Origin: an uncultured Chloroflexia bacterium
GTDB taxonomy: Bacteria > Chloroflexota > Anaerolineae > CG2-30-64-16
Length of the DNA: 64,000 nucleotides
Assembly: GCA_963810095.1 (NCBI GenBank)
Contig: CAWEMM010000009.1
Location: forward strand, 320,001-384,000
Direction: 5' to 3'
The translations under genes were made by a program, and so were the position numbers. Below the pieces are notes generated by a model. The model did no database searches, was not told the DNA's origin, and was given only the letters and a program-made list of their open reading frames with translations. Below, piece by piece: positions 1-64,000 of this stretch; positions within the stretch are counted from its first letter, which is position 1; every line of letters starts with the position of its first letter.

Positions 1-236
1 TCGAGCAGTGCCTTCAGCTTGAAGAGATACTGGATGCGGCTGGGCGCGGGCACCCGCCGCCAGCCAGGGAAGGCTGCGAGCGCAGCCGTCGCCGCCTCGT
101 CCACCTCGGCCGCAGTCGACAGCGGCGTTAGCGCCATCACTTCGGCCGTTGCAGGATTCGTCACCTCGACGGCATCGCCGGCCGCGGCAGACTCGCGCCA
201 TCCGCCATTGACATAATTCCTAAGTCGTTCGGCCAT
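1..236 (-). CDS. iolA: CoA-acylating (methyl)malonate-semialdehyde dehydrogenase, N-terminal part (runs off window)
   Basis: Manual translation [16 protein letters not shown]...VTNPATAEV...[24 protein letters not shown] is a typical MmsA/IolA N-terminus; lies downstream of iolB-iolD. Confidence 0.8.
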
Positions 237-258
237 TGTTCGTCTCCCACTGGACATG

Positions 259-289
259 GACCTCCGAGGTTTCGAAAACCTCGGAGGTC
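259..289. repeat. Palindromic repeat family A (GACCTCCGAGGTTT..AAACCTCGGAGGTC), copy 1
   Basis: Inverted repeat between iolD and iolA; related copies at 14044, 23849, 24328 and 54145. Confidence 0.8.
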
Positions 290-301
290 TCTCTTGTCGC
301 C

Positions 302-2209
<1,908 letters not shown>

Positions 2210-2249
2210 GAGCTATCCTCCTTGATCACTTGCCATGCGTCGCTGACGG

Positions 2250-2283
2250 AATAGGACACTGATTGTACTGACTGCGTCCTATT
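2250..2283. repeat. Palindromic repeat family C, short copy (AATAGGAC...GTCCTATT)
   Basis: Same termini as the longer copies at 11844, 35491 and 51797; overlaps the iolB stop codon. Confidence 0.6.
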
Positions 2284-3184
2284 CCGTCCTCGCGACCGGA
2301 TAAATCGGCACGCGCGGGTCGAGTCCGTGGTACGAATCCTTGACCCAAGCGAAGTCGGGGTCATCCTTGGCGGCCAGGCTCTGCGCCGAGCCGGCGAGCA
2401 CGTTAAGGTAGTAGGTGGTGTAGCCCACCGGGCTCGAGACCGGGTGGTAGCCCTCGGGAATCAGGACCACGTCGTCGTTGCGGGCAATGACCGCGGCGTC
2501 GATGGGGAAGCCGGCCGCGTGCAGCGGCGATTCGGCATCCGTGTAAATGCGCTGGAGCGCATACCCTTCCGGCCGGTCGATCTTGTAGTAATAGATCTCG
2601 TCCAGGTCGGCCTGCAGCAGGCTCCCGTCCGGTTTGGCGGTGTGAACGTCGTGCTTGTGGGGGGGATAGCTCGACCAGTTGCCGCCCGGGGTGTAGACCT
2701 CGACGACCACGAGCCGCTGGCAGGGGAAGCCGGGAGGGATCATGCGGTTGATCTGCCGGGTGGCATGGTCGCCGCCGCGGATTTCCACCGTCACGTCTTC
2801 CGGCGCGACCAACCGGGGCTCGAACTCCTCGCTCGCCGGGACCCAGGCCACGCCAAACTCCGCGCTGCGATCGGCTTTGACGGTGAACCTCGTCCCGGTC
2901 GGCAAATACAGTGCGTGCGGGAGCCCGGCGAACACGTTCGCGCGCCGGCCCAGCCCTGCCCATTCGCCGCGATTGGACGACACGCTGACCGTGCCCCCGA
3001 GCACGACCAGGGCGAGTTCGTTCGTGCCTGTTTCCAACTCCCACGTCTGCCCCGGCGCCAGCCGGCGCGCCTGGAAATTGATCGTGTCCCAGCCGGCGGC
3101 CTGTGGCGTCACCGCGACGATTAGGTTGGGGTCGGGGCCGAACGACGGGTGTACGACCAGGTTTTCAGCGTCGTATTGTCGCAT
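2279..3184 (-). CDS. iolB: 5-deoxy-glucuronate isomerase
   Basis: EVYTPGGNWSSYPPHKHD, EIYYY, GYHPV and YYLNVLAG motifs; start chosen at MRQYD. Confidence 0.93.
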   Translation of the reverse strand: MRQYDAENLVVHPSFGPDPNLIVAVTPQAAGWDTINFQARRLAPGQTWELETGTNELALVVLGGTVSVSSNRGEWAGLGRRANVFAGLPHALYLPTGTRFTVKADRSAEFGVAWVPASEEFEPRLVAPEDVTVEIRGGDHATRQINRMIPPGFPCQRLVVVEVYTPGGNWSSYPPHKHDVHTAKPDGSLLQADLDEIYYYKIDRPEGYALQRIYTDAESPLHAAGFPIDAAVIARNDDVVLIPEGYHPVSSPVGYTTYYLNVLAGSAQSLAAKDDPDFAWVKDSYHGLDPRVPIYPVARTE

Positions 3185-3284
3185 TCTGCAGCACCTCCAC
3201 CACAGTGCACCCCGAAAGTCGAAGGCCACCCCACCGAGCCACTGGGGCACACGCGGCGGCTCGGAGAGCTCAGCCGCAGGCCTT

Positions 3285-4229
3285 CTAGGATGGGTCGGGG
3301 ACCACCGGCGCAATCCAGAGCGCCGCCAGGCGATCCGCAAGATCGGCGAAGCGACCCGCATCCCAGGCGTTTCCGCTCCCGACAGGCCATTGGCCCCCCA
3401 GGGCCGCCCGCCAACGCGATGGGATCGCGGCTAAGCCGTAGGCGGCGCCGGCCAGCGCCCCGGCAACACTGGCCGCGGTATCGGCATCGTTCCCGAGGTT
3501 CGCGACCTGGACGACGGCCTCCTCAAAAGAGTTCGTCGTGAGCAGGCCCCACACCGCGCTCTCGAGCGTGTGGCGAACCCAGCCCGTGTTCTTGAGTTCG
3601 TCGCGCGTCCTCGTGGGAGCGGCTTCGACCATGGACCGCACGGCATCGGGCAGCTCGACATCCTGGCCGGCCCTCGCCACGGCCTCGCCGGGCAGCGCGC
3701 CTTGCAAGAGGTGGAAGATCGTAATGTTGATAAAGGCAGACCCGGCCACGCAGTCGACGTGCGGGTGGGTGATGCGGCCCTGTAACTCGCTTGCTTCGAG
3801 CAGGCCCTGCTGGTTGCGGTGGTACGCAAGCGCAACCGGCCAGCAGCGCATCACCGACCCGTTACCGGCCGAGTTCGGCCGGCTCGCCTGGACGGCCTCG
3901 GCCGCCGCCCGCCATCGCTCGCCCGCCTCGATCCTGCGCAATGCGCTGCTCGTCTGAATGCCGACATCGCTCGGCCCTGTCCGGTACCACGCGACGAAAT
4001 GGCCGGCCAGGTTATCCGGGTCCAGCGGATAGCGTTCGAGCAGGCTGTCGGCAAGCGCCAAAGCCATTTCCGTGTCGTCCGTGAACGAACCGGCAGGAAT
4101 CCGCCCGGGCTGCATCTCCCGGACCAGTCGGTCGCTCGGGACCCGCTCCTTGAACTCAAGCGGCATGCCCAACGCGTCGCCGATGGCCGCGCCCACCGCG
4201 ACCCCGCGTAACCTATCCTCTAGCTCCAA
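3285..4229 (-). CDS. ADP-ribosylglycohydrolase (DraG/ARH family)
   Basis: GAAIGDALG, FTDDT, AGNGSVMR, ITHPH and GNDADT motifs. Confidence 0.9.
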   Translation of the reverse strand: MELEDRLRGVAVGAAIGDALGMPLEFKERVPSDRLVREMQPGRIPAGSFTDDTEMALALADSLLERYPLDPDNLAGHFVAWYRTGPSDVGIQTSSALRRIEAGERWRAAAEAVQASRPNSAGNGSVMRCWPVALAYHRNQQGLLEASELQGRITHPHVDCVAGSAFINITIFHLLQGALPGEAVARAGQDVELPDAVRSMVEAAPTRTRDELKNTGWVRHTLESAVWGLLTTNSFEEAVVQVANLGNDADTAASVAGALAGAAYGLAAIPSRWRAALGGQWPVGSGNAWDAGRFADLADRLAALWIAPVVPDPS

Positions 4230-4259
4230 CGGTCGCCTCCGTCGAACGACACGGCATAC

Positions 4260-4758
4260 TTATGGTACGCTGTTGGCGGGAGCTTGCCCGAACGCCTGCA
4301 ACTCTGCCTGGATGTCGCGGCCGAGCTCCATCAGGTGCATCGCGTGCGCCTGCAGCGCCCGGTCTTCCTCAGTGTCGGGTTCCCACTTGGGGACGGACGT
4401 CGGCCGCCCCTCGGCGTCGATGGCCACGTAGACCATCAGGCAACTTGTGGTTTGCTCGTATTCGCCCTGGCGGGGGTCACGCGAGCAGACGCGGACCGCG
4501 ATGTGCATGCTGGTGCGGCCGGTATAGACCAGCCGCGCCGCGCAGCTCGACGATGTGCCCCAGGGTGACCGGCTTGTGGAAGGTGATGCCGCTGACCGAG
4601 ACCGTGACGCACGGCAGGCCGCACCAGCCCGCCGCGCACGCGTACGCGGCCTCGTCCATCCACTTCATCATGATGCCGCCGTGGACGTTGCCGTATAGGT
4701 TCCGGTCCGCCGAACCGGCGAGGAACCGCATCGTGAATTCGCGATCTTTGCCTGGCAT
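4260..4758 (-). CDS. Hotdog-fold acyl-CoA thioesterase (one frameshift near 4535)
   Basis: NLYGNVHGGIMMKWMDEAAYACA in one frame and ...VYVAIDAEGRPTSVP in another. Confidence 0.85.
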
Positions 4759-4883
4759 GGCCACCCTCCGCTGGCAGATTGCTGCAGCCGATTATACAAC
4801 GTAGCCGCCGTTTGCGCTTCGCCCTCTGGCGCGCCGGGCCGGAGGGGGCACGGTCAGAGACCGCCGCCAGCTCATGCCCGTTA

Positions 4884-5759
4884 TCAAGCTCGCACGACGA
4901 CCGGATTTTCCAACGTCCCTACTCTCTCGATCTCCACCCGCACGACGTCCCCATTTCGCAGCCAACGCTGCGGCGTCCGCGCCATCCCCACCCCTGAGGG
5001 CGTGCCGGTGGCGATCACGTCCCCCGGCTCCAGCGTCATGACAAGACTCATGTCGGCAATCAGGTGTGCGACGCTGAAGATCATCAGGCTGGTGTGCCCC
5101 CGCTGCAGCACTTCGCCGCTGACCACTGTGCGGAGCACGAGGTTCTGCACATCGGGCACCTCGTCGGCCGTCACCAGGGCCGGCCCCATCGGGCAGAAGG
5201 TGTCGGGCGTTTTGCCCAGCGTCCACTGGCTGGTTCGCATCTGCCAGTCGCGCGCGCTGACGTCGTTCAGGGGCAGGTATCCTGCGACGAACGACAGGGC
5301 GTCTGCCTCTGGTATTTCGCGCCCGCGCCGGCCAATGACCACCCCGAGCTCGCCCTCAAAATCAGGCTGCTTGACTGCGGGGGGAACCACGATGGCCTCC
5401 CCGTGCCCGATCACCGCGTTTGCATACTTGGCGAAGATGATGGGAAAGGGCGGGGCCTCACTGCCGGTCTCGTTCGCGTGGTCGAGGTAGTTCTTGCCGA
5501 TGCAGATGATCTTCCCGGGACGCGCGATAGGCGCCATGAGGGTAACTGCCCCGGCGTCCAGCCCGGCTGAGGGTGCGGCAGAGGCGAGCGCCTGACGTGC
5601 GAGCGCCAGCGCGTCGGGGCCGGCTGCCAGGAAGGCGAGCATGTCGCTCGGAAGGGCAGGATCGAGCCGGTTGAGGTCGAAGATCCTTTCGCCGTCCCCG
5701 TCCCGGACCAGCGCGCCCAGGCGGATGGCATCATTGTGAACGAAGGTGACAAGCTTCAT
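4884..5759 (-). CDS. Fumarylacetoacetate hydrolase family protein
   Basis: KIICIGKNYLDH, DFEGEL, NDVSARDWQ, GKTPDTFCPMGP, PGDVIATGTPSGVG. Confidence 0.92.
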   Translation of the reverse strand: MKLVTFVHNDAIRLGALVRDGDGERIFDLNRLDPALPSDMLAFLAAGPDALALARQALASAAPSAGLDAGAVTLMAPIARPGKIICIGKNYLDHANETGSEAPPFPIIFAKYANAVIGHGEAIVVPPAVKQPDFEGELGVVIGRRGREIPEADALSFVAGYLPLNDVSARDWQMRTSQWTLGKTPDTFCPMGPALVTADEVPDVQNLVLRTVVSGEVLQRGHTSLMIFSVAHLIADMSLVMTLEPGDVIATGTPSGVGMARTPQRWLRNGDVVRVEIERVGTLENPVVVRA

Positions 5760-6072
5760 GGGGTTTGTGCTCCGCAGGTTGATCTGAAAGAGAACGCTGA
5801 TAAAGCTCGGCGGTCGCTGGTCCGGGCGCCGGGAAGCGACCGGATAGGCTGAAGTAGTATAGCACATGCGCCGGCCGGCACATGCCCACGTGGAGGGCCC
5901 AAAGGTCCGTTCGCTCGCCCCGGCGACCTCGTGTTTGGCCCTCCCGGCATGGTCTGCGCACTCGATGCCGCGGCGTCAGGCAGCGCGGCAGCTCCCGCTT
6001 TTGCTTCGGGTGTAGTATGCTGTAAGTCACATAACGACAAAGGGACCGGGGACGTAGCGAAAGGAGAGTGTG

Positions 6073-7170
6073 ATGGACACGTTTCGGAGTATTCTGAGCC
6101 GGTTGAACTGGATGCAGCGGTACCTCTTAGAGGAATACGTTGAGGATTACCAGGAAGGGGCATTGACGCGCCGCGAAGCGCTGAAGTACCTCACTGCCGT
6201 GCTCGGCACTGCGGCAGCGGCTGCGACCGTGCTGACAGCCTGCACGCCTGAAGCGGCGCCGGCGGGCACCGCTGAAGCCACGGCGGCAGGGGTTGGCGGA
6301 TCGGGAACCGCACGTGCGGTAGCAACGGCGCCCCGCGCCACCCGCGCACCGGGGCCGACGCCCGAGGAGACCCGGGCCGCAGCCACGGCCGCCGTCATTG
6401 CGACGACGGACACCTCGGCCGCGCCTACGCCAACCCCCGCGCCCGCCGGAGTCAGTGTTCCGGCAGACGATGCCGGCCTCGACGCCCGCGATCTGACTTT
6501 TTCCGGCTCCGGCCTAGAACTCAGCGCGTACCTCGCAAAGCCAAAGGGCGTCGGGCCATTCCCCGCGATCCTCGTGTGCCATGAGAATCGCGGATTGACC
6601 GACCACATTAAGGATGTGACGCGCAGGCTGACGCGAGCCGGATACGTGGGCCTGGCGGTCGACCTGCTCTCATCCGAGGGCGGCACGGACAAGGTGAGCG
6701 ATCCGGCGCAAATCCCGGGCATCCTGAGCGGCACCCCGCCCGACGAGCTCGCAGGCTATTTCCTGAGCGCCATCGCATATTTGCAGGCACAGCCTTTCGT
6801 CCGAAAGGACCAGCTGGGCATGGTCGGCTTCTGTTTCGGCGGGGGCATGACCTGGCTGGTGGCGACCAAGGCGCCCGAACTGAAGGCCGCGGTGCCCTTC
6901 TACGGTCCCAATCCCCCGCTGGAGGCCGTTCCCAATATTCGAGCCGCAGTTCTGGCGATGTACGGAGAGAACGACCAGCGGATCAACGCAGGCATCCCGG
7001 CGATCGAGGAAGCGATGCGCAAGAACGGGAAGGTGTTCGAGAAGGTGATCTATCCAGGTGCAAGCCACGCCTTCCATAACGACACCGGCCGCAACTACGA
7101 CCCGAAGGCGGCCGTCGATGCCTGGGCCCGCACGCTGGCTTGGTTCGATAAGTACGTGAAGCGCACTTAG
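6073..7170 (+). CDS. Dienelactone hydrolase family protein with Tat-like signal and lipobox
   Basis: LTRREALK...LTAC followed by an Ala/Pro/Thr linker; HENRGL, GFCFGGG nucleophile elbow, HAFHND. Confidence 0.9.
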   Translation: MDTFRSILSRLNWMQRYLLEEYVEDYQEGALTRREALKYLTAVLGTAAAAATVLTACTPEAAPAGTAEATAAGVGGSGTARAVATAPRATRAPGPTPEETRAAATAAVIATTDTSAAPTPTPAPAGVSVPADDAGLDARDLTFSGSGLELSAYLAKPKGVGPFPAILVCHENRGLTDHIKDVTRRLTRAGYVGLAVDLLSSEGGTDKVSDPAQIPGILSGTPPDELAGYFLSAIAYLQAQPFVRKDQLGMVGFCFGGGMTWLVATKAPELKAAVPFYGPNPPLEAVPNIRAAVLAMYGENDQRINAGIPAIEEAMRKNGKVFEKVIYPGASHAFHNDTGRNYDPKAAVDAWARTLAWFDKYVKRT

Positions 7171-7177
7171 CGCGCCG

Positions 7178-7217
7178 GCGGGCACGGATACGGCGCAGCT
7201 TCTGTGTCCGTGCCCGC
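7178..7217 (+). terminator. Stem-loop after the DLH gene, probable terminator
   Basis: GCGGGCACGGATAC...GTGTCCGTGCCCGC inverted repeat directly after the stop codon. Confidence 0.55.
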
Positions 7218-7266
7218 TTCTCAGCCCGGGGCCAACCGCCTTCTTCGGCGCGGCGCCTCCCTCTCT

Positions 7267-7308
7267 TGTAAACTCCCACTTGACACGATAGTCATTCCGT
7301 AATATAAA
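7267..7308 (+). promoter_or_regulatory. Sigma70 promoter TTGACA-17-TATAAA with operator palindrome TGTAAACTCCCACTTGACA
   Basis: -35 at 7280-7285 and -10 at 7303-7308; the 19-bp motif is shared with other island promoters. Confidence 0.75.
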
Positions 7309-7575
7309 AGGCATGATCGTCCGCCTTGTGCGACGACGCTATGCCAACCACGAACCACGAACGAGAGACCGACTAAGCCATGCCCGCGGGTTGCGGACGC
7401 GGCGCCGTAGATGGCTGCGCTCGCGTCGCGGGCGCACGGCGGCCTTACCGGCGCCGAAACTGGCGTGGCCTGCTGCTGAAAATGCCCCACGTATCGCGGG
7501 GTCGTCAGCGGCGCCATCAGTGCCGGCAGTACGGGGCGGATGCCTTCGCAACCGGGCCATTCCGAGGGAGGTACC

Positions 7576-8328
7576 ATGAATCTGAATGGAAAGGTCGCTC
7601 TGGTCACCGGCGGAGCGGTCCGGGTTGGCCGGTCGATCTCGCTGGGGCTGGCGCGCGCCGGTGCAGACGTCGTCGTCAACTATAATTCTTCAGAGCGGCA
7701 AGCCGAGCAGACCGAGGCCGACATTGTCGCGCTGGGCCGCCGGGCAATGCGCTGCCAGGCGGACGTGTCGAAGGAAGCCCAGGTCCGGGCCATGATTGAC
7801 GCGACGATGGAGCGGTTCGGCCGGCTCGACGTCCTGATCAACAGCGCGTCCATCTGGAAAGGCACCCCTTGGCCCGACATCAGCGAGACCGAATGGGACC
7901 TCTTGAACGGCGTGGTGGCGAAAGGGTCATTCTTCTGCACGAAGGCCGCTGCGCCCCACTTGGCCGCCCACGGTGATGGCGCGATTGTCAACATCGTCGA
8001 TTTGTCGGCGTTCCGGCCCTTCGTCGGCTACCTGCCCCACTCCGCTGCTAAGGGTGCGCTGCTCAACATGACCTACGCGTTCGCGATCGAGATGGCACCT
8101 GAAGTCCGGGTCAATGCGGTCGCACCGGGGGCTGTTCTGGCGCCGCCCGGCCTCACAGAAGACGACCTCGCCATCGCGGCGCGTGCGACGCTTCTGCAAC
8201 GCTGGGGCGAGGCCGAAGATGTCACCAGGACCGTTGTCTTCCTGGTGGAGTCGCCCTACATCACGGGCGCCGTGATTCCCGTGGACGGGGGCGAGATGCT
8301 GGCCTGGCGCAGGCCCTGTTTCGACTGA
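7576..8328 (+). CDS. SDR oxidoreductase, pteridine reductase (PTR1/FolM)-like
   Basis: TGGAVRVGRSI, NIVD, HSAAK in place of YxxxK, RVNAVAPG, VDGG; GGAGG RBS. Confidence 0.8.
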   Translation: MNLNGKVALVTGGAVRVGRSISLGLARAGADVVVNYNSSERQAEQTEADIVALGRRAMRCQADVSKEAQVRAMIDATMERFGRLDVLINSASIWKGTPWPDISETEWDLLNGVVAKGSFFCTKAAAPHLAAHGDGAIVNIVDLSAFRPFVGYLPHSAAKGALLNMTYAFAIEMAPEVRVNAVAPGAVLAPPGLTEDDLAIAARATLLQRWGEAEDVTRTVVFLVESPYITGAVIPVDGGEMLAWRRPCFD

Positions 8329-8346
8329 GAACAAAGGATCGCGCGT

Positions 8347-9734
8347 ATGCAGATCATTATGCCCAAACTGGGCCTGACCATGACGCAAGGCACCATCACG
8401 GAGTGGCTGAAGTCGCCCGGCGACGCCGTCCGGGCCGAAGAGGCCCTGTGCGCGTACGAGACGGAGAAGGTCACGCTCGAGTTGGTCGCGCCGGAAGACG
8501 GCGTCCTGGTCGAGATCCTCGCACCTGCGGGCGCGACGGTGCCCGCCGGCGGGCCGGTGTGCGAGTTCCGAGTGGGCGCGGCCGTGGGCGCGGAGGCGAC
8601 CGCGACTGCACCCGTGGCAGCGCAGGCCGGTCCGGTCCTCGCGACGCCGAAGGCGCGTGCCCTGGCACGTGAGCGGGGGGTGGCGCTGGCTGCACTGAGC
8701 GGCAGCGGCCCGGCCGGCCGGATACAGGCGGCCGATGTGGCGGCCGTAGCCGGCGCAGGAGCGCGACCCGCAGGTGGCCCCTGCCGGCGGAGGCCCGCTC
8801 AAGGCGACGCCGCTTGGCCCGCAAGATGGCGGCCGCCGAAGGGATCGATCTGGCTGCCCTGGAGGGCACGGGTCCCGAAGGCACGGTGACGCGCGAAGAT
8901 GTTGAGCAGGCAGTGGTGCAACGGGGGGCGCATCCTTCGACTCCGGCCGGAACGGCCTACGCTCAGGATCTCTTGCCACAAGCGCAGCCACTGCATCCTG
9001 AGCGGAGCGCGTCCCACTGGGACGCCGCGCAGCCGAAGGATGTGACCACAGGCGAGACCGTCCTCCCACACTCCGTGCTCCGCCGCACCATCGCCGAGCG
9101 CATGAGCCAGTCCGCCTTCACGGCGCCGCACGTCACGCTGATGACCGAGGCCGACGCAGCCAATCTCGTTTCGGCCCGCGCACAACTGAACCAAGAGACG
9201 CCTCCCGATAAAAAGATCAGCTACAATGCCCTGTTTTCGGCGTTGGTTGCCAAGGCGCTCAAGGACTATCCGGGGCTCAATGCGCGCTGGGAGGCGGACG
9301 GCGTTCACCTGCTGGCCGATGTCAACATCGCGTTGGCGGTTGATACGGAACGCGGGCTGATGACGCCGGTCTTGCAGGGCGTCGATCGCCTTAACCTGCC
9401 GGCCGTGCAAGCAGGTTTCGCTGCGCTCGTGTCTCGGGCCCTGGCCGGCAGATCGCTGCCAGGCGACTTCGACGGCGGCACGTTCACCATCACGAACCTG
9501 GGCGCCAGCGACATCGACGGCTTCACGCCGATTATCAACCCGCCGCAGGCCGCCATCCTGGGCATCGGCAGGATCATTGAGAAGCCGGTCGCGCGCGACG
9601 GCGCGGTGGTGATTCGCCCCATGGTTACGTTGAGCCTAAGCTTCGACCACCGCATCGTCGACGGTGGGCCGGCGGGCAGGTTCCTGCAGCGAATCAAGCA
9701 ACTCGTGGAAAGGCCCATGGCGCTGCTCCTATGA
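8347..9734 (+). CDS. Dihydrolipoamide acyltransferase E2 (lipoyl domain, two E3-binding domains, catalytic domain; frameshift near 8790)
   Basis: MPKLGLTM...ETEKV lipoyl motif; GSGPAGRI and GTGPEG PSBD motifs; FTITNLG and SFDHRIVDG. Confidence 0.9.
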
Positions 9735-11083
9735 CTCATGTATCCTGATCGAGAACGGCACGCTGCTCTCGCCCGGTGCGTCCGGGGCTCACGGAAACCG
9801 TGGGCTGGGTGGCGCTCGAAGGCGAGAGCGTCGCCGCGATCGGTCCGGGGGCCGCGCCGCCAAGAGTGGCGCGGCTCGTGCCCAGCGGCTCATCGACGCC
9901 CGGCACATGGCCGTGCTGCCCGGCCTGGTCAACGCGCACACCCACCTCTCGCAGACGTTCCTGCGCGGGCTGGCCGACGACCGGCCGCTGTTGCGCTGGC
10001 TCAAGGAAGTGATCTGGCCGGCCCAGGCCGCGATGACGCCCGAGGACCAGCACCTGGCCGCGCTGCTCGGGCTCGTCGAGAACCTGCACTGCGGCGCGGC
10101 GACGGTGGTCCAGCACCACAAGCTGCCGGGTTACGAGTACGAGGACGCGGTGTGCCGCGCCGCGGCCCAGGTGGGCGTACGGATGGTGCTGGCGCGCGGC
10201 TGGGTCGACCTGGGGGCTTCGGGCGAAGGTATCGACGCCATCCTGGCGGACATGACCCACCTGCACGATGACATGGGGCGGTGCGAACGGCGGCCGGATC
10301 ACGGTTGCTTCCGGGCCGCTGACCCCCTGGCGCTGCTGCGACGACGCGATGCGCGAGGCCACGGCCCTGGCACGCAGCTGGGGCGCAGCGACCCACATTC
10401 ATGTAGCCGAGGCCCAGGACGAAATCGACCTGCTCGAGCAGCGATGCGGCCGGCGCCACATCGAGTGGCTGGCCGATCTCGGCTGCCTGGGGCCCGACAC
10501 GCAATTGGTCCACGCCGTCCACGTCACCGACGGCGAACTCGACCTCATTGCCGCAGTCTGGCGCACAGGTCGTCCATTGCCCGACGAGCAACATGTACCT
10601 GGCATCCGGCGCCGCGCCGGTCCGCAAGATGCTGGACCGGGGCATCCCCGTGTTCGCTCGGCACCGACGGATCCGGGTCCAACAACTCGCAGGACCTGCT
10701 CGAATGCGCGAAGGTCGCGGCCCTGCTGGCGAAGCACTCGACCGGCGACGCGCAGGCGCTGGTTCCCGCAGAGGTCGTGCCGATGCTGCTGCCCGTGGCG
10801 TCCGGTGGCCGGCGGTGGCTCGAAGTGGGCGGGCCGGCCGACGTGACCATCGTGGACCTGAACAATGCCCGCTGCCAGCCCGTTCACAGCGTCGCCTCCG
10901 CACTGGTGTACAACGCGGCCGGCCCCGATGTCCACACCGTGATTGTCGGCGGGCAGATCTTGCTGGACGCCGGGCGAGTGACGACGGTCGACGAGAGCTG
11001 CGCTCCTGGACGCGTGCCGGGCGGCTGCGGGCCGGCTGATGGCGCGGGCGGGAATCACACCGGTGAGGCACGAGAATGGCTGA
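9731..11083 (+). CDS. Amidohydrolase, SsnA/MTA-SAH deaminase (COG0402) family #1 (frameshifted)
   Basis: PGLVNAHTHLSQT, HIHVAE, HCPTSNMYLASG and GTDGSGSNNSQD spread across frames. Confidence 0.85.
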
Positions 11084-11832
11084 GTTGCTCCCGATGGCAA
11101 CGTCTCTGGTCGGCAAGGTCGCGTTGGTGACGGGCGGCGGCATGCGGGTCGGCCGCGCCATCTAGCCTGGCATTGGCCCAGCGAGGCGCGGCGGTCGCCT
11201 TCACCCGCCTGTCGTGCGAGGAGTGCGAGCGCGACCGCGGACGAAATCGCCGAGTGCGGCGTGGAGGCGATGGCGCTGGAGCTCGACGTAACGCGAGCCG
11301 GGCGCGCCGGCGCAGGTCGTGGAGCGGGTGATCGAGCGGTTCGGCCGGATCGACATCCTGGTGAACAACGCGTCGGTGTGGCTCCGCGCCCCGTTCCTCG
11401 AGATCACGCCCGCCGCGTGGCAGCAGGCGCTCGACGTCAATCTGACCGGTCCGTTCCTGGTCAGCCAGGCCGTCGGCGCCGCACATGCTGCGGCAGGGGG
11501 GCGGCCTGATCGTGAACATCACCGATCTCTCGGCCTACCAGACGTGGAAGGAGTACGCGCATCATGCGGCCAGCAAAGCCGGCCTGGTGGCCCTGAGCCG
11601 CGTCATGGCGGCCGAGCTTGCGCCGCACGTGCGCGTCAACGCGATCGCGCCCGGCACCGTGCTCCTGCCCGAGGGCGCGCCCGACGCCAAGCGCGCTTGG
11701 GCCGAGGGCAACTCGCTGCTCAAGCGCGTCGGCCACCCGGAAGACGTGGCGCGCACTGTGCTCTATCTCGTCGACAGCGACTTCGCCACCGGCGGCGTCT
11801 ATTTCATCGACGGCGGCCGAGCTTTGGTTTGA
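11076..11832 (+). CDS. SDR oxidoreductase, pteridine reductase-like #2 (frameshifted)
   Basis: KVALVTGGGMRVGRAI, LVNNASVW, NITD, HAASK, RVNAIAPG; paralog of the gene at 7576. Confidence 0.8.
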
Positions 11833-11843
11833 GGGGAAATGGC

Positions 11844-11930
11844 ACGCAGATTGAATTGATCTGGCTGATCCACACGATCTTTTCGCAGAGATCAGTTCAA
11901 ATCAGTTCTATCGGTTAAATCGGCGTCCTA
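11844..11930. repeat. Palindromic repeat family C (ACGCAGATTGAATTGAT...ATCAGTTC...GCGTCCTA)
   Basis: Inverted arms built from ~9-nt GATTGAACT-like units; similar to 35491 and 51797. Confidence 0.75.
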
Positions 11931-11955
11931 CTTGGGCCTTCCTAAGGAGATCAAT

Positions 11956-12949
11956 ATGGCTATTCAGGACTACTCACCGGAGTTGTTGCTCCGACTTTAC
12001 CGGCAGATGCTATTGGTGCGCGAGTTTGAACTGCGCGCCATTGCCGAGCGTCGTGCAGGGCTGATCCCCGGCTTCATCCACAGCTGTGTAGGCCAGGAAG
12101 CCACGGCTGCGGGCGCATGCGCCGCGCTCGAACCGCACGACGTGATCGCCAGCACCCACCGCGGCCACGGTCACCTCGTCGCCAAGGGTGGCGAGCCGAA
12201 GTACATGATGGCCGAACTAGCCGCTCGCACCACCGGCTACTGCGGCGGCAAGGGCGGCTCACTCCACATGACCGATTTCAACCTTGGCATCCTGGGGGCG
12301 AACGGCATCGTCGGCGGCGGAATCCCCATCGCGGTCGGCGCCGGCCTGGCCTTCCAGCAGCGCCGCGAGCCCCGGGTGGCCCTCTCCTTCTTCGGCGACG
12401 GCGCGACCAACGAAGGCTCCTTTCACGAGGCGCTGAACCTGGCCGGGTTGTGGAAGCTGCCCGTGGTCTTCTTCTGCGAGAACAACCTCTACGGCGAGGG
12501 CACGCCCCAGAACAAGCAGGCGCCGGTAGCCGATCTTGCCATCCGGGCAAGCAGCTACGCGATGCCGGGCGTGACCGTGGACGGTAACGACGTGTTGGCG
12601 GTGTACGAGGCGACGAAGGTCGCAGCCGACCGCGCACGTTCCGGCGGGGGCCCCACGCTGGTCGAGGGCAAGACCTACCGCCAGCGCGGCCACTACGAAG
12701 GGGACCCGATGGTCTATCGCAGCAAGGCCGAAATGGACGAGTGGAAGGGCCGGGATCCCGTCGTCTCGTTCCGCCGGCGGCTGTTGAGCGAGGCCGGCAT
12801 CGGCGAGGGCGAGGTCATCGCGCTGGAAAAGGACGTCCAGGCGCTGCTCAACGAGGCAGTGGCGTTTGCGGCATCCAGCCCCAAGCCCGCAGCCCGAGAC
12901 GGCGCTTGCCGGCGTTTACGGCGACACGCACGACGGACTGGTCTTCTAG
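11956..12949 (+). CDS. TPP-dependent dehydrogenase E1 alpha (AcoA/PdhA-like; frameshift near C-terminus)
   Basis: GFIHSCVGQEA, STHRGHGH, GGSLH, FFGDGA...ENN, KTYRQRGHYEGDP. Confidence 0.92.
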
Positions 12950-13048
12950 TCCGAGCGGAGTCGAGGCTTCTTCCGGCAGACCGCCCACAAGCGCCGCTCC
13001 AATGTCAGCAGCGAAGGCGGCCGTTCCACCAGGGGGATAAGGGTAGAC

Positions 13049-14035
13049 ATGAGCATCATCACTTACAGTCAAGCCATCTATAACGCCATGCGCGAGGAAA
13101 TGGACCGCGACCCCAACGTCATCCTCATTGGCGAGGATGTGGGCACATTTGGCGGCGTCTGGGGGGTCTCGGGCGACCTGGTCAAGATCTACGGCGAGGA
13201 TCGCGTGCGCGACACCCCGATCAGCGAGGCGGCCATCGTGGGTGCGGGCCTGGGCGCGGCGATGGTCGGTATGCGTCCCATTGTCGAGATCATGTTCGGC
13301 GACTTCCTGCCTGTCGCAGGCGATCAGCTGGTTAACCAGTTGGCGAAGGCCCGCTACATGAGTGGCGGGAAGGCGAGCGTCCCTGTGACCGTCCGCGTTA
13401 CCACGGGTGCGCCCGGCTCGTCGGCCGCGCAGCACTCGCAGTCGCCTGAGGGCTGGTACATGAATGTACCCGGCCTGAAGATCGCGGTGCCCGCCACGCC
13501 CGCCGATGCGAAGGGCCTGCTCAAAACCGCGCTCCGCGGAGAGGACCCCGTCCTCTTCTTCGAGCACAAGATGCTGTACGCGGTGAAGGGAGAGGTCCCC
13601 GACGATCCGGACTTCATGGTGCCGTTCGGCCAGGCGCAGATCAGCCGGCCTGGCAAGCGACCTGACCATCGTGGCGATCGGCGGGATGCTGCCGAAGGCG
13701 CTCGAAGCCGCGGGGATTCTGGCAAACGAGGGCATCGACGCCGAAGTCGTCGACCCCCGCACGCTTGTGCCGCTCGACAAGGAGACGATCGTCGCGTCGG
13801 TCAAGAAGACCAGCAGCTGTTGATCGTTCACGAGGCGCACAAGCGGCTGGGACCGGGCGCAGAGATTGCCGCGATGATCGCGGAAGAGGCGATCGGCTAC
13901 CTGGACGGCCCGATTGTGCGGGTGGCCGCCAAGAACGTGCCCTTGCCCTACAGCCCGGATCTCGAGAACACGGTGCTGCCAAGCTGCGAGGATATCGTCG
14001 AGAAGGCGCGCGGGCTGGCGCGCGGCAAGCTGTAG
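13049..14035 (+). CDS. TPP-dependent dehydrogenase E1 beta (internal compensating frameshifts)
   Basis: [32 protein letters not shown]. Confidence 0.92.
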
Positions 14036-14043
14036 GACGGCCG

Positions 14044-14076
14044 AGACCTCGGAGGTTTCAAGAACCTCCGAGATCT
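14044..14076. repeat. Palindromic repeat family A, copy 2
   Basis: AGACCTCGGAGGTT-TCAAG-AACCTCCGAGATCT. Confidence 0.8.
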
Positions 14077-14099
14077 GGTCCGCGCAAGGGAGCAATCGC

Positions 14100-15996
14100 A
14101 TGTCCAGAATGGCAGTCGTCGACCTGTCAACGGGCCGCATCACGATGAGCGAAACGCCGGCAGAACTGCTGCGCGACTACCTGGGAGGCCGCGGCCTCGG
14201 CGCCCGGCTGCTCTACGACCTGGTCGGTCCCGAGGTCGATCCGCTCGGTCCGGACAACTACCTGATCTTCACCGCCGCGCCGCTGGCCGGCACGCCCTGG
14301 CCGACTTCTGCGCGTATGCACGTCACCTTCAAGTCGCCGGCCACGGGCATCTATGGCTACGCCAACACGGGCGGGCCAGATCGTCGCGCGAGCTGCGCCA
14401 CGCGGGCTACGACGCGCTGCTCGTGACCGGCCGGGCGCCCGTAGCCGTCAGTCCTCCGGGTGGTCGACGACGAGATCACCATCGTCCCTGCGCCCGAGCT
14501 GTGGGGCCTGCAGACCGGCGCGGTGCACGATGCGCTGCTGGGCAGCGAGGGCAGCGCCGGCAAGGGACGCAACGGGTGTGTTGCCTGCATCGGTCCGGCC
14601 GGCGAGAACCTGGTCAAGATCGCCGCGATCATCAACGATCGCGGCCGGGCGGCGGCGCGCGGCGGGCCCGGCGCAGTGATGGGCAGCAAGAACCTGAAGG
14701 CGCTCCACGTCACGGCCACCAGCCGGCCGCCGACCAGCCCCGAGTTCCGCGAGGCCGCCAAAGAGACGGTCGGGAAGCTGCAAGGCCGATCCGCATCTCG
14801 ACGGTCTGCGCAAATGGGGCACGCTGGTGCTGATGGACTCGCAAGAACATCGGCGGCGATCAGCCGGCCAAGAACCACCAGTTCGTCCAGGTGCCCTACA
14901 TCAACAAAGTCAACGCCAAGGCGTTCGACCGCTACGTCGAGCAGCACCGGGGCTGCTATTCCTGCCCGATCCGCTGCAGCCGTGACTCGAAGGTCGCCGA
15001 AGGACCCTACCAGGTCGAAATGGAGGGCCCGGAGTACGAGACCACCAACGCCCTTGGCCCGATGTGTTGGGTCAGCGACCCTGAGGCCATCCTCTACGCC
15101 AACCGGCTGTGCAACGAGTACGGCCTGGATACCATCTCGACCGGCGTGACCGTCGCGTTTGCGCTGGAGCTGCGCGAGCGCGGGATCATCTGGCGACGAG
15201 CCGGACCTGGCGCTGGAATGGGGTAGCCCCGCGGCGCTGCACGGCTTGATCGAGCGGATCGCCCTGCGCCGCGGCATCGGCGACGTGCTTGCCGAGGGCA
15301 CGCGGCGGGCCGCGGAGATGATCGGCGGCGGCGCCGAGCGGTATGCGATGCAGGTCAAGGGGCTGGAACTGCCGCGCCAGGAGCCGCGCTTCGCCAAGGG
15401 CTTTGGCCTCGGCCACGCCACCTCGAACCGCGGCGCGGATCACCTTTACGGTATGCCGGCCATCGACCTGGCCGGCGCCTGGGATGTCGCGAACCGGCTG
15501 TTTGCCCCGGAGATCGTGCCCGAGCTGATGGATCCGGCCAACGAACGGTATAAGCCCGACATGGTCGTGTACGGCGAGCATTTCTGTGCGGTGACCGATA
15601 GCCTCGGCATCTGCAAGTTCAGCACGATCGAGGAGTGGGCGTTGTTCCCCGACGACCTGGCGCCCGGCGTGGCCGCGCTGTGGGGCCACCCGGTCACCGG
15701 CGCGGACCTGCTGGCCGTCGGCGAGCGGATCGTGAACCTGGAGCGCATGTACAACGTGCGCCAGGGCTTGTCGCGGGCAGACGACCAGTTGCCCAAGCGC
15801 TTCACGACCGAGCCCGCGCCCCTGTACGAGTATGAAGAGGACCCCGCGACCGGCCAGATGGTGCGCTCGGCCGAGCCCATCCGCGAGGGCCTGCTGCACG
15901 ACTTCGACGGGATGCTCGACCGGTACTACGATGCTGCGCGGCTGGACGCCCGATGGCAAGCCCACCGCGGAGACACTGAAGCGAGTCGGACTTTAG
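14100..15996 (+). CDS. Aldehyde:ferredoxin oxidoreductase (tungstopterin AOR family; several frameshifts)
   Basis: YLGGRGLG, KSPATG, CIGPAGEN, AARGGPGAVMGSKNLKA, CYSCPIRC, EGPEYET, GLDTIS, VKGLELP, TSNRGADH, DSLGICKF. Confidence 0.9.
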
Positions 15997-16091
15997 CGAC
16001 GTGTTTCGTTTACTTTTGATGTGATTTCTGATACACTTGCTCTCGGTGCATGCCAGCCAGGCACAGCGGCTATCACGTGCACGGGGGTGCG

Positions 16092-16348
16092 ATGATCACG
16101 GTCGACGTCCGTTTCTTTGGCAGGATGGAGCAGTTCACCCGGCAGGCTTCCGCCGGCAGTCCAGCGGGAACTCCCGCTGGTTCAGCTGCCCGACGGGCGC
16201 GCAGGTGAACGATCTGCTGCGCCTGCTGGGGATTCCGACGGTCGACGGGCGTCCGCTCGTCAGCGTAAATGGGTTCTACGAGCGGGATGACGCGGTGTTG
16301 TCGGATGGCGACCGCGTTCAGCTATTGCGAACCGTCGTCGGTGGGTAA
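16092..16348 (+). CDS. MoaD/ThiS-family sulfur carrier
   Basis: Short ubiquitin-like ORF ending DGDRVQLLRTVVGG*; directly follows the AOR gene. Confidence 0.8.
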
Positions 16349-16399
16349 CGTCCCCGTTGCTCGCATTCGGGCGGGGGACCTTGATGCAAGGATGAATCT

Positions 16400-17282
16400 A
16401 TGCCTAGATTCGACTACTTGAGAGCGCAATCCGTGGAGCATGCGTTAGAACTGCTCGCCGATCCCGCGCACGTCAGCCGGCCGCTTGCCGGAGGAACGGA
16501 CCTCCTGGTGCTGATCCGGCACCAGCAGCCGGTCTTCGACCGGGTGGTGGACCTGACGCGCGTGCCCGAGATGAAGGCCATCGAGCAGCGGCGGCGATGC
16601 GAGATCTACATCGGCGCGGCGGCCAGCTTCACCGACGCTGGCCGAGAGCGCCGTGCTGCAGCAGTTCGCACCGTGCCTGGTCGAGGCCGCGCTGACCGTA
16701 GGCGGACCGGCCATTCGCAATGCAGGCACCATCGGCGGCAATACGATCAACGCGGCGGCATGCGCCGACGGCGTGCCCTCGCTCGTGTGCCTCGATGCGG
16801 TGGCGCACCTGGCGAGCACGAGCGGAACGCGCTCGCTCCTGGTCAGCGACCTGGTGACCGGCGCGAACGGACCGCGGTCCGGCCCGGCGAGTTGCTCACC
16901 CATTTCACGTTTCCGCTGCCGCCGGCCGGCGCGCGGCAGGCTTTCACCAAGCTCGGCCGGCGCAACGCGCAGGCCATCTCCCGGCTCAGCATGGCCGCCG
17001 CCGGCCACCTGGACGAGCACGGCTGCGTCGATTATGTGCGCCTGGTGCCCGGCGCGGCGATGCCGACCCCGCGGCGCTTCCCAGAAGTGGAGAAGATGCT
17101 GCTGGGCCAGGCGCCGACCGACGACATTCTGGCCGCGGCCGGGCTGCAAGACCGCCGAGCTGATGCTCGAAGTCACCGGCCGCCGCTGGTCGACCGAGTA
17201 CAAGGAAGTCGCGATCCAGGCGCTGGCCGAGCGCACGTTGCGCCGGGTGCTGGTGGGTGAGGGAGAGGTGAACGTATGCTGA
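16400..17282 (+). CDS. Xanthine dehydrogenase family FAD-binding subunit (frameshifted)
   Basis: PLAGGTDLLV, IRNAGTIGGN, KLGRRNAQAIS. Confidence 0.88.
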
Positions 17283-17748
17283 TCGAGTTCACGGTGAACG
17301 GCCGCCCGGTCGCCGTCGAGGCGCCGCCAGATATCTCGCTGCTGACCCTGCTCCGCGACTACCTCGGCCTGACCGGCTCGAAGGAAGGCTGCTCGGTGGG
17401 CGAGTGCGGCGCGTGCTCCGTGATCATGGACGGCCGCCTGGTCAACAGCTGCCTGGTGCTGGCGCCGCAGGCCGGCGGGAGCGAGATCATCACGATCGAA
17501 GGCGTCCACGCGGACCGGACGGCGGCCCGAACGACATGCAGGAGAACTTCATCACATACGGCGCGGTCCAGTGCGGCATCTGCATCCCGGGGATGGTGAT
17601 GGCCGGAGAGGCGCTGTTGTTGCACAACCCGCAGCCAACCCGTGCCGAGATCCGCACCGCCCTTGCCGGCAATCTCTGCCGCTGCACCGGCTACCAGCAG
17701 ATCGTCGACGCCATCGAAGCGACCGCCGTCGGCCGGCGAACAGGCTAA
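17276..17748 (+). CDS. Xanthine dehydrogenase family [2Fe-2S] subunit (frameshift near 17515)
   Basis: GSKEGCSVGECGACSV...NSCL, QCGICIPG, GNLCRCTGY. Confidence 0.92.
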
Positions 17749-17816
17749 CACAAGAACGAAGACACGAAGGTCACGAAGTCTTCGACGTGCCCTGGGTGTC
17801 TTTGAGACTTTGTGGT
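17748..17816. repeat. Palindromic repeat family B (ACACAAAG/CACGAAG units ... CTTTGTGGT)
   Basis: Similar elements at 20212, 29655, 37934, 39835, 45409 and 55022. Confidence 0.7.
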
Positions 17817-17841
17817 CGTCAAACGTAACGGAGAGCGACAA

Positions 17842-20186
17842 ATGCCTGAGCTGCAATATATCGGCAAGCCCGCCCGCCGGGTCGACGCGCTGGATAAGGT
17901 GATGGGGCGGGCGAAGTACATCGGCGACCGCAAGCTGCCCGGCATGCTGCACGCCCGCTGCCTGCGCAGCGAGGTGCCGCATGCGCGGATCGTCAAGACC
18001 TCGACGTTCGGCCTGCGCTCGCCGTGCCCGGCGTTTGCGCCGTGATCACGAGCGAGGACTACTTCGAGCACGGGCTGTACGGCTTCCCGGTCAAAGACAA
18101 GTACATGCTGGCCTACCAGAAGGTGCGCTACGTCGGCGAGGCCATCGCCGCGGTCGCCGCGGAGACGCCCGAGGCTGCGCTGAAGGGCATCGAGGCGATC
18201 ATCTGCGAGCTGGAGCCGCTGCCCGGCCTGTTCGACCCGGAGCTCAGCCTGGCACCCGACGCGCCCCAGGTGGGCCCGGACCGGCCGGACGGCAAGCACC
18301 CGAATTTCCTGGACAACGCTGATCGTGCAGAAAAGGCGACTCCGCTGGCCGAGTGGGCGGCCTGCCCGGTCAAGCTGGAACAGCGCTATTCGGTCGTGCC
18401 GCAGGAGCACGCGTACATCGAGCCCGAGGGCGACGCTCGCCATCCCGACGCGCGAGGGCGGCGTGGTCGTCTACGCGCCGAACCAGAGCCCCTTCGTCAA
18501 CCAGTCGAACCTGGCGCTGGTGCTCGACCTGCCGTACAACCTCGTCCGCATCATCCAGCCGCCCGTAGGCGGTTCCTTCGGCGGCAAGGACGACCTGATC
18601 TACGAGACCTCTGCCCAGGTCGCCAAGCTGGCGCTCAAGGCCGGGCGGCCGGTCCGCATGATCTTCAGCCGCGAGGAGAGCCTGATCGCGAGCTACAAGC
18701 GCGATCCCGATGCGCATGAAGATCTGGCTCGGCGCGGACACCGACGGCACGCTGCGCGCCTGCAAGTTCGACGGGCTGCTGGACTCCGGCGCCTACGCGT
18801 CCGAGAGCCCCTTCACCGCCTGGCGCGCGAGCATCCACGCCATGGGCGCGTACCGCTATGACGCCTGCGATGTCGACATAACCTGCGTCTACACCAACAA
18901 CGGCTACTACGGCGCGTTCCGCGGCTTCGGCAACACGGAGGTCTGCTCGGCGATCGAGCAGGCGGTCGACGAGGTGGCCGAGGCCGTGGGCATGGACCCC
19001 ATGGACTTCCGCCTGAAGAACTGCCTGCGGGTGGGCGACGAGACGCCGCACGGGCAAACGCTGACCGAGTCGGTCGAGCGTGGCCGACTGCCTTGCCACC
19101 GTCCGCCGGCTGAGCGACTGGGACCGGAAGCGGGCCGCGTACGCCAACGCAGGCCGGCGACATCCGCCGCGGCATCGGCGTGGCCGCGCTCTTCCACGGC
19201 ACCTCGCTGGGCGCCGAGGGCCACGACTACGCGGGCAGCACCGATCGCCGTCGAGCAGAACTACTCGATCGACCTGACGTCCGGGCCTGACCGACTACGG
19301 CACCGGCTCGCGCACCGTCTTCACGCTCATCGCGGCCGAAGAACTGGGCGTGCATCCCGATCGCATCCACATGCAGCGGCCCGACACGGATACGGCGGTG
19401 GAGTCGGGCCCGACGGTGGCAAGCCGCTCGACCATGCTGGGCGGCAACGCGGCGCGCGTCGCGGCAACGCAACCTGCGCCAGACGCTCGACTACGCCGCA
19501 GCCGACCTGCTTGGCTGCGAGCTGTACCAGCTCGTCCGCCACGGCGAGGACTACGTCGGGCCCGAGCGAGGAGCCGGTTAGCTGGGAGCGGGTGGTGGAT
19601 CACGCCCGGGAGATGGGGCTGGCGCTGTCGGCGCAGGGCAAGTGGACCGCGCCGCACATCAACTGGGACCATCATGCCGGCCGCGGCACCCCGTACATGG
19701 CCTATCACTTCGCCGCTCAGGTGGCCGAAGTCGAGGTCGACACCCGGACGGGCAATGTGCAGGTGGTCGGCCTGTGGGCCGCGCACGATCCGGGCAAGGT
19801 GATCTTCCCGCAGGGCGCATACGGCCAGCTCTTCGGCGGCATCGCGCAGGGCCTCGGCTACGCGCTCATGGAGCAGATCACGTATACCGACGGCTATCTG
19901 CAGGAGACCAACTTCGAGTCCTACCTGATCCCGACGTCGGTCGACGTGCCCGAGCTGGTCGGGACGTTCGTCGAAGCGCCCTTCTCCAAGGGCCCGTACG
20001 GCGCCAAGAACATCGCCGAGCCGGCGATGGTCCCCACCGCGCCGGCCATCCTCAACGCGATCTACCATGCGACGGGCAAGCGCGTCCGCGACCTGCCCGC
20101 CAACCTGGAGCGCGTCCTGCTCGGGCCGCGACCTGGCAAAGGGCGGCTCGCCGAAGGCCTGCAAGCTGGGCCTGCACACGGCATAG
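17842..20186 (+). CDS. Xanthine dehydrogenase family molybdopterin-binding subunit (several frameshifts)
   Basis: RVDALDKVMG, QEHAYIEP, GGSFGGKDD, GAFRGFG, TVASRST, GQLFGGIAQGLG, GAKNIAEP. Confidence 0.9.
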
Positions 20187-20211
20187 CTGCAGCAGCAAGG
20201 CAGACGCTTCA

Positions 20212-20286
20212 CCGGAAGACCGAAGAACCAAAGCTGCACAAGCGCTTCAGGCTCTGTGCATCTCGACTCTTCGGTTCATTCGTGCG
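20212..20286. repeat. Palindromic repeat family B, degenerate copy
   Basis: CCGAAGAACCAAAG...CTCTTCGGTTCATTCGTG imperfect inverted repeat between genes. Confidence 0.5.
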
Positions 20287-20313
20287 AAGTCGCACACCCA
20301 CACAGGAGAAGGA

Positions 20314-21308
20314 ATGAACACCAAGCTCTTTCAGAAGGATTTCATCACCACCCCCGACTGGTCCGTCGAAGATCTGAACACGATGCTCGATCTCGCGTTC
20401 CGGCTCAAGGGCGACATGGCGACCGGCGTGGTCCACGACCACATCCTGCGCGCCAAGACGCTCTACATGCTGTTCTTCGAGGAATCGACGCGCACCCGCA
20501 ACTCGTTCGAGACCGGCATGACCCAGCTCGGCGGCCACGCGATCTGGCTGACGCCGAAGGCGACGCAGATCGGGCACGGCGAGAACGCGAAGGACACCGG
20601 CATCGTCCTGAGCAGCTACGGCCACGGCATCGCGATCCGCGACTGCCGCACGGGCATCGGCAACAAGTACCTGTACGAGATGGCCCAGTACGCGGATGCG
20701 CCCATCATCAACATGCAGGACGACGTGGACCATCCCTGCCAGGCGATGGCCGACCTGATGACGCTGATGGAGCTGTTCGGCCGCAACCTGCGCGGCAGCA
20801 AGTTCGTCATCTCCTGGACCTACGCGCCCAAGTACGTCCGCCCGCTCAGCGTGCCCCAGTCGCTGCTGTGGCTGATGCCGCGCTTCGGCATGGACGTGAC
20901 CCTGGCGTATCCGAAGGGCTACCACATGATGCCCGACGTGATGGAGAAGGCGTGCCAGTTCGCCGACCAGGCCGGCACGAAGATCACCGAGACCAACGAC
21001 ATGGACGAGGCGTTCGAGGACGCCGACTTCCTCTATCCCAAGTCGTGGGGCCCGATCATGGTCACCGAGGACGAGCCCGAGGTCGAGGCGATGGCCGCGC
21101 AGAACGTCGAGCTGGCGGGTGACCAGCGAGAAGATGGCGCTGGCGAAGAAGCACGCGGTGTACATGCACTGCATGCCCATCGACCGCCACCACGAGGCCG
21201 ACGACGACGTGATCGACGGCCCGCAGTCGATCATCTACAAGCAGGCCGAGAACCGCCTGCACATCCAGAAGGCGCTGCATGGCGCTCGTCATGGGCGGCC
21301 GGGCGTAA
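20314..21308 (+). CDS. YgeW-like (knotted) carbamoyltransferase
   Basis: STRTR, HPCQ and HCMP carbamoyltransferase motifs plus YgeW-type SWTYAPKYVRPLSVPQ and YPKSW. Confidence 0.85.
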
Positions 21309-21394
21309 CGACGTGACTCGCCAGGCGACACTGGTGACCGGTCGCGCTCACGCTGCTCGAGATCTCCGTGACTGGTGAAAACTGGAGGGCAGCG

Positions 21395-22438
21395 ATGGCT
21401 CCACATCCCACCCTGTGGATCACCCACCGCGGCGAGCGGCACCAGCAGGCCGCGCTGAACAGCGCGCCGCCCGAACTCGCGGTCACCATGCGCCGTTCGC
21501 CCTCGAAGGAGGAAATCCTCGAGCCTGCTGCCGGGCATGGAGTTCCTGGTCAGCGAGCGGACGGGCGTGATCGACGCCGACATGATCGCCGCGGGCAAGA
21601 ACCTGCGCCTGATCCAGCGGCTCGGCTCGCAGACCTACGACATCGACCTCGCCGGCGGCACAGGCCGCGGGCATCCCGGTCTGCTATGCGCCGGTGCTCG
21701 GCTGCATCATGGTGGCCGAGCACATGCTCATGCAGATCCTGGCGCTCGCCAAGCGCACGCGCGAGCTGATGGTCGTGGTCCAGGAGGCGAAACGACTTCG
21801 GCTATCCGCCGCGGCGCTGCGACGAGGACTACTTCGCCTACAACTGGTCGGGCTACCGGGGCGTGATGGGGCTGTGGGGCAGCACGATCGGCATCCTGGG
21901 CATGGGTGAGATCGGGAGCGAGCTCGCGCGGCTGCTGCGGCCGTTCGGCTGCACCGTGCTGTACAACAAGCGCAACCGGCTGCCCGAGGGCGCCGAGGCC
22001 GAGCTGGGCGTGCAGTTCGCGACCGTGGACGAGATGCTCGCCGCCAGCGACGTGATTTGCATGCTGCATGCCCTTCTTCCCCGAGACGGAGCAGAGCCTG
22101 AGCGCGGCGTTCTTCGCGGCGATGAAGCCCGGCAGCCTCTTCGTGAGCTGCGGCGGCAGCGGGGTGGTCGACGAGGACGCGCTGGCGGCAGCGCTCCGTT
22201 CGGGTCACCTGGCCGGCGCCGCGCTCGACACGTACACCTTCGAGCCGGTCGCGCTCGACGATCCGCATGCGGGCGCTGGCCGCCGACCCGCGGGCCAATG
22301 TCATCCTGACGCCCGCACACCGCGGCCGGCACCGGCCCGATCGCGTCCGATCCAGCCGACGCGCCGAGCGGGCCGAGGACTACGCCAACATCCTCCGCTG
22401 CCTGCGCGGCGAGCCGTCTGGCGGGGCGCCTGGTATAG
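21395..22438 (+). CDS. D-2-hydroxyacid dehydrogenase-like protein #1 (frameshifted)
   Basis: GILGMGEIG Rossmann motif, [21 protein letters not shown]; paralog of 55100-56125. Confidence 0.82.
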
Positions 22439-22470
22439 GCCAGCATCGGAACTGTCGGAGGTCTGAGCCC

Positions 22471-23836
22471 ATGGGGACGATCCTGATCGAAAACGGCGCG
22501 GTCGATCACCGTCGACGACGCGCCGACGTGTCTTCGACCCCGGCTACGTGCTGCTGCGGGAGACCGTATCGCGGCAGTGGGCGCCGGCGCCGCGCCCGAC
22601 GACGTTCGCGCGGCAGGCGGACGAGGTCATCGACGCGTCGCTGATGGCCGTCATGCCCGGCATGGTCAACGCGCACACGCACCTGTTCCAGACCTTCATC
22701 CGCGGGCTGGCCGACGACAAGCCGCTGCTCGACTGGCTGAAGGCCGCGATCTGGCCGGTCGCCAGCTGCCTGACGGAGGAGGACGCGTACCTGGCGGCGA
22801 TGCTCGGCCTGGTCGAGAACATCCGGGGCGGCGCGACGAGCGTCATCGACCACCAGTACATCCACACCGAGCCGGGCAACGACGACGGCGTGTTTCGAGC
22901 CGCGGAGCAAAGCGGCGTTCGCTTCCTCAACGCCCGCGGCTGGGCCGACATGAACTACCACCCGGCGCTTCATGGAGACGCCCGACCGGATCGTGGCCGA
23001 GATGGCGCGGCTGCACGAGCGCTGGCACGGCGCAGGCGGGCGGCCGTCTGCGGCTCGAGTTCGGCCCGCTGATCCCCTGGGGCTGCTCCGATGCGACGAT
23101 GCGGCGCACGCGCGGCCTGGCGGCCGAGTGGGGCGTGGGCACGCACATCCACGTCGCCGAAACGCGCGCCGAGATCGACATGGAGCTCGCGTCGCGCGGG
23201 ATGCGCCACGTCGAGTGGCTGGACTCGATCGGCGCGCTTGGGGCCCGACGTGCAGCTGGTCCACAGCGTTTGGCTGAGCGACCACGAGATCGACCTGGTC
23301 GAGCAGATCGGGCGCGGTGGTCGTCCACTGCCCGGTCTCGAACATGTACCTGGCGTCGGGCGTCGCGCGTGTGCCCGAGATGCACCGGCGGGGCATTCCG
23401 GTTGCTCTGGCGACGGACGGACCCGGCAGCAACAACAGCCAGGACATGCTGGAAGTGCTGAAGGCCACCTGTCTCCTGCACAAGGTCAGCTCGCTCGACG
23501 CGATGATCCTGCTGCCCGAGGACGCGTTGTGGATGGCCTGCCGGGGCGGAGCGGCGCGCGTTCGGCCAGCCCGGCCTGATCGGCTCGCTGGAACCGGGCA
23601 AGAAGGCCGACGTCGTGCTGGTCGACCTCAACACGCCGCTCGCGATGCCGGTGCACAAGCCTGTTTCCGCGCTCGTCTACAACCTCGCGGCGCGCGACGT
23701 GGACACGGTGATCGTGGATGGCAAGGTGCTGATGCGCGGCAAGCGCGTCCTGTGCGTCGACGAGACCGCACTGCTGGCCGAAGCCCGCCGTTCGTGTGCG
23801 CGGTTATTCGAGCGAGCCGGAGTGGCAGTCAATTAG
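22471..23836 (+). CDS. Amidohydrolase, COG0402 family #2 (frameshifted)
   Basis: PGMVNAHTHLFQT, HIHVAET, HCPVSNMYLASG, ATDGPGSNNSQD. Confidence 0.87.
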
Positions 23837-23848
23837 GCAAAGCGCGTC

Positions 23849-23880
23849 GACCTTTGGGGTTTCCAAAAACCCCGAAGGTC
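23849..23880. repeat. Palindromic repeat family A, copy 3
   Basis: GACCTTTGGGGTTT-CCAA-AAACCCCGAAGGTC. Confidence 0.75.
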
Positions 23881-23914
23881 CTGAAATCCACGTGAACGGC
23901 GTTTTGGAGAAGCG

Positions 23915-25156
23915 ATGCACCCTGAGATTATCGAGCGCGTGAAGACGCTCAGCGGGCAGATGAGCGAGCGGCGCGAGCGCTTCCTGGCCGACCTGATCCG
24001 CATCCGCTCCTACACGGGCCAAGAGCGCCCTGCAGTCGAGCGAACGCTGGAAGAGCTGCGGGCGATCGGCTGCGACGAAGTCTGGATGGACTCGGCGGGC
24101 AACGCGCTGGGGCGCATCGGGCGCGGGCCGCGGGTGCTGCTCTACGACGCGCACTTGGACACCAACGAGGTGGCCGACGAACGCGAGTGGCCTCACCCGC
24201 CGCTCGAACCGGTCGTCGAGGGTTCCGGCCCGGACGCAGTCATGTATGGCCTGGGCGCATCCGATTGCAAGGGGGGCGTCGCTGCCATCGTATACGGCGC
24301 TGCGATCCTCGCCGCGTTGAAGCGCGAGAGTTCAGAGGTCTCAGAAGACCTCCGGCGTCTGTTCGACGAAGTCTCTGTTGTCGTCATGGGCGCAACGCTC
24401 GAAGAGGATGCCGAAGGCTTCGCGCTCCGTTCCCTGGTCGAGCGCGACGGCCTGCGTCCCGAGGTCGTCCTGCTTGCCGAGGCCACCGACCTGACCCTCC
24501 GTCGCGGACAGCGTGGGCGCTGCGAAATCCGCGTTCGGACGGAGGGCCGGGCGGTTCATGCCAGCCAGCCGCATCTGGGCGAGAGTGCCATCCTCAAGAT
24601 GCTGCCCGTCATTTCTGCGCTGGAGGCGATGAACCCCCACCTGCCCGTCGATCCGATTTGGGGCCGCGGGACGCAGGTGGTCTCGTTGATAGAGGGGCCC
24701 CACACGCCCAACTCGGTGCCGGGATGGTGCGAGGTGGCGGTCGACCGTCGCCTAACGCCGGGCGAGACGCCTGAGTCAGTGCTTGCGGGCATCCGGTCGT
24801 GCGTCGAGCCGCTGGGCGCGACGGCTCGCATTCCGGACCAGCCCGTGCTGACCCATACGGGCCTGCGGCTCGACGGCCCATCGTTCTATCCCGGTTGGCT
24901 GCTGGCAGAAGAACACCCGCTGCTGGCCGCGGGTCAGTCCACCTGCCGGGCTCTGTTCGGCCGGGAGGCAGGGGTCGACGTGTGGCGCTTCTCGACCGAC
25001 GGCACCTACTCGGCCGGTGCGGCCGGCATCCCTACGCTCGGCTTCGGTCCCGAAGAGGAGCCGTTTGTGCACACTGCGCTCGACCAGGTTAACCTGGCAA
25101 AGCTGCGCCACGCGGCTGAGTTCTACGCCCTGTTCCCGTTGGCCTACCTGGCATGA
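23915..25156 (+). CDS. YgeY-like M20 metallohydrolase
   Basis: YDAHLDT, GASDCKGG, EED, RGQRGR, WRFSTDG, GFGP; sits next to hydA and ygeW-like genes. Confidence 0.85.
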   Translation: MHPEIIERVKTLSGQMSERRERFLADLIRIRSYTGQERPAVERTLEELRAIGCDEVWMDSAGNALGRIGRGPRVLLYDAHLDTNEVADEREWPHPPLEPVVEGSGPDAVMYGLGASDCKGGVAAIVYGAAILAALKRESSEVSEDLRRLFDEVSVVVMGATLEEDAEGFALRSLVERDGLRPEVVLLAEATDLTLRRGQRGRCEIRVRTEGRAVHASQPHLGESAILKMLPVISALEAMNPHLPVDPIWGRGTQVVSLIEGPHTPNSVPGWCEVAVDRRLTPGETPESVLAGIRSCVEPLGATARIPDQPVLTHTGLRLDGPSFYPGWLLAEEHPLLAAGQSTCRALFGREAGVDVWRFSTDGTYSAGAAGIPTLGFGPEEEPFVHTALDQVNLAKLRHAAEFYALFPLAYLA

Positions 25157-26550
25157 TCTACGACACCGTCATCCGCAACGGCACGGTGGTCACCCGAATC
25201 GGCCTCGTCCAGACGGACCTCGGGATCATGGGCGAGCAGATCGCGACGATCGATCGAGGGCTCGATGGAGCGCAGGTGATCGACGCGGCCGGTAAGCTGG
25301 TCATCCCGGGCGGCATCGACCCGCACGTCCATCTCCAGATGCCCGCCGGTCCGGTCACCTCGAGCGACGACTGGCGCACCGGCACGGTTGCAGCAGCGTG
25401 CGGCGGCACCACCACGGTCATCGACTTCGTGGAGCCGGAAAAGGGCAGCTTGATCCAGGGGCTTGCCGACCGCCGAGCTGAGGCCGAGGGCGCGAAATCG
25501 GGGAATGGCGGCGCGGTCGTCGACTTTGGCCTGCACATGACCATCATGGATGTGCAGCCCACCACGCTCGCCGAGATCCCCTTCGTGGTGCGCTCGGGCT
25601 GCACGTCGTTTAAGACGTACCTGACCTATGAGGGCTTCAAACTCGACGACGGGGAGCTGCTGGCCGCGTACGAAGCGGTGGCAGAAGCGGGTGGCCTTGC
25701 GCTGGTGCATGCGGAAAATGACGGGATCGTCAATCGCTTGAAGGCGCGCTTCCTTCGCGAGGGACATTTCGAGCCGCGCTGGCATCCAAGGTCTCGGCCG
25801 GGTCCGGCGGAAGCCGAGGCCGTGGTGCGAGCACTGGCCGTGGCCGAAGTTGCCGGCTGCCCGCTGTACGTCGTCCACGTCTCGACCGCCCGGGGGGCAG
25901 ATGCTGTGGCGCACGCCCGCGGCAGGGGGCAACACGCCTATGGCGAAACCTGCCCGCAGTACCTGCTGCTGACCGAGGCGGAATACGAGCGGCCGGGATT
26001 CGAGGGCGCGAAGTTTGTCTGCTCGCCCCCGCTGCGCCCTGAGTCCGACCGGGAGGGGCTGTGGGCGCGCATGGTCGCGGGCGATCTCAGCACGGTGGGC
26101 ACGGATCACTGCCCCTTCTTCTACCGGGGCCAGAAGGACCTGGGCCGGCCGGATGGGCAACATCCGCCGTTCAGCCGGATTCCGGGCGGGATGCCGGGTG
26201 TCGAGTCGCGGCTGGCCCTGCTGTACTCTTTCGGCGTCGGACAGGGTTGGTTGAGCGTCGAGCAGTGGGTCGAACTGTGCTGCACTGCCCCGGCCCGCAT
26301 TTTTGGCCTGGCCGGGCGCAAGGGCGAGTTGGTCGAGGGGGCAGATGCGGATGTTGTCATCTTTGATCCGGAGCGCAGTGTGACGCTCTCGCCGGCAGTC
26401 CTTCATGAGAACTGCGACTATACGCCCTACGAGGGGTTCCGGCTGAAGGGCTATCCGGTCCTGACGATGCTGCGCGGCCGCGTGATCGTGCGGGACGGCA
26501 ATTTCGTGGGCGAGGGCGCGGGGCGCTACCTGGTGCGCACCGGCATGTAG
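25153..26550 (+). CDS. hydA: Dihydropyrimidinase/hydantoinase (HyuA-like)
   Basis: PGGIDPHVH, GGTTTVIDF, SFKTY, HAEN, ETCPQYL, SPPLR, TDHCPF; ATGA-coupled to the upstream gene. Confidence 0.93.
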   Translation: MIYDTVIRNGTVVTRIGLVQTDLGIMGEQIATIDRGLDGAQVIDAAGKLVIPGGIDPHVHLQMPAGPVTSSDDWRTGTVAAACGGTTTVIDFVEPEKGSLIQGLADRRAEAEGAKSGNGGAVVDFGLHMTIMDVQPTTLAEIPFVVRSGCTSFKTYLTYEGFKLDDGELLAAYEAVAEAGGLALVHAENDGIVNRLKARFLREGHFEPRWHPRSRPGPAEAEAVVRALAVAEVAGCPLYVVHVSTARGADAVAHARGRGQHAYGETCPQYLLLTEAEYERPGFEGAKFVCSPPLRPESDREGLWARMVAGDLSTVGTDHCPFFYRGQKDLGRPDGQHPPFSRIPGGMPGVESRLALLYSFGVGQGWLSVEQWVELCCTAPARIFGLAGRKGELVEGADADVVIFDPERSVTLSPAVLHENCDYTPYEGFRLKGYPVLTMLRGRVIVRDGNFVGEGAGRYLVRTGM

Positions 26551-26607
26551 GTGTTCGGCGGGGGCACCCGGCCCTGAACGCCCCATTGCAAGGGTTGCCT
26601 TTTCGTT

Positions 26608-26750
26608 GGGGGCCGGCCGGCCCCTGCCAAATAGAAAGATGGAGCAGCGCCCGAAGCCCGAGGGGCCGGGGGCCAGCCGGCCCCTGCCAAATAGAAAGAC
26701 GGAGCAGCGCTCTTCTCCGGAGGGGCCGGGGGCCCGCGAGCCCTCGCCAG
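26608..26750. repeat. 60-bp tandem repeat (about 2.4 copies) with a GGGGCCAGCCGGCCCC hairpin
   Basis: GGGGCC(G/A)GCCGGCCCCTGCCAAATAGAAAGA(T/C)GGAGCAGCGC recurs at exactly 60-bp spacing; lone hairpins at ~26560 and ~26776. Confidence 0.85.
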
Positions 26751-26823
26751 AGACCTAGTGCAGACGCGGGGTGGCGGGGGCCAGCCGGTCCCCGGAAGAA
26801 TGCAACGCAGACTGGGGGATTTC

Positions 26824-28137
26824 ATGGGAACACTCATCCTGCCCGATTTCCTCATCGACATTCCCGGCGAGCCGCCCAAGGCCGGTTGGGGCGTCCGCGT
26901 GACCGGCGACCATGTCCACGCGGTTGCGCCCAATGCCGACTTGCGCCTGTCCTACCCCGACGACGAGGTTGTAGACGCGGCGGGCCAGGCCCTCTCGCCC
27001 GGTTTTGTCGACGCGCACACGCACCTGTACGGCGTGCTGGCGCACGGTATCCCCCTCCACCGGGCGCCGTCCGGCTTCTGGCCGTTCCTCACCGACTTCT
27101 GGTGGCCGCTCGTCGAAGACCGGCTGGACCACGAGATGATCTGTGCCGCAACTGACCTGAACCTGGTGCAGATGCTGCGCGGGGGCACGACGTCATTCTA
27201 CGACATCACCGAGGCGCCCCACGCCCTGCCGGGCTGTTTGAATGCCCAGGCCGCGGTGGTAGAGGCGAGGGGCATCCGCGGCATCCTCTCCTTCGAGGCA
27301 ACCGAACGGGTGAGCAAGGAGAACGGCCAACTGGGGCTCCGCGAGAATCTCGAGTTTGTCCGCTCGCACAGGTCCGGCTCGCTTGTCTCCGGCTTAATGT
27401 GCTATCACACAACCTTCACCTGCTCGGCGGACTTCATTCGCCAGGCGTTCGAGATGGCGGCGGGTGAGGGCGTCTCGGTGCACATGCACGCGTCGGAAGG
27501 CACGTACGAGCCCGAGCACGCGCTGGCCCATTTGGGCGGGCGCACGTTCGAATACTACGAGCGCCTGGGTGTGGCCGGCCCTGCCATGCAGGCTTCGCAG
27601 TGCGTGCAGATCACGCCCCGCGAGATCGAGATTCTCGCACAGCGCGGGGTCCGCGTCACCCACATGCCGCTGTCCAACTGCGAGGTGGGCGGCGGCATTG
27701 CACCCGTCCCTGACCTGCTTGCGGCGGGCGTGACGGTCGGCCTCGGTTCCGACGGGTACATCACCGACATGTTTGAGGTCATGCGCGGGGCCTTCCTGAT
27801 CCACAAGGCCCACCGGCAAGACCCGCGGGTGATGCCCGCAAGCGTCGTGTGGAAACTGGCGACTGAGGGCGGGGCGCAGGCGCTGGGGCTGGACAAGGTC
27901 GGCCGGCTGGCACCCGGGTGGCAGGCTGATCTGCAGTTGATCGACGCCGGACTGCCCACACCGGCCGAGGCGTGGAACCTGTACGACCAGCTGCTTCTCT
28001 ATCGGAGCCGGCGCGACGTGGCCGCGGTCATGGTCGCGGGGCAGTGGCAGGTGCGCGACGGGGCCGTGCTGGGCGCGGACGAGGCGGCGCTGCGCGCGAG
28101 AGCGCACGCCGCGGCTCGCCGGCTCTGGCAGATCTAG
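26824..28137 (+). CDS. Amidohydrolase, SsnA-like #3
   Basis: PGFVDAHTHLYG, GLMCYHTTFT, HMHASE, HMPLSN, GSDG. Confidence 0.88.
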   Translation: MGTLILPDFLIDIPGEPPKAGWGVRVTGDHVHAVAPNADLRLSYPDDEVVDAAGQALSPGFVDAHTHLYGVLAHGIPLHRAPSGFWPFLTDFWWPLVEDRLDHEMICAATDLNLVQMLRGGTTSFYDITEAPHALPGCLNAQAAVVEARGIRGILSFEATERVSKENGQLGLRENLEFVRSHRSGSLVSGLMCYHTTFTCSADFIRQAFEMAAGEGVSVHMHASEGTYEPEHALAHLGGRTFEYYERLGVAGPAMQASQCVQITPREIEILAQRGVRVTHMPLSNCEVGGGIAPVPDLLAAGVTVGLGSDGYITDMFEVMRGAFLIHKAHRQDPRVMPASVVWKLATEGGAQALGLDKVGRLAPGWQADLQLIDAGLPTPAEAWNLYDQLLLYRSRRDVAAVMVAGQWQVRDGAVLGADEAALRARAHAAARRLWQI

Positions 28138-28147
28138 CGGAGGGTTG

Positions 28148-28474
28148 ATGAAACGCCGGTTCCTTGCCGCACTCGTGGTCTTGTTGCTGGGCGCGGTCCT
28201 GGCGACGCTCCTTGTGTTGGTGGCGACAAACGGCTACGGCACGGCCGGCGCGGACCTCGGTAAGGCCGCGACGGCCTACCTCGCAATCGGGCTGGTGATC
28301 GCGGTCCTGCTCGCCTGGCTGAGTGCGGCGTTTTCCCGGTGGCTGAGTGCACGCACCGGGTGGCGGGGGTATGTCACGCTGCCGCTCGCGTTGGCTCCGG
28401 CGCTGGTGCTGGAGCTGTTCTTGCTCTTGTTTGCCGGCGTCTCGTCGGCTGCGCTCAGCACGCCAGTGGGCTGA
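28148..28474 (+). CDS. Small membrane protein (about 3 hydrophobic segments)
   Basis: Hydrophobic ORF with a GGAGG RBS inside the operon. Confidence 0.6.
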   Translation: MKRRFLAALVVLLLGAVLATLLVLVATNGYGTAGADLGKAATAYLAIGLVIAVLLAWLSAAFSRWLSARTGWRGYVTLPLALAPALVLELFLLLFAGVSSAALSTPVG

Positions 28475-28506
28475 GCGAACGGCTCCAAAGGTGGTGTGGA
28501 GGCTTC

Positions 28507-29645
28507 ATGGCTGATCTGCGTACAACTTTATTCGGTGTCGGGATGCCGTCGCCGTTTATCCTGGCCTCCGGGCCGCTCTCGTACGATGCGACGGGGCTGT
28601 GGGAGGCGTACCGAGCGGGCGCGGGTGGGGTGGTCACGAAGACCTTGCGGCTCGAGGCGGCGATCAACCCGACGCCGCACATGGTCGTGCCGCGCTCGTC
28701 CAACCTGCGCGCGACGCTGTTCAATACGGAGAAGTGGGCTGACCTCACGTGGCAGCATTGGGTCGAGAAGGAACTGCCCGCCCTGGCTGGCCACCCAGGC
28801 ATGTTGATCGCCAGCATCGGCCACACCGCGGCCGAGGGCGACGTGATCGCAGGCCCGGTCGCCGACACGGGCGTCGTGGATGCCATCGAATGTGTGGCAT
28901 ATACGAAGGCGACGATCGTCGATCTCGTTCGGATCGTCCGCCATCGTGCGCCCAGCATCCCGATCCTGGCGAAGCTCACCTTTAATTGGGGGATGACCTC
29001 TACCCCGCGGCGGAGGCCGCGCTCGAGGCCGGGGCCAACGGGTTCACTGCCATCGACTCGATCGGTCCCACGCTGCAGATCGACATCGAGAGCGGCGAGC
29101 CGACCATTGGCGGCGCGGGCAACAAGGCCTGGATGTCAGGTGCGGCCATCCGCCCGGTGGCGCAGGCCGTCGTCTCCGAGTTGGCGACGCGCTTCCCCGG
29201 CGTCCCGATTGTGGGCACCGGCGGCGTCATCCAGGCAGAAGATGCGGTCGAGATGACGATGGTGGGCGCGAGCGCGCTGGGAGTGTGCACGGGCCCGCTG
29301 CTGCGGGGCCTGGAATGGTTCGGACGGACGGGCGAGAAGCTGTCGGCGTGGCTCGACAGCCATGGCTACGCGGATCTCGCTGCGGTGCGCGGGATGGCGC
29401 TGCCCAAGCTGCACCCGGTCGAGGACACGAGCCGCCTGACCTTCGATTTCAACCCGATGCTGTGCACCAAGTGCGACCTGTGCGTCGTGCTGTGTCCGTA
29501 CGATGCCCGCGAAATGGGCGGCGGCGACAAGCCCAAGACGCCCACGCTCACGCAGATCCTGGACGAGGATCGCTGCCGGTACTGCGGCCTCTGCGTGGAA
29601 GTATGCAAGCCCGCAGCATTGACCTACGGCAACTGGCCCCGCTAA
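28507..29645 (+). CDS. DHOD/PreA-like FMN protein with C-terminal 2x[4Fe-4S] #1 (frameshift near 28992)
   Basis: PFILASGPLS, GGVVTKT, MSGAAIRP, IVGTGGV, CTKCDLCVVLCP, CRYCGLCVEVC; no NxSCP motif. Confidence 0.82.
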
Positions 29646-29654
29646 TCCCTTCGT

Positions 29655-29738
29655 CACAGAGCGCCCAGAGGTATTGGTCGAGAGCCTTGCGGCTCTTGAT
29701 CTCGTAACCGCCTCCGCTACCTCTGGGTCCTCTGTGGC
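29655..29738. repeat. Family B-like inverted repeat between convergent genes (possible bidirectional terminator)
   Basis: CACAGAGCGCCCAGAGGTA...TACCTCTGGGTCCTCTGTG. Confidence 0.6.
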
Positions 29739-29743
29739 AAGTC

Positions 29744-30533
29744 TCAGGTCAGCACCGTGCCGCCGTCGATCGAGATCGCCTGTCCGGTGATAAACCGCGC
29801 CTCGTCTGAGGCCAGAAACGCGACCAGCCCCGCAACTTCGTCCACTTGGGCATAACGTCCCATCGGGCAATCCTTCGAGCGCATCGCGATCCATGCTTCG
29901 GGGGTCATGCCCGCGTCCTTCGAGGCCGCGCGAGCCACGTCCAGCGCCATCTCCGTCATCGTGTTCCCCGGGCACACGGTGTTCGCATTGATGCCGTGCG
30001 GCGCCAGGTCCATCGCCACGCTGCGCGTCAGGCCGATGATGCCCGACTTCGACGCGTCTGTACTGCGCGCTCGCCGGATACGAGGTCTTCCCGGCTGCAG
30101 AGGAGATGTTGACGATTGCCATGCCCCGGCCGGTCTGCAGCATGACGCGAGCGGCCGCCTGGTCGGCCAGGAAGACGCCCGTCAGGTTGATGTCGATGAG
30201 TTTCTGCCATGCGCCAAACGGCACTTCGGACAGGGGGTGGCTGGAGTAGATCCCCGCAGCCGCTACGAGGACGTCCACCGCGCCCCATGCAGCGACGATC
30301 GAATCGAAGGCCGCCTGTACGCTGTCCGGATTGGTTACGTCGCAGTGCAAGGCCAGCGCCGGTCGATCGCCCAGGCGATTGCATTCGTCTGCCGTCGCAG
30401 CCGCACTTTCCTGTACGATATCCAGGACAGCAACCCGGGCGCCTTCTTTGGCAAAACGCAAGCAGCAGCCGCGGCCGATACCCTTCGCGCCGCCGGTGAC
30501 GACCGCTACCCTGTCGACGAATCGTTGCATCAT
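29744..30533 (-). CDS. SDR oxidoreductase (polyol dehydrogenase-like; frameshift near 30058)
   Basis: TGGAKGIG, NLTGVF, NISS, Y...K, NTVCPGN, ITGQAISIDGG. Confidence 0.87.
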
Positions 30534-30572
30534 TGAGACTTCCTTCTGACGTGGTCCGGGGAATACTATTCC

Positions 30573-30636
30573 AATATAGCACATAAGGCGTCTCTGTCAA
30601 GTGGTGGTTGACAAAGCGCCCTCGTTCTGGTATGTT
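30573..30636. promoter_or_regulatory. Divergent promoters sharing the palindrome TGTCAAGTGGTGGTTGACA (30595-30613)
   Basis: + strand TTGACA-17-TATGTT; - strand TTGACA-16-TATATT; both with an extended -10 TG. Confidence 0.7.
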
Positions 30637-30720
30637 TGTGCCGGTTTCCGCGTCCTATCTACGCCATTTCCCAAATGATTCGCGGCCGGGCTCCGCCGGC
30701 GAGCGAGGAGGCAACTAACC

Positions 30721-31527
30721 GTGGAATATACCGGTTATCTCGATTTCTGGTTCACCGGCCGTCCCATGATCGAACGGATCGCGCCCATGGTCGAGCTGGG
30801 CTTGCGCCGCGTCGACGTGTGGTCGTGGCGGCGCCAGCCGATGGCCGAGCTTGCGGCCGAGTGCACGCGCCTCGGCGCCGTCCTCAACTCCACCTTCGAC
30901 GACGAGATGGGCTCCCTCGCCGATCCGGGCGACAACGAGCTCACCTATCGCTCCTGGGCCAAGAGCCTCGAAGTGGCCTGCCGGTACGGCATCGAGCATC
31001 TGTACCTCTTCTCCAACCAGGTCGACCTGGTCAACGGCAGCACGTGGACCCGCCGTCTCTCCTCGAATTTCGGCGAGGCCGAGCAATACGCCAATTGCCT
31101 CCGGCAAACCGAGCGCATCCTTAAGCTGGTAGAGCAGACGCCGGTGCAGGTGTGGGTGGAGGCGCTCAACGAGTTCCACATTAAGGGCGGCATTCTGGTG
31201 CACAACCACGATCTCGCGGCCCACTGGGTCCGCCAGTTTGACCATCCACAGCTCCGCATGGTCTTCGACTGCTACCATCAACAGCGCGACGGTGGGAACC
31301 TCACCTGGGGCCTCGAACAGTACGCCGGGCTTTACGCCGCCTTCCACATCGCCGACGTCCCCACCCGCCAAGAGCCGGGCACGGGTGAGGTGAATTATCC
31401 GCGCCTGGCCGCCAAGCTGCGCGAGCTAAAGTACGACGGGCTCATCGGGCTCGAGTTCTACCCGTCGACGACCGAAGCCGCAGCCCTCGAAACCATCAAG
31501 TCCATCTTCCCGCTGGAGGCAGCATGA
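30721..31527 (+). CDS. Hydroxypyruvate isomerase (Hyi)-family TIM barrel #1
   Basis: EALN, FDCYHQQ, HIADVPTRQEPGTGEVNY, IGLEFYP. Confidence 0.87.
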   Translation: MEYTGYLDFWFTGRPMIERIAPMVELGLRRVDVWSWRRQPMAELAAECTRLGAVLNSTFDDEMGSLADPGDNELTYRSWAKSLEVACRYGIEHLYLFSNQVDLVNGSTWTRRLSSNFGEAEQYANCLRQTERILKLVEQTPVQVWVEALNEFHIKGGILVHNHDLAAHWVRQFDHPQLRMVFDCYHQQRDGGNLTWGLEQYAGLYAAFHIADVPTRQEPGTGEVNYPRLAAKLRELKYDGLIGLEFYPSTTEAAALETIKSIFPLEAA

Positions 31528-32667
31528 AAGCAGTTGTGCTTGGGTGTGTCGGCGCAATGGGTGTCAAGGCCACGGCCGAGCTGGCCGCGTCGGGCCGTTT
31601 CGACCGGCTCGTCGTCGCCGACGTGGACGTTGCCAAGGCGCGCCAGATGGCGGACGTCTGGGGCCTGCCGCAGGAGGACGTCGTCCAGCTCGACGCGTCG
31701 GACGAGGCGGCGCTCGAACACCTGATGGCCGGCGGGCCGGACGTGGTCGTCAACGCACTGCCAAAGGGCTTTACGCTCAAGGTTGCCAGGGCCGCGATCC
31801 GCCAGAAAGTGCGCTGCATCGACCTGAGCGACATCTCGGCCGACCTGCGCGGGCTGCATGACGAAGCACAAGCCGCGGGCGCGGTCTACGTGTCGGGCTG
31901 CGGCTCCTCGTCTGGCCTCACGAACATGATGGCGAGACACGGCAGCCGGGGCATGGACGAGATCGAGTCGGTCGAGATCGATTTCGCGTCGTTCCGCGCC
32001 ATATCGCTGTCGCCGGCCTCGGTCGATGGCGTGTTCTGGGAGTTCGGCCCCCAAGTGACGCGTGGCTATTACGCCGACGGCGGTTATCATAAAGTCAACC
32101 TGTGGGATGGTGCCAAAGTGGTGGATTTCCCCGCACCCATCGGCACGCAGACCGTCTACATCGTGCCACAGAGCGAAACCCACACGCTGCCGCGCACGCT
32201 TGGCGCAAAGTCTGTGACGGTGCGCGGGTGCTTCACGGCGAAGGCCATGCGCCTGATGCAGACGTTGGTCGAATATGGCTTCTTCGAGCCGGAGCCCGTC
32301 GAGGTGAACGGCGCGGCCATCAGCCGCCGGGAGTTGATCAAGCAGTATCTCGTGCAGGCGCCCCAAGCCGTCGACGAGCCGGCGTGGGGCTACGGCCTTC
32401 ATGTCGAGGTCACAGGACGGCAGGCCGGCCGCACGGTCAAACGCACGCTCTGGACGACGCACCCGCTGGCGGACAAGCCGGGTTGGGCAGGCCCCGAGGC
32501 CTGGGCAAAGTGCGTGGCGCTGCCGCTCGTGGCGGGTGCTCTGCTCCTCGCCGAGGGGAACTACTCTGGCACGGGCGTCGATGCGCCCGAAGCATTCCTG
32601 CCCACCGAGCCATTCCTGGCAGGAACTGGCGAGCCGGGGCTTGTGCGTGCACGAGAGCGAAGAATAG
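31524..32667 (+). CDS. Saccharopine dehydrogenase-like oxidoreductase (frameshift near C-terminus)
   Basis: VVLGCVGAMG, GCGSSSGLTNMMA, VDFPAPIG, QSETHTLP, GVDAPE. Confidence 0.8.
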
Positions 32668-32676
32668 GCGCCGGCC

Positions 32677-32725
32677 AGAAACCGGGTCTCTACGCCAGCG
32701 AAGCTGGCGTAGAGACCCGGTTTCT
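32677..32725. terminator. Perfect 23-bp-stem palindrome between convergent genes (bidirectional terminator or REP-like element)
   Basis: AGAAACCGGGTCTCTACGCCAGC-GAA-GCTGGCGTAGAGACCCGGTTTCT. Confidence 0.7.
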
Positions 32726-33869
32726 TTATACCCGCCGTTCGACCGAGAACGGGGACAGGTCGAGTTCTGTCTTGCCCGTGATCACGAGCTGGGGCACTAC
32801 CCGGCTCATCAGCGGCGTGACGATCACCGTCGACTTGAAGGCCGTTGCCAGGACGAGCCCCTGGACGCCGTCGACAGGCCCCAGGTAGGGCCTGCCGTCG
32901 GCGGTGTATGCGACCGGCGCAGCCCAGCCTCGCAGAACGCGGAGCCGGTTCAGCGTGGGGAAGAAGCGACCGATTTCGGCTGCAATGGCGGACTGGCCCG
33001 CTTGGGAGGCGCGGCTTCCCAGGTCTTCCGTGTTCACCCCCGCCTCGCCCAGCAGAAAATGGCCCTCCGGGCTTTGACCCACTGCAAGCACTGCCTTCGC
33101 CTCGGGCTGCACTTCTGCCATCGCTTCGAAGAAGGCCGCCGATGAGATATGGTTACGGAGGGCCTGCTCCGAGCGCTCGGTGACCAGGGCCTGCCCATGC
33201 ACGTGGGAGATGGCCCAGCTCCGTCCGAGCAGGCGGCCCAGGTGCGGCGTCCACGCTGCCTGTTGCAAGCACGGCGACGGGTGCGCTGAAGAGGCCCCGG
33301 TTTGTCCGGAGCCCTGTGAGCCGCCCCCCCGACAGCACGAACTCGGTCACCTCAGTTTCCCGGTGTAGCTCCAGCCCGCAGCGGCGGCCCGCGGCGAGAT
33401 ACGCCTGTATGAACTGGAAGGGGCGCACCTGTCCTTCGCCTGGATAATAGCAGGCCCCCAGCGCGGCACGCGGGGAGATCAAGGGCTCGATCTCGTGTAG
33501 GCGCTCGGCGGGCACGAGCTCGGCCCGCACGCCCCCGGCATGCAGGGCGGGCAGCCGGGCGGCGAGTACCTGCCACTGGGCCTCGGTCTCGACGACAAGG
33601 AGGCTGCCGCGTGGCCGGTAGCCCACCTTTGCACCCAGCTCCTCTTCCAGGGTCGCAAAGCATGCCGCGCCGGTCAGGGTCAGGGGGAGGCTGTTCCCGA
33701 GCTCGCAGTCCTGGACCTGCACGCTGCCGTAGTTCGCACCCGAGCCGCCCGCACCGGGCACCGCACGCTCCAGCAGCGCGGTGTGCAGCCCGGCGGCCGC
33801 CAGCCCATAGGCCACCGCGCACCCGACATAGCCCGCTCCAACCACAAGTGCATCGTAGATTTGCGACAT
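32726..33869 (-). CDS. FAD-dependent oxidoreductase, DAO/sarcosine-oxidase-beta/HcnC family #1 (frameshift near 33260)
   Basis: VVGAGYVG, GGSGANYG, VLATG, TADGRPYLGPV, DLSPFSVER. Confidence 0.85.
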
Positions 33870-33906
33870 GGCGCTGCCATCCTGTCAGTAGGGGGAAGAG
33901 GACGTG

Positions 33907-34001
33907 ATGGTAGCATCCGATGCCGCGGTTGTCAACTGCTGTTATTCGCATCTCCTTCTTGTAAACTGCAGATTGACAGTGGTGCCGACTTGTGCTAAGG
34001 T
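33907..34001. promoter_or_regulatory. Divergent promoters with palindrome TGTAAACTGCAGATTGACA (33960-33978)
   Basis: + strand TTGACA(33973)-17-TAAGGT; - strand TTGACA(33935)-17-TACCAT. Confidence 0.7.
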
Positions 34002-34120
34002 ATGGCCGGCTACCCATGCCTAAGCCCGGTGATCGTTCTCCTAACCTTAACCGTGCTGCAACACAAAGCGGGCTGGCCTTCGGCCCCCGGCACGGTGCAA
34101 CCTCGCCACGGAGGAACTGG

Positions 34121-35473
34121 ATGCCTAACAACGAGATTCACGACCTGAGATCATGGCTGCAAGTCCTGGAATCGGCGGGCCAGCTGGCGCGCGTGCGCCG
34201 GGAGGTCAGCCTGGAGCATGAACTGGCAACGGTGGCCGCCGCGCTGGAGCGGCAAGGCGGGCCCGCACCGCTCTTCGAGTGCGTAAAGGAGTCGCCCTGG
34301 CCGGTCTTCGCCTCGAGCGTGGCGAACCAGGAGCGTGCGGCTCTCGCACTCGCCTGTGACAAGAGCCAGGTAATCGAACGCATGCAGAAGGCAATCGATC
34401 CGGCCCAAGGGATCGCGCCCGTGCGCGTTTCGCGGGCTGCGTGGCAGGATAACGTCGTGACGGGCGCCGACGTCGACGTGACGAAGCTGCCCATTCCCAT
34501 CCACGCCGCGGACGACGGCGGCCCGTTCATCACCAGCGGGGTGATCATCAGCAAGGACCCGCTGACGGGGCGCGGCAACCTGTCATACAACCGGATGCAG
34601 GTTAAGGGACCGCAGGAATTTGGCTTCGACCTGAACGAGTGGCGACACGTGCGCCAGTTCATGGACGTGATGGAGGCCAAGGGTGAGGGGCTGCCCGTTG
34701 CCGTCGCCATCGGGCTCGACCCGGCCATCAAGATCGGCGCGGGCGCGCGCTACGATGGGGACGAACTCTACATCGCCGGGGCCATCCGCGGCCGCGGAAT
34801 TGAGGTCTGCCGGGGCGTGACCGTGGACATCGACATCCCGGCCGAAGCCGAGATCGTGATCGAAGGCTACCTCCCGCCCGGCGTGCGCAAGGGCGAGGGC
34901 CCCCTGGCCGAGTTCCACGGCTACTACGGCCGCATCTGGGAGAGCCCGGTGTTCCGGGTCACCGCGGTCTGCTGGCGCAACAACCCCACCTTCGAGACGA
35001 TTATCCCGGGCTGGAACGAGCACGTGTACATCGGCAACGTGCTGCCTCGCGAGCCGCTGCTGCTGAACTTCGTGAAGCACGTGAGCAAGGGCGTGACCGG
35101 GCTGCACCTGGTGCCCTACGGCAGCGGTTTCACGGCCGTTGTCGCCGCAAAGAAGTCGAACCCCGGCGAGCCGAAGAACATCGCGATGGCCGCGTTCACC
35201 GCGCACGTCAACGTGAAGTGGTGCATCGTCGTCGATCCGGACATCGACATCTACAATCCTGCGGACGTGATGTGGGCGCTGACGACCCGCGTCGACTGGA
35301 GCAAAGACATCTTCCTGGTGCCCGGCAGCCAGGGCCACGAGATGGACCCGACCGCCGACACCCGCGGCGTGCACACCAAGATCGGCATCGACGCGACGGC
35401 AGACAAGGGCCGCCGCGAGAACCTGCCTCGCGTGCGCTATCCCGACGTGGATTTGAGCAAGTACCTGGGTTAG
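34121..35473 (+). CDS. UbiD-family (prFMN-dependent) decarboxylase
   Basis: DLRSWL, LPIPIH..DGGPFIT, NLSYNRMQ, AEIVIEG, EGPLAEFHGYY, VVDPDIDI, KIGIDAT. Confidence 0.93.
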   Translation: MPNNEIHDLRSWLQVLESAGQLARVRREVSLEHELATVAAALERQGGPAPLFECVKESPWPVFASSVANQERAALALACDKSQVIERMQKAIDPAQGIAPVRVSRAAWQDNVVTGADVDVTKLPIPIHAADDGGPFITSGVIISKDPLTGRGNLSYNRMQVKGPQEFGFDLNEWRHVRQFMDVMEAKGEGLPVAVAIGLDPAIKIGAGARYDGDELYIAGAIRGRGIEVCRGVTVDIDIPAEAEIVIEGYLPPGVRKGEGPLAEFHGYYGRIWESPVFRVTAVCWRNNPTFETIIPGWNEHVYIGNVLPREPLLLNFVKHVSKGVTGLHLVPYGSGFTAVVAAKKSNPGEPKNIAMAAFTAHVNVKWCIVVDPDIDIYNPADVMWALTTRVDWSKDIFLVPGSQGHEMDPTADTRGVHTKIGIDATADKGRRENLPRVRYPDVDLSKYLG

Positions 35474-35490
35474 TTCGGAGGGGCGAAACG

Positions 35491-35580
35491 GGACGCAGAT
35501 CGAACTGATTCGACGGATCGACCTGATTTCAGCGAGAGATCATGCAGACCGGTCCGATCAGTTCTATCTGCGTCCTATTC
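35491..35580. repeat. Palindromic repeat family C between convergent genes
   Basis: GGACGCAGATCGAACTGATT...GATCAGTTCTATCTGCGTCCTATT. Confidence 0.78.
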
Positions 35581-35584
35581 GATA

Positions 35585-37115
35585 TCAGCCCAGCAATCTG
35601 TTTTGCACGCCGGTCAGCTGGCGGGCGACGCGGTCGGTAAACGCCGAACCGCTCGGCGTAGAGGGGCGTCAGCGCCGTGTTTGGCTCGATGCGGCGCACG
35701 GGCGGCTGCAGCGCGGCGATGCCCGCTTCGATGCTCGCATACACGCCGGCACCCCAGCCGGCCAGCACCGCGGCGCCCAGCGCGGCCCAGCTCGAGTAGC
35801 TGGCAACTACGATGGGCACGTCGCCCACGTCCGCCAGGATCTGCGGCCAGATCGGGCTGCCCGTCGCGCCGCCCGACACCCGCAGCTCGTCCACCGCCAA
35901 CCCGGCCGTGCGCAGGTCTTCCAGGAACCACCGCACCTCGAACGCGCACCCCTCCAGGATCGCCCGGCTCATGTCGGCCCGGGTGTGCGCCAGCTCCAAC
36001 CCCGCAAAGGTCGTGCCCGGCACGCCGTCTGGCCCCTGTATCTGCGAAGAGAGCGGTAGGAACAGCAGGTTGTGACTGCCGGGCTCGCTCCCTGCGAGCG
36101 CCCCGTCGAGAAACGCGTAGAGCTGCCGCTTGTCGTATTGGGCCGCCGGGTCGGCCGACTGCCAGCCGTTCTGCAGCCACCAATCGACAATCGCACCAAA
36201 GCCACCGATGTACTGCGTCACCGTCCAGCGGTTCGTCACCGTGTGGAAGCTGATGTTGAGACCCGAGGGGATCACCGTCCGGTCGGGCCGTTCGGCCGTG
36301 CCCGTGATGGTCCACGCGGTGCCCGTCGAGAGCATGTAGCGCCCGGGGACGATGTTGCCCATCGCCATCGACGCGCAGACCTGGTCCATGCCGCCCGCCA
36401 CGACCGGGGTGCCCGCTGGCAGGCCAGTACGGGCGGCTACGTCAGCAGTGATCGGAGCGATGATCCGTCCCGCCCAGCCCAAGCCGGCCTGCGTGTGCCG
36501 GTCGACGCCCCCGAGCGCACACAACTCCTCATTCCAGCGCCCCTCATTGATGTCCACCAGCAGCATTTCGGCCGCGGCCGACAGGTCGGTGGCGAGAGAG
36601 CCTGTCAGGCGGCGGATGAGGAAGTCCGCCGGGCCGAGGTAGCAGGCGGCCGCGGCATGCACGTCGGGCCGGTTCTCCTTGAGCCATGCGATGCTCGGCA
36701 GCGGCAAGCCGGGGAAGGGGTGCCAGCCGCTGAGCCGGGTGATCGTGTCCGCGGTCCCGTCCGCGTACCACTGCTTCATCAGGGCGTTGCAGCGGGTGTC
36801 GAGCCACGTAATCATCGGGTAGACCGGGTCGCCGTTTGCGTCGGCCGGGATGATGGAGCCGCCCTGGGCCGCGAGCGCGAGTGCGAGGATGCGATAGCCG
36901 GGTCCCTCGCCCGCGGCGGCGGCCAGCTTCGCCAGCACGTCGAGGAGCGCCTGCCACACCAGCTCCGAATCCTGCTCGACCCAGCCCGGCTGGGGCGTGA
37001 GGAAGCCGTAGTCGTGGCTGGCAATGGCGATTTCGCCGCCGGCCGCGTCGAAGAGGATGCCCTTTGTCGATGAAGTGCCGATGTCGATTCCGATGATTGC
37101 GTCGCGCATGGTCAT
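35585..37115 (-). CDS. FGGY-family carbohydrate kinase (xylulokinase-like)
   Basis: [37 protein letters not shown]; the ORF-track C-terminus reads into a repeat, so the true stop is probably near 35585. Confidence 0.9.
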
Positions 37116-37891
37116 GCCCCCTTCAAGACGGCGAGCGCTTCGCCGGCAGTCGCCCCGCCATGTACGATCGCCGCAATAGCAGCGGTCATACGCCGGGGGT
37201 CGTCCGCCTGGAACACGTTACGGCCGATGGCGACCCCGGCCGCGCCGGCCTGCCCCGCAGCCCGGATGCTCTCGAGCATCATTTCGGGCTGGTCCTGGCG
37301 CGCGCCGCCCAGGATCACCACGGGCACGTAACAGGTCTCGACCACCCGATCAAAGGGGGCCGCGTAGGGCACCTTAACCCAGTCTGCCCCTAACTCTGCG
37401 GCCACCCGGGCGCTCAGCGCGATATTCTCGACGGTGAAGAAGGCCGGTCCAGCGTCAAAACCGCCCGGCTGCATCTCTGCCAGTACGGGTAAGCCCCACG
37501 CGTGCGCCTCTGCGATGACGTGCGCCAGCGTCCGCAGTGTCTCGCGCTCCTGGGGCGTGCCGGGAAACGCCGAGACCACGACCGCGTCCGCGCCAATGCG
37601 CAGGGCATCCTCCACCGTGTAGAACTGGGCCCCCGGGCCCGATGCACCCAGCTTCGTCCCCCCGCCGTCTAGCCGCACGATCAAGCCGGCAGGGGCGAGT
37701 TCGTCGGCGAAGCGGGTGGCCACGCCGAAGCTCGTGAGAATGGCGTCCGCGCCGCCTGCAACAATTTGGCGTAGCGTGTCGCCCGGTCGTTCGATGCCAG
37801 GGATCGGCCCGTCGATCAATCCGTGATCGAATGCGACGATGACGGCTCGGCCGTCAGCGTTGAAAATGCGGCGTATGCGACGATTGAACAC
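37112..37891 (-). CDS. DhnA/LsrF-type class I aldolase
   Basis: [18 protein letters not shown] Schiff-base Lys, [16 protein letters not shown]. Confidence 0.9.
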
Positions 37892-37933
37892 GTTGCTCCT
37901 CAGGCTTCCTGTGTGAATGCCGGCGCGCGATGG

Positions 37934-38023
37934 TAACCACAAGGAACCAAAGACACGAAGGGACACAAAGCCCTGCCCGCCAACTTGGCGCATCTTTGGT
38001 TCTTCGTGTCTTTGTGTTCTGTT
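37934..38023. repeat. Palindromic repeat family B
   Basis: AACCACAAGGAACCAAAGACACGAAGGGACACAAAG...CTTTGGTTCTTCGTGTCTTTGTGTT. Confidence 0.8.
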
Positions 38024-38054
38024 AGCAGCCATCTTCTATAGGAGACCTCTCCGC

Positions 38055-38819
38055 CTACCGGGGGCCCGCTTCCAGCACCCGCAGGCCCGCGTCGACCGGC
38101 AGGAGGATGCCGGTGATGTAGCTCGCTGCAGGCGACGCGAGGAAGACGGCCGCGGCGGCCAGTTCCTCCGGCTCGCCGTAGCGCTTGAACGGAATGAACC
38201 GCTCGAGCTCGGCCGCGACGGCCTCGGGCATCTTGCCCAGAAGCATTTCGGTGCGGAAGAGGCCGGGCGCGATCGCGTTGACGCGGATGTGATAGGGCGC
38301 CAGGTCGAGGGCCATGGCCTTGGTCAGGCTTTCCAGGCCGCCCTTGCTCGCCGCGTACGCGGTGCGCCCCGGGATGGTCTGCTGGGCCAGGATCGAGGTG
38401 ATGTGGATGATCGCGCCCTGCTGCCTGGGCGCCATGCGCCGGGCGACGAGTTGGCTCAGGTAAAACACGCCGCGCAGGTTTGTGTTCAACACCTTGTCCA
38501 GGTCGTCGAGATTGACATCCAGGAAGCGGTTGTGATCGACCGCGCCCGCGTTGTTCACGAGCACGCCAATGGGGCCGATGGCTTCGGCCGCGGCGACCAT
38601 CCGCTCGCAGTCTCCTGTCTGGCTGACATCCGCCTGGCACGGAGTGGCCAGGCCGCCCGCGGCCGCGATTTCGGCAACCGTCTCGGCTGCGCCGGCTTCG
38701 TCTGCCCGGTAGTTCACGATCACGTGCGCGCCCCGTGCGGCGAACGCCTTGGCGACGGCTCGCCCGATTCCCCGGGAGGCGCCGGTGACCAGTGCGACGG
38801 CGCCCGTAAACTCAGCCAT
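38055..38819 (-). CDS. SDR oxidoreductase (FabG-like)
   Basis: TGASRGIG, NNAG, YAASK, RVNAIAPG. Confidence 0.9.
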   Translation of the reverse strand: MAEFTGAVALVTGASRGIGRAVAKAFAARGAHVIVNYRADEAGAAETVAEIAAAGGLATPCQADVSQTGDCERMVAAAEAIGPIGVLVNNAGAVDHNRFLDVNLDDLDKVLNTNLRGVFYLSQLVARRMAPRQQGAIIHITSILAQQTIPGRTAYAASKGGLESLTKAMALDLAPYHIRVNAIAPGLFRTEMLLGKMPEAVAAELERFIPFKRYGEPEELAAAAVFLASPAASYITGILLPVDAGLRVLEAGPR

Positions 38820-39792
38820 TCCCGTTGCCTCCGGCTTTGCCGCCGAAGAACGAGCGTTTCAGCACGGCCACGTCGACATGGCCGGCCGAAAAGGTGCGGC
38901 CGGTGGTCAGGTTCGTCATGTGGAGCACGGCAGGGCGTGTGCATGTCGGCAGGGATCGCGTGGAAGTCGTAGTTCGCTTCCTGGTAGAGCTGCGAGAACG
39001 ACTTGCCGCCGATGCGGGAGGCCGAGGTGACGATTGCAGGCACGACCTGGGCGAGCAGGTCGTCCGTCCGCCTCGACGTACAGGCTCACCTCGCCGCCAT
39101 AGATCAGCGCGTCGTTGATCCGCCCGAACGAAGTCAGCTCGTCATGGGTCAGGGGGGGGATGGGCGCGACGCAGGAGGCGAAGCGGATGCAGCGAAGGTC
39201 GAACTCGGCCAATGCCAGCCGGTGCATGGTGAGTTCCACCACCGCGGGCAGGCACCTGCACGGTCGAGATCAGGCACGCGTGCTTGGAAGCGAGGATGTA
39301 CAGGTTCTCTGGCTGCAAGCCGCACGCGTCGGCCATCTTCTGCGCCATTTCCTCGGTGACCGGGCGGGTCATCTGCACGGTCACGACGCCCTCGTGATAG
39401 CGGTCCCGGTAGCTGATGTAGTCGAAATAGTGGTCGGGCTCGTGGTTGAGCGCGCGGGCCGGGCCCGAGAGCACGGGCGCGTCCGGTTCCTTCGCAAGGA
39501 CCCAGCCCGCCACCTGGCACCCCATGCAGGCTTCGAGCGCTCGGTTGACCATGACGCGGACGCCGGGCACCCGGATGTCGCCGAGGGGGAAGCTCTCGTA
39601 GCTGACCTCGGCCAGGTTACCGAGAGTCACCCGCGTGAAATACTTGGCCGCTTCCCAGCTGCCCGGCGCCTTCTGCCCCATGTCGATGAGCGTCGCACCA
39701 TTGGGGAAGTGCGAGACCTCGACCCCCAGCGCCTCGGGCGCGGCGAGGATCTCCCGGATCAGTTTCATGGTTTCGGCGTTGACACTTAGCAT
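38812..39792 (-). CDS. mch: Methenyltetrahydromethanopterin cyclohydrolase homologue #1 (frameshifted)
   Basis: MLSVN..., GATLIDMG, CQVAGW, SGPARAL, VQVPARVVE, APIPP, GRINDALIYGG, ...KRSFFG. Confidence 0.85.
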
Positions 39793-39834
39793 GTGGTCAC
39801 CCCTTTAGTGGTTTCCATGACGAGAGTCAGACGG

Positions 39835-39904
39835 AACCACAAAGGTTCACAAAGGACGATTCCTTCAGCCTTGTGGACCTTCGTGGCTTGGTGTCTTTGT
39901 GGTT
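39835..39904. repeat. Palindromic repeat family B overlapping the E2-catalytic gene 3' end
   Basis: AACCACAAAGGTTCACAAAGG...CCTTCGTGGCTTGGTGTCTTTGTGGTT. Confidence 0.75.
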
Positions 39905-40605
39905 AGCTTCGCGGTGTCAAGGAGCGTTTCTTGAAGGTCGGCCAGAAACTGGGCCGCGGTGGCGCCGTCGATGAAACGATGGTCGTAGCTGAGGCTGAAC
40001 CACGCCGTTTCGCGTGCCGTAACCTGGCCTTCCCAGATGACCGGCCGCAGCTTCGCCGCGCCGACCAGCAGGACCGCGCTCTCGGGCGGCCGCGGGATCG
40101 GGACGCCCCCATCGACGCCGTACATACCCAGGTTGCTGACGGTGAACGTGCCGCCCTCGATATCGACCATCTTCAGCTTGCCGCTGCGCGCGCGCGCCGC
40201 CCGGTCCTTCGCCGCCTCGTCGATCTCGAAGACTGACAGGGCCTGGCGCGTTGGGGATGACGGCCACGATCAGCCCGTCGGGCACCGCCACTGCCATGCC
40301 GAGATTGACCGGCTCGTAGAGCAGCATCTCGTCTTCCAGCAGTTCGGCGTTCAGCAGCGGATGCTGCGGGAGGTACGCGGCGACCGCGCACAGGATCAGG
40401 CTGTTGAGCGAGACCGGCGTGCCCTCGGCGGCCTGAGTACCGGCGCACGTCCTGCGCCGCCTGCAAGTCCACCTCGCGGCTGATCTGGCTCAGAGCGGCG
40501 GTGGCGACCGCAGCTTTCATGCCGCGCGCCATGGCCTTGCGCACCACGCCGAGCTTACGGGTTTCCCGAACCGGCACCCCGCGGCGGCGAGACCGTCGTG
40601 CCCAC
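39865..40605 (-). CDS. Stand-alone E2 catalytic domain (2-oxoacid dehydrogenase acyltransferase; frameshifted)
   Basis: RKAMARGM, GMAVAVPDGL, GGTFTVSNLG, SYDHRFIDG; no lipoyl or PSBD domain. Confidence 0.82.
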
Positions 40606-40847
40606 TACGCCGCCTCTTCGATGATGCAGATGGGCGTCCCGACGGCTACTTCTTCCGTCCCCTCGGGCACGAGGATCTTGCTCAGCACGCCGCCGACGGG
40701 CGACTCGAGCTCGTTGGTGATCTTTTCGGTCGCAATTTCGACGAGAATCTCGCCTTGGGCCACCGAGTCGCCCTCGGCCTTGCGCCAGGCGCCAACGGTG
40801 CCCGAGTCCATGGTCAGGCCCCACTTGGGCATGATCACTTCAGTCAT
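40605..40847 (-). CDS. Stand-alone lipoyl-domain carrier protein
   Basis: MTEVIMPKWGLTM...EIATEKITNELESP...EEAA*. Confidence 0.85.
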   Translation of the reverse strand: MTEVIMPKWGLTMDSGTVGAWRKAEGDSVAQGEILVEIATEKITNELESPVGGVLSKILVPEGTEEVAVGTPICIIEEAA

Positions 40848-40910
40848 GACGGAATCCTTTCGCGTTTCTCCCTGCCAAGTGCCGCGCACCTTGGAAGATG
40901 CCCCGCACTT

Positions 40911-41888
40911 TCAGCCCGCCATCACTTTGCGGACCGCGGCCTTGATGTCTTCCTTGCCCGGCAGCACGATCTTTTCCAGCGGCACGGAGAAGGGAATGGG
41001 CGTGTCTAGCCCGCACACCCGGGCCACAGGCGCCTTCAGCGACCGGAATGCCTCTTCGGAGATGACCGCGCTGACGTCCGACGCCAGGCTGCCGATCTTG
41101 GGCGCTTCGTTCGCCACGACCGCACGGCCCGTCTTGGTCACCGACTCCAGCACCGTCTCCGTATCCCAGGGGCGCAGGGTTCGGAGGTCCACAACCTCCA
41201 CCGAGATACCTTCCGCCGCAAGCTCGTTGGCCGCGGCCAGCGCTTCCTGCGTCATGCGCAGGGAGCCGACGACGGTGACGTCGGCGCCTTCACGCGCCAC
41301 GTTCGCCTTGCGCAGCGGCACCGTGTACTTCTCGTCGGGCACCTCGCCTTTGATGCGGTAAAGCGCCTTGTGCTCGAGGAAGAGGACCGGGTTGTCGTCC
41401 TCGATGCTGGCGATCATGAGCCCCTTCGCGTCGTAGGGCGTGGCCGGCCCAACGACCACCAGGCCGGGCACGTTCATAAACCAGCCTTCGACCGACTGCG
41501 AATGGTGTGGGCCGCCGCCGAAGCCGCCGCCCGCCGCGGTGCGCACGACGATCGGCGACTTGAATTGGCCGTCGAACATGTAATGCATCTTGGCCGCGTT
41601 GTTGACAAGCTGATCGTAGCACGTCGTCAGGAAGTCGGCGAACATGATCTCGGCGACCGGGCGCATACCCACCATCGCCGCGCCGACCGCGCTGCCGACG
41701 ATGGCCGCCTCGGACAGCGGCGTGTCGCGCACCCGCTCGTCGCCGTACTTGGCCCACAGCCCCTTGGTCACGCCGAAGTCGCCGCCCATGCGGCCGATGT
41801 CTTCGCCGAGCAGGAATACCTTGTCGTTCTCGGCCATCATCAGGTCGAGCGCGTTGTTCAGTGCCTGGACGAGGGTCATGGTCTTCAT
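40911..41888 (-). CDS. TPP-dependent dehydrogenase E1 beta #2
   Basis: GEDIG, DTPLSEAAIVG, EIMFADF, HHSQS, FLEHK, DLRTLRP. Confidence 0.93.
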   Translation of the reverse strand: MKTMTLVQALNNALDLMMAENDKVFLLGEDIGRMGGDFGVTKGLWAKYGDERVRDTPLSEAAIVGSAVGAAMVGMRPVAEIMFADFLTTCYDQLVNNAAKMHYMFDGQFKSPIVVRTAAGGGFGGGPHHSQSVEGWFMNVPGLVVVGPATPYDAKGLMIASIEDDNPVLFLEHKALYRIKGEVPDEKYTVPLRKANVAREGADVTVVGSLRMTQEALAAANELAAEGISVEVVDLRTLRPWDTETVLESVTKTGRAVVANEAPKIGSLASDVSAVISEEAFRSLKAPVARVCGLDTPIPFSVPLEKIVLPGKEDIKAAVRKVMAG

Positions 41889-42860
41889 CGGGACGCAACC
41901 TCCCAGCCGACGTACACGTTGGCAGTCGCCTTGACCGGGTCGGGCTGCGGGCTCTGCATCGCGAAAGCGATCCAGCTCTCGACCAGCGCGTCGATCTCGG
42001 TCTTGATCTGGTTCAGCTCTTCCTCGGTGGCAATCGCCTGCGGCAGTCATGCGCTGCCGGGCCAGCATGATCGGGTCGTGCTCTTCGCGGAAGTAGCTTC
42101 ACCTCGTCCGCGGGGCGGAACTCGCCGCTGAACAGGCCCTGCCAGCGCCAGGTCTTGTATTCGACGAAGTACGGCCCCTTGCCGGCGCGGATGTGGGCCA
42201 CGGCCTCTTCGGTCGCCCGGTATGCGGCTGCGATGTCGTTGCCGTCGACCTGGACCGCAGGGATGCGGTACGCGGCGGCGAACTCGCACAGGTCACTCGT
42301 GGCGTGGCTGAACGCGACCGGGGTGGAGATGGCGTAGCCGTTGTTGACGCAGCAGTAGAGCACCGGCGCCTTCCACGTGCTCGCAAGGTTCATGCTTTCG
42401 TGCCACTCGCCGCGGCCCGAGGTCCCGTCGCCAACGATCACCGCCGCGACGCGGTCCGTCCCCTGCAGCTTCCAGCCCAGCGCCGCGCCCAGGGCCGTCA
42501 CCATCATCGACCCTTCGACGGCGTTGTTGCCGAAGTTGCCCACCGACGCGTCGGCGGAGTGCAGCGAGCCGCCTTTGCCGCTGCAAACGCCCGTCGCCGG
42601 CCGAACAGCTCGGCCATGATGCGCTCGCCGGGTGTGCCCGCGAGGATCAGCAGGCCGTGACAGCGGTGGTCGGGGAAGAAGCAGTCGGTGTGCTGCAGGT
42701 TCGCAGCGATGGCCGCCTGCGTCGCCTCCTGGCCCAGCCCGGTGTGGAGCATGCCGGGCACGTTGCCGCGTTTGAACTCGCGCTCCAGGCCGAGCTCAAA
42801 CGCCCGGACCCGGCACATGTCGCCATAGAGCTTGATTGCAAGTTCGGGATTCAAATCCAT
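41885..42860 (-). CDS. TPP-dependent dehydrogenase E1 alpha #2 (frameshifted)
   Basis: PGMLHTGLGQEA, DHRCHG, GGSLH, GDG...VNN, VDGND. Confidence 0.88.
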
Positions 42861-42874
42861 GGAGCCCCTCCTGT

Positions 42875-43937
42875 TTATGGTACTCCGAATGATGCAATGG
42901 CCTCGGCAATGATCGGGTAGCTGATCTGCCAGCGATCGAGTGGTACGTTCTCCGAGACCTGGATCTGCAGGCGGCCCGTGTGTCCGGCCGCAGCGAGGAT
43001 TTCGTCAGCCGCCGCCCGGATGACTTCGGGATCCGCAAGGTGTACGGAGCCGGGGAAGTTGACCCACAGCCGCTTTTCGGGCCACATAGCGGCCGCCTCG
43101 GCGACCGAGGTGTCGCAGTCGGGCAAAGGCGTGAAGGAGTCGAGCCCGCCGACCCCCGACGTGCCGATTTCCTTCCACAGCGGTTTCAGCATGCCGTCCA
43201 TGTGGACGTAAAGCGGCCTGCCGGTTTCGGCGAGCAGGTCGGCCAGCTCGTTGTAGAGCGAGGCGCAGTATTTCCGGAACCGGGCCGGTCCGATAGCTGG
43301 CGCAGTGATGTTGTCGGGGATGTCGATGTAAGGGGCCGGCGACAGGCGGGCGATCTCGAAGATCTGCCGCGCCCGGCGCACCAGCAGCTCAATCGTGTGC
43401 TCCACGTGGTCGGGCCAGTCGGCCAGGTGCCAGGACAGCGGCCCGAGGCCTACCCACTCAACCCAGAGCTGCTGCCAGGGCGTGCGCTCGCACTCGGCCT
43501 TCGGGAAACCGTCGTCGCCGAGCTCGGCACAATCCTCGAAAGTACTGCTCGTAGTTGTCGTGAACGGTCGAATCCTCCAGATAGCTCCAGAGGATTTCGT
43601 ATTCCTTGCGGGTTTCGATGAAGTGCTTCCGCGCGGTGGAACTGTCAAAGACGGGTTCGAATGCGCGTAACTCGACGAGGTCGCCCTTGGGCGTGTGCAG
43701 CGTGTTCCGCTGCCACTTGGCGCCTGCTTCGTGGAAGAACTCGCTTTCCCACGCACAGTTGGGGTGTTCGATGCGGTAGATGGGCCGATACCGGATGAGG
43801 CCGATGTTGCCGTGTCCGAGCAGGTCGAAGGCCTCCTGGGGCGGGAACATAATGTCGTACATCGCAAAGGGAACGCGGTCCATCTCGCGGCCCTGGACGA
43901 CCGCCAGCATGCGTTCGCGCATCGTCATCGTCTTCAT
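42875..43937 (-). CDS. Uroporphyrinogen decarboxylase/MtaA-CmuA superfamily protein (frameshift near 43535)
   Basis: MTMRERMLAVVQGREMDRVPF N-terminus, FRKYCASLYNEL, YVHMDG, ENVP C-terminus. Confidence 0.7.
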
Positions 43938-44037
43938 TTGCGCACCCCTGGGCTAGTAGCGGAGCGGCAGCGGGCTTCGCCTGCGGAAGTCCTGCCCAAC
44001 AGATGTAGGTCAGTGGTGGCCAGAATTATCACGCGCC

Positions 44038-44133
44038 ATGTTAGCACGGGCCCTGCCGCTTGTCAAGCGATGGTTTACGAGGGGCCAGTTTTTCCGGCTA
44101 CCAGTTGACAAGGCGCCTTAAGTCTGCTATTAT
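44038..44133. promoter_or_regulatory. Divergent promoters with palindrome variant TGTCAAGCGATGGTTTACG (44061-44079)
   Basis: - strand TTGACA-17-TAACAT; + strand TTGACA(44105)-17-TATTAT. Confidence 0.72.
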
Positions 44134-44326
44134 CCCCCCGGTGACGCCTAAGGAACCTCCAGCCACTCCCGGCGGCGTCGCGACTTGGCCAGTCCACCAC
44201 CAGTCGGTCACCGTTTCGCAAAAGATCGGAGGACGCCCTACACGATTTCGCCTTCTTCGGCCCTAAGTTCGGACGAACCCGCACTGTCGACAAACAAACC
44301 TACATCTGTGAGTCACAGGAGGAAAG

Positions 44327-45385
44327 ATGGCATCTCGTCGCTTTTCGATCACGTTGCTTCTTGTCGTAGTTGCATCGCTCGTGCTGTCTGCGTGCGCCCC
44401 CGCAGCCGCACCCGCCCCCGCTGCGGCCCCCACTACGGCCCCGGCTGCCGCGGCTAAGCCCTTCAAGATCGGCCTGGTGCATCCCAGCCCGATCACCGAC
44501 TCCTGGAGCGGCCTGGCGTGGGCCGGCCTGAAAAGGCCAAGAACGACCTGGGCGCCGAGATCGCCAACGTCCAGGTGGGCGAGCCGGCCGGCTTCGAGAA
44601 AGCCTTTAGCGACTTCGGCGCTCAGGGCTACGACGTCGTCGTGGGCCACGGTTTCCAGTACAACGACGCGGCCGCCAAGGTCGCCCCGCAGTTCCCCAAG
44701 ACCTACTACGTCATCATGAACGGCAGCAGCACAGGCCCCAACCTGACCGGCATCAACACGATCCCGGGCTACGTCCAGATGATGTACGTGGCCGGCATGG
44801 CCGCAGGCAAGATCTCCAAGACCCACCAGTGCGCAGCGTTCACGCTCGAAATGCCGGCGACCAAGCTCCCCATGCAGGGCTTCGTGCAGGGCTTTGAGAG
44901 CGTCGCCGGCAACAAGTGCAGCCTCGTTACCCTGAACGACCAGAACGACGTAGGGGCGGCCAAGGAAGCGGCCTTGCAGGCCATGAACGACGGCGCGGAC
45001 ATCATCACCGCGAACGCCAACCTGGCCGGCTCGGGCGTGTGGCAGGCCGTGAAGGACAACGGCGCGGACAAGGTCTATGCGGTCGGCACGGTCGGCGACG
45101 TGAACGAACAGGCCCCGAAGAACATGCTGTTCAGCGCCACGCAGGACGTGCCCATGTCCATCTTCAACGCGGTCAAGGCGATCAAGGATGGCACGATCAA
45201 GCCCGGTTCGGGCATCGAGCTGCGCTTCGAGAACAAGGGCGACGAGGCCGCGTACCCCATCGCTGTGGAACTCCAACGTCTCCACCTCGGTCATGACGCC
45301 TGAGCTCAAGGCTGAGATCGAGGCCAACCTGAAGAAGATCCAGACCGGCGAGTTGAAGGTTCCCGAAATCTGGAAGCAGCAGTAA
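44327..45385 (+). CDS. BMP-family ABC transporter substrate-binding lipoprotein (frameshifted)
   Basis: LSAC lipobox plus Ala/Pro linker, PSPITDSWS, GYDVVVGHGFQY, YVAGMAAG, GADII; AGGAGG RBS. Confidence 0.88.
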
Positions 45386-45408
45386 CTTCCAGGCGGACGA
45401 AGACTCTT

Positions 45409-45497
45409 CACCACAAAGGCACGAGGACACTAAAGGTTCACGAAGCGTTTGGTGCATTGGCTGTGTGAACCTTTGAGCCTTGGTGCCTTAGTGGTGA
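45409..45497. repeat. Palindromic repeat family B
   Basis: CACCACAAAGGCACGAGGACACTAAAGG...CCTTGGTGCCTTAGTGGTG. Confidence 0.78.
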
Positions 45498-45545
45498 AGA
45501 GCCGACACGAGTTGAGATCCATCCGGGGAATATGAGCATGCCCAC

Positions 45546-46632
45546 ATGAGCGTCCCAGCGGTTAGCAGCGAGCCGTCCTCCGCCGCGGTGAGAAACCAGG
45601 AATTGCTGCTCGCACTTTGGCGGAACCTGGTGCTCCCGGTCCTCTCGATCCTCGCGGCCCTGGCCGTCGGTGCAGCTTGTGCTGGTGCTGGCCGGCTACA
45701 ACGTTGGCGCGGCCTACGGCGCGCTCTGGCAGGGCGTATTCGGCAACACCCGGAACATGGGCGAGGCCTTCCTGCGCGCCACGCCCCTGATCCTGGTCGG
45801 CGCAGGCATCGCCGTTGCCTTCCGCTGCGGGCATCTGGAACATCGGCGCCGAAGGCCAGTTCTACCTGGGCGCGATCGCAGGCACCTTCATCGGCCTGCA
45901 GGTCGGTGGCCTGACCCCGTTCATCGCCATTCCGCTCGGTCTTCTCGCCGGCTTCCTCGCGGGCGGCGCCTGGGCCGAGCATCGCCGGCTGGATGAAGGT
46001 GCGTCTCGGCCTGAACGAGGTCGTCACCACCATCATGCTCAACTACATCGCGCTTGGCGTCGTCAGCTTCATGGTCAACGGGCCGATGCAGGAGAAGATC
46101 CACGCCAACCCGCAAACGGACCAGATCGCCAAGAGCATGTTCCTGCCCCTCATCTGGCCGCCCACCCGCGTCCACCTCGGCTTTGTTTTTGCCGTGATCG
46201 TGGCGGCCGTGCTTGCCTTCATCCTCTTCCGCACCCGCTGGGGCTATGCCATCCGTGCGGTCGGCTTCAATCCCGAGGCCGCCCGGCACGCCGGCATTAA
46301 CGTCAGCCGCCAGTTCCTCCTCGCCATGCTGCTGAGCGGCGGCGCGGCCGGCATTGCCGGCGCGGTCGAGATCATGGGCGTCACCCAGCGGCTCTACCCC
46401 GATCTTTCGCCCGGCTACGGGTTCACGGGCATTGCGGTGTCGCTGCTGGCCAACAACCATCCCGCTGGGCACGATCCTGTCGGGCTGGCTGTTCGGCGCG
46501 CTGGGCTCGGGCTCGCAGATGATGCAGCTCACCGCCCGCATCCCTGACGTCATGATTTACATCATCCAGGGCCTGGTGATCCTGTTCCTGGTCTCGTTCC
46601 GCATTCTGGGCGCGCGGATCGGCCGGAAGTAG
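45546..46632 (+). CDS. Nucleoside/sugar ABC transporter permease 1 (frameshifted)
   Basis: ATPLIL, NIGAEGQ, NEVVTTIMLNYIA, AVGFNPEAA, GYGFTGIAV. Confidence 0.88.
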
Positions 46633-46645
46633 GAGGAGACGCCCC

Positions 46646-47575
46646 GTGGCATTGCTGCTGGTCCTGCAATCACTGCTGCAAGCCTCCCTGCGCATGGCGG
46701 CTCCGCTGATTTACACCTCCGTGGGCGAGACCTACAACGAGCGGGCGGGCGTCGTCAACATCGGGCTGGAAGGCATCATGCTCATCGGTGCCGTGCACGG
46801 CTTTCGGTGTCACGTATTATCTGAAGTCGATCGGCCTGGCCGTGCTCGCCGCCGCGCTGGTCGCCGGGTTCTTCGGCCTGATCTTTGCCTATGTGACCGT
46901 GACCCTCCAGGCCAACCAGATCGTCACCGGCACGGCCATGAACCTGATCGGCCTGGGCCTTTCCAGCTTCGTGTACCGCGTGGCGTTCCGTGACATGCCC
47001 GGCGCCCGCATCGAGCCGCTGGCCCGCGATCTCCATCCCCGTCCTGAGCAAGATTCCATTCATCGGCCCCATCCTGTTCGAGCAGAACGTGCTCGTCTAC
47101 GGCGCGCTGGTGCTGACGATGGTCGCGGCGCTGGTCATGAACAAGACCATGCTCGGCCTGTCCATCCGTGCGGTCGGCGAGCATCCGCGGGCCGTCTCCA
47201 CGGCCGGTCTGACCGTCTCGCGCCTGCGCTACGGCGCGGCGATCTTCGGTGCGATGATGGCGGGCATCGGCGGCGCGTACCTGCCGATCGCCTGGGCCAA
47301 CACATTTGTCGAGAACATGGTCGCCGGCCGCGGCTTCATCGCCCTCGCGATCGTCGTCTTTGGGCGCTGGACGCCCGTCGGCGCGTTCCTGGCCAGCATC
47401 CTCTTCGGCTTCACCTACGCGCTCCAGCTGCGCCTGCAGACGCAGAATCTGCGCGTCGCGTACCAGTTCCTGCAGGTGCTTGCCCTACATCGCCACGCTC
47501 GTGATCATGGTCATCCTGCGCGGCCGGTCGACACAGCCAAAAGCCATGGGCGTACCCTATTCGGAGCGAGCATGA
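46646..47575 (+). CDS. Nucleoside/sugar ABC transporter permease 2 (frameshifted)
   Basis: ERAGVVNIGLEG, ANQIVTG, RAVGEHP, AGRGFIALA, LPYIAT. Confidence 0.88.
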
Positions 47576-49158
47576 CAGCCACCGACACTCCGGCCCACAG
47601 CACCGTCGGCCGCACTCCCGTGCCCCGCCTGCGGGTGCGCGATGTCTGCAAGAGCTTTGGCACGCTCAGGGCCAACGATCACATCTCGCTCGACGTGATG
47701 CCTGGCGAGGTGATGTGCCTGCTGGGCGAGAACGGCGCGGGCAAGTCGACGCTGATGAACATCGTCTATGGCCTGTACCGTGCGGACCAGGGGCGGATCG
47801 AGATCGACGGCCGCCCGGTGACCATCCGCTCGCCCCACGAGGCCATCGACCACGGCATCGGCATGGTGCACCAGCACTTCATGCTCGTTCCGCCGCTCAC
47901 GGTGACCGACAACATCATCCTCGGGCACCCGGCCCTTGGTCGGTCGCGGTTCGGTCCTCAACGATACGGCGGCGGTCGAGCAGCGCGTCAGCGAGGTGGG
48001 CAAGCGATATGGCCTCAAGATCAAGCCGGACGCCCGCGTTTCAGAACTCAGCGTGGGCGAGCAGCAGCGCGTGGAGATCGTCAAGGCGCTTTACCGCGGG
48101 GTCAGCCTGCTGATCCTCGACGAGCCGACGGCCGTCCTGACGCCGCAGGAGACGACCGATCTTTTCCACACGCTGCGCAGCCTGACCGCGGACGGGCTGG
48201 CCGTCATCTTCATCACCCACAAGCTCAACGAAGTCATGGCCGTCAGCGACCGGGTGACGGTGCTGCGCGACGGGAAGGTCGTCGGCCAGCGCCTGACCAG
48301 CGAGACTTCGATCCACGACCTCGCGGAGCTGATGGTGGGCCGCGAAGTGCAGATGACCATCGACAAGCCCGCCGTGGACTGCGGCGACGAACTGCTGCGT
48401 CATCGAGAACCTGACGGTCGAGGGCGAGCACGGGCGGAAGGCGCTGGACCGCCTCTCGCTGCTGCGTCCACTGCGGCGAGATCGTCGGCGTCGCCGGGGT
48501 GGACGGCAACGGGCAGCGCGAGCTCGCCTTGGCGATCGCGGGCTTGCTGAAGCCCGCGTCCGGGTCGATCCGCCTGGGCACGGCCGACATCGCCGGCAAG
48601 TCGCCGTATGAGATCATCCATGCCGGCTTGCGCCACATCCCGGAAGACCGCCACGCGGCCGGGCCTCGTGCTCGATTTCTCGGTCGCCGATAACCTGATC
48701 CTGAAGCGCTCGGACCAGCCGCCGTTTTCGCGGCGAGGCGTGCTGCAGCCGCGGGCCATCCTCGACTATGCCGCAGCGCACCGTCAAGAAGTTCGACGTG
48801 CGCACGCGCTCGGTCAATACCGAGACCAAGAACCTATCGGGCGGCAACCAGCAGAAGGTCGTGCTGGGCCGCGAGATCGACCAGGACCCCCGGTTGCTCA
48901 TCGCCGCGCAGCCGACCCGCGGCCTGGATGTCGGCGCGACCGAGTACATCCACCAATGCCCTGCTGGCGCAGCGGGCGCGGGGCGTCGCAATCCTGCTGA
49001 TCTCGACCGAACTGGAAGAGATCCTTGCCCTGAGCGACCGCATCGCCGTGATCTACGAGGGCCGCATTATCGGCGAAGTGCCGGGCGACCGGGCAAACAC
49101 GCAGAAGATCGGCCTGATGATGGCCGGCGTCGCGGGGCGAAGATGCTCGCCGCACTAA
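47572..49158 (+). CDS. ABC transporter ATP-binding protein, tandem domains (frameshifted)
   Basis: GENGAGKST, MVHQHFML, LSVGEQQRVEI, ILDEPT, LSGGNQQK, QPTRGLD. Confidence 0.92.
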
Positions 49159-49184
49159 GGCCGACCGATGAAGGAAATGACCAC

Positions 49185-50551
49185 ATGGCAAACATACTGA
49201 TTGAAAACGGCGTCGTCCTGTCGCTCAACCCGCAGCGCGACCTGTTTGCGCCGGGCTACGTCCTGATCGAAGGCGACAAGATTGCCGCGGTTGGGGCCGG
49301 ACGAGTGCGCCGCCCGAAATCGCCGCGCGGGCCGAACGTGTCCTGGACGCGTCGCGCAAGGTCGTCATGCCGGGCATGATTAACATCGCACGAGCACCTC
49401 TTCCAGACCTTCGTGCGCGGCCTTTCCGATAACCGGCCGCTGATGGACTGGCTGCGGGATATCGTGTGGCCGATCAGCGCGGCCATGACCGCGGACGACA
49501 TGTACCTGGCCGCAATGGTGGGCCTGGTCGAAAACCTCCACGGCGGCGCCACTGCGGTGATCGACCACCAGTATCTGCACACGGACCCGGGCAACGACGA
49601 TGCAGCGTGCCGGGCCGCCGCAGAGTTCGGCATGCGCTACCGGCTGGCGCGTGGCTGGACGGACTGAACGCGCCCGCTTCCCTGCTCGACTCGAGCGATC
49701 ACATCGTGGCGGAGACGGGCGCATCCATGACGCCTGGCACGGCAAGGCCAACGGCCGCATTATGGTCGAGTTCGCACCGGGCGTGCCGTGGGGGTGCAGC
49801 GAGGCGACGATGCGCCGGCGCCTACGAGGTTGCGCAAGGAGTGGGACGGCGGCATGCACATCCATGTTGCCGAGACGCGCGTCGAGATCGAGATGGACCG
49901 CGAGACGAAGGGTATGGGCCACATCGAGTGGCTCGATTCGCTCGGCCAGTTGGCCCCGGGCACCCAACTCGTGCACAGCGTCTGGCTCTCTGACCGCGAG
50001 ATCGATCTGATCGAGGGGTCGCGGGTCGGTGGTCGTCCATTGCCCGGCCAGCAACATGTACCTGGGCTCGGGAATTTGCCAGGTGAAGCGGCTGCACGAG
50101 CGCGGCATTCCGGTGGCGCTGGGGCTCGACGGCGCGTGCAACAACGGCTTGGGGATGATCGACCTGCTGAAATGGGCCGCCAATCTGCAGCAGGTGGCGC
50201 ACTTGACGCGCCCGCCCTCAAGCGCGATGGACGTGCTCGATATGGCTTGCCTGGGCGGCGCGGCCGCGATCGGCCAGACCGCGGTCCTCGGCAGCCTCGA
50301 ACCCGGCAAGAAGGCCGACGTCGTCCTGGTCGATCGCGATTCCACCCGGCTTGGCCCTCGCCACGCCGCAGAGCCTGCCCGTTGCTTTGGTCTATACGGC
50401 CAGCAGCGCGGACGTCGACACGGTGATCGTCGACGGCGAAATCCTGCTGCAGGACGGCAAGGTGTGCGGGATCGACGAAGCCGCATTGGTGGCTGAGGCC
50501 CGGTCGGCCTGGGAGGCCGTGCTGGCCCGTGCGGGCGTTTCAGCCGCATAG
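49185..50551 (+). CDS. Amidohydrolase, COG0402 family #4 (frameshifted)
   Basis: HEHLFQT, IDHQY, HIHVAET, HCPASNMYLGSG, GLDG; paralog of 22471. Confidence 0.85.
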
Positions 50552-50638
50552 AGTCTTATCATTGTCGTCCCCGTTCCCGGGTATCGCGATCAAGGATGAA
50601 GTGGCCGGGAGAGGACTCGGGGGAAGAGGTCAGGGAGA

Positions 50639-51788
50639 ATGAGCGTGCCCGGCAAGAGTTACGATGTCATCATCATTGGCGGCGGGTTCATCGGTGTCGC
50701 CACGGCTTACTATCTCGCCCGGCGCGGGACGAGCGTCCTCCTCATCGAGGGCAAGAGTCTCGGCAGCGGCTCCACGGGCGCCTGTGCTGGTCGCGCCCAG
50801 GTGTCCGAGTGCCATCCCGGCCTGCATCTCGACCTGGTCCAGCTCGGTCTGCAGCGCCTGGAACACTTGCAGGAAGAGCTGGGCTACGACTTCGAGTGGC
50901 GGCGCTTCGGCAACATCATGCTGGTCGACACCGAGCACGACTGGCAGGGGTGGGCCGCACAAAGCGCATTGCTGGCAGAGCGTGGCATCCCGGCCGCCAT
51001 GTGGGACGCGCAGACGCTCAAGGAAGCCGAGCCCGCGGTCCGCACCGACGACTTGATGGGCGCTGCGTGGTGCCTCGAAGGTCACGTCAACCCGCTCAAA
51101 TACTGTTGGGCCTACGCCCGCGCCGCCCGCCGTTTCGGCGCGGAGATCCATACGCAGGAACCGGTGATCTGCATCGAGCGCGACGGGGAGCGGATCACCG
51201 GCGTGCGGACGCAGCAGGGCTTCTACGGCGCGGGGCAGGTTCTCGTGGCCGCCGGCGCCTGGACCGCTAAGGTGCTCCGGACGGTGGATGTCGAGCTGCC
51301 CCTCAAGTCGACCAACGCGATGGCCATGATCAGCGAGAAGCTGCCACCCGTGCTCAACAACCACGTCGGGGTGGGCAACTTCTACGAGACCATCCACAAG
51401 AAAGCCAAGGCGGTTGCGCTCGGCGTGCTGCAGTTCCAGAACGGCTCGCTCTACATCGCGGAAGCGGTAGAGATGGGGACCATGGTTCGAATGGAGGCGA
51501 CGCCATGGGGACCGCCCGGCATGGCCCAGGTGCTGCTCGACCGTGTGCCCGCGTTCGCAGAGGGTCCACGTCGTCCGCTCGTGGGCCGCACCGAGCCCCT
51601 TCCTCGAGGACGAGCAGCCGGGGGTTGGCTACATCCCGGGCTTCGACAACCTCTTCCTGGCAACCTGCTTCCACCTGCACGTCACCACCGTGCCCGTGTT
51701 GTGCGACATTATCGCGAGCATGGCCCGCGACGAACCCACGGAGCTCGACGTCTCGGCATTCAGCCCCGCCCGGCTGTGGCCGTCGTAA
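50639..51788 (+). CDS. FAD-dependent oxidoreductase, DAO/sarcosine-oxidase-beta/HcnC family #2
   Basis: IIGGGFIG, GSGSTGACAG, VAAGAW, DVSAFSPAR; frameshift near 51560. Confidence 0.85.
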
Positions 51789-51796
51789 AAGAACGC

Positions 51797-51884
51797 GACG
51801 CTGATTGAACTGATTGAACTGATTCGCATGATCCCTTTTAGAGATCATGAAGATCAGTTCGATCGGTTCAATCAGCGTCCTATT
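51797..51884. repeat. Palindromic repeat family C
   Basis: GACGCTGATTGAACTGATTGAACTGATT...ATCAGTTCGATCGGTTCAATCAGCGTCCTATT. Confidence 0.82.
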
Positions 51885-51911
51885 TCCGATCAGTTTGAGG
51901 AGTGCGAACGC

Positions 51912-52893
51912 ATGCAACCGCTTTCGATGGAGAATTACAGCGTCAACAAAGCCGCCGTCGCGATGATCAAGGACTCCATCGCGCGCGCGGACGAGCTGCA
52001 GATCAAGGCCTGGCGCGCTGAGTGCGGCGCCATGCTGGTCGACATGGGCCTGAACTGTCCCGGCAGTTGGAAGGCGGGCCAGGTGTTTGTTGAGGCCGGC
52101 TACGGCGGGCTCGGCAAGGCAACGTATGGCGTCTTCGATCTGCCGCCGTTCCGCGTGCCTACGCATCGACGTCTGGGTGGACCACCCGGTGATCGCGGTC
52201 GTCGCATCGCAGGCCGGCTGCTGGGAGTTGGGCAAGGGTGAGTTCGCCCAGATCGGCTCGGGCCCTGCCCGGGCGGTCGCGCTCGCAGATCGCTGGTCGC
52301 ACAGCGGCTACGTTGATCATGCCGACGAAGTCGTCGTCCAGCTGCAGACGCGGCGCATCCCGTCCGACGACCTGTGCCTCCAGGTGGCTGACCTCTGCCA
52401 CGTCAAGCCCGAGAATGTGTATGTCGTCTTCGCGCCCACCGCGTGCCTGGTGGGTGCGGTGCAGGTGGCCTCGCGCACGGTCGAGCAAGTCATGGTCAAG
52501 CTCTTCCTGCACGGCTTCGACATTCATTCGGTGAGGCATGGCTGGGGGACCGCGCCGGTCGCGCCGCTGACGCCCGACGAGGGTGAGGCGATGGGGCGCG
52601 TCAACGACTGCCTCTTCTACGGGGCGACGACGGTGCTCTACTCCGACGCACCCGACGAGGAAATCGAGCCGGTGCTGAACCGGCTGTGCTTCGACGTCAA
52701 TGCGGGCGAGTACTGGGGCATGCCCTTCGCCCAGATCTTCGAGCGCTTCCACCACAACTGGTTCGAGGTGCCCGACCTGATCGACTCGCCCGCGCACGTG
52801 GTGATCAACAGCCTGCGCACCGGGCATACCTTCGCTGGCGGGCAGATCAATCGCGAGGTGCTCCAGCGGTCGTTCTTCGGCCGAGCGGCTTGA
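51912..52893 (+). CDS. mch: Methenyltetrahydromethanopterin cyclohydrolase homologue #2 (frameshift near 52160)
   Basis: SVN, GAMLVDMG, DHPVIA..SQAGCW, GSGPARA, APTACLVGAVQVASRTVE, APVAP, MGRVNDCLFYG, QRSFFG. Confidence 0.85.
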
Positions 52894-52911
52894 CAGGCGC
52901 TCGGGTTAGGC

Positions 52912-52938
52912 GTTGGGGCGGGCTGCGCTCGCCCCAAC
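52912..52938. repeat. REP-like hairpin
   Basis: GTTGGGGCGGGC-TGC-GCTCGCCCCAAC between two co-directional genes. Confidence 0.45.
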
Positions 52939-52972
52939 AGCGTTTTGTCCGCGTCTTTGGGCAGGGGTAGGA

Positions 52973-54133
52973 ATGGACCTCAGCGTTCGCATCGGCAGCC
53001 TCGAACTCGCCAACCCGGTCATCATTGCGTCGGGCCCGCCCGGCATCGACGGGGCCGCCATCAGGCGTATGGCGGCGGGCGCACCCGGTGCGATCGTCAC
53101 CAAGTCCATCGACCTGAAACCCTCGCCAGGCCAGCGCCTGAGCCTCTCCTACGCCGTCCCGGGCCGCAAGACGCTCGTGCTCACCGACCTCTGGTCCACC
53201 CACAGCCTCGAGGAGTGGTGCGAACGCGAGCTTCCCCTTGCCAAAGCAGGCGGCGTTCCGGTCATCGTCTCGCTGCAGGCGGTTAGCCTCACGCCAGCCG
53301 AGGACATCGCCCGGATGTCGCAGATGGCGGTGGCGGCCGGCGCGGACGCGATCGAGCTTTCGGCGTTCGGCATGTCGCCTAACGTGGTCGACGGCTCAGG
53401 CATCGGCGCGGTGCAGGACCCGGCGCGCACCTTCGACGTGATCCGGGCCGCCAAGCAGGCGGTGCGCGTGCCGGTCATCGCCAAGCTCCTGCCCGAGCCC
53501 TCCAACCTGATCGACCTGGTGCGGGCATGTGAGGCCGGCGGGGCCGATGCGATCGCCTCCCGCGACTCGGTATTCCCGGCCATCGCCTTTGACATACGCA
53601 CCCGCAAGCCTCGGGTGGCGCGCACCTTCGGCGGCTGGATGCCCGAGCTGTCGGGCCGCGCGATCAAGGAAATGGCGCTGGGTTATGTGGTGGAGATTGC
53701 CAGGCGGACGACCTTACCCGTTATCGGTGTGGGCGGCGTGATGACCTGGGAGGATGCGGTCGAGATGATGATCGCGGGCGCGTCTGCGGTCGGCATCTGC
53801 ACGGCGGCAATGGTCGAGGGGCCGAAGGTGAGCGGCAAGTTTCTGCGAGGCATTTCCGGCTACCTCGCGGAACAAGGGGTGACGCTGGAAGCGCTGCGCG
53901 GCAGTGGCCTGGAGGGGATGCGCCAGGTAAACGAGCTGGCCGAGCAGCCGCTGACCATGTGTGTGGACACCCAGGCGTGCAACCTGTGCGGGGTGTGCCT
54001 GCCGGTCTGCCCGGTGCAGGCGATTCACGAGGGCGACGGGCACATCTACATCGCGCCCGAAGAGTGCATTGCCTCCGCGTTCTGCGTCGAAAACTGTGCC
54101 CGGCATGCCATCAGTGTCGTAGCGCCGGCGTGA
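52973..54133 (+). CDS. DHOD/PreA-like FMN protein with C-terminal ferredoxin domain #2
   Basis: NPVIIASGP, IVTKS, VIAKLLP, LSGRAIK, IGVGGV, CNLCGVCLPVCP; catalytic loop reads ELSAFGMSPN. Confidence 0.85.
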   Translation: MDLSVRIGSLELANPVIIASGPPGIDGAAIRRMAAGAPGAIVTKSIDLKPSPGQRLSLSYAVPGRKTLVLTDLWSTHSLEEWCERELPLAKAGGVPVIVSLQAVSLTPAEDIARMSQMAVAAGADAIELSAFGMSPNVVDGSGIGAVQDPARTFDVIRAAKQAVRVPVIAKLLPEPSNLIDLVRACEAGGADAIASRDSVFPAIAFDIRTRKPRVARTFGGWMPELSGRAIKEMALGYVVEIARRTTLPVIGVGGVMTWEDAVEMMIAGASAVGICTAAMVEGPKVSGKFLRGISGYLAEQGVTLEALRGSGLEGMRQVNELAEQPLTMCVDTQACNLCGVCLPVCPVQAIHEGDGHIYIAPEECIASAFCVENCARHAISVVAPA

Positions 54134-54144
54134 CGCCTATCTGA

Positions 54145-54187
54145 AACCTCCGAGGCCTCAGCAGAGTTGACACAAGCCTCGGAGGTT
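54145..54187. repeat. Palindromic repeat family A with enlarged loop, between convergent genes
   Basis: AACCTCCGAGGC...GCCTCGGAGGTT. Confidence 0.72.
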
Positions 54188-54200
54188 CGTTCGTCCCGGT

Positions 54201-54994
54201 CTATCCAAAGATCTGCTTGACCTTCTCCAGCGCCTCGGCCTCGGTGGTCGAGGGGTAGAATTCGAGCCCGATCAAGCCATCATACTTCAACTCGTGCAGC
54301 TTTTTGGCGATGTTCGGGAAATTGACCTCTCCCGTGCCCGGCTCCTGCCGGGTCGGGGCGTCGCCCACGTGCACGGCCTCGTAAAGCCCCGCATACTGCT
54401 CCAGCCCCCAGATCAGGTTCCCCCGTCGCGCTGCTGATGATAACAGTCAAAAGCCATGTGGAGCTTGGGATGGTCGAACCGGCGCACCCAGTCGGCCGCG
54501 AGATCGTGTTGGTGGACGAGGATGCCGCCCTTGATGTGAAACTCGTTCAGGGCCTCCACCCACACCTTCACCGGGGTCTGCTCGACGAGCTTGAGGATGC
54601 GCTCGGTCTGCTTCAGGCAGTTGGCGTACTGCTCGGCAGGGGTGAAGTTCGAGGACAGCCGCCGGGTGATCGTCCGGCCGTCGACAAAGTCGACCTGGTT
54701 CGAGAAGAGGAACAGGTACTGGACGCCGTACTGGCAGGCCATGTCCAGGCTTTCGGCCCACGTGCGATAGGTCAGCTCGTTGTCGCCGGGATCGGCGAAA
54801 GAGCCCATCTCGTCGTCGAAGGTCGAGTTGATGACGGCCCCCAGGCGGCGGCATTCGGACGCGATCTCGGCCATGGGCTGGCTGCGCCACGACCAGGCAT
54901 CCACCCGCTTGATCCCCAGCTTGCAGATCGGCTCCACCCGCTCGACCATCGGCCGGTCGGTGAACCAGAAATCCAGGTAACCCGTGAACTCCAT
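54201..54994 (-). CDS. Hyi-family TIM barrel #2 (frameshift near 54420)
   Basis: MEFTGYLDFWF... closely similar to 30721-31527; EPGTGEVNF, GLEFYP. Confidence 0.87.
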
Positions 54995-55021
54995 TGTCGT
55001 GCTCCTTCCGAGTGACGCCTT

Positions 55022-55096
55022 AACACAAAGGCACAAAGACACGAAGACAGTGAAACACGAACGAGCTGACGTACTTCCTTTGTGTCTTTGTGGTGA
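55022..55096. repeat. Palindromic repeat family B
   Basis: AACACAAAGGCACAAAGACACGAAG...CCTTTGTGTCTTTGTGGTGA. Confidence 0.78.
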
Positions 55097-55099
55097 TCT

Positions 55100-56125
55100 C
55101 TATACTAGGCGGTGCCGCAACTCGCCGCCGCGCAGGATGGCTTCGATGTTGACGTAATCCCCCGCACGCATCGCGCCGGTCAGGCGGATCGCGCCCGCGG
55201 CAACGTGCGGCGTCAGGATGAGGTTGACCATCGGGTCGCGCGCGAGCGCCAGCAGCGGGTTATCGGGCTGTACCGGCTCCCAGGTGAAGCCGTCGACTGC
55301 GGCGCCACCGAGGTGTCGGGACCGCACGGCCTCGGCCAACGCGTTCTCGTCCACCGTGCCGCTGCCGCCGGTCTGGATGAAGAGGCTGCCCGGCTTCATG
55401 CAATTGAAGAACTCGGCATTGATGGATTCCTCCGCGCCAGGCAGGAGCGGCAGCAGCGCGATGACCACGTCGCAGCTCGCGGCCAGCTCATCTTTGCTGA
55501 CATAATGCAGGCCGAATTGCTGCTCGGCGACGGTGGGCAACTGGCGCCGCTTGTTGTACAGGACCGTGGACCCGAAGGGCTTGAGCCGGATCGCGAGCTC
55601 CAGGCCGATCTCGCCGAAGCCCAGGATGCCTACCTTCTTGTCCATGATCCCGCCGATGTCCTCGCGTCGCGCCCAGTTGTAGGCGAAGTAGTCTTCGTCG
55701 CACTTACGGGGAGGCGTGCCCCAGTCGTCGCCGTCCTCTGAGATCTTCATCAGCTCGCGCACCCGCTTGACCAGTCCCAGCATTTGCAGGAAGACATGCT
55801 CGGCCACGAGCTGGCATGTCTGCACCGGCAGGCAGCAAACGGGGATGCCCGCCGCCTGGGCCGCGGCGAGGTCCAGGTCCCAGGTCTGAATGCCCAACCG
55901 CTGGATCAGCCGCAGATTCTTGCCGGCCGCGATCATGTCCGCGTCGACCACACCCGTACGCTCGGAGATGAAGAACTCCATTTCGGGCAGGAGTGCGAGA
56001 ATCTCTTCCTTGCTCGGGTCGCGGCGCATCACTACGTCCAGCTCGGCCGGCGCGCCCTCGAGCGCCCACTGCTGCTGCTGCTGGCCGCGCTGGGTGACGA
56101 ATAGGATGTGGTGTTTGAGATCCAC
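55100..56125 (-). CDS. D-2-hydroxyacid dehydrogenase-like protein #2
   Basis: GILGFGEIG, MKPGS, AVDGFTWEP, LILTPHVAA; GTG start with GGAGG RBS. Confidence 0.85.
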   Translation of the reverse strand: MDLKHHILFVTQRGQQQQQWALEGAPAELDVVMRRDPSKEEILALLPEMEFFISERTGVVDADMIAAGKNLRLIQRLGIQTWDLDLAAAQAAGIPVCCLPVQTCQLVAEHVFLQMLGLVKRVRELMKISEDGDDWGTPPRKCDEDYFAYNWARREDIGGIMDKKVGILGFGEIGLELAIRLKPFGSTVLYNKRRQLPTVAEQQFGLHYVSKDELAASCDVVIALLPLLPGAEESINAEFFNCMKPGSLFIQTGGSGTVDENALAEAVRSRHLGGAAVDGFTWEPVQPDNPLLALARDPMVNLILTPHVAAGAIRLTGAMRAGDYVNIEAILRGGELRHRLV

Positions 56126-56165
56126 TGCTGACCTCCATAGTATCAGGCGCGTAGCCCGCAACGCT

Positions 56166-57659
56166 CTAGACGAGCGACGTCCAGACGGCCTTGACCTCGG
56201 TGTAGGCCTCGATAACTTCAAGCCCATTGTCGCGGCCGTAACCGCTGCCTTTGAAACCGCCAAAGGGCGATGCCGGGTCGAAGCGGTCATAGGTGTTGAC
56301 CCAGACCACGCCCGCCTTGACCGCCGCCGCAACCCGGTGCGCGCGGGCCACATCGCGGGTCCAGACGCCGGCCGCCAGCCCGTAGGTCGTGTCGTTCGCC
56401 CGGGTGATGACTTCCTGCTCGGTTTCGAACGGCAAGACCGGTACGACAGGCCCGAAGATCTCCTCGCGCGCCACCGTCATATCGTCGCGCACCCCGGTGA
56501 GGATGGCCGGCTCCATGTAGCAGCCGCCCGCGTACTCGCCCTCGGTCAGCCGCCGGCCGCCGTGCCACAGCGTCGCGCCCTGGTCCAGCCCGCCCTGCAG
56601 GTAGCCCTGGATCGAGTCGAGCTGGCTGGGGTGGATGATCGGGCCAATGTCGGTCGACAGGTCGAAGGCGTCGCCGATGCGAGCGGCTTTGACCGTCGCC
56701 GTCAGCTTCTCGAGCACCTGGTCGTAGACGGGCTTCTGCACAAACAAGCGCGCGCCTGCGACACAGCTCTGGCCGGTGAAACCAAAGCCCGCATTGAACG
56801 CGCCGCGCACGGCCGCATCGACGTCGGCATCGGCAAAGATGATGTTGGGCGCCTTGCTGCCCAGCTCGAGCGCCAGCCGCTTGAGGTTCCCGGCCGACGC
56901 CTTGATGATGCCGCGGCCCACCGCAGTGGAGCCCGTGAACTGGACCTTGTTGATGCCGTCGTGTTCGGCCAGCGCCGACCCGATCACCGGGCCGGGGCCG
57001 GTCAGGACATTGACCGCACCTTCGGGGAAGCCGGCTTCCTGGATCAGCTCGGCTAGCCGGATGATCGGCAGCGAGGCCCACTGGGCGGGCTTCAGGATGA
57101 CGGTGTTGCCGCACGCCAGCGCGGGTCCCATCTTCTGCACCGCATGGATCAGCGGGTAGTTCCAGGGGATAATGATCGCGACGACGCCCAACGGCTCGCG
57201 GCGGGTGTACACGAAATGGTCGAGCGCGCCGATCGACGGGGTATAGCCCGCAATCTTGCCGGGCCAACCCGAATAGTGGTAGGCCAGCCGAGTGGCGACG
57301 CGGGTGTCGATCATGCGGGTCTTCTTGAGCGGCTTGCCGTTGTCCAGCGATTCGATCTCGGCCAGTTCGCCCGCATGTGCGGTCATCAGGTCGCCCAGCT
57401 TGCGCAGGCAGGCCTCCCGGTCGCCCGGCGCCATCTTGCCCCAGCTCGTCTCAAATGCCTTGCGCGCCGCTGCGACGGCAGCTTCAACCTCGGGCACGCC
57501 GGCCTGCGCCAGCTCGGCCAGGCATGCGCCGTCGGAGGGGTTGTCGGTTCTGAAATGCCCGCCCGACGCCGCGTCCACCCACTGACCGCCGACGAACAGC
57601 TTGAACGGCGAACGTGCGAGGAATTGCTGCGTGGCCAGGCTGATCGGTTCCTTTGCCAT
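56166..57659 (-). CDS. NAD(P)-dependent aldehyde dehydrogenase
   Basis: IIPWNYP, LKPA, FTGST, LELGSK, GQSCVAG, EEIFGPV, FGGFKGSG; own GGAGG RBS. Confidence 0.93.
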   Translation of the reverse strand: MAKEPISLATQQFLARSPFKLFVGGQWVDAASGGHFRTDNPSDGACLAELAQAGVPEVEAAVAAARKAFETSWGKMAPGDREACLRKLGDLMTAHAGELAEIESLDNGKPLKKTRMIDTRVATRLAYHYSGWPGKIAGYTPSIGALDHFVYTRREPLGVVAIIIPWNYPLIHAVQKMGPALACGNTVILKPAQWASLPIIRLAELIQEAGFPEGAVNVLTGPGPVIGSALAEHDGINKVQFTGSTAVGRGIIKASAGNLKRLALELGSKAPNIIFADADVDAAVRGAFNAGFGFTGQSCVAGARLFVQKPVYDQVLEKLTATVKAARIGDAFDLSTDIGPIIHPSQLDSIQGYLQGGLDQGATLWHGGRRLTEGEYAGGCYMEPAILTGVRDDMTVAREEIFGPVVPVLPFETEQEVITRANDTTYGLAAGVWTRDVARAHRVAAAVKAGVVWVNTYDRFDPASPFGGFKGSGYGRDNGLEVIEAYTEVKAVWTSLV

Positions 57660-57676
57660 GTGTCCTCCAAAAACCC

Positions 57677-58863
57677 CTAGCAGGGCAGGTTGAGCGGCTT
57701 CCGCATCTGCGCCAGGATCGCCGCACAGTCCTCTGCGCTCGCCGGTCGGGGATTGTTGCCGAGCAGCACCATCCGGGTCGTCTCTTCGGCGATCGCCGCC
57801 CAGTCCGGCTCGACGCCGTCGTGCGCTTGCGCCTCGGGCAGTTCGCTCAGGGTGGTCGGCAGGCCAAGCCCGTGCACGAACCGGCCCAATGCCGTCGACC
57901 AACTCGTCGTCGCTTGCTCCAGCCCCCAGCCCCATCACGGCCGCGAGCCGCCCGCGACGCTCGGCCGCGATCGCAGGCAGGTTGAACCGGAGGACGTAGG
58001 GCAGAAGCACCGCATTCGCCAGCCCGTGGTGCAGGTGCAGGTGGCCGGTCAGAGGGCCAGAGAGCGCATGGACAAGCCCCAGCCCGGCCTGATCCATGGC
58101 GATGCCGCCCCAGGCGGCCGCCAACATCATGTGCTGCCGCGCTTCCATATCGTTGCCGTCGACGGTCGCCCGCGGCAGCATGCGCCAGGTCGTCTCCAGC
58201 GCTGCCAGGGCCAGCTGATCGGTAAAGGGATTCGCCCGCTTGCCTGTGTAAGCCTCGATCGCATGCACGAAGGCGTCCATGCCCGTCGCCGCGGTCATGA
58301 GCGGCGGCAGCGAGCGGGTCAGCTCGGGGTCGAGGATGGCCGAGTGTGCGAACATGAGCGGGCTGAGCACGCCCTTCTTGAACGGGCGGTCGGGGTCGAC
58401 GATGACCATCACCTTGCTCACCTCGCTGCCCGTGCCCGCCGTGGTCGGCACCGCGAGCACCGGGAAGGCTCCGCTGGGTGATGGGCTTGCCGCCCCATTG
58501 GTAGTCCGGGTAGCTGCCGCCGTTCGCCACGAGCATGGCGATGGCTTTGGCGACGTCGATGGCGCTGCCGCCGCCCAACGCCACGAGGGCTTGGACCCCT
58601 TGCTCCAGGGCGATGGCGAGACCGGCATGCACTTCGGTGGTCGTGGGATTGGTGCTGACGTCGGAGAAGGCGAGCACCGTAAAGCCCGCTTCTTGCAGCG
58701 CGGCGCAAAACCGTTCGGGCCAGCCAAGTTGGGCCAGGCCCCGATCGCTGACGAGAAGCACCCGCATCGCGCCAAGCGCTTTGAGCTGCGTCTTCAGCGC
58801 TTCGACCGCGGGCTGCCCGAAAAGCACCTGCGTGGGCAGCGTGAAAGCAAATGCTGAGAGCAT
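57677..58863 (-). CDS. Iron-containing alcohol dehydrogenase (two frameshifts)
   Basis: ALGGGSAIDVAK, VPTTAGTGSE, DAFVHAIEAY, HALS, HHG. Confidence 0.9.
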
Positions 58864-58893
58864 CGTTCCTCCTCGCTGAGGGTGTGAATCAGC

Positions 58894-60315
58894 CTAATCT
58901 TCGGCCCCAACCGCCATGTCTGCCAATGCGACGGGGTGGATCGGCGGGCGGGGTGTGAAGATCCCGGTCGCATGACGCGAGGCAAGATAGTCCTCGCGCA
59001 GGCCGGCCTCACGCATCAGGATGCGGGCGGCCAACTCGCCACAGATCCGGCCCTGGCAATTGCCCATGCCCAGGCGGGTGAGGGCTTTCAGTTCCGTCGT
59101 CGAGCGGACACCGTCGGCTGCGGCCGCCCGGATGTCTCCCGCGGTCACTTCCTCGCACCGGCAGATGATCGTGTCTTCGTGGGCGAGCTCGAAGATGCCG
59201 GGACCCGGGGTGTAGAACTGCCCGAGCATGGCCGCGAAGCGACGCTCGCGGCGCAACGGGCCCTTCAGACGGTCCACCTTCTGCTGCACCTGCTCGGGGG
59301 CGAGGCGGCCGAGCGACCCGGCGGCCGAATACCCCGCCACCTGCCCTTCCAGCGCGGAGAGCGCGGCGCCGCCGATGCCCGCACCGTCGCCGGCCATGTA
59401 GACGCGGCCGAGCGAGGTCTGCATATTCTCGTCGCGCACCGGCACGTAGCCGCCCCGACGCAGGTCGTACTCGTGCGCGCACCCCAGCAGCCGGCTCAAC
59501 TCGGTGGACGGGATGAAGCCGTAGCCCAGGAGGATCGTGTCGGCCTTGACGACTTGCTCGCTGCCCTTCACCGGCCGCCACGTCTCGTCTAGCCGAGCGA
59601 TCACTGCCTCTTCAACCTGGTCCGCGCCCCGCGCTTCGACCACGGCCCAACCGAACCGGTACGGCACGCCGCGGAGCGCTCGCAGGTAGCTCCAGCCTTC
59701 GCGCACCCGGTCCCACTGCCCCCACATGGCGGCAGCCTGGCGCACGTTCCGCCGGCCCATCGAAGAACCTTCCAGGATGGCGGCAACTTCTGCACCCGCA
59801 CGCACGAGGGACGCGGCAACTGCAAGTTGCAGCGGGCCTGTGCCCGACAGGAGTACCCTGCGACCCGCCAGCACCCGCTGATTCTTCAGGAGGGTCTGTG
59901 CTGCGCCGGCGGTCATCACGCCTGGCAGCGTCCAGCCGGGGAAAGCGACCGGGCGGTCGTATGCGCCGGTCGCGAGGATCAGGGCCTCCGTCGACAGGGC
60001 GGGCGGCGAAGACGGGCCGCTGAGGGCCACCTCCCAGCAGCCCCCCGCAGGGGCCGGGAACGTGCCCCAGACCGTGGTCTCCGAAAGGACCCGGACCTTG
60101 GCATCGCGCAGTTTGCTCATGAGCGAGACGGCCGCGACCTGGTGGTCCGTGCGGTCGTCTGCCCGAAAAGCGGCAGGCAGCTGCCGGAAGTATTGGCCCC
60201 CGGGGCGGGCATAACCGTCGACCAGGACGACCTGTGCGCCGGACTCTGCGGCTGCCACAGCAGCGTTGATGCCCGCAGGCCCTGCGCCGATGACGACGAC
60301 TTCCACCTGTTCCAT
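58894..60315 (-). CDS. FAD/NAD(P)-binding oxidoreductase with BFD-like [2Fe-2S] (HcnB/OoxA/proline-dehydrogenase alpha type)
   Basis: IGAGPAG, ATGAYDRPVAFPGWTLPGV, AGDGAGI, ICRCEEV, GMGNCQGRICG, PRPP. Confidence 0.9.
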   Translation of the reverse strand: MEQVEVVVIGAGPAGINAAVAAAESGAQVVLVDGYARPGGQYFRQLPAAFRADDRTDHQVAAVSLMSKLRDAKVRVLSETTVWGTFPAPAGGCWEVALSGPSSPPALSTEALILATGAYDRPVAFPGWTLPGVMTAGAAQTLLKNQRVLAGRRVLLSGTGPLQLAVAASLVRAGAEVAAILEGSSMGRRNVRQAAAMWGQWDRVREGWSYLRALRGVPYRFGWAVVEARGADQVEEAVIARLDETWRPVKGSEQVVKADTILLGYGFIPSTELSRLLGCAHEYDLRRGGYVPVRDENMQTSLGRVYMAGDGAGIGGAALSALEGQVAGYSAAGSLGRLAPEQVQQKVDRLKGPLRRERRFAAMLGQFYTPGPGIFELAHEDTIICRCEEVTAGDIRAAAADGVRSTTELKALTRLGMGNCQGRICGELAARILMREAGLREDYLASRHATGIFTPRPPIHPVALADMAVGAED

Positions 60316-60320
60316 CGCTA

Positions 60321-60617
60321 TCACCCCGCTCGCGTCTCGATGGCCATGCCGGGGACCAGGGTCGTCATGCACGCCCGCAGGTTGGGCACGCCGTCGATGG
60401 TGACCAGGCAGTCGTAACAGATGCCGATGCCGCAGAAGATGCTCCGGGGCTGGCCGTTCTTGGGCGTGTGGCGGAAAGTGCGGATGCCCTCCGCGAGGAG
60501 CAGGGCAGCGACCGTCTCGCCGGAATAGGCGCTCACGGCGTGCCCGTCAACCTGCACGGTGATCGGCTCGCCGCGCTGGGCGAGGGGCAACTCGGGGTCG
60601 GATTGGGTGACTCGCAT
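60321..60617 (-). CDS. [2Fe-2S] subunit (HcnA/sarcosine-oxidase-alpha N-terminal type)
   Basis: GETVAALL, FCGIGICYDCLV, RACMT. Confidence 0.9.
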   Translation of the reverse strand: MRVTQSDPELPLAQRGEPITVQVDGHAVSAYSGETVAALLLAEGIRTFRHTPKNGQPRSIFCGIGICYDCLVTIDGVPNLRACMTTLVPGMAIETRAG

Positions 60618-60700
60618 ACGAAGCCTCCGGTGGCATTCATGGCGGCCGGTCCAGGTGTGGTGCTAGTCAGGAGCGTGCTCGGCGTAAATCGCCAACATGG

Positions 60701-60742
60701 ATGGTATCACGGGGTCCGAGAAGTGTCAACTGCCAGTTGACA
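60701..60742 (-). promoter_or_regulatory. Promoter TTGACA-17-TACCAT overlapped by the perfect palindrome TGTCAACTG-C-CAGTTGACA (60724-60742)
   Basis: Read directly from the sequence; there is no divergent gene here. Confidence 0.78.
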
Positions 60743-60769
60743 CCGTTCACTCGTTGTAGGCGACCTAGA

Positions 60770-61336
60770 TCAGTTACTCGCCCGGGCGATGGCCGAAATG
60801 TAGTCTGCGGAAGTGTCGCCCAGGGCCCGGATGTTCTCCAGGTAGCGGTTCTCCAGATACATGCAGTCCCCGGCCCGTAGCTCATAGATCTTACCGGCGA
60901 GCGTGATCTCGACGGTGCCCGAGAGGACGACAATACACTCTTCGCCGGGGTCGCCCACCAACTGCTGAAGGGTGTAGCCTGCGGCCGGCTCGAGGCAGAC
61001 GCGGAACAGCACCATTTTGCGCGTGACCTGGGGCGTTAGCACCTCGTAACTGACGTGTGTGTCGGGGAAGACCAGGCGACCACGGGTCTCGGCGCGCACG
61101 ACAAGGTTGTCGGCCGACGTATCGGCCAGGAGGCGCGGCAGCGCGATCTTGAGCGCGTTGGCTATGCTGAGGGCCGAGGCGAGGGTCGGGTTGGCCCGGC
61201 CGCGTTCGAGGTTGCTCAGGAACGTTGCGCTCAAGTTCGTCAGTTCCGCCAGGTCGCGCAGGCTGAGGCCAAGCTCCTGTCGCCGTTCCTTGATGCGCTC
61301 GCCGAAATGAGCGTAATCCTCGGAAAATTCGTCCAT
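60770..61336 (-). CDS. XRE-family HTH plus cupin transcriptional regulator
   Basis: GERIKERRQELGLSLRDLA...LSNLERG..NPTL HTH; EECIVVLSG and AGDCMY cupin. Confidence 0.92.
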   Translation of the reverse strand: MDEFSEDYAHFGERIKERRQELGLSLRDLAELTNLSATFLSNLERGRANPTLASALSIANALKIALPRLLADTSADNLVVRAETRGRLVFPDTHVSYEVLTPQVTRKMVLFRVCLEPAAGYTLQQLVGDPGEECIVVLSGTVEITLAGKIYELRAGDCMYLENRYLENIRALGDTSADYISAIARASN

Positions 61337-61414
61337 GTCATCGTCCTTCGCAATGCAGCATCGCTAAGTCACGAATGCCGCCAATTACGTGTAGTTGCAA
61401 TTCTGTATGTGAGA

Positions 61415-61456
61415 ATCATACCAGACACTGCACGATTCGTCAACCACGAGTTTGTA
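61415..61456 (-). promoter_or_regulatory. Regulator promoter TTGACG-17-TATGAT with a degenerate operator half-site
   Basis: Minus strand TTGACG AATCGTGCAGTGTCTGG TATGAT; CGTCAACCACGAGTTTGTA resembles the island motif. Confidence 0.55.
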
Positions 61457-61649
61457 AATGGACAAACTGTAAGCCCCGAATTCACTAGCTGCTCGGGTCG
61501 CGGCGCAGGGAACCCGCAAACTCAACTCCGCCCCAGTTCCACCAGCCATGCTCTTGGCGGTCGCTCCTCCGGCCTTGGGTCTCCCGGTCGATCTGCTATA
61601 CTTCTTCCCGCGCACAAACGCCTTCCCGATACCGGCACAAGGAGCCTGC

Positions 61650-64000
61650 ATGTCCACTCACCCTTCGGCCACTTGGCCCCTCGGCCTCCAACCCACCATC
61701 TCCCAGCCGCTCCCGCACCGCATGCTCGCCCTGACCGTGCATCGCGATCGTTACGGGCCGCCGGCAGAGGTCATTCACCTGGAAGAAGTGGCAGCGCCGC
61801 GCCTGCGCCTTGAAGACGCGGGCCGTGTCCTGGTCAGCATCCTGGCCACGGGCCCAAACTTCAACACCAACTTCGCCGCGCTTGGGCTGCCGGTGCCCGT
61901 TTTTGGCCGGGGCGACAGCGCCGGCCTGCACATCCCGGGCAGCGACGCCCTGGGCATCGTGGTGGACGCGGGCCCCGCCGTTAAGAGCGTGCGCGTGGGG
62001 CAGGCTGTCATCCTCGACTCGTGGACGGGCCGCAATATCCGGGGGTACGAGACCCACGATGGGTTTAACGCCCAGTTTGCGGTGGTCGACGAGGCGCGCG
62101 CGCTCCCCTTACCCGAAGAACTGCGGCGCCATGCGCCCGAGCAGCTCGCCGCCCTCCTGCTGACTTACGGCACCGCCTACCGGTGCGTGGTCGAGCGGCT
62201 GGAAGTCCGTCCCGGCGACTCGATCCTGCTGATGGGTGGGGGCAAGGGTACCAGCTTCGCCGGCGCGCAGCTCGCCAAGGCCCTCGGCGCGCGGGTGCTG
62301 CTCATGGGCTCCAACCCGGAGCTCGGCCGTGCGCTCATGGCACGGGGCCTCGCCGACGCGTTCGTCGACCGCCGCAGCCTGCCGCCAGGGGTGTTCGGCG
62401 TGCTCGCGCCCGAGACGGACCATGGGGCCTGGGCCGCGCAAACCGAGCCGTTCCGCCGGGCCGTTTATGAGGCCAACGCGGGCCGCCCGGTGGACAAGAT
62501 CTTCGAGCACACGGGGGGGCGCAACTTCCCGTTGCTGGTCTCGACGCTGGCCGAAGGTGGGACGCTGGCTTTCTTCGGCGCGACGGGCAGCGGGCTGAAG
62601 GGCGAGTACAAGAACACGTTCTTCTATGCGGGCCATCGCTGCGTGATCGACGCCCGGTGGGTCTGGATGCGCCAGAAGCAGGTGATCTTCCGCCGCGGCT
62701 CCGCGCGCGACATCTTCTCCGAAATCCGCCTGCCCCCCGGCCGCAGGGGGCTGATCTGGGGCGCAGACGCCTATGCGGCGGAGTTCGCCGCGGCCGCGCT
62801 CGAACGGGGCACGGACCTGGCCGTGATCGCCTCGCATAGCCGGGAGGCTGAGGGCATCGCTGCGCTTGTCCGGCTGGGCGTACCTCAGGGTCACATGATC
62901 GACCGCGACCGGTTTTCGCTGCCTGCGGACATGCCCGATCCCTTGACGGAGGACGGCCGCTCGAACCCCGCCTACGGGCCCGGCTTCATGGACCCCGCGC
63001 GGGACTGGGGCGGGCGATCTGGGATGTGTTCGGCCCGCGTGTCAGCCCGGACTTTGTCGTAGACCGGCCGGACGCGGGCATGCTGCACTTCAGCACGTTT
63101 CTGGCCCGCGACTACGACGAAGCCGACGAGTTCCCGAGCGGTTACGTGATCGTACGCGGCGGGTCGGACTTGTCGATTCGAGGCTCTCACATGTACCGCA
63201 GCGGCCAGGCGCGCGAGGTCGTGCGGCTGTTGGCCGAAGGCCGCCTCGTGATGGAGCCGGACGACCTGGAGTTGGTGGGGCTGGCGGGCCTGCCACAGGT
63301 CCAGCAAGCGATGCTGGACGGTAGGATGACCAAGCCTAAGGGTGCGGCGTTGGTGCAAGCAAGCGGCGCCGGGCGCTCGGTCGCCGAAGTCGAGGCCGCC
63401 TACCTGGGCGAGGCCTTGCCCCGGCTGCCCGGCCCGCTTACCCTCACGTGGAGTGAAGGGGTGGCGATCGTGACCCTGAACCGGCCCGAGGCGCTCAACG
63501 CGCTCAGCGAGGACCTCCTGGCGCAGCTCGAAGCTGTCGTTGCGCAGGTGGAGCGGGACGGGACGGCCGGCGGGCGGCACGTGGACGCGCTCCTGCTGCG
63601 CGGTGCGGGTCGCGCCTTCATGGCCGGCGCGGATGTGACTGGGTTTATGGGCAAGACGGCCGGCCAGATTGCCGCGCTGGCCGCGAAGGTTCTCGACGTC
63701 TACGGCCGCCTCGAAAATCTCCGCGTGCCGGTCGTGAGCCTGGTCGACGGCTTTGCGCTCGGCGGCGGCAACGAGCTCGCAATGAGCACGCATTATCGCA
63801 TCGTGACCGAGAACGCGCAGATCGGCCAGCCGGAGATCAAGCTGGGCATCATTCCCGGCTACGGGGGCATGCAGCGCCTGCCTCGCCTGATCGGGGCGCG
63901 CCAGGCTGCCCGGCTGGCCCTCAACGGCGAGCCCATCGACGCCCACACGGCCGTTGCCTTCGGGCTGGCCGATGCGTTCTGCCCGTCGTCAACCGCGCTG
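61650..64000 (+). CDS. Enoyl-CoA reductase (Ccr/Pcs-type MDR) fused to enoyl-CoA hydratase (frameshift near 63000; runs off window)
   Basis: GPNFNTN, HIPGSD, GYETHDG, DARWVWMRQ and GSH, then in the same open frame TLNRPEALNAL, AGADV, ALGGGNEL, QPEIKLGIIPGYGG. Confidence 0.8.

What the first reader, a model, noticed from the sequence alone, without database searches (positions are those of the whole stretch)
7267..61456. ~54-kb co-regulated anaerobic N-heterocycle (pterin/purine-like) catabolic island, probably an undescribed pathway
Seen: several operons carrying an XDH trimer, YgeW-like, YgeY-like and HydA genes, four COG0402 deaminases, two PTR1-like SDRs, AOR with MoaD, UbiD, two Mch homologues, two DHOD-like proteins, two TPP complexes, a BMP ABC importer, one regulator and a shared promoter palindrome. 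Established: xdh/ygeW/ygeY/hyuA/ssnA form the anaerobic purine/urate degradation core; COG0402 includes pterin and isoxanthopterin deaminases; classical pteridine catabolism runs through deamination, Mo-hydroxylation, ring contraction to xanthine-8-carboxylate and decarboxylation. Inference: the island funnels substituted pterins or lumazines (or modified nucleosides) into the purine-ring route, while the kinase, aldolase, SDR, Hyi and TPP complexes remove a polyol side chain. ygeX/dpaL and a full-length ygfK were not seen, so this is not the standard cluster.
Basis: partly seen in the sequence, partly recalled or inferred. Interest (0 to 1): 0.85.

Follow-up and report, generated by a model that had tools for sequence, protein, structure and literature searches.

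The report
Co-regulated N-heterocycle breakdown gene island
A soil or sediment Chloroflexota bacterium keeps about 45 genes for importing and breaking down a purine- or pterin-like ring compound under one shared DNA switch, and part of the set is a widespread enzyme module, also present in Clostridioides difficile, whose job nobody has worked out.

Summary
The palindrome TGTMAA-N7-TTKACA occurs 5 times in the 6.13-Mb genome (about 0.13 expected). Four copies are in the window and a fifth window copy has one mismatch; all five lie at starts of transcription units.

Dozens of genes look frameshifted. These are most likely single-base insertion errors of the assembly, not decay.

Window 16.4-29.6 kb is a paralogue of the reductive uric-acid (2,8-dioxopurine) pathway published in 2025. 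It carries a PydA/UacX-type reductase instead of YgfK. The genome holds a canonical ygfK-ssnA-ygeW-ygeY-yqeA cluster and a Cupriavidus-type lumazine cluster elsewhere, so this island probably serves a different substrate.

The novel part is the SDR-Mch-like-E1αβ-E2 module. It recurs in 33-35 of 38 loci from Firmicutes (including C. difficile), Spirochaetes and Fusobacteria, and in 11-13 of 20 Chloroflexota loci. Its Mch-like proteins form their own clade: they keep the catalytic Arg/Glu and carry an invariant Glu-to-Gln switch.

UbiD and AOR are lineage-specific accessories (AOR in 1, UbiD in 0 of 58 loci). The substrate is unresolved. Earlier windows of this scan found the same module.

The parts
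7267..7285 (.). Operator/promoter palindrome 1 (TGTAAACTCCCACTTGACA). The right half is a TTGACA -35 box for TU1.
7540..8328 (+). PTR1/FolM-like SDR 1 (TGGAVRVG motif)
   Evidence: Pfam. NCBIfam best hit is pteridine reductase NF006598, 210 bits against a cutoff of 288. Motif seen.
8347..9734 (+). E2 acyltransferase a (lipoyl, E3-binding and catalytic domains); frameshifted in the assembly
9664..11130 (+). COG0402-type amidohydrolase A; frameshifted
11076..11832 (+). PTR1/FolM-like SDR 2 (TGGGMRVG motif); frameshifted
11932..14035 (+). E1 alpha (11932-13083) and E1 beta (13049-14035) of TPP complex a
14100..16019 (+). Aldehyde:ferredoxin oxidoreductase (AOR), read in four frame pieces
   Evidence: Extra single bases in the window at 14780, 14839 and 15190.
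16037..16348 (+). ThiS/MoaD-like small protein
   Evidence: PF02597, E 1.9e-5
16400..20317 (+). XDH-family enzyme: FAD subunit (16400-17282), 2Fe-2S subunit (17276-17748) and Mo subunit (about 17806-20317, several frame pieces)
20314..21400 (+). YgeW-like carbamoyltransferase (39% identical to E. coli YgeW over residues 15-284)
21500..22466 (+). D-2-hydroxyacid dehydrogenase a; frameshifted
22467..23895 (+). COG0402-type amidohydrolase B; frameshifted
23915..25156 (+). YgeY-family M20 hydrolase
   Evidence: NF009555, 342 bits above cutoff 321. 36% identical to E. coli YgeY.
25153..26550 (+). HyuA-like D-hydantoinase/dihydropyrimidinase
   Evidence: TIGR02033, 500 bits above cutoff 393. 42% identical to E. 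coli HyuA, the best hit in the genome.
26758..28137 (+). SsnA-like amidohydrolase (27% identical to E. coli SsnA; below the NCBIfam cutoff)
28339..29645 (+). PydA/PreA-like (UacX-type) DHOD-fold reductase 1 with a 4Fe-4S dicluster; frameshifted
29790..30584 (-). Classical SDR 3 (TU2)
30595..30613 (.). Palindrome 2. Its two halves are the -35 boxes of divergent promoters.
30721..32888 (+). TU3: Hyi-like AP_endonuc_2 isomerase 1 (30721-31527) and a saccharopine-dehydrogenase-like protein (31524-32888)
32726..33869 (-). TU4: DAO-family FAD amine oxidoreductase 1; frameshifted
33960..33978 (.). Palindrome 3
33992..35473 (+). TU5: UbiD-family decarboxylase
   Evidence: TIGR00148, 312 bits above cutoff 245
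35529..38819 (-). Distal TU6: FGGY kinase (35529-37115), DhnA/LsrF-type class I aldolase (37112-38032) and classical SDR 4 (38055-38819)
38860..39804 (-). Mch-like cyclohydrolase 1, in three frame pieces
39865..42860 (-). TPP complex b: E2 (39865-40910), E1 beta (40911-42068) and E1 alpha (42016-42860)
42875..43937 (-). URO-D-like protein (weak Pfam match); first gene of TU6
44061..44079 (.). Palindrome 4 (1 mismatch). The left half is the -35 box of the minus-strand promoter.
44327..49175 (+). Bmp/PnrA-family ABC importer: binding protein (44327 to about 45385), two permeases and an ATPase; frameshifted
49190..50550 (+). COG0402-type amidohydrolase D. The intact G007 orthologue scores 382 bits against 5'-deoxyadenosine deaminase, below the cutoff of 522.
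50639..51808 (+). DAO-family FAD amine oxidoreductase 2
51939..52893 (+). Mch-like cyclohydrolase 2, with one frameshift
52913..54133 (+). PydA/PreA-like DHOD-fold Fe-S reductase 2
54201..60662 (-). TU8: Fer2_4 (60321-60662), SoxA-like Pyr_redox_2/BFD protein (58894-60372), Fe-ADH (about 57650-58863), ALDH (56166 to about 57600), 2-hydroxyacid dehydrogenase b (55100-56353) and Hyi-like protein 2 (54201-55042)
60724..60742 (.). Palindrome 5 (a perfect TGTCAAC..GTTGACA)
60770..61336 (-). HTH_3-cupin regulator (PuuR-like). A degenerate site lies at 61438-61456 in its own upstream region.

Best explanation
The region 7267-61456 is a regulon of about eight transcription units in an Anaerolineae-class Chloroflexota MAG.

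Regulation (inferred). An XRE/cupin repressor of the PuuR type binds a 19-bp palindrome whose half-sites are back-to-back -35 boxes. It would release the palindrome when it senses the substrate or an intermediate.

Function. The regulon imports a purine- or pteridine-type N-heterocycle through a Bmp-type ABC system and dismantles it without oxygenases. It is assembled from five modules.

(a) A paralogue of the reductive uric-acid pathway. The Mo hydroxylase adjusts ring oxo groups. A ferredoxin-type PydA/UacX-like reductase dearomatises the ring. SsnA-like and HyuA-like hydrolases open urea-level rings. YgeY and YgeW remove the ureido groups, and YgeW yields carbamoyl phosphate for the carbamate kinase encoded on C6.

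(b) The SDR-Mch-like-E1 alpha/beta-E2 module, with two Mch-like genes and two E1/E2 sets in the window; only the TU6 set stands in this arrangement. The Mch-like enzyme keeps Mch's catalytic Arg/Glu. It hydrolyses, or in reverse closes, a cyclic formamidine (N-CH=N) ring carbon. The SDR and the TPP/lipoyl complex then turn the released alpha-hydroxy-ketone or 2-oxo fragment into an acyl-CoA.

(c) A DAO/SoxA-like/Fer2_4 amine dehydrogenase cuts a C-N bond. Fe-ADH, ALDH, a 2-hydroxyacid dehydrogenase and a Hyi-like protein process the carbonyl product.

(d) An FGGY kinase, a DhnA-type aldolase and a Hyi-like isomerase consume a sugar-like C4-C5 fragment.

(e) Lineage-specific accessories: two PTR1-like reductases, AOR and UbiD.

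What is shown: gene content, the operator statistics, conservation of the modules, and the separate Mch-like clade. What is inferred: every reaction.

My preferred substrate class is a reduced or side-chain-bearing pteridine that is converted to purine- or diaminouracil-type intermediates (about 0.4). A purine other than urate comes next (about 0.35).
For: Operator.
- The exact palindrome occurs 5 times in the genome against 0.13 expected, and 4 copies are in the window.
- With at most 1 mismatch, 5 of the 11 genomic sites are in the window and 2 flank an XDH-Bmp operon on C1.
- Three of the 5 promoter-like hits in 29500-45500 use palindrome half-sites as their -35 box. Shuffled sequence gives 1.6 +/- 1.4 hits.
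- The same pattern lies in six relatives' loci that hold Mch2 orthologues (L027/L039 are one contig, L036 twice, L038, L040, L041, L044). It was found in no other locus held at that time.

Module (a).
- YgeY-family and hydantoinase models pass their NCBIfam cutoffs.
- Identity to the E. coli proteins is 39% for YgeW, 36% for YgeY, 42% for HyuA and 27% for SsnA.
- A PydA-type reductase replaces YgfK, as reported for C. difficile UacX (Li et al., section 5).
- Chloroflexota relatives carry the luciferase-family reductase that Li et al. noted next to SsnA.

Module (b), counted within +/-10 kb of Mch-like genes in loci of at least 12 kb.
- Other phyla (n=38): E2 35, SDR 34, E1 alpha 33, E1 beta 33, COG0402 27.
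- Chloroflexota (n=20): 11-13 for the same families.
- The C. difficile and Sphaerochaeta operons were checked by Pfam.

Mch-like clade.
- It is separated from canonical Mch by a branch with SH-aLRT 100 (quick tree).
- R183 and E186 are invariant.
- It keeps 34 of the 85 positions that are at least 90% conserved in canonical Mch, and E140 is Gln in 23 of 23 members.

H4MPT metabolism looks absent: no FTR was found in the 88.5%-complete genome.

Modules (c) and (d) sit beside Mch2 orthologues in Chloroflexota. A single Sphaerochaeta operon joins modules (a) and (b).

Canonical urate and lumazine clusters lie elsewhere in the genome, which argues for a different substrate here.
Against: - No reaction, ligand or transcript was observed. 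No RNA run holds the stretch.
- TTGACA half-sites are also plain -35 boxes, so part of the motif's recurrence reflects promoter consensus.
- TU1 is 22 kb long and may have internal promoters that lack the site.
- The SsnA-like and YgeW-like proteins score below their NCBIfam cutoffs (246 against 455; 206 against 453 on a broken fragment).
- E. coli XdhD's best homologue lies on C12, not in the window.
- No YgeX exists in the genome, so the C3 end product may differ from the published pathway.
- G007, of the same genus, lacks the second PydA-like gene and the second 2-hydroxyacid dehydrogenase in the syntenic stretch.
- UbiD was in 0 of 58 Mch-centred loci and AOR in 1. A UbiD orthologue was found in only 1 of 5 relatives' genomes. 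The island is therefore a mosaic, not one fixed pathway.
- Transporters in other phyla point to a plain nucleobase rather than a pterin: NCS2 in 8 of 38 loci and Bmp in 19 of 38.
- The loci were chosen by likeness to Mch and several come from related genomes, so the tallies overstate independence.
Confidence: 0.6

Rival explanations
1. The island is simply the Chloroflexota version of the reductive uric-acid/purine pathway. The substrate is urate, xanthine or another common purine (hypoxanthine, adenine) or a nucleoside. The Mch-like enzymes open ring carbons that are still at the formamidine level (C2-H or C8-H). The E1/E2 complexes oxidise the C3 2-oxo-acid end product in place of YgeX.
For: - SsnA-like, HyuA, YgeY, YgeW, PydA-like and XDH genes share operons with Mch-like genes.
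- Li et al. already count Chloroflexota SsnA neighbourhoods as uricolytic variants.
- Transporters are of nucleobase or nucleoside types: Bmp/PnrA family in 19 of 38 loci and NCS2 in 8 of 38.
- PDB relatives of the Bmp protein include an atrazine periplasmic binding protein and basic membrane (lipo)proteins; that such proteins bind purines or nucleosides is recalled, not seen in the call.
- Two Mch paralogues occur in 24 of 58 loci, which would fit two CH-type ring carbons.
- YgeX is absent from the genome.
Against: - The genome already holds a canonical ygfK-ssnA-ygeW-ygeY-yqeA cluster on C6.
- C. difficile and Sphaerochaeta hold a true SsnA orthologue away from the Mch operon.
- This reading leaves the PTR1-like and RibD_C/DHFR-fold reductases, the FGGY/aldolase/Hyi triad and the amine dehydrogenase without an obvious role.
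Confidence: 0.3
2. The operons are unrelated and happen to sit together. The 'palindrome' is only two overlapping consensus -35 boxes of divergent promoters, so there is no common regulon or pathway.
For: - The motif halves equal TTGACA, and 3 of the 5 promoter-like hits coincide with them.
- The island is a mosaic and differs even within the genus.
Against: - Only 5 exact copies exist in 6.13 Mb, and 4 of them are here.
- Sites 1 and 5 serve one direction only, yet they keep both halves.
- The motif recurs in relatives' loci that also encode the HTH-cupin gene.
- The modules are rejoined in different orders in many genomes.
Confidence: 0.06
3. The Mch-annotated genes are true methenyl-H4MPT cyclohydrolases of a C1 pathway, as databases name them.
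For: - Intact orthologues pass the NCBIfam equivalog cutoff (273-301 bits against 228.8).
- They align full length to 1QLM (E 5e-70).
- The catalytic Arg/Glu are kept.
Against: - No FTR in the genome.
- They form a separate clade with the E140Q switch, and 51 of 85 canonical conserved positions are relaxed.
- Homologues sit in the same operon type in C. difficile, Pseudoflavonifractor, Spirochaetes and Fusobacteria.
- Canonical copies in related Chloroflexota (G048, G019) are not syntenic with the window.
Confidence: 0.02
4. The island is a decaying relic and its many frameshifts are real pseudogenisation.
For: At least 26 frame switches, plus fragmented AOR and XDH genes.
Against: - All 12 listed indels against short-read contigs are one extra base in the window, and they lie at the break points.
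- rpoB is broken too.
- The assembly has 16 contigs and 88.5% completeness, as expected of an error-prone long-read assembly.
- Orthologues in G007, G011 and G061 are intact.
Confidence: 0.04

Closest known systems
[quoted passage not shown] Sources: Li et al., bioRxiv 10.1101/2025.05.19.654654 (abstract, sections 3, 5, 9 and passages read); Liu et al., bioRxiv 10.1101/2025.04.24.650524 (abstract and outline read).
   Same: An XDH-family enzyme, a PydA/UacX-type Fe-S reductase, an SsnA-like amidohydrolase, a HyuA hydantoinase, YgeY and a YgeW carbamoyltransferase lie in one strand block (16.4-29.6 kb).
   Different: - It is a paralogue; the canonical cluster is on C6.
- The SsnA-like protein is only 27% identical to E. 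coli SsnA and below the family cutoff.
- The XDH has three separate subunits.
- The window has no YgeX or YqeA.
- The block is co-regulated with Mch-like, E1/E2, amine-dehydrogenase, sugar-type, PTR1-like, AOR and UbiD genes that the papers do not mention. A text search for 'cyclohydrolase', 'thiamine', 'acetoin' and 'lipoyl' gave 0 occurrences in Li et al.; 'cyclohydrolase', 'thiamine', 'acetoin' gave 0 in Liu et al..
Cupriavidus sp. LA-1 cluster I for pterin/lumazine degradation (Doi, Maeda & Takaya 2025, PMC12391406; abstract and sections 7, 8, 12 read)
   Same: The enzyme families overlap: a deaminase, a three-subunit Mo hydroxylase and a UbiD-family decarboxylase.
   Different: The defining 6,7-dihydroxylumazine isomerase (an Amidohydro_2 alpha/beta pair) is not in the window. 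A pair of Amidohydro_2 genes + UbiD + XDH + Bmp ABC lies at C6:824-835 kb instead.
Methenyl-H4MPT cyclohydrolase Mch (PF02289, TIGR03120; PDB 1QLM, 4GVQ)
   Same: The fold matches over the full length. Arg183 and Glu186 are retained; their catalytic role is recalled from the literature and was not read here.
   Different: They form a distinct clade. The canonical invariant Glu140 is Gln. There is no H4MPT pathway context. They always sit beside an SDR and a TPP/lipoyl complex in catabolic operons.
Acetoin/pyruvate dehydrogenase complexes (heterotetrameric E1 alpha/beta with a lipoyl E2)
   Same: E1 alpha, E1 beta and E2 domain sets are present. E1 beta b passes the PDH E1 beta subfamily cutoff (350 bits above 321).
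   Different: E1 alpha scores below the PDH equivalog cutoff (345 against 394). There is no E3 in the window. The complex is embedded in heterocycle operons, and its substrate is unknown.
PuuR-type HTH_3-cupin repressors
   Same: The domain architecture matches. The best NCBIfam hit is PuuR, 48 bits against a cutoff of 211.
   Different: It is not an orthologue, and its operator and effector are unknown.

Membership tests
Reductive uric-acid (2,8-dioxopurine) pathway cluster | SsnA (ring-opening amidohydrolase), the marker enzyme used by Li et al. | tested here: not met
   Window 26758-28137 scores 246 bits against the TIGR03314 cutoff of 455.5. It is 27% identical to E. coli SsnA. A closer copy lies at C6:1282566-1283824.
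Reductive uric-acid (2,8-dioxopurine) pathway cluster | Dearomatising reductase: YgfK, or the PydA-type UacX | tested here: met
   Two DHO_dh + 4Fe-4S proteins are present, with PreA as their best or second-best NCBIfam hit (below its cutoff). There is no YgfK in the window; a full-length ygfK homologue lies on C6. Activity was not tested.
Reductive uric-acid (2,8-dioxopurine) pathway cluster | HyuA hydantoinase and YgeY hydrolase | tested here: met
   TIGR02033 scores 500 bits above its cutoff of 393, and NF009555 scores 342 above 321.
Reductive uric-acid (2,8-dioxopurine) pathway cluster | YgeW carbamoyltransferase with YqeA carbamate kinase (or UacY) | tested here: inconclusive
   YgeW is the best NCBIfam hit, but at 206 bits against a cutoff of 453 on a frameshifted fragment. 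It is 39% identical to E. coli YgeW. The carbamate kinase is only at C6:1272980-1273903.
Reductive uric-acid (2,8-dioxopurine) pathway cluster | YgeX diaminopropionate ammonia-lyase | tested here: not met
   TIGR01747 gives at best 29.8 bits against a cutoff of 274. tblastn with E. coli YgeX finds no hit at 1e-8. The genome is 88.5% complete.
Reductive uric-acid (2,8-dioxopurine) pathway cluster | XdhD-type urate-reducing Mo enzyme | tested here: inconclusive
   A three-subunit XDH is present. E. coli XdhD's best homologue is at C12:407528-409858 (40%), and the window copy is not among its top 7 hits, partly because of frameshifts.
Methenyl-H4MPT cyclohydrolase (Mch) | PF02289 fold and the TIGR03120 equivalog score | tested here: met
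   Intact orthologues score 273 bits (Mch2, G007) and 272.8 bits (Mch1, G011) against a cutoff of 228.8. Canonical Chloroflexota copies score 355-416.
Methenyl-H4MPT cyclohydrolase (Mch) | Residues strictly conserved in canonical Mch | tested here: not met
   R183 and E186 are kept. E140, present in 100% of 22 canonical sequences, is Gln in 23 of 23 clade-A sequences. Only 34 of 85 conserved positions are retained.
Methenyl-H4MPT cyclohydrolase (Mch) | H4MPT-dependent C1 pathway in the same organism | tested here: not met
   FTR (PF01913) is not found in the genome. Only this one marker was searched.
Cupriavidus-type pterin/lumazine cluster | 6,7-dihydroxylumazine isomerase (Amidohydro_2 alpha/beta pair) | tested here: not met
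   None of the 229 window ORFs hits Amidohydro_2. The genome has 5 matches, none in the window, including an adjacent pair at C6:824122-825717.
Cupriavidus-type pterin/lumazine cluster | prFMN (UbiD) decarboxylase, Mo hydroxylase and pterin deaminase | tested here: inconclusive
   All three families are present, and UbiX lies at C6:1522260. Orthology to the Cupriavidus enzymes could not be tested because no sequences were held.
PTR1/FolM pteridine reductases | Best family match and the TGxxxRxG cofactor motif (the motif's meaning is recalled, not taken from a call) | tested here: inconclusive
   NF006598 is the best hit for both SDRs but below its cutoff (210 against 288). The motifs TGGAVRVG and TGGGMRVG are present. 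FolM and PTR2 structures are only mid-list PDB hits.
2-oxoacid/acetoin dehydrogenase complex | E1 alpha, E1 beta, E2 and E3 | tested here: inconclusive
   E1 alpha, E1 beta and E2 are each present twice. There is no E3 in the window. An E3 homologue lies at C6:1580078-1581460. E3 sits in the operon in 21 of 38 loci from other phyla.

The most novel reading that the evidence does not exclude
The SDR-Mch-like-E1 alpha/beta-E2 module carries out a reaction type not yet described in N-heterocycle catabolism. A repurposed Mch-fold enzyme opens, or in the Traube direction closes, a formamidine-level ring carbon. An acetoin/pyruvate-dehydrogenase-like complex captures the neighbouring ring or side-chain carbons as an acyl-CoA.

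One concrete form is an oxygen-independent, energy-conserving pteridine-to-purine ring contraction. It would replace the aerobic isomerase-plus-UbiD route and feed the reductive purine module.

If so, the pathway operates from soil Chloroflexota to gut Clostridia, including C. difficile. This window supplies its regulator and operator, and the largest set of co-regulated partner enzymes seen so far.
Probability: 0.3. Interest if true: 0.9.

Novelty: new variant of a known kind. Interest (0 to 1): 0.7.

Why it matters
Anaerobic breakdown of purines was worked out only in 2025, and the fate of pterins without oxygen is unknown. This regulon ties the newly described reductive purine enzymes to a conserved, misannotated 'Mch' + TPP/lipoyl module. 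That module occurs in many anaerobes, including human-gut Clostridia.

The regulon yields several testable handles:
- a candidate repressor and a 19-bp operator;
- a binding protein for ligand screening;
- a sequence signature (E140Q) that separates the catabolic enzymes from true Mch, which would correct automatic annotation.

The genome also carries canonical urate and lumazine clusters. The comparison narrows the island's substrate to something those two pathways do not handle.

Tried and rejected
- **Chloroflexota genomes G048 and G019.** Their two Mch copies are not syntenic with the window (about 36% identity). They fall in the canonical clade, so I used them only as controls.
- **The search for related loci with the Desulfitibacter-like protein P0087.** It found no locus.
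- **Riboswitch search.** Rfam at gathering thresholds found nothing in the window and only 2 tRNAs in 8 loci from Firmicutes and Spirochaetes.
- **Sequencing runs.** No RNA holder was listed. The DNA holders share at most 0.08 of the sampled words, so I used them only to compare indels. They support no statement on habitat or expression.
- **PDB sequence searches.** The Bmp protein's best hit is 7x0r 'Lbp', of unknown ligand; a paper search for 7X0R gave 0 papers. Amidohydrolase D hits uncharacterised amidohydrolases, atrazine chlorohydrolase and MTA/SAH deaminase. The RibD_C-like protein has only weak hits, E about 1e-5. The URO-D-like protein has none. None of these fixes a substrate.
- **Literature.** I found no paper on Mch homologues in catabolic operons in searches, nor in passages of PMC11448449. 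The paper on the xanthinase gene cluster cited by Li et al. is not in the library, so I could not compare that pathway. Figure 1b/3 and the supplementary tables of Li et al. may show these neighbouring genes.
- **Tree.** The careful tree search did not finish, so only the quick tree is reported.
- **Creatinine/N-methylhydantoin/sarcosine catabolism.** I considered it for the deaminase, hydantoinase and sarcosine-oxidase-like genes. I dropped it because it leaves the XDH, PydA-like, Mch-like, E1/E2 and sugar-type genes unexplained.
- **Methanopterin or folate scavenging.** This remains speculation. No glycosidase, phosphodiesterase or aryl-ring genes were seen.

Full report
**What the window is.** The window is G000:C9:320001-384000 of a 6.13-Mb genome in 16 contigs, 88.5% complete, with 63-70% G+C throughout. 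Record titles of the nearest relatives name Chloroflexota MAGs of the Anaerolineales/Caldilineales type.

**Gene content.** The G+C content produces many false ORFs. I therefore scanned all 229 ORFs of at least 110 aa with Pfam (122 + 107 ORFs), 71 of them with NCBIfam, and some leftovers again with Pfam.

- the 'unknown' gene between Mch1 and E1 beta is an E2, so each TPP set is E1 alpha + E1 beta + E2;
- a Fer2_4 protein, a SoxA-like flavoprotein and two DAO-family proteins, which resemble a heterotrimeric amine dehydrogenase (the resemblance is recalled);
- Fe-ADH, ALDH, two 2-hydroxyacid dehydrogenases, two Hyi-like isomerases, a saccharopine-dehydrogenase-like protein and a URO-D-like protein.

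Genes before 7.2 kb (iolD, iolB and others) and after 61.5 kb are not part of the region.

**Frameshifts.** Many genes are split between reading frames.
- Proteins of close relatives switch frame at 26 or more places in the window. AOR and the XDH Mo subunit are in three to four pieces each.
- I laid short-read metagenome contigs (90-99% alike) on 13900-20400. All 12 listed indels are one base that the window has and the contigs lack. They fall at my inferred break points, for example 15190, 18432 and 18709. Twenty-four more were not shown.
- rpoB is also split over two frames.
- Orthologues in G007, G011 and G061 are intact.

The breaks are therefore most likely insertion errors of a long-read assembly. 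I treat the genes as functional.

**The palindrome.** The intergenic regions share TGTMAA-N7-TTKACA.
- The exact pattern occurs 5 times in the whole genome against an iid expectation of 0.13. Four copies are in the window, at 7267, 30595, 33960 and 60724.
- Allowing one mismatch gives 11 genomic sites, 5 of them in the window (adding 44061). Two more flank an XDH-Bmp ABC operon on C1.
- With two mismatches, one further window site appears, inside a coding region (9320).
- The five good sites sit at the starts of the transcription units listed under parts.
- The half-sites are TTGACA on either strand. In 29500-45500 the promoter scan finds 5 promoter-like sites (1.6 +/- 1.4 in shuffles), and 3 of them use palindrome halves as their -35 box, in both directions at site 2.
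- The same pattern lies in relatives' loci that hold Mch2 orthologues (L027/L039, L036 twice, L038, L040, L041, L044). It was found in no other locus held at the time, and not in the 60 kb of G061:C29.

A repressor that covers back-to-back -35 boxes is the simplest reading. The only regulator in the region is the HTH_3-cupin protein, and its homologues accompany the relatives' clusters (13 of 20 Chloroflexota loci). Binding itself is an inference.

**The purine-type block.** Li et al. 2025 describe the reductive uric-acid pathway. I read the abstract, sections 3, 5 and 9, and passages. Its enzymes are:
- XdhD(-YgfM);
- YgfK, or a PydA-type UacX in C. difficile;
- SsnA, HyuA and YgeY;
- YgeW + YqeA, or UacY;
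- YgeX.

Liu et al. 2025 report the same route; I read the abstract and outline. Window 16.4-29.6 kb carries XDH, YgeW-like, YgeY, HyuA, SsnA-like and a PydA-type Fe-S reductase.

It is, however, a paralogue. tblastn with the E. coli K-12 proteins places the canonical set on contig C6:
- ygfK, 38% identical and full length;
- ssnA, ygeW and ygeY;
- yqeA, with carbamate kinase confirmed.

The window copies are 39% (YgeW), 36% (YgeY), 42% (HyuA, the best in the genome) and 27% (SsnA) identical to the E. coli proteins. YgeX was not found anywhere in the genome.

Chloroflexota relatives carry a luciferase-family protein in the equivalent position. Its best hit is Mer, at 155 bits against a cutoff of 276. 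This is the F420-type reductase that Li et al. noted next to SsnA in this phylum.

**The classical pteridine route.** Doi et al. 2025 showed this route; I read the abstract and sections 7, 8 and 12:
1. pterin deaminase;
2. a three-subunit Mo lumazine dehydrogenase;
3. an Amidohydro_2 alpha/beta isomerase that makes xanthine-8-carboxylate;
4. a prFMN (UbiD) decarboxylase.

The window has no Amidohydro_2 gene. The genome does have an adjacent Amidohydro_2 pair at C6:824122-825717. It is followed by a UbiD paralogue, XDH FAD/FeS/Mo subunits and a Bmp ABC system. The organism thus appears to own both published pathways elsewhere, which argues that the island handles something else.

**Conservation.**
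- Of 61 related genomes (G000 included), 9 have an MCH-family gene.
- G007, of the same genus, is syntenic with 45.3-61.3 kb but lacks PydA-like 2 and 2-hydroxyacid dehydrogenase b. G011, G021 and G007 share SDR-Mch1-E2-E1 beta-E1 alpha.
- Twelve loci with Mch2 orthologues (75-100% identity; one is the query's own G007 contig; all Chloroflexota) repeatedly show two blocks on either side of Mch2. One is [DAO-Fer2_4-SoxA-like]-Hyi-aldolase-FGGY. The other is SsnA-like-XDH-luciferase-like-YgeW-YgeY, with HyuA and the regulator nearby.
- A UbiD orthologue was found in 1 of 5 such genomes (G061). There it sits in a second cluster together with SsnA-like, E1 alpha/beta, YgeW, YgeY, SDR, Hyi, FGGY, aldolase, HyuA and E2.
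- A profile of clade-A Mch proteins retrieved 77 loci. I mapped them with window, relative and E. coli queries.

Counts within +/-10 kb of the Mch-like gene, in loci of at least 12 kb:

| Family | Other phyla (n=38) | Chloroflexota (n=20) |
|---|---|---|
| E2 | 35 | 11 |
| SDR | 34 | 13 |
| E1 alpha | 33 | 13 |
| E1 beta | 33 | 13 |
| COG0402 | 27 | 13 |
| Regulator | not among those counted | 13 |
| RibD_C-like | 21 | 5 |
| E3 | 21 | 0 |
| Bmp/ABC | 19 | 4 |
| XDH Mo | 15 | 6 |
| NCS2 | 8 | 0 |
| Aldolase | 8 | 4 |
| FGGY | 7 | 5 |
| HyuA | 1 | 9 |
| DAO | 4 | 7 |
| YgeW | 3 | 4 |
| YgeY | 2 | 6 |
| PydA-like | 2 | 0 |
| AOR | 1 | 0 |
| UbiD | 0 | 0 |

- Pfam confirms a C. difficile operon: NCS2 permease, XDH FeS and Mo, SDR, Mch, E1 alpha, E1 beta, E2, COG0402, RibD_C-like, E3.
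- Pfam also confirms a Sphaerochaeta operon that puts RibD_C-like, URO-D-like, YgeY-like, SsnA-like, E3, SDR, Mch, E1 alpha, E1 beta, E2, XDH, PydA-like and YgeW-like on one strand.
- In both genomes the true SsnA orthologue lies elsewhere.

The whole 54-kb set is therefore not conserved, but its core modules are, and they recombine. The loci were picked by likeness to Mch and some share a genome, so the counts are not independent.

**The Mch-like proteins.**
- Intact orthologues align end to end with M. kandleri Mch (E 5e-70).
- They pass NCBI's equivalog cutoff (273-301 bits against 228.8; canonical Chloroflexota copies score 355-416). This explains why sources name them Mch.
- A quick ML tree of 59 sequences separates two groups by a branch with SH-aLRT 100. 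One group holds Mch1, Mch2, a third Chloroflexota paralogue and a Desulfitibacter-like pair. The other holds canonical sequences. The careful search did not finish.
- Arg183 and Glu186 are invariant in 14 clade members. I recall these residues as catalytic from the A. fulgidus work, which I could not read.
- Of 85 positions at least 90% conserved in 22 canonical sequences, 34 are kept in 23 clade-A sequences. Glu140 is Gln in all 23.
- FTR is absent from the genome.

I conclude that these are active cyclohydrolases for a cyclic formamidine other than methenyl-H4MPT.

**Mechanism.** The modules suggest the scheme given under best explanation. All of it is inference.

Evidence leaning to a pteridine:
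- two SDRs whose best family is pteridine reductase, with TGxxxRxG (the motif's meaning is recalled);
- RibD_C/DHFR-fold reductases in the same position in other phyla;
- Mch- and Mer-like folds;
- an amine dehydrogenase plus a pentulose-type kinase/aldolase/isomerase set, which would suit the C6-C7 and side-chain carbons of neopterin- or biopterin-type pterins;
- AOR or ALDH and UbiD, which could handle a ring aldehyde and a ring carboxylate.

Evidence leaning to a purine:
- nucleobase-type transporters;
- the paralogous uricolytic enzymes;
- Li et al.'s classification of such neighbourhoods as uricolytic.

I put a pteridine-type substrate at about 0.4, a non-urate purine at about 0.35 and other heterocycles at the remainder.

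**Prior work in this scan and in print.** Four earlier notes of this scan describe the same Mch-E1-lipoyl operon on other DNA. I had reached the same observation independently, so they agree with my reading but are not independent evidence. I found no paper on it in searches. Text searches for 'cyclohydrolase', 'thiamine' or 'acetoin' found nothing in the two 2025 preprints, and PMC11448449 mentions neither 'cyclohydrolase' nor 'acetoin'. Supplements were closed and may show these neighbouring genes.

**Verdict.**
- Observation: confirmed.
- Interpretation: partly supported.
- The region is a real, probably co-regulated, mosaic N-heterocycle catabolic regulon. One part is a variant of a pathway published in 2025. 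Another part is a widespread module of unknown chemistry.
- Novelty: new variant of a known kind.
- Interest: 0.7.

Noticed in passing
G000:C6:824122-835031 (own genome, outside the window): Two adjacent Amidohydro_2 genes are followed by a UbiD paralogue (33% identical to the window's UbiD), XDH FAD/FeS/Mo subunits and a Bmp ABC system. The gene set matches the published Cupriavidus lumazine/pterin cluster.
   Followed up: partly
G000:C6:1264695-1285679: A canonical reductive uric-acid cluster: XDH, YgeY-like, YgeW-like, carbamate kinase, a PALP enzyme that is not YgeX (29.8 bits), a full-length YgfK homologue, a frameshifted SsnA homologue and further XDH subunits.
   Followed up: partly
G000:C1:119860-144974: An xdhC-like / XDH Mo / Bmp ABC operon is flanked by two copies of the same palindrome (C1:137090 with 1 mismatch, C1:140075 exact). 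A PTR1-like SDR (53% identical to the window's) and a GCV_T homologue lie nearby. It is probably part of the same regulon.
   Followed up: partly
window 26608-26734: A 60-bp tandem repeat (2.1 copies, 88% matches) lies in the gap between the hydantoinase and the SsnA-like gene. Its function is unknown.
   Followed up: partly
window 305-7170: Upstream genes lie outside the regulon: iolD (910 bits above cutoff 715), iolB, an ADP-ribosylglycohydrolase, an FAA-hydrolase-family protein and a dienelactone hydrolase.
   Followed up: no
G000:C14:146935-150808: rpoB is read in two frames; the last 137 profile positions lie in a separate frame. Indel errors are therefore genome-wide and probably lower the completeness estimate.
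   Followed up: partly
L120 (Treponemataceae MAG contig CAYOIX010000020.1): It carries Hyi, aldolase, FGGY and Mch2 homologues that are 54-79% identical to the window's Chloroflexota proteins. This suggests either recent horizontal transfer or a mis-binned contig.
   Followed up: no
window 32680-32722: A perfect 20-bp-stem hairpin followed by a T-rich tail lies where the convergent saccharopine-dehydrogenase-like and DAO genes meet. It is probably a bidirectional terminator.
   Followed up: no
G000:C7:435330-438071 and C12:24107-31328: Further E1 alpha/beta(/E2) sets are interleaved with Amidohydro_2 and SDR genes. TPP/lipoyl complexes appear to be used repeatedly in this organism's catabolic clusters.
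   Followed up: no

Follow-up and report, generated by a model that had tools for sequence, protein, structure and literature searches.

The window analysed here, a stretch of 64,000 nucleotides from an uncultured Chloroflexia bacterium, carries two genes of the MCH family (PF02289), designated Mch1 and Mch2, in separate operons (Table 1). A Pfam profile search of the genome, which is 88.5% complete, found these two members only, with E-values of 2e-72 and 9e-50, at the two ends of the interval where a first-pass annotation, made from the sequence alone, had placed a pair of Mch homologues. The gene order of the Mch1 operon on the minus strand is E1alpha-E1beta-lipoyl/E2-Mch1-SDR-aldolase-FGGY kinase, with an overlap of 8 nt between the SDR start and the Mch1 stop. 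On the plus strand, a Bmp ABC importer, a deaminase-type amidohydrolase and a DAO gene precede Mch2, and a DHOD-like/4Fe-4S gene follows it. Both neighbourhoods, a TPP complex with aldolase and kinase genes for Mch1, and importer, deaminase, DAO and DHOD-like genes for Mch2, had been proposed in the first-pass annotation and were confirmed by Pfam/NCBIfam annotation and tblastn. Orthologues of the E2 gene carry the Pfam domains 2-oxoacid_dh and Biotin_lipoyl, and the E1beta of the relative G021 scored 355 bits on NCBIfam PRK09212 (cut-off 321). For the amidohydrolase every NCBIfam match fell below its equivalog cut-off, and its closest PDB entries were 4dyk, 4gbd, 4dzh and atrazine chlorohydrolase; NCBIfam matches of the DAO gene were far under their cut-offs. 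The xylose-isomerase-like and aldehyde dehydrogenase genes are syntenic with the Mch2 locus of G007, a genome of the same genus, and the FGGY and DeoC families recur beside Mch2-type genes in other genomes.

Table 1. Features of the two Mch loci, in window coordinates
Feature	Position	Strand	Basis and remarks
FGGY sugar kinase	35529-37115	-	Downstream in Mch1 operon; NCBIfam XylB-like, 242 bits
DhnA/DeoC-type class I aldolase	37112-38032	-	Downstream in Mch1 operon; NCBIfam ADH-synthase/LsrF-like subfamily, 229 bits
SDR oxidoreductase	38055..38819	-	ORF; 68% identity to G021 SDR
Mch1, MCH family	38812..39792	-	E1/E2-linked subtype (CQVAGW); 4 frames in assembly
E2 dihydrolipoyl acyltransferase (lipoyl + catalytic domain)	39922..40847	-	tblastn with G021 E2 and lipoyl ORFs; 3 frames
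E1 beta, pyruvate/acetoin-dehydrogenase-like TPP enzyme	40911..42068	-	ORF; 80% identity to G021 E1beta
E1 alpha	41894..42845	-	tblastn with G021 E1alpha; 4 pieces; orthologue Pfam E1_dh
Bmp/PnrA-family ABC importer (binding protein, two permeases, ATPase)	44456..49100	+	tblastn with G007 and G011 orthologues; Pfam Bmp, BPD_transp_2, ABC_tran; many frameshifts
Amidohydrolase, TRZ/ATZ, guanine or 8-oxoguanine deaminase type (cog0402-like)	49185..50545	+	tblastn; 3 frames
DAO-family FAD oxidoreductase (ThiO/SoxB-like)	50636..51782	+	tblastn; Pfam DAO; one frameshift
Mch2, MCH family	~51912-52893	+	SQAG[CDS]W subtype; 2 pieces in assembly
DHOD/PreA-like flavoenzyme, C-terminal 2x[4Fe-4S]	52913..54133	+	ORF; G011 orthologue Pfam DHO_dh + Fer4
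Xylose-isomerase-like TIM barrel, D-2-hydroxyacid dehydrogenase, aldehyde dehydrogenase	54204..57668	-	Pfam, NCBIfam; blastn/tblastn synteny

Neither Mch gene is a single open frame in the assembly. The pieces of Mch1 matched positions 1-180, 181-239, 238-285 and 283-311 of the Pfam profile, and those of Mch2, which starts at 51912 or 51927, matched positions 1-69 and 57-311. By tblastn with intact orthologues, three frameshifts were located in Mch1 (near 39242, 39066 and 38934) and one in Mch2 (52164). Both genes might thus be decaying pseudogenes on an island that is being lost from the lineage: about 20 frame changes occur in about 16 kb of the island examined, denser than the single break in the 3.9 kb of rpoB, the breaks lie outside long homopolymers, and only one of seven other genomes of the genus has the Mch genes. 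However, essential genes are broken as well (rpoB into 2 frames, folD into 3), and the reading frames are clean outside the breaks, with 78-93% identity to intact orthologues. Mch1 reaches 92-93% identity to full-length orthologues; Mch2 is 78-90% identical to the intact G007 orthologue (tblastn) and 93% identical to P0001. Uninterrupted orthologues, about 320-330 aa long, are common. Moreover, two other studies provide near-identical short-read contigs with one base fewer exactly at 38936 and 39064, so that this comparison shows an extra base at two of the four Mch frameshift sites, those of Mch1 near 38934 and 39066. Because these contigs lack the extra base at two Mch1 sites, the breaks are probably assembly errors. 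Genuine decay is very unlikely; in the organism itself, Mch1 and Mch2 are most likely uninterrupted, the frameshifts being assembly indels.

The aligned sequences of Mch1 (LSGPARA, VQVPARVVEL, FGRINDA, CQVAGW) and Mch2 (GSGPARA, VQVASRTVEQ, MGRVNDC, SQAGCW) both retain SGPARA, the QVxxRxxE Arg/Glu pair and GRxND, as first annotated. An Mch phylogeny, proposed in that annotation as a check, placed them in a well-supported superclade apart from canonical H4MPT-linked Mch. FastTree split 200 rows into 74 and 126 (support 99), and a quick IQ-TREE run split 87 rows into 43 and 44 (SH-aLRT 100); all catabolic-cluster Mch fell on one side, and all Ftr-linked Chloroflexota Mch and the QKA types on the other, in trees built without the Haloferax protein HVO_2573. 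Members of the superclade were found in Chloroflexota, Bacillota (including Clostridioides difficile), Spirochaetota and Fusobacteriota. The column of Glu140 (M. kandleri numbering) separates the two superclades almost perfectly: across 302 rows it holds Gln in 184, Glu in 115, a gap in 2 and Arg in 1, and Gln stands in 102 of 102 rows from 79 catabolic loci and in both window genes, Glu in all 10 Ftr-linked rows.

The first-pass annotation had also taken SQKAGW as the usual form of a further segment and its lost Lys as an argument for repurposing. Neither point held. In an alignment of 302 family members, Q-x-A read QIA in 96, QYA in 58, QAG in 37, QFA in 20 and QKA in just 9, and Tyr occupies the Lys position in the canonical, Ftr-linked Mch of Chloroflexota; since Lys is rare there family-wide, its loss is not diagnostic.

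Like characterized Mch (EC 3.5.4.27; PDB 1QLM from M. kandleri, 4GVQ/4GVR/4GVS from A. fulgidus, and 4FIO), the window genes are full-length members of the MCH Pfam family. An Mch2 orthologue aligned to M. kandleri Mch over its full length with 240 bits, its R222/E225 corresponding to R183/E186. The Arg183/Glu186 pair is kept in both superclades, including both window genes, which also retain the GSGPAR loop and GRxND, and 23 further columns are common to catabolic-clade and canonical Mch. The window genes differ in their superclade, in Gln for Glu140, and at position 94, which is Val in Mch1 and lies in an AGC segment in Mch2, rather than Lys/Tyr; for segment 93-95, as for Arg183/Glu186, we assume the role described in the A. 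fulgidus Mch literature. They differ further in their catabolic operons and in a genome that yielded no match for H4MPT biosynthesis or partner genes.

In order to look for an H4MPT pathway, we searched for Ftr, Mpt_N (Mtd), Fae and RFAP synthase and obtained no match in the window or in the 88.5%-complete genome, so that the absence of mtd, ftr and fae noted at first for the window extends to the genome. FTR and Mpt_N were likewise absent from Mch-carrying G007 (90% complete) and G021 (98% complete) and present in the other three of five genomes searched (G011, G019 and G036). FTR was found in none of five further carriers, among them a C. difficile chromosome as well as a closed one from Chloroflexia, and RFAP synthase in none of five carriers. 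Ordinary methenyl-H4MPT cyclohydrolases, in a formaldehyde/C1 oxidation pathway with its remaining genes overlooked, would fit the scores of tested members, all three of which passed the cut-off of NCBIfam TIGR03120, the Mch equivalog (272, 256 and 301 bits against 228.8), as well as the incompleteness of the genome. They would also fit G011, G019 and G036, relatives of the same family and class that own full H4MPT/methanofuran-type clusters with Ftr, Fhc-like and MtdA-like genes and two Mch genes. However, the four marker families lack a match in the genome, FTR is missing beside the same clade in G021 and the closed Chloroflexia chromosome, the Ftr-linked genes fall in a different superclade, and the catabolic operons are conserved in Clostridia and spirochaetes. 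Such a role is extremely improbable.

The superclade nearly always sits in one conserved operon comprising SDR, Mch, E1/E2(/E3), a deaminase-type amidohydrolase, a RibD_C-like reductase, an XDH-family enzyme and a nucleobase-type importer. We examined 79 loci (Chloroflexota 44, Bacillota 26, Spirochaetota 5, others 4). The core neighbours were SDR (55 loci), E1alpha (54), E1beta (51) and E2 (48), followed by Amidohydro_1 (46), the XDH large subunit (28), an ABC ATPase (26) and a RibD_C-like gene (23), in counts from loci found with one alignment, many of them cut by contig ends and with kin not independent. A luciferase-like (Mer-family) gene occurred in 19 loci and the DHOD-like gene of the window in one. 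The typical order is SDR-MchA-E1a-E1b-E2-MchB, with two or three Mch paralogues per cluster. The C. difficile locus comprises an NCS2 xanthine-permease-like gene, XDH small and large subunits, SDR, Mch, E1a, E1b, E2, a TRZ/ATZ amidohydrolase, a RibD_C-like gene and E3. No XDH-family or RibD_C-like gene lies near the Mch genes in the window; therefore, the version of the pathway in this organism differs from the common one.

This tight order, in which Mch genes flank E1a-E1b-E2, could also reflect non-catalytic or scaffolding subunits, with the paralogues as possible hetero-trimers assembling with E1/E2 while the TPP/lipoyl enzyme does the chemistry. The overlap of Mch1 with the SDR start, and the presence in canonical clusters of a paralogue without the catalytic Glu, would agree with this. 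Yet Arg183, Glu186, the GSGPAR loop and GRxND are conserved throughout the catabolic superclade and in both window genes, and we consider a scaffolding role highly improbable.

The Mch partners score as E1alpha, E1beta, E2 and E3 of the type found in pyruvate and acetoin dehydrogenase complexes (AcoABC(L), PDH): E3 reached 546 bits as lipoamide dehydrogenase and E1beta exceeded its subfamily cut-off, while E1alpha and E2 stayed under their equivalog cut-offs. Here the E1/E2 complex is always flanked by Mch paralogues and SDR, an arrangement that we do not know from acetoin/pyruvate dehydrogenase complexes.

A change of substrate has been proposed for HVO_2573, an Mch homologue of Haloferax volcanii: since the organism has no methanopterin, action on methenyl-tetrahydrofolate was suggested (PMC8305020). 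By this precedent the window genes might be methenyl-tetrahydrofolate cyclohydrolases, handling on folate the C1 units from neighbouring oxidases and deaminases. The conserved catalytic pair and much of the Mch protein, the position of Mch2 directly 3' of the SoxB/ThiO-like DAO gene and the Mer-family gene in part of the loci are consistent with this. However, FolD is present in the genome, which therefore has no folate cyclohydrolase gap; two or three paralogues per cluster would be superfluous for one C1 step; SDR and E1/E2, rather than enzymes of folate metabolism, are the steadiest partners; no GCV_T-type folate-binding domain was detected in the SoxA-like window gene; and the Glu140-to-Gln switch marks the whole clade. 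The proposal for HVO_2573 keeps the C1 role and concerns a single gene, unlike the paralogues here in their SDR/E1/E2/deaminase/XDH context (PMC8305020). We regard this folate role as unlikely.

Similar logic is found in the reductive uric acid/2,8-dioxopurine pathway of anaerobes (XdhD, YgfK, SsnA, HyuA, YgeW, YgeY, YgeX), where a molybdenum hydroxylase, a reductase and amidohydrolase ring cleavage lead to a product for central metabolism (PMC12507026; bioRxiv 10.1101/2025.04.24.650524). Some of the 79 loci contain SsnA-like amidohydrolase, M20 and OTCase-like genes. Term searches of the two publications returned no Mch, lipoyl/E1/E2 complex or SDR, and the word cyclohydrolase once, in a UTP cyclohydrolase reference. 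The Mch clusters in turn lack YgfK and YgeX families among their annotated conserved neighbours. A pterin/lumazine degradation cluster of Cupriavidus sp. LA-1 has an amidohydrolase-type pterin deaminase, a molybdenum dehydrogenase and a UbiD-type decarboxylase and, going by its abstract, no Mch and no E1/E2 (PMC12391406). The window has a UbiD gene and G021 an amidase-signature gene near its cluster, and homologues of either were found in none of the 79 related loci.

In canonical Mch, Arg183/Glu186 activates water for attack on the cyclic amidinium carbon. Because this pair is kept, we read Mch1 and Mch2 as hydrolases. The intact non-C1 members are, in our judgement, rather likely to be ring-opening hydrolases of cyclic amidines in a conserved bacterial pathway of N-heterocycle catabolism, with a substrate other than methenyl-H4MPT. 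We infer the reaction type, step order and substrate class from sequence and gene context. Water would be added across a ring C=N (amidine or iminium), opening the ring to an N-formyl or amino-carbonyl compound. The substrate would be an intermediate in the breakdown of a purine- or pteridine-type N-heterocycle that resembles a nucleobase and is imported, and the conserved TPP/lipoyl complex, deaminase, reductase and molybdenum hydroxylase suit such substrates. The compound may enter through the nucleobase-type importer, be deaminated by the cog0402-type amidohydrolase and, in many genomes, be hydroxylated or reduced in the ring by an XDH-family enzyme and a RibD_C/DHFR-like reductase, before one to three Mch paralogues open the ring amidines. 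SDR and the pyruvate/acetoin-dehydrogenase-like E1/E2(/E3) would convert the leftover carbon skeleton to acyl-CoA, the role of E1/E2 being a guess. Of the two window genes, Mch1 is the paralogue within the E1/E2/SDR operon; Mch2, located beside the importer, deaminase and DAO oxidase genes, is an accessory paralogue of Chloroflexota type. Because the catalytic residues and 23 further columns match canonical Mch, the substrate could still be a methenyl-bearing reduced pterin or folate.

Taken together, the separate superclade, the cross-phylum catabolic operon and the failure to find H4MPT genes in the carriers searched strongly support the first-pass proposal that Mch homologues were repurposed outside C1/H4MPT metabolism, within which opening or deformylation of pterin- or imidazoline-type rings stays conjectural. 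The further idea that they help to scavenge archaeal pterin cofactors is not borne out, with carriers including gut Clostridia. Collectively, our results suggest that this superclade is a widespread, unstudied branch of the Mch family that probably opens N-containing rings.

Both Mch genes of the window are members of the Mch family. A scan of their own genome (G000; 6.13 Mb in 16 contigs, 88.5% complete, GC content about 0.65–0.67) with the Pfam MCH profile returned five pieces, which assemble into two genes and no more, Mch1 and Mch2; both lie inside the window, which spans G000:C9:320001-384000. The pieces fall in differing frames, and when combined they span profile positions 1–311 in Mch1 and Mch2 alike. 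Orthologues of the two score 272 and 256 bits with TIGR03120 (cut-off 228.8), and the Mch2 orthologue matches 1QLM with 240 bits. Full-length homologues of about 320–330 aa are known, with identities of up to 93% for Mch2 and 92% for Mch1. The predicted Mch fold of the window proteins is fixed by their likeness to 1QLM.

Genes of the Mch1 and Mch2 operons, with strand and position in the operon
Feature	Coordinates	Strand	Remarks
E1alpha	41894-42845	-	Mch1 operon
E1beta	40911-42068	-	Mch1 operon
Lipoyl/E2	39922-40847	-	Mch1 operon, between E1beta and Mch1
Mch1	38812-39792	-	Pfam MCH pieces at profile 1-180, 181-239, 238-285 and 283-311, differing frames
SDR	38055-38819	-	Mch1 operon; SDR start overlaps Mch1 stop
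DhnA/DeoC-type aldolase	37112-38032	-	Mch1 operon
FGGY kinase	35529-37115	-	Mch1 operon, last gene
Bmp-type ABC importer	~44456-49100	+	Mch2 operon, first
cog0402-type amidohydrolase	49185-50545	+	Mch2 operon
DAO oxidase	50636-51782	+	Mch2 operon, directly before Mch2
Mch2	~51912-52893	+	Pfam MCH pieces at profile 1-69 and 57-311, two frames
DHOD/PreA-like flavoenzyme with 4Fe-4S domain	52913-54133	+	Mch2 operon, after Mch2

The coordinates given in the first-pass annotation correspond to the two stop codons; four frameshifts had been read through unmentioned. Using tblastn with intact orthologues of relatives, we found about 20 frame changes within the roughly 16 kb examined, located in the ABC transporter genes, amidohydrolase, DAO, E1alpha, E2, xylose-isomerase-like gene, Bmp and both Mch; the aldehyde dehydrogenase, E1beta, DHOD-like gene and SDR were unbroken in this comparison. 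Homopolymer errors were rejected as the source of the four Mch frameshifts, near 39242, 39066 and 38934 in Mch1 and at 52164 in Mch2, the sites lying outside long homopolymers. Elsewhere in the genome, rpoB is split across two frames (G000:C14:146935-150808) and folD across three (G000:C6:936276-936778); indel errors thus affect the assembly as a whole and probably lower its completeness estimate. We further placed short-read contigs from public runs of two other studies (X3 and X5) on the window at a likeness of at least 88%, with patchy cover and word shares of 0.06–0.12. These contigs have one base fewer at site 38936 (one contig in X3, three in X5) and at site 39064 (two in X3, one in X5), both of them among the three shift sites in Mch1, and the short-read evidence spans two of the four Mch sites. 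Because rpoB and folD are split too, and in view of the short-read contigs and the full-length homologues, the breaks in Mch1 and Mch2 are most likely assembly indels; it is very improbable that the frameshifts are genuine and reflect real decay.

Canonical Mch hydrolyses methenyl-H4MPT, yielding N5-formyl-H4MPT. In the A. fulgidus enzyme, a study reportedly assigned a catalytic role to Arg183 and Glu186. R222 and E225 of the Mch2 orthologue align with R183 and E186 of 1QLM, and the pair reads ARVVE in Mch1 and SRTVE in Mch2. Its conservation is at least 85% in each of two superclades, the canonical (H4MPT/Ftr-linked) Mch and the catabolic-cluster Mch that include both window genes, together with 21 further columns common to both. 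Segment 93–95, Q-K-A in M. kandleri, is presumably the active-site segment of Mch; Gln93 is retained, Val follows it at position 94 in Mch1, and the Mch2 segment is Q-A-G. The loss of this Lys, pointed out in the first-pass annotation, was considered as a sign of changed function and rejected, as QKA is found in just 9 of 302 rows, QIA in 96 and QYA in 58, and canonical bacterial Mch have Tyr at position 94. Since this position varies across the family, Lys is not defining for Mch. In the sequence alignment it is column 140 (M. kandleri numbering) that separates the two superclades. Glu140 occurs in 92% of 39 canonical rows and in each of the 10 Ftr-linked rows, and the 102 rows that come from 79 related loci have Gln without exception; over the 302 rows the column holds 184 Gln, 115 Glu, two gaps and one Arg. 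Both Mch1 and Mch2 have Gln at 140 in place of the canonical Glu.

The Mch phylogeny proposed in the first-pass annotation puts both genes in a clade apart from the Ftr-linked Mch. We built a FastTree tree with 200 rows, comprising the window genes, 16 Mch taken from loci and database matches filtered to 285–380 aa, with near-identical rows thinned (every fifth of P0001–P0072, every third of P0114–P0153). The rows split 74 versus 126 with a support of 99, and a quick IQ-TREE run (LG+G4, 87 rows) split them 43 versus 44 with an SH-aLRT of 100. Both window genes and all catabolic-cluster Mch lie on one side, and every Ftr-linked Mch of Chloroflexota lies, along with the rows that have an archaeal-looking QKA motif, on the other, which is called canonical here by Ftr-linked context and QKA motif, not by experimentally characterised anchor sequences. 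Neither window gene was thus placed among Mch of known C1 context. The catabolic side comprises at least five subtypes: subtype A (SQIAGW[QK]L), the Caldilineae/Mch1 type (SQIAGWRL or CQVAGW), subtype B (SQI[AG][GS]YP), subtype C (SH[CV]A[IF]W) and the Mch2 type (SQAG[CDS]W).

The absence of mtd, ftr and fae noted earlier for the window extends to the whole genome, as G000 (88.5% complete) gave no match to FTR, Mpt_N, Fae or RFAP synthase, the last being our search for H4MPT biosynthesis. The Mpt_N search gave no match in control genomes and was validated by matches in three relatives (G011, G019, G036). MCH is patchy, being found in 8 of 41 relatives (G000 counted), 6 of 37 genomes of the family and 3 of 401 in a phylum-wide sample. 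Carriers are of two kinds. In the three relatives with Mpt_N the clusters are classic: Ftr, Fhc-like subunits, an MtdA-like gene and two Mch stand together with DUF2193, ATP-grasp and CitG genes. No Mch kinds other than the window's occur in G007 (same genus, 90% complete) and G021 (98% complete), and neither FTR nor Mpt_N was found in these two. RFAP synthase was found in none of five carriers (G007, G021 and the genomes of loci L080, L077 and L073), and FTR in none of five (the genomes of L080, L077, L073, L098 and L060); a C. difficile chromosome and a closed Chloroflexia chromosome are among the carriers searched. The co-occurrence with Ftr, Mtd, Fae and RFAP synthase expected of Mch was therefore not seen.

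A separate observation concerns the Chloroflexota H4MPT/Ftr clusters, where a second Mch paralogue carries Ala at the position of the catalytic Glu186 and reads A[LHR]AND instead of GRxND (L013, L014, L009, L015 and L032, on G036:C64, G019:C141, G011:C51 and C143, and G443:C507). Glu140 is retained in it, and it is probably not a cyclohydrolase.

The catabolic context is conserved across phyla. A scan with an alignment of 11 sequences, each species being represented by one genome, gave 206 stretches, of which 104 encode relatives and 80 were kept, yielding 79 loci: 44 in Chloroflexota, 26 in Bacillota, 5 in Spirochaetota, one each in Fusobacteriota, Cloacimonadota and Acidobacteriota, and one unassigned. 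All ORFs of these loci were clustered and the cluster representatives annotated. With many loci ending at contig ends, the neighbours counted among the 79 were SDR (55), E1alpha (54), E1beta (51), E2 (48), Amidohydro_1 (46), HTH-cupin regulator (29), XDH large subunit (28), ABC ATPase (26), RibD_C-like (23), Bmp (20), luciferase-like and M20 (19 each), DeoC (17), FGGY (16), and DAO, OTCase-like and E3 (13 each). The commonest order is [GntR]-SDR-MchA-E1a-E1b-E2-MchB, so that a cluster commonly has two or three Mch paralogues. In the Clostridioides difficile locus L080, an amidohydrolase, an NCS2 xanthine-permease-like transporter, the small and large XDH subunits and SDR are followed by Mch (301 bits with TIGR03120), E1a, E1b, E2, a TRZ/ATZ-type amidohydrolase, a RibD_C-like protein and lipoamide dehydrogenase. 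All three C. difficile loci (L078, L079, L080) hold the full operon of XDH, SDR, Mch, E1, E2, amidohydrolase, RibD_C-like gene and E3; the NCS2 permease lies alongside in L080, the one annotated in full. Mch2-type genes have as neighbours an FGGY kinase, DeoC aldolase, xylose-isomerase-like gene, DAO, amidohydrolase, M20, OTCase-like gene and XDH, a context seen in Chloroflexota and one Treponemataceae MAG. Usually the same contig also bears a Mch cluster of the E1/E2 type within about 13–18 kb of them, as is the case in the window.

In G007 the Mch2 operon is syntenic at about 81–83% DNA identity, minus the DHOD-like gene, and on G011:C115 a DHOD-like gene and then a Bmp gene directly follow the Mch1 operon; the window's two operons therefore make up one functional neighbourhood. 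Short-read contigs from X3 and X5 connect about position 39871 with about 45430 via 23–40 other letters. These joins suggest another gene order in near relatives, comparable to that on G011:C115, where the DHOD-like and Bmp genes come after E1alpha. The nearest solved relatives of the cog0402 deaminase are 4dyk, 4gbd, 4dzh and atrazine chlorohydrolase. In the AT-richer spacer 5' of Mch2 (51797-51900) lie three tandem CTGATTGAA units, inverted TTCAATCAG and repeated GATCAG words, which may form a putative operator. Among the database matches, P0154, a 564-aa protein from an Anaerolineae MAG, joins 2-oxoacid_dh, MCH and SDR domains in a single chain; whether a true fusion or a frameshift artefact, it mirrors the E2-Mch-SDR gene order.

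The window overall is one large catabolic island. At 7480-33346 and 58897-61363 it holds a second SDR and E1alpha/E1beta/E2 set, an aldehyde:ferredoxin oxidoreductase (AFOR), four amidohydrolase pieces, an M20 peptidase, a second DHOD-like/Fer4 gene, a second xylose-isomerase-like gene, a saccharopine-dehydrogenase-like gene, SoxA-like and Fer2_4 genes and an HTH-cupin regulator. A UbiD decarboxylase is also encoded in the island. The DHOD-like, UbiD, URO-D-like, AFOR and aldehyde dehydrogenase genes have homologues in only 0–2 of the 79 related loci and are hence taken as local additions.

The operon does not correspond to the clusters compared. The reductive uric acid/2,8-dioxopurine cluster (XdhD, YgfK, SsnA, HyuA, YgeW, YgeY, YgeX) was rejected; XDH, SsnA-like, M20 and OTCase-like genes are present in just part of the 79 loci. 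Anaerobic purine pathways described in the literature are built on a similar logic, yet the accessible text of the papers (PMC12507026; bioRxiv 10.1101/2025.04.24.650524) has no Mch, lipoyl complex or SDR terms. In the Cupriavidus pterin/lumazine cluster, as far as the available text describes it, an amidase-signature isomerase and a UbiD decarboxylase stand next to a dehydrogenase (PMC12391406). This type was rejected because its marker genes are unconserved here, the window's UbiD gene and G021's amidase-signature gene both finding homologues in none of the 79 loci. The riboflavin/lumichrome pathway has a TPP-dependent heterocycle decarboxylase, but no Mch is described in the accessible part of its report (PMC12746152). 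The freely accessible article texts searched gave no account of these Mch homologues or their operon.

The main rival explanation gives these proteins a folate-linked cyclohydrolase role, of the kind that the available text of one study proposes for Haloferax HVO_2573 (PMC8305020). Against it, FolD (PF02882) is encoded in the window's own genome (G000:C6:936276-936778), so that the step is not left without an enzyme; the Mch paralogues are multiple, and their constant partners are not folate enzymes. We consider it rather probable that the window proteins are instead hydrolases that act on a purine- or pteridine-like intermediate, already deaminated or reduced, and open its ring at a C=N (amidine or iminium), because the water-activating pair is kept and the partners are typical of nucleobase breakdown: a Bmp/NCS2 importer, a cog0402 deaminase, a molybdenum hydroxylase and a DHFR/RibD_C-like reductase. 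Our confidence in any one particular substrate is far lower. In such a pathway, SDR and the PDH-like complex would convert the leftover carbon skeleton to acyl-CoA. The Mch-like superclade would thus be a known fold and catalytic device, as far as its sequences tell, in a different pathway.

A more specific proposal, which we regard as rather unlikely, is a new and widespread bacterial route of purine- or pteridine-type ring degradation, spanning soil and sludge Chloroflexota to gut Clostridia. Deamination and reduction would come first; dedicated Mch paralogues would then hydrolytically open each ring amidine carbon as a formyl group, unlike the 2,8-dioxopurine pathway, in which a ring carbon is oxidised to a ureido carbon. 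The remaining C3 skeleton would be turned into acyl-CoA via the dedicated SDR and PDH-like E1/E2/E3, and the change of Glu140 to Gln would adapt the pocket to a deaminated 2-oxo edge in place of a 2-amino-pterin edge.

These findings bear on how the family is annotated. All three clade members tested exceed the NCBI equivalog cut-off (272, 256 and 301 bits against 228.8), and Clostridia, spirochaetes and Chloroflexota are consequently labelled as having methenyl-H4MPT cyclohydrolase; for C. difficile this label is likely a systematic misannotation. Metagenome surveys may likewise take catabolic Mch for markers of methanogenesis or methylotrophy. The operon, tight and shared across phyla, that combines Mch paralogues, SDR, PDH-like complex, deaminase, reductase and molybdenum hydroxylase and is present in gut-associated Bacillota and in environmental bacteria likely serves an uncharacterised catabolism of nucleobase-like compounds. 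The Glu/Gln difference at column 140 offers a simple hypothesis for a change of specificity in a family regarded as bound to a single cofactor.
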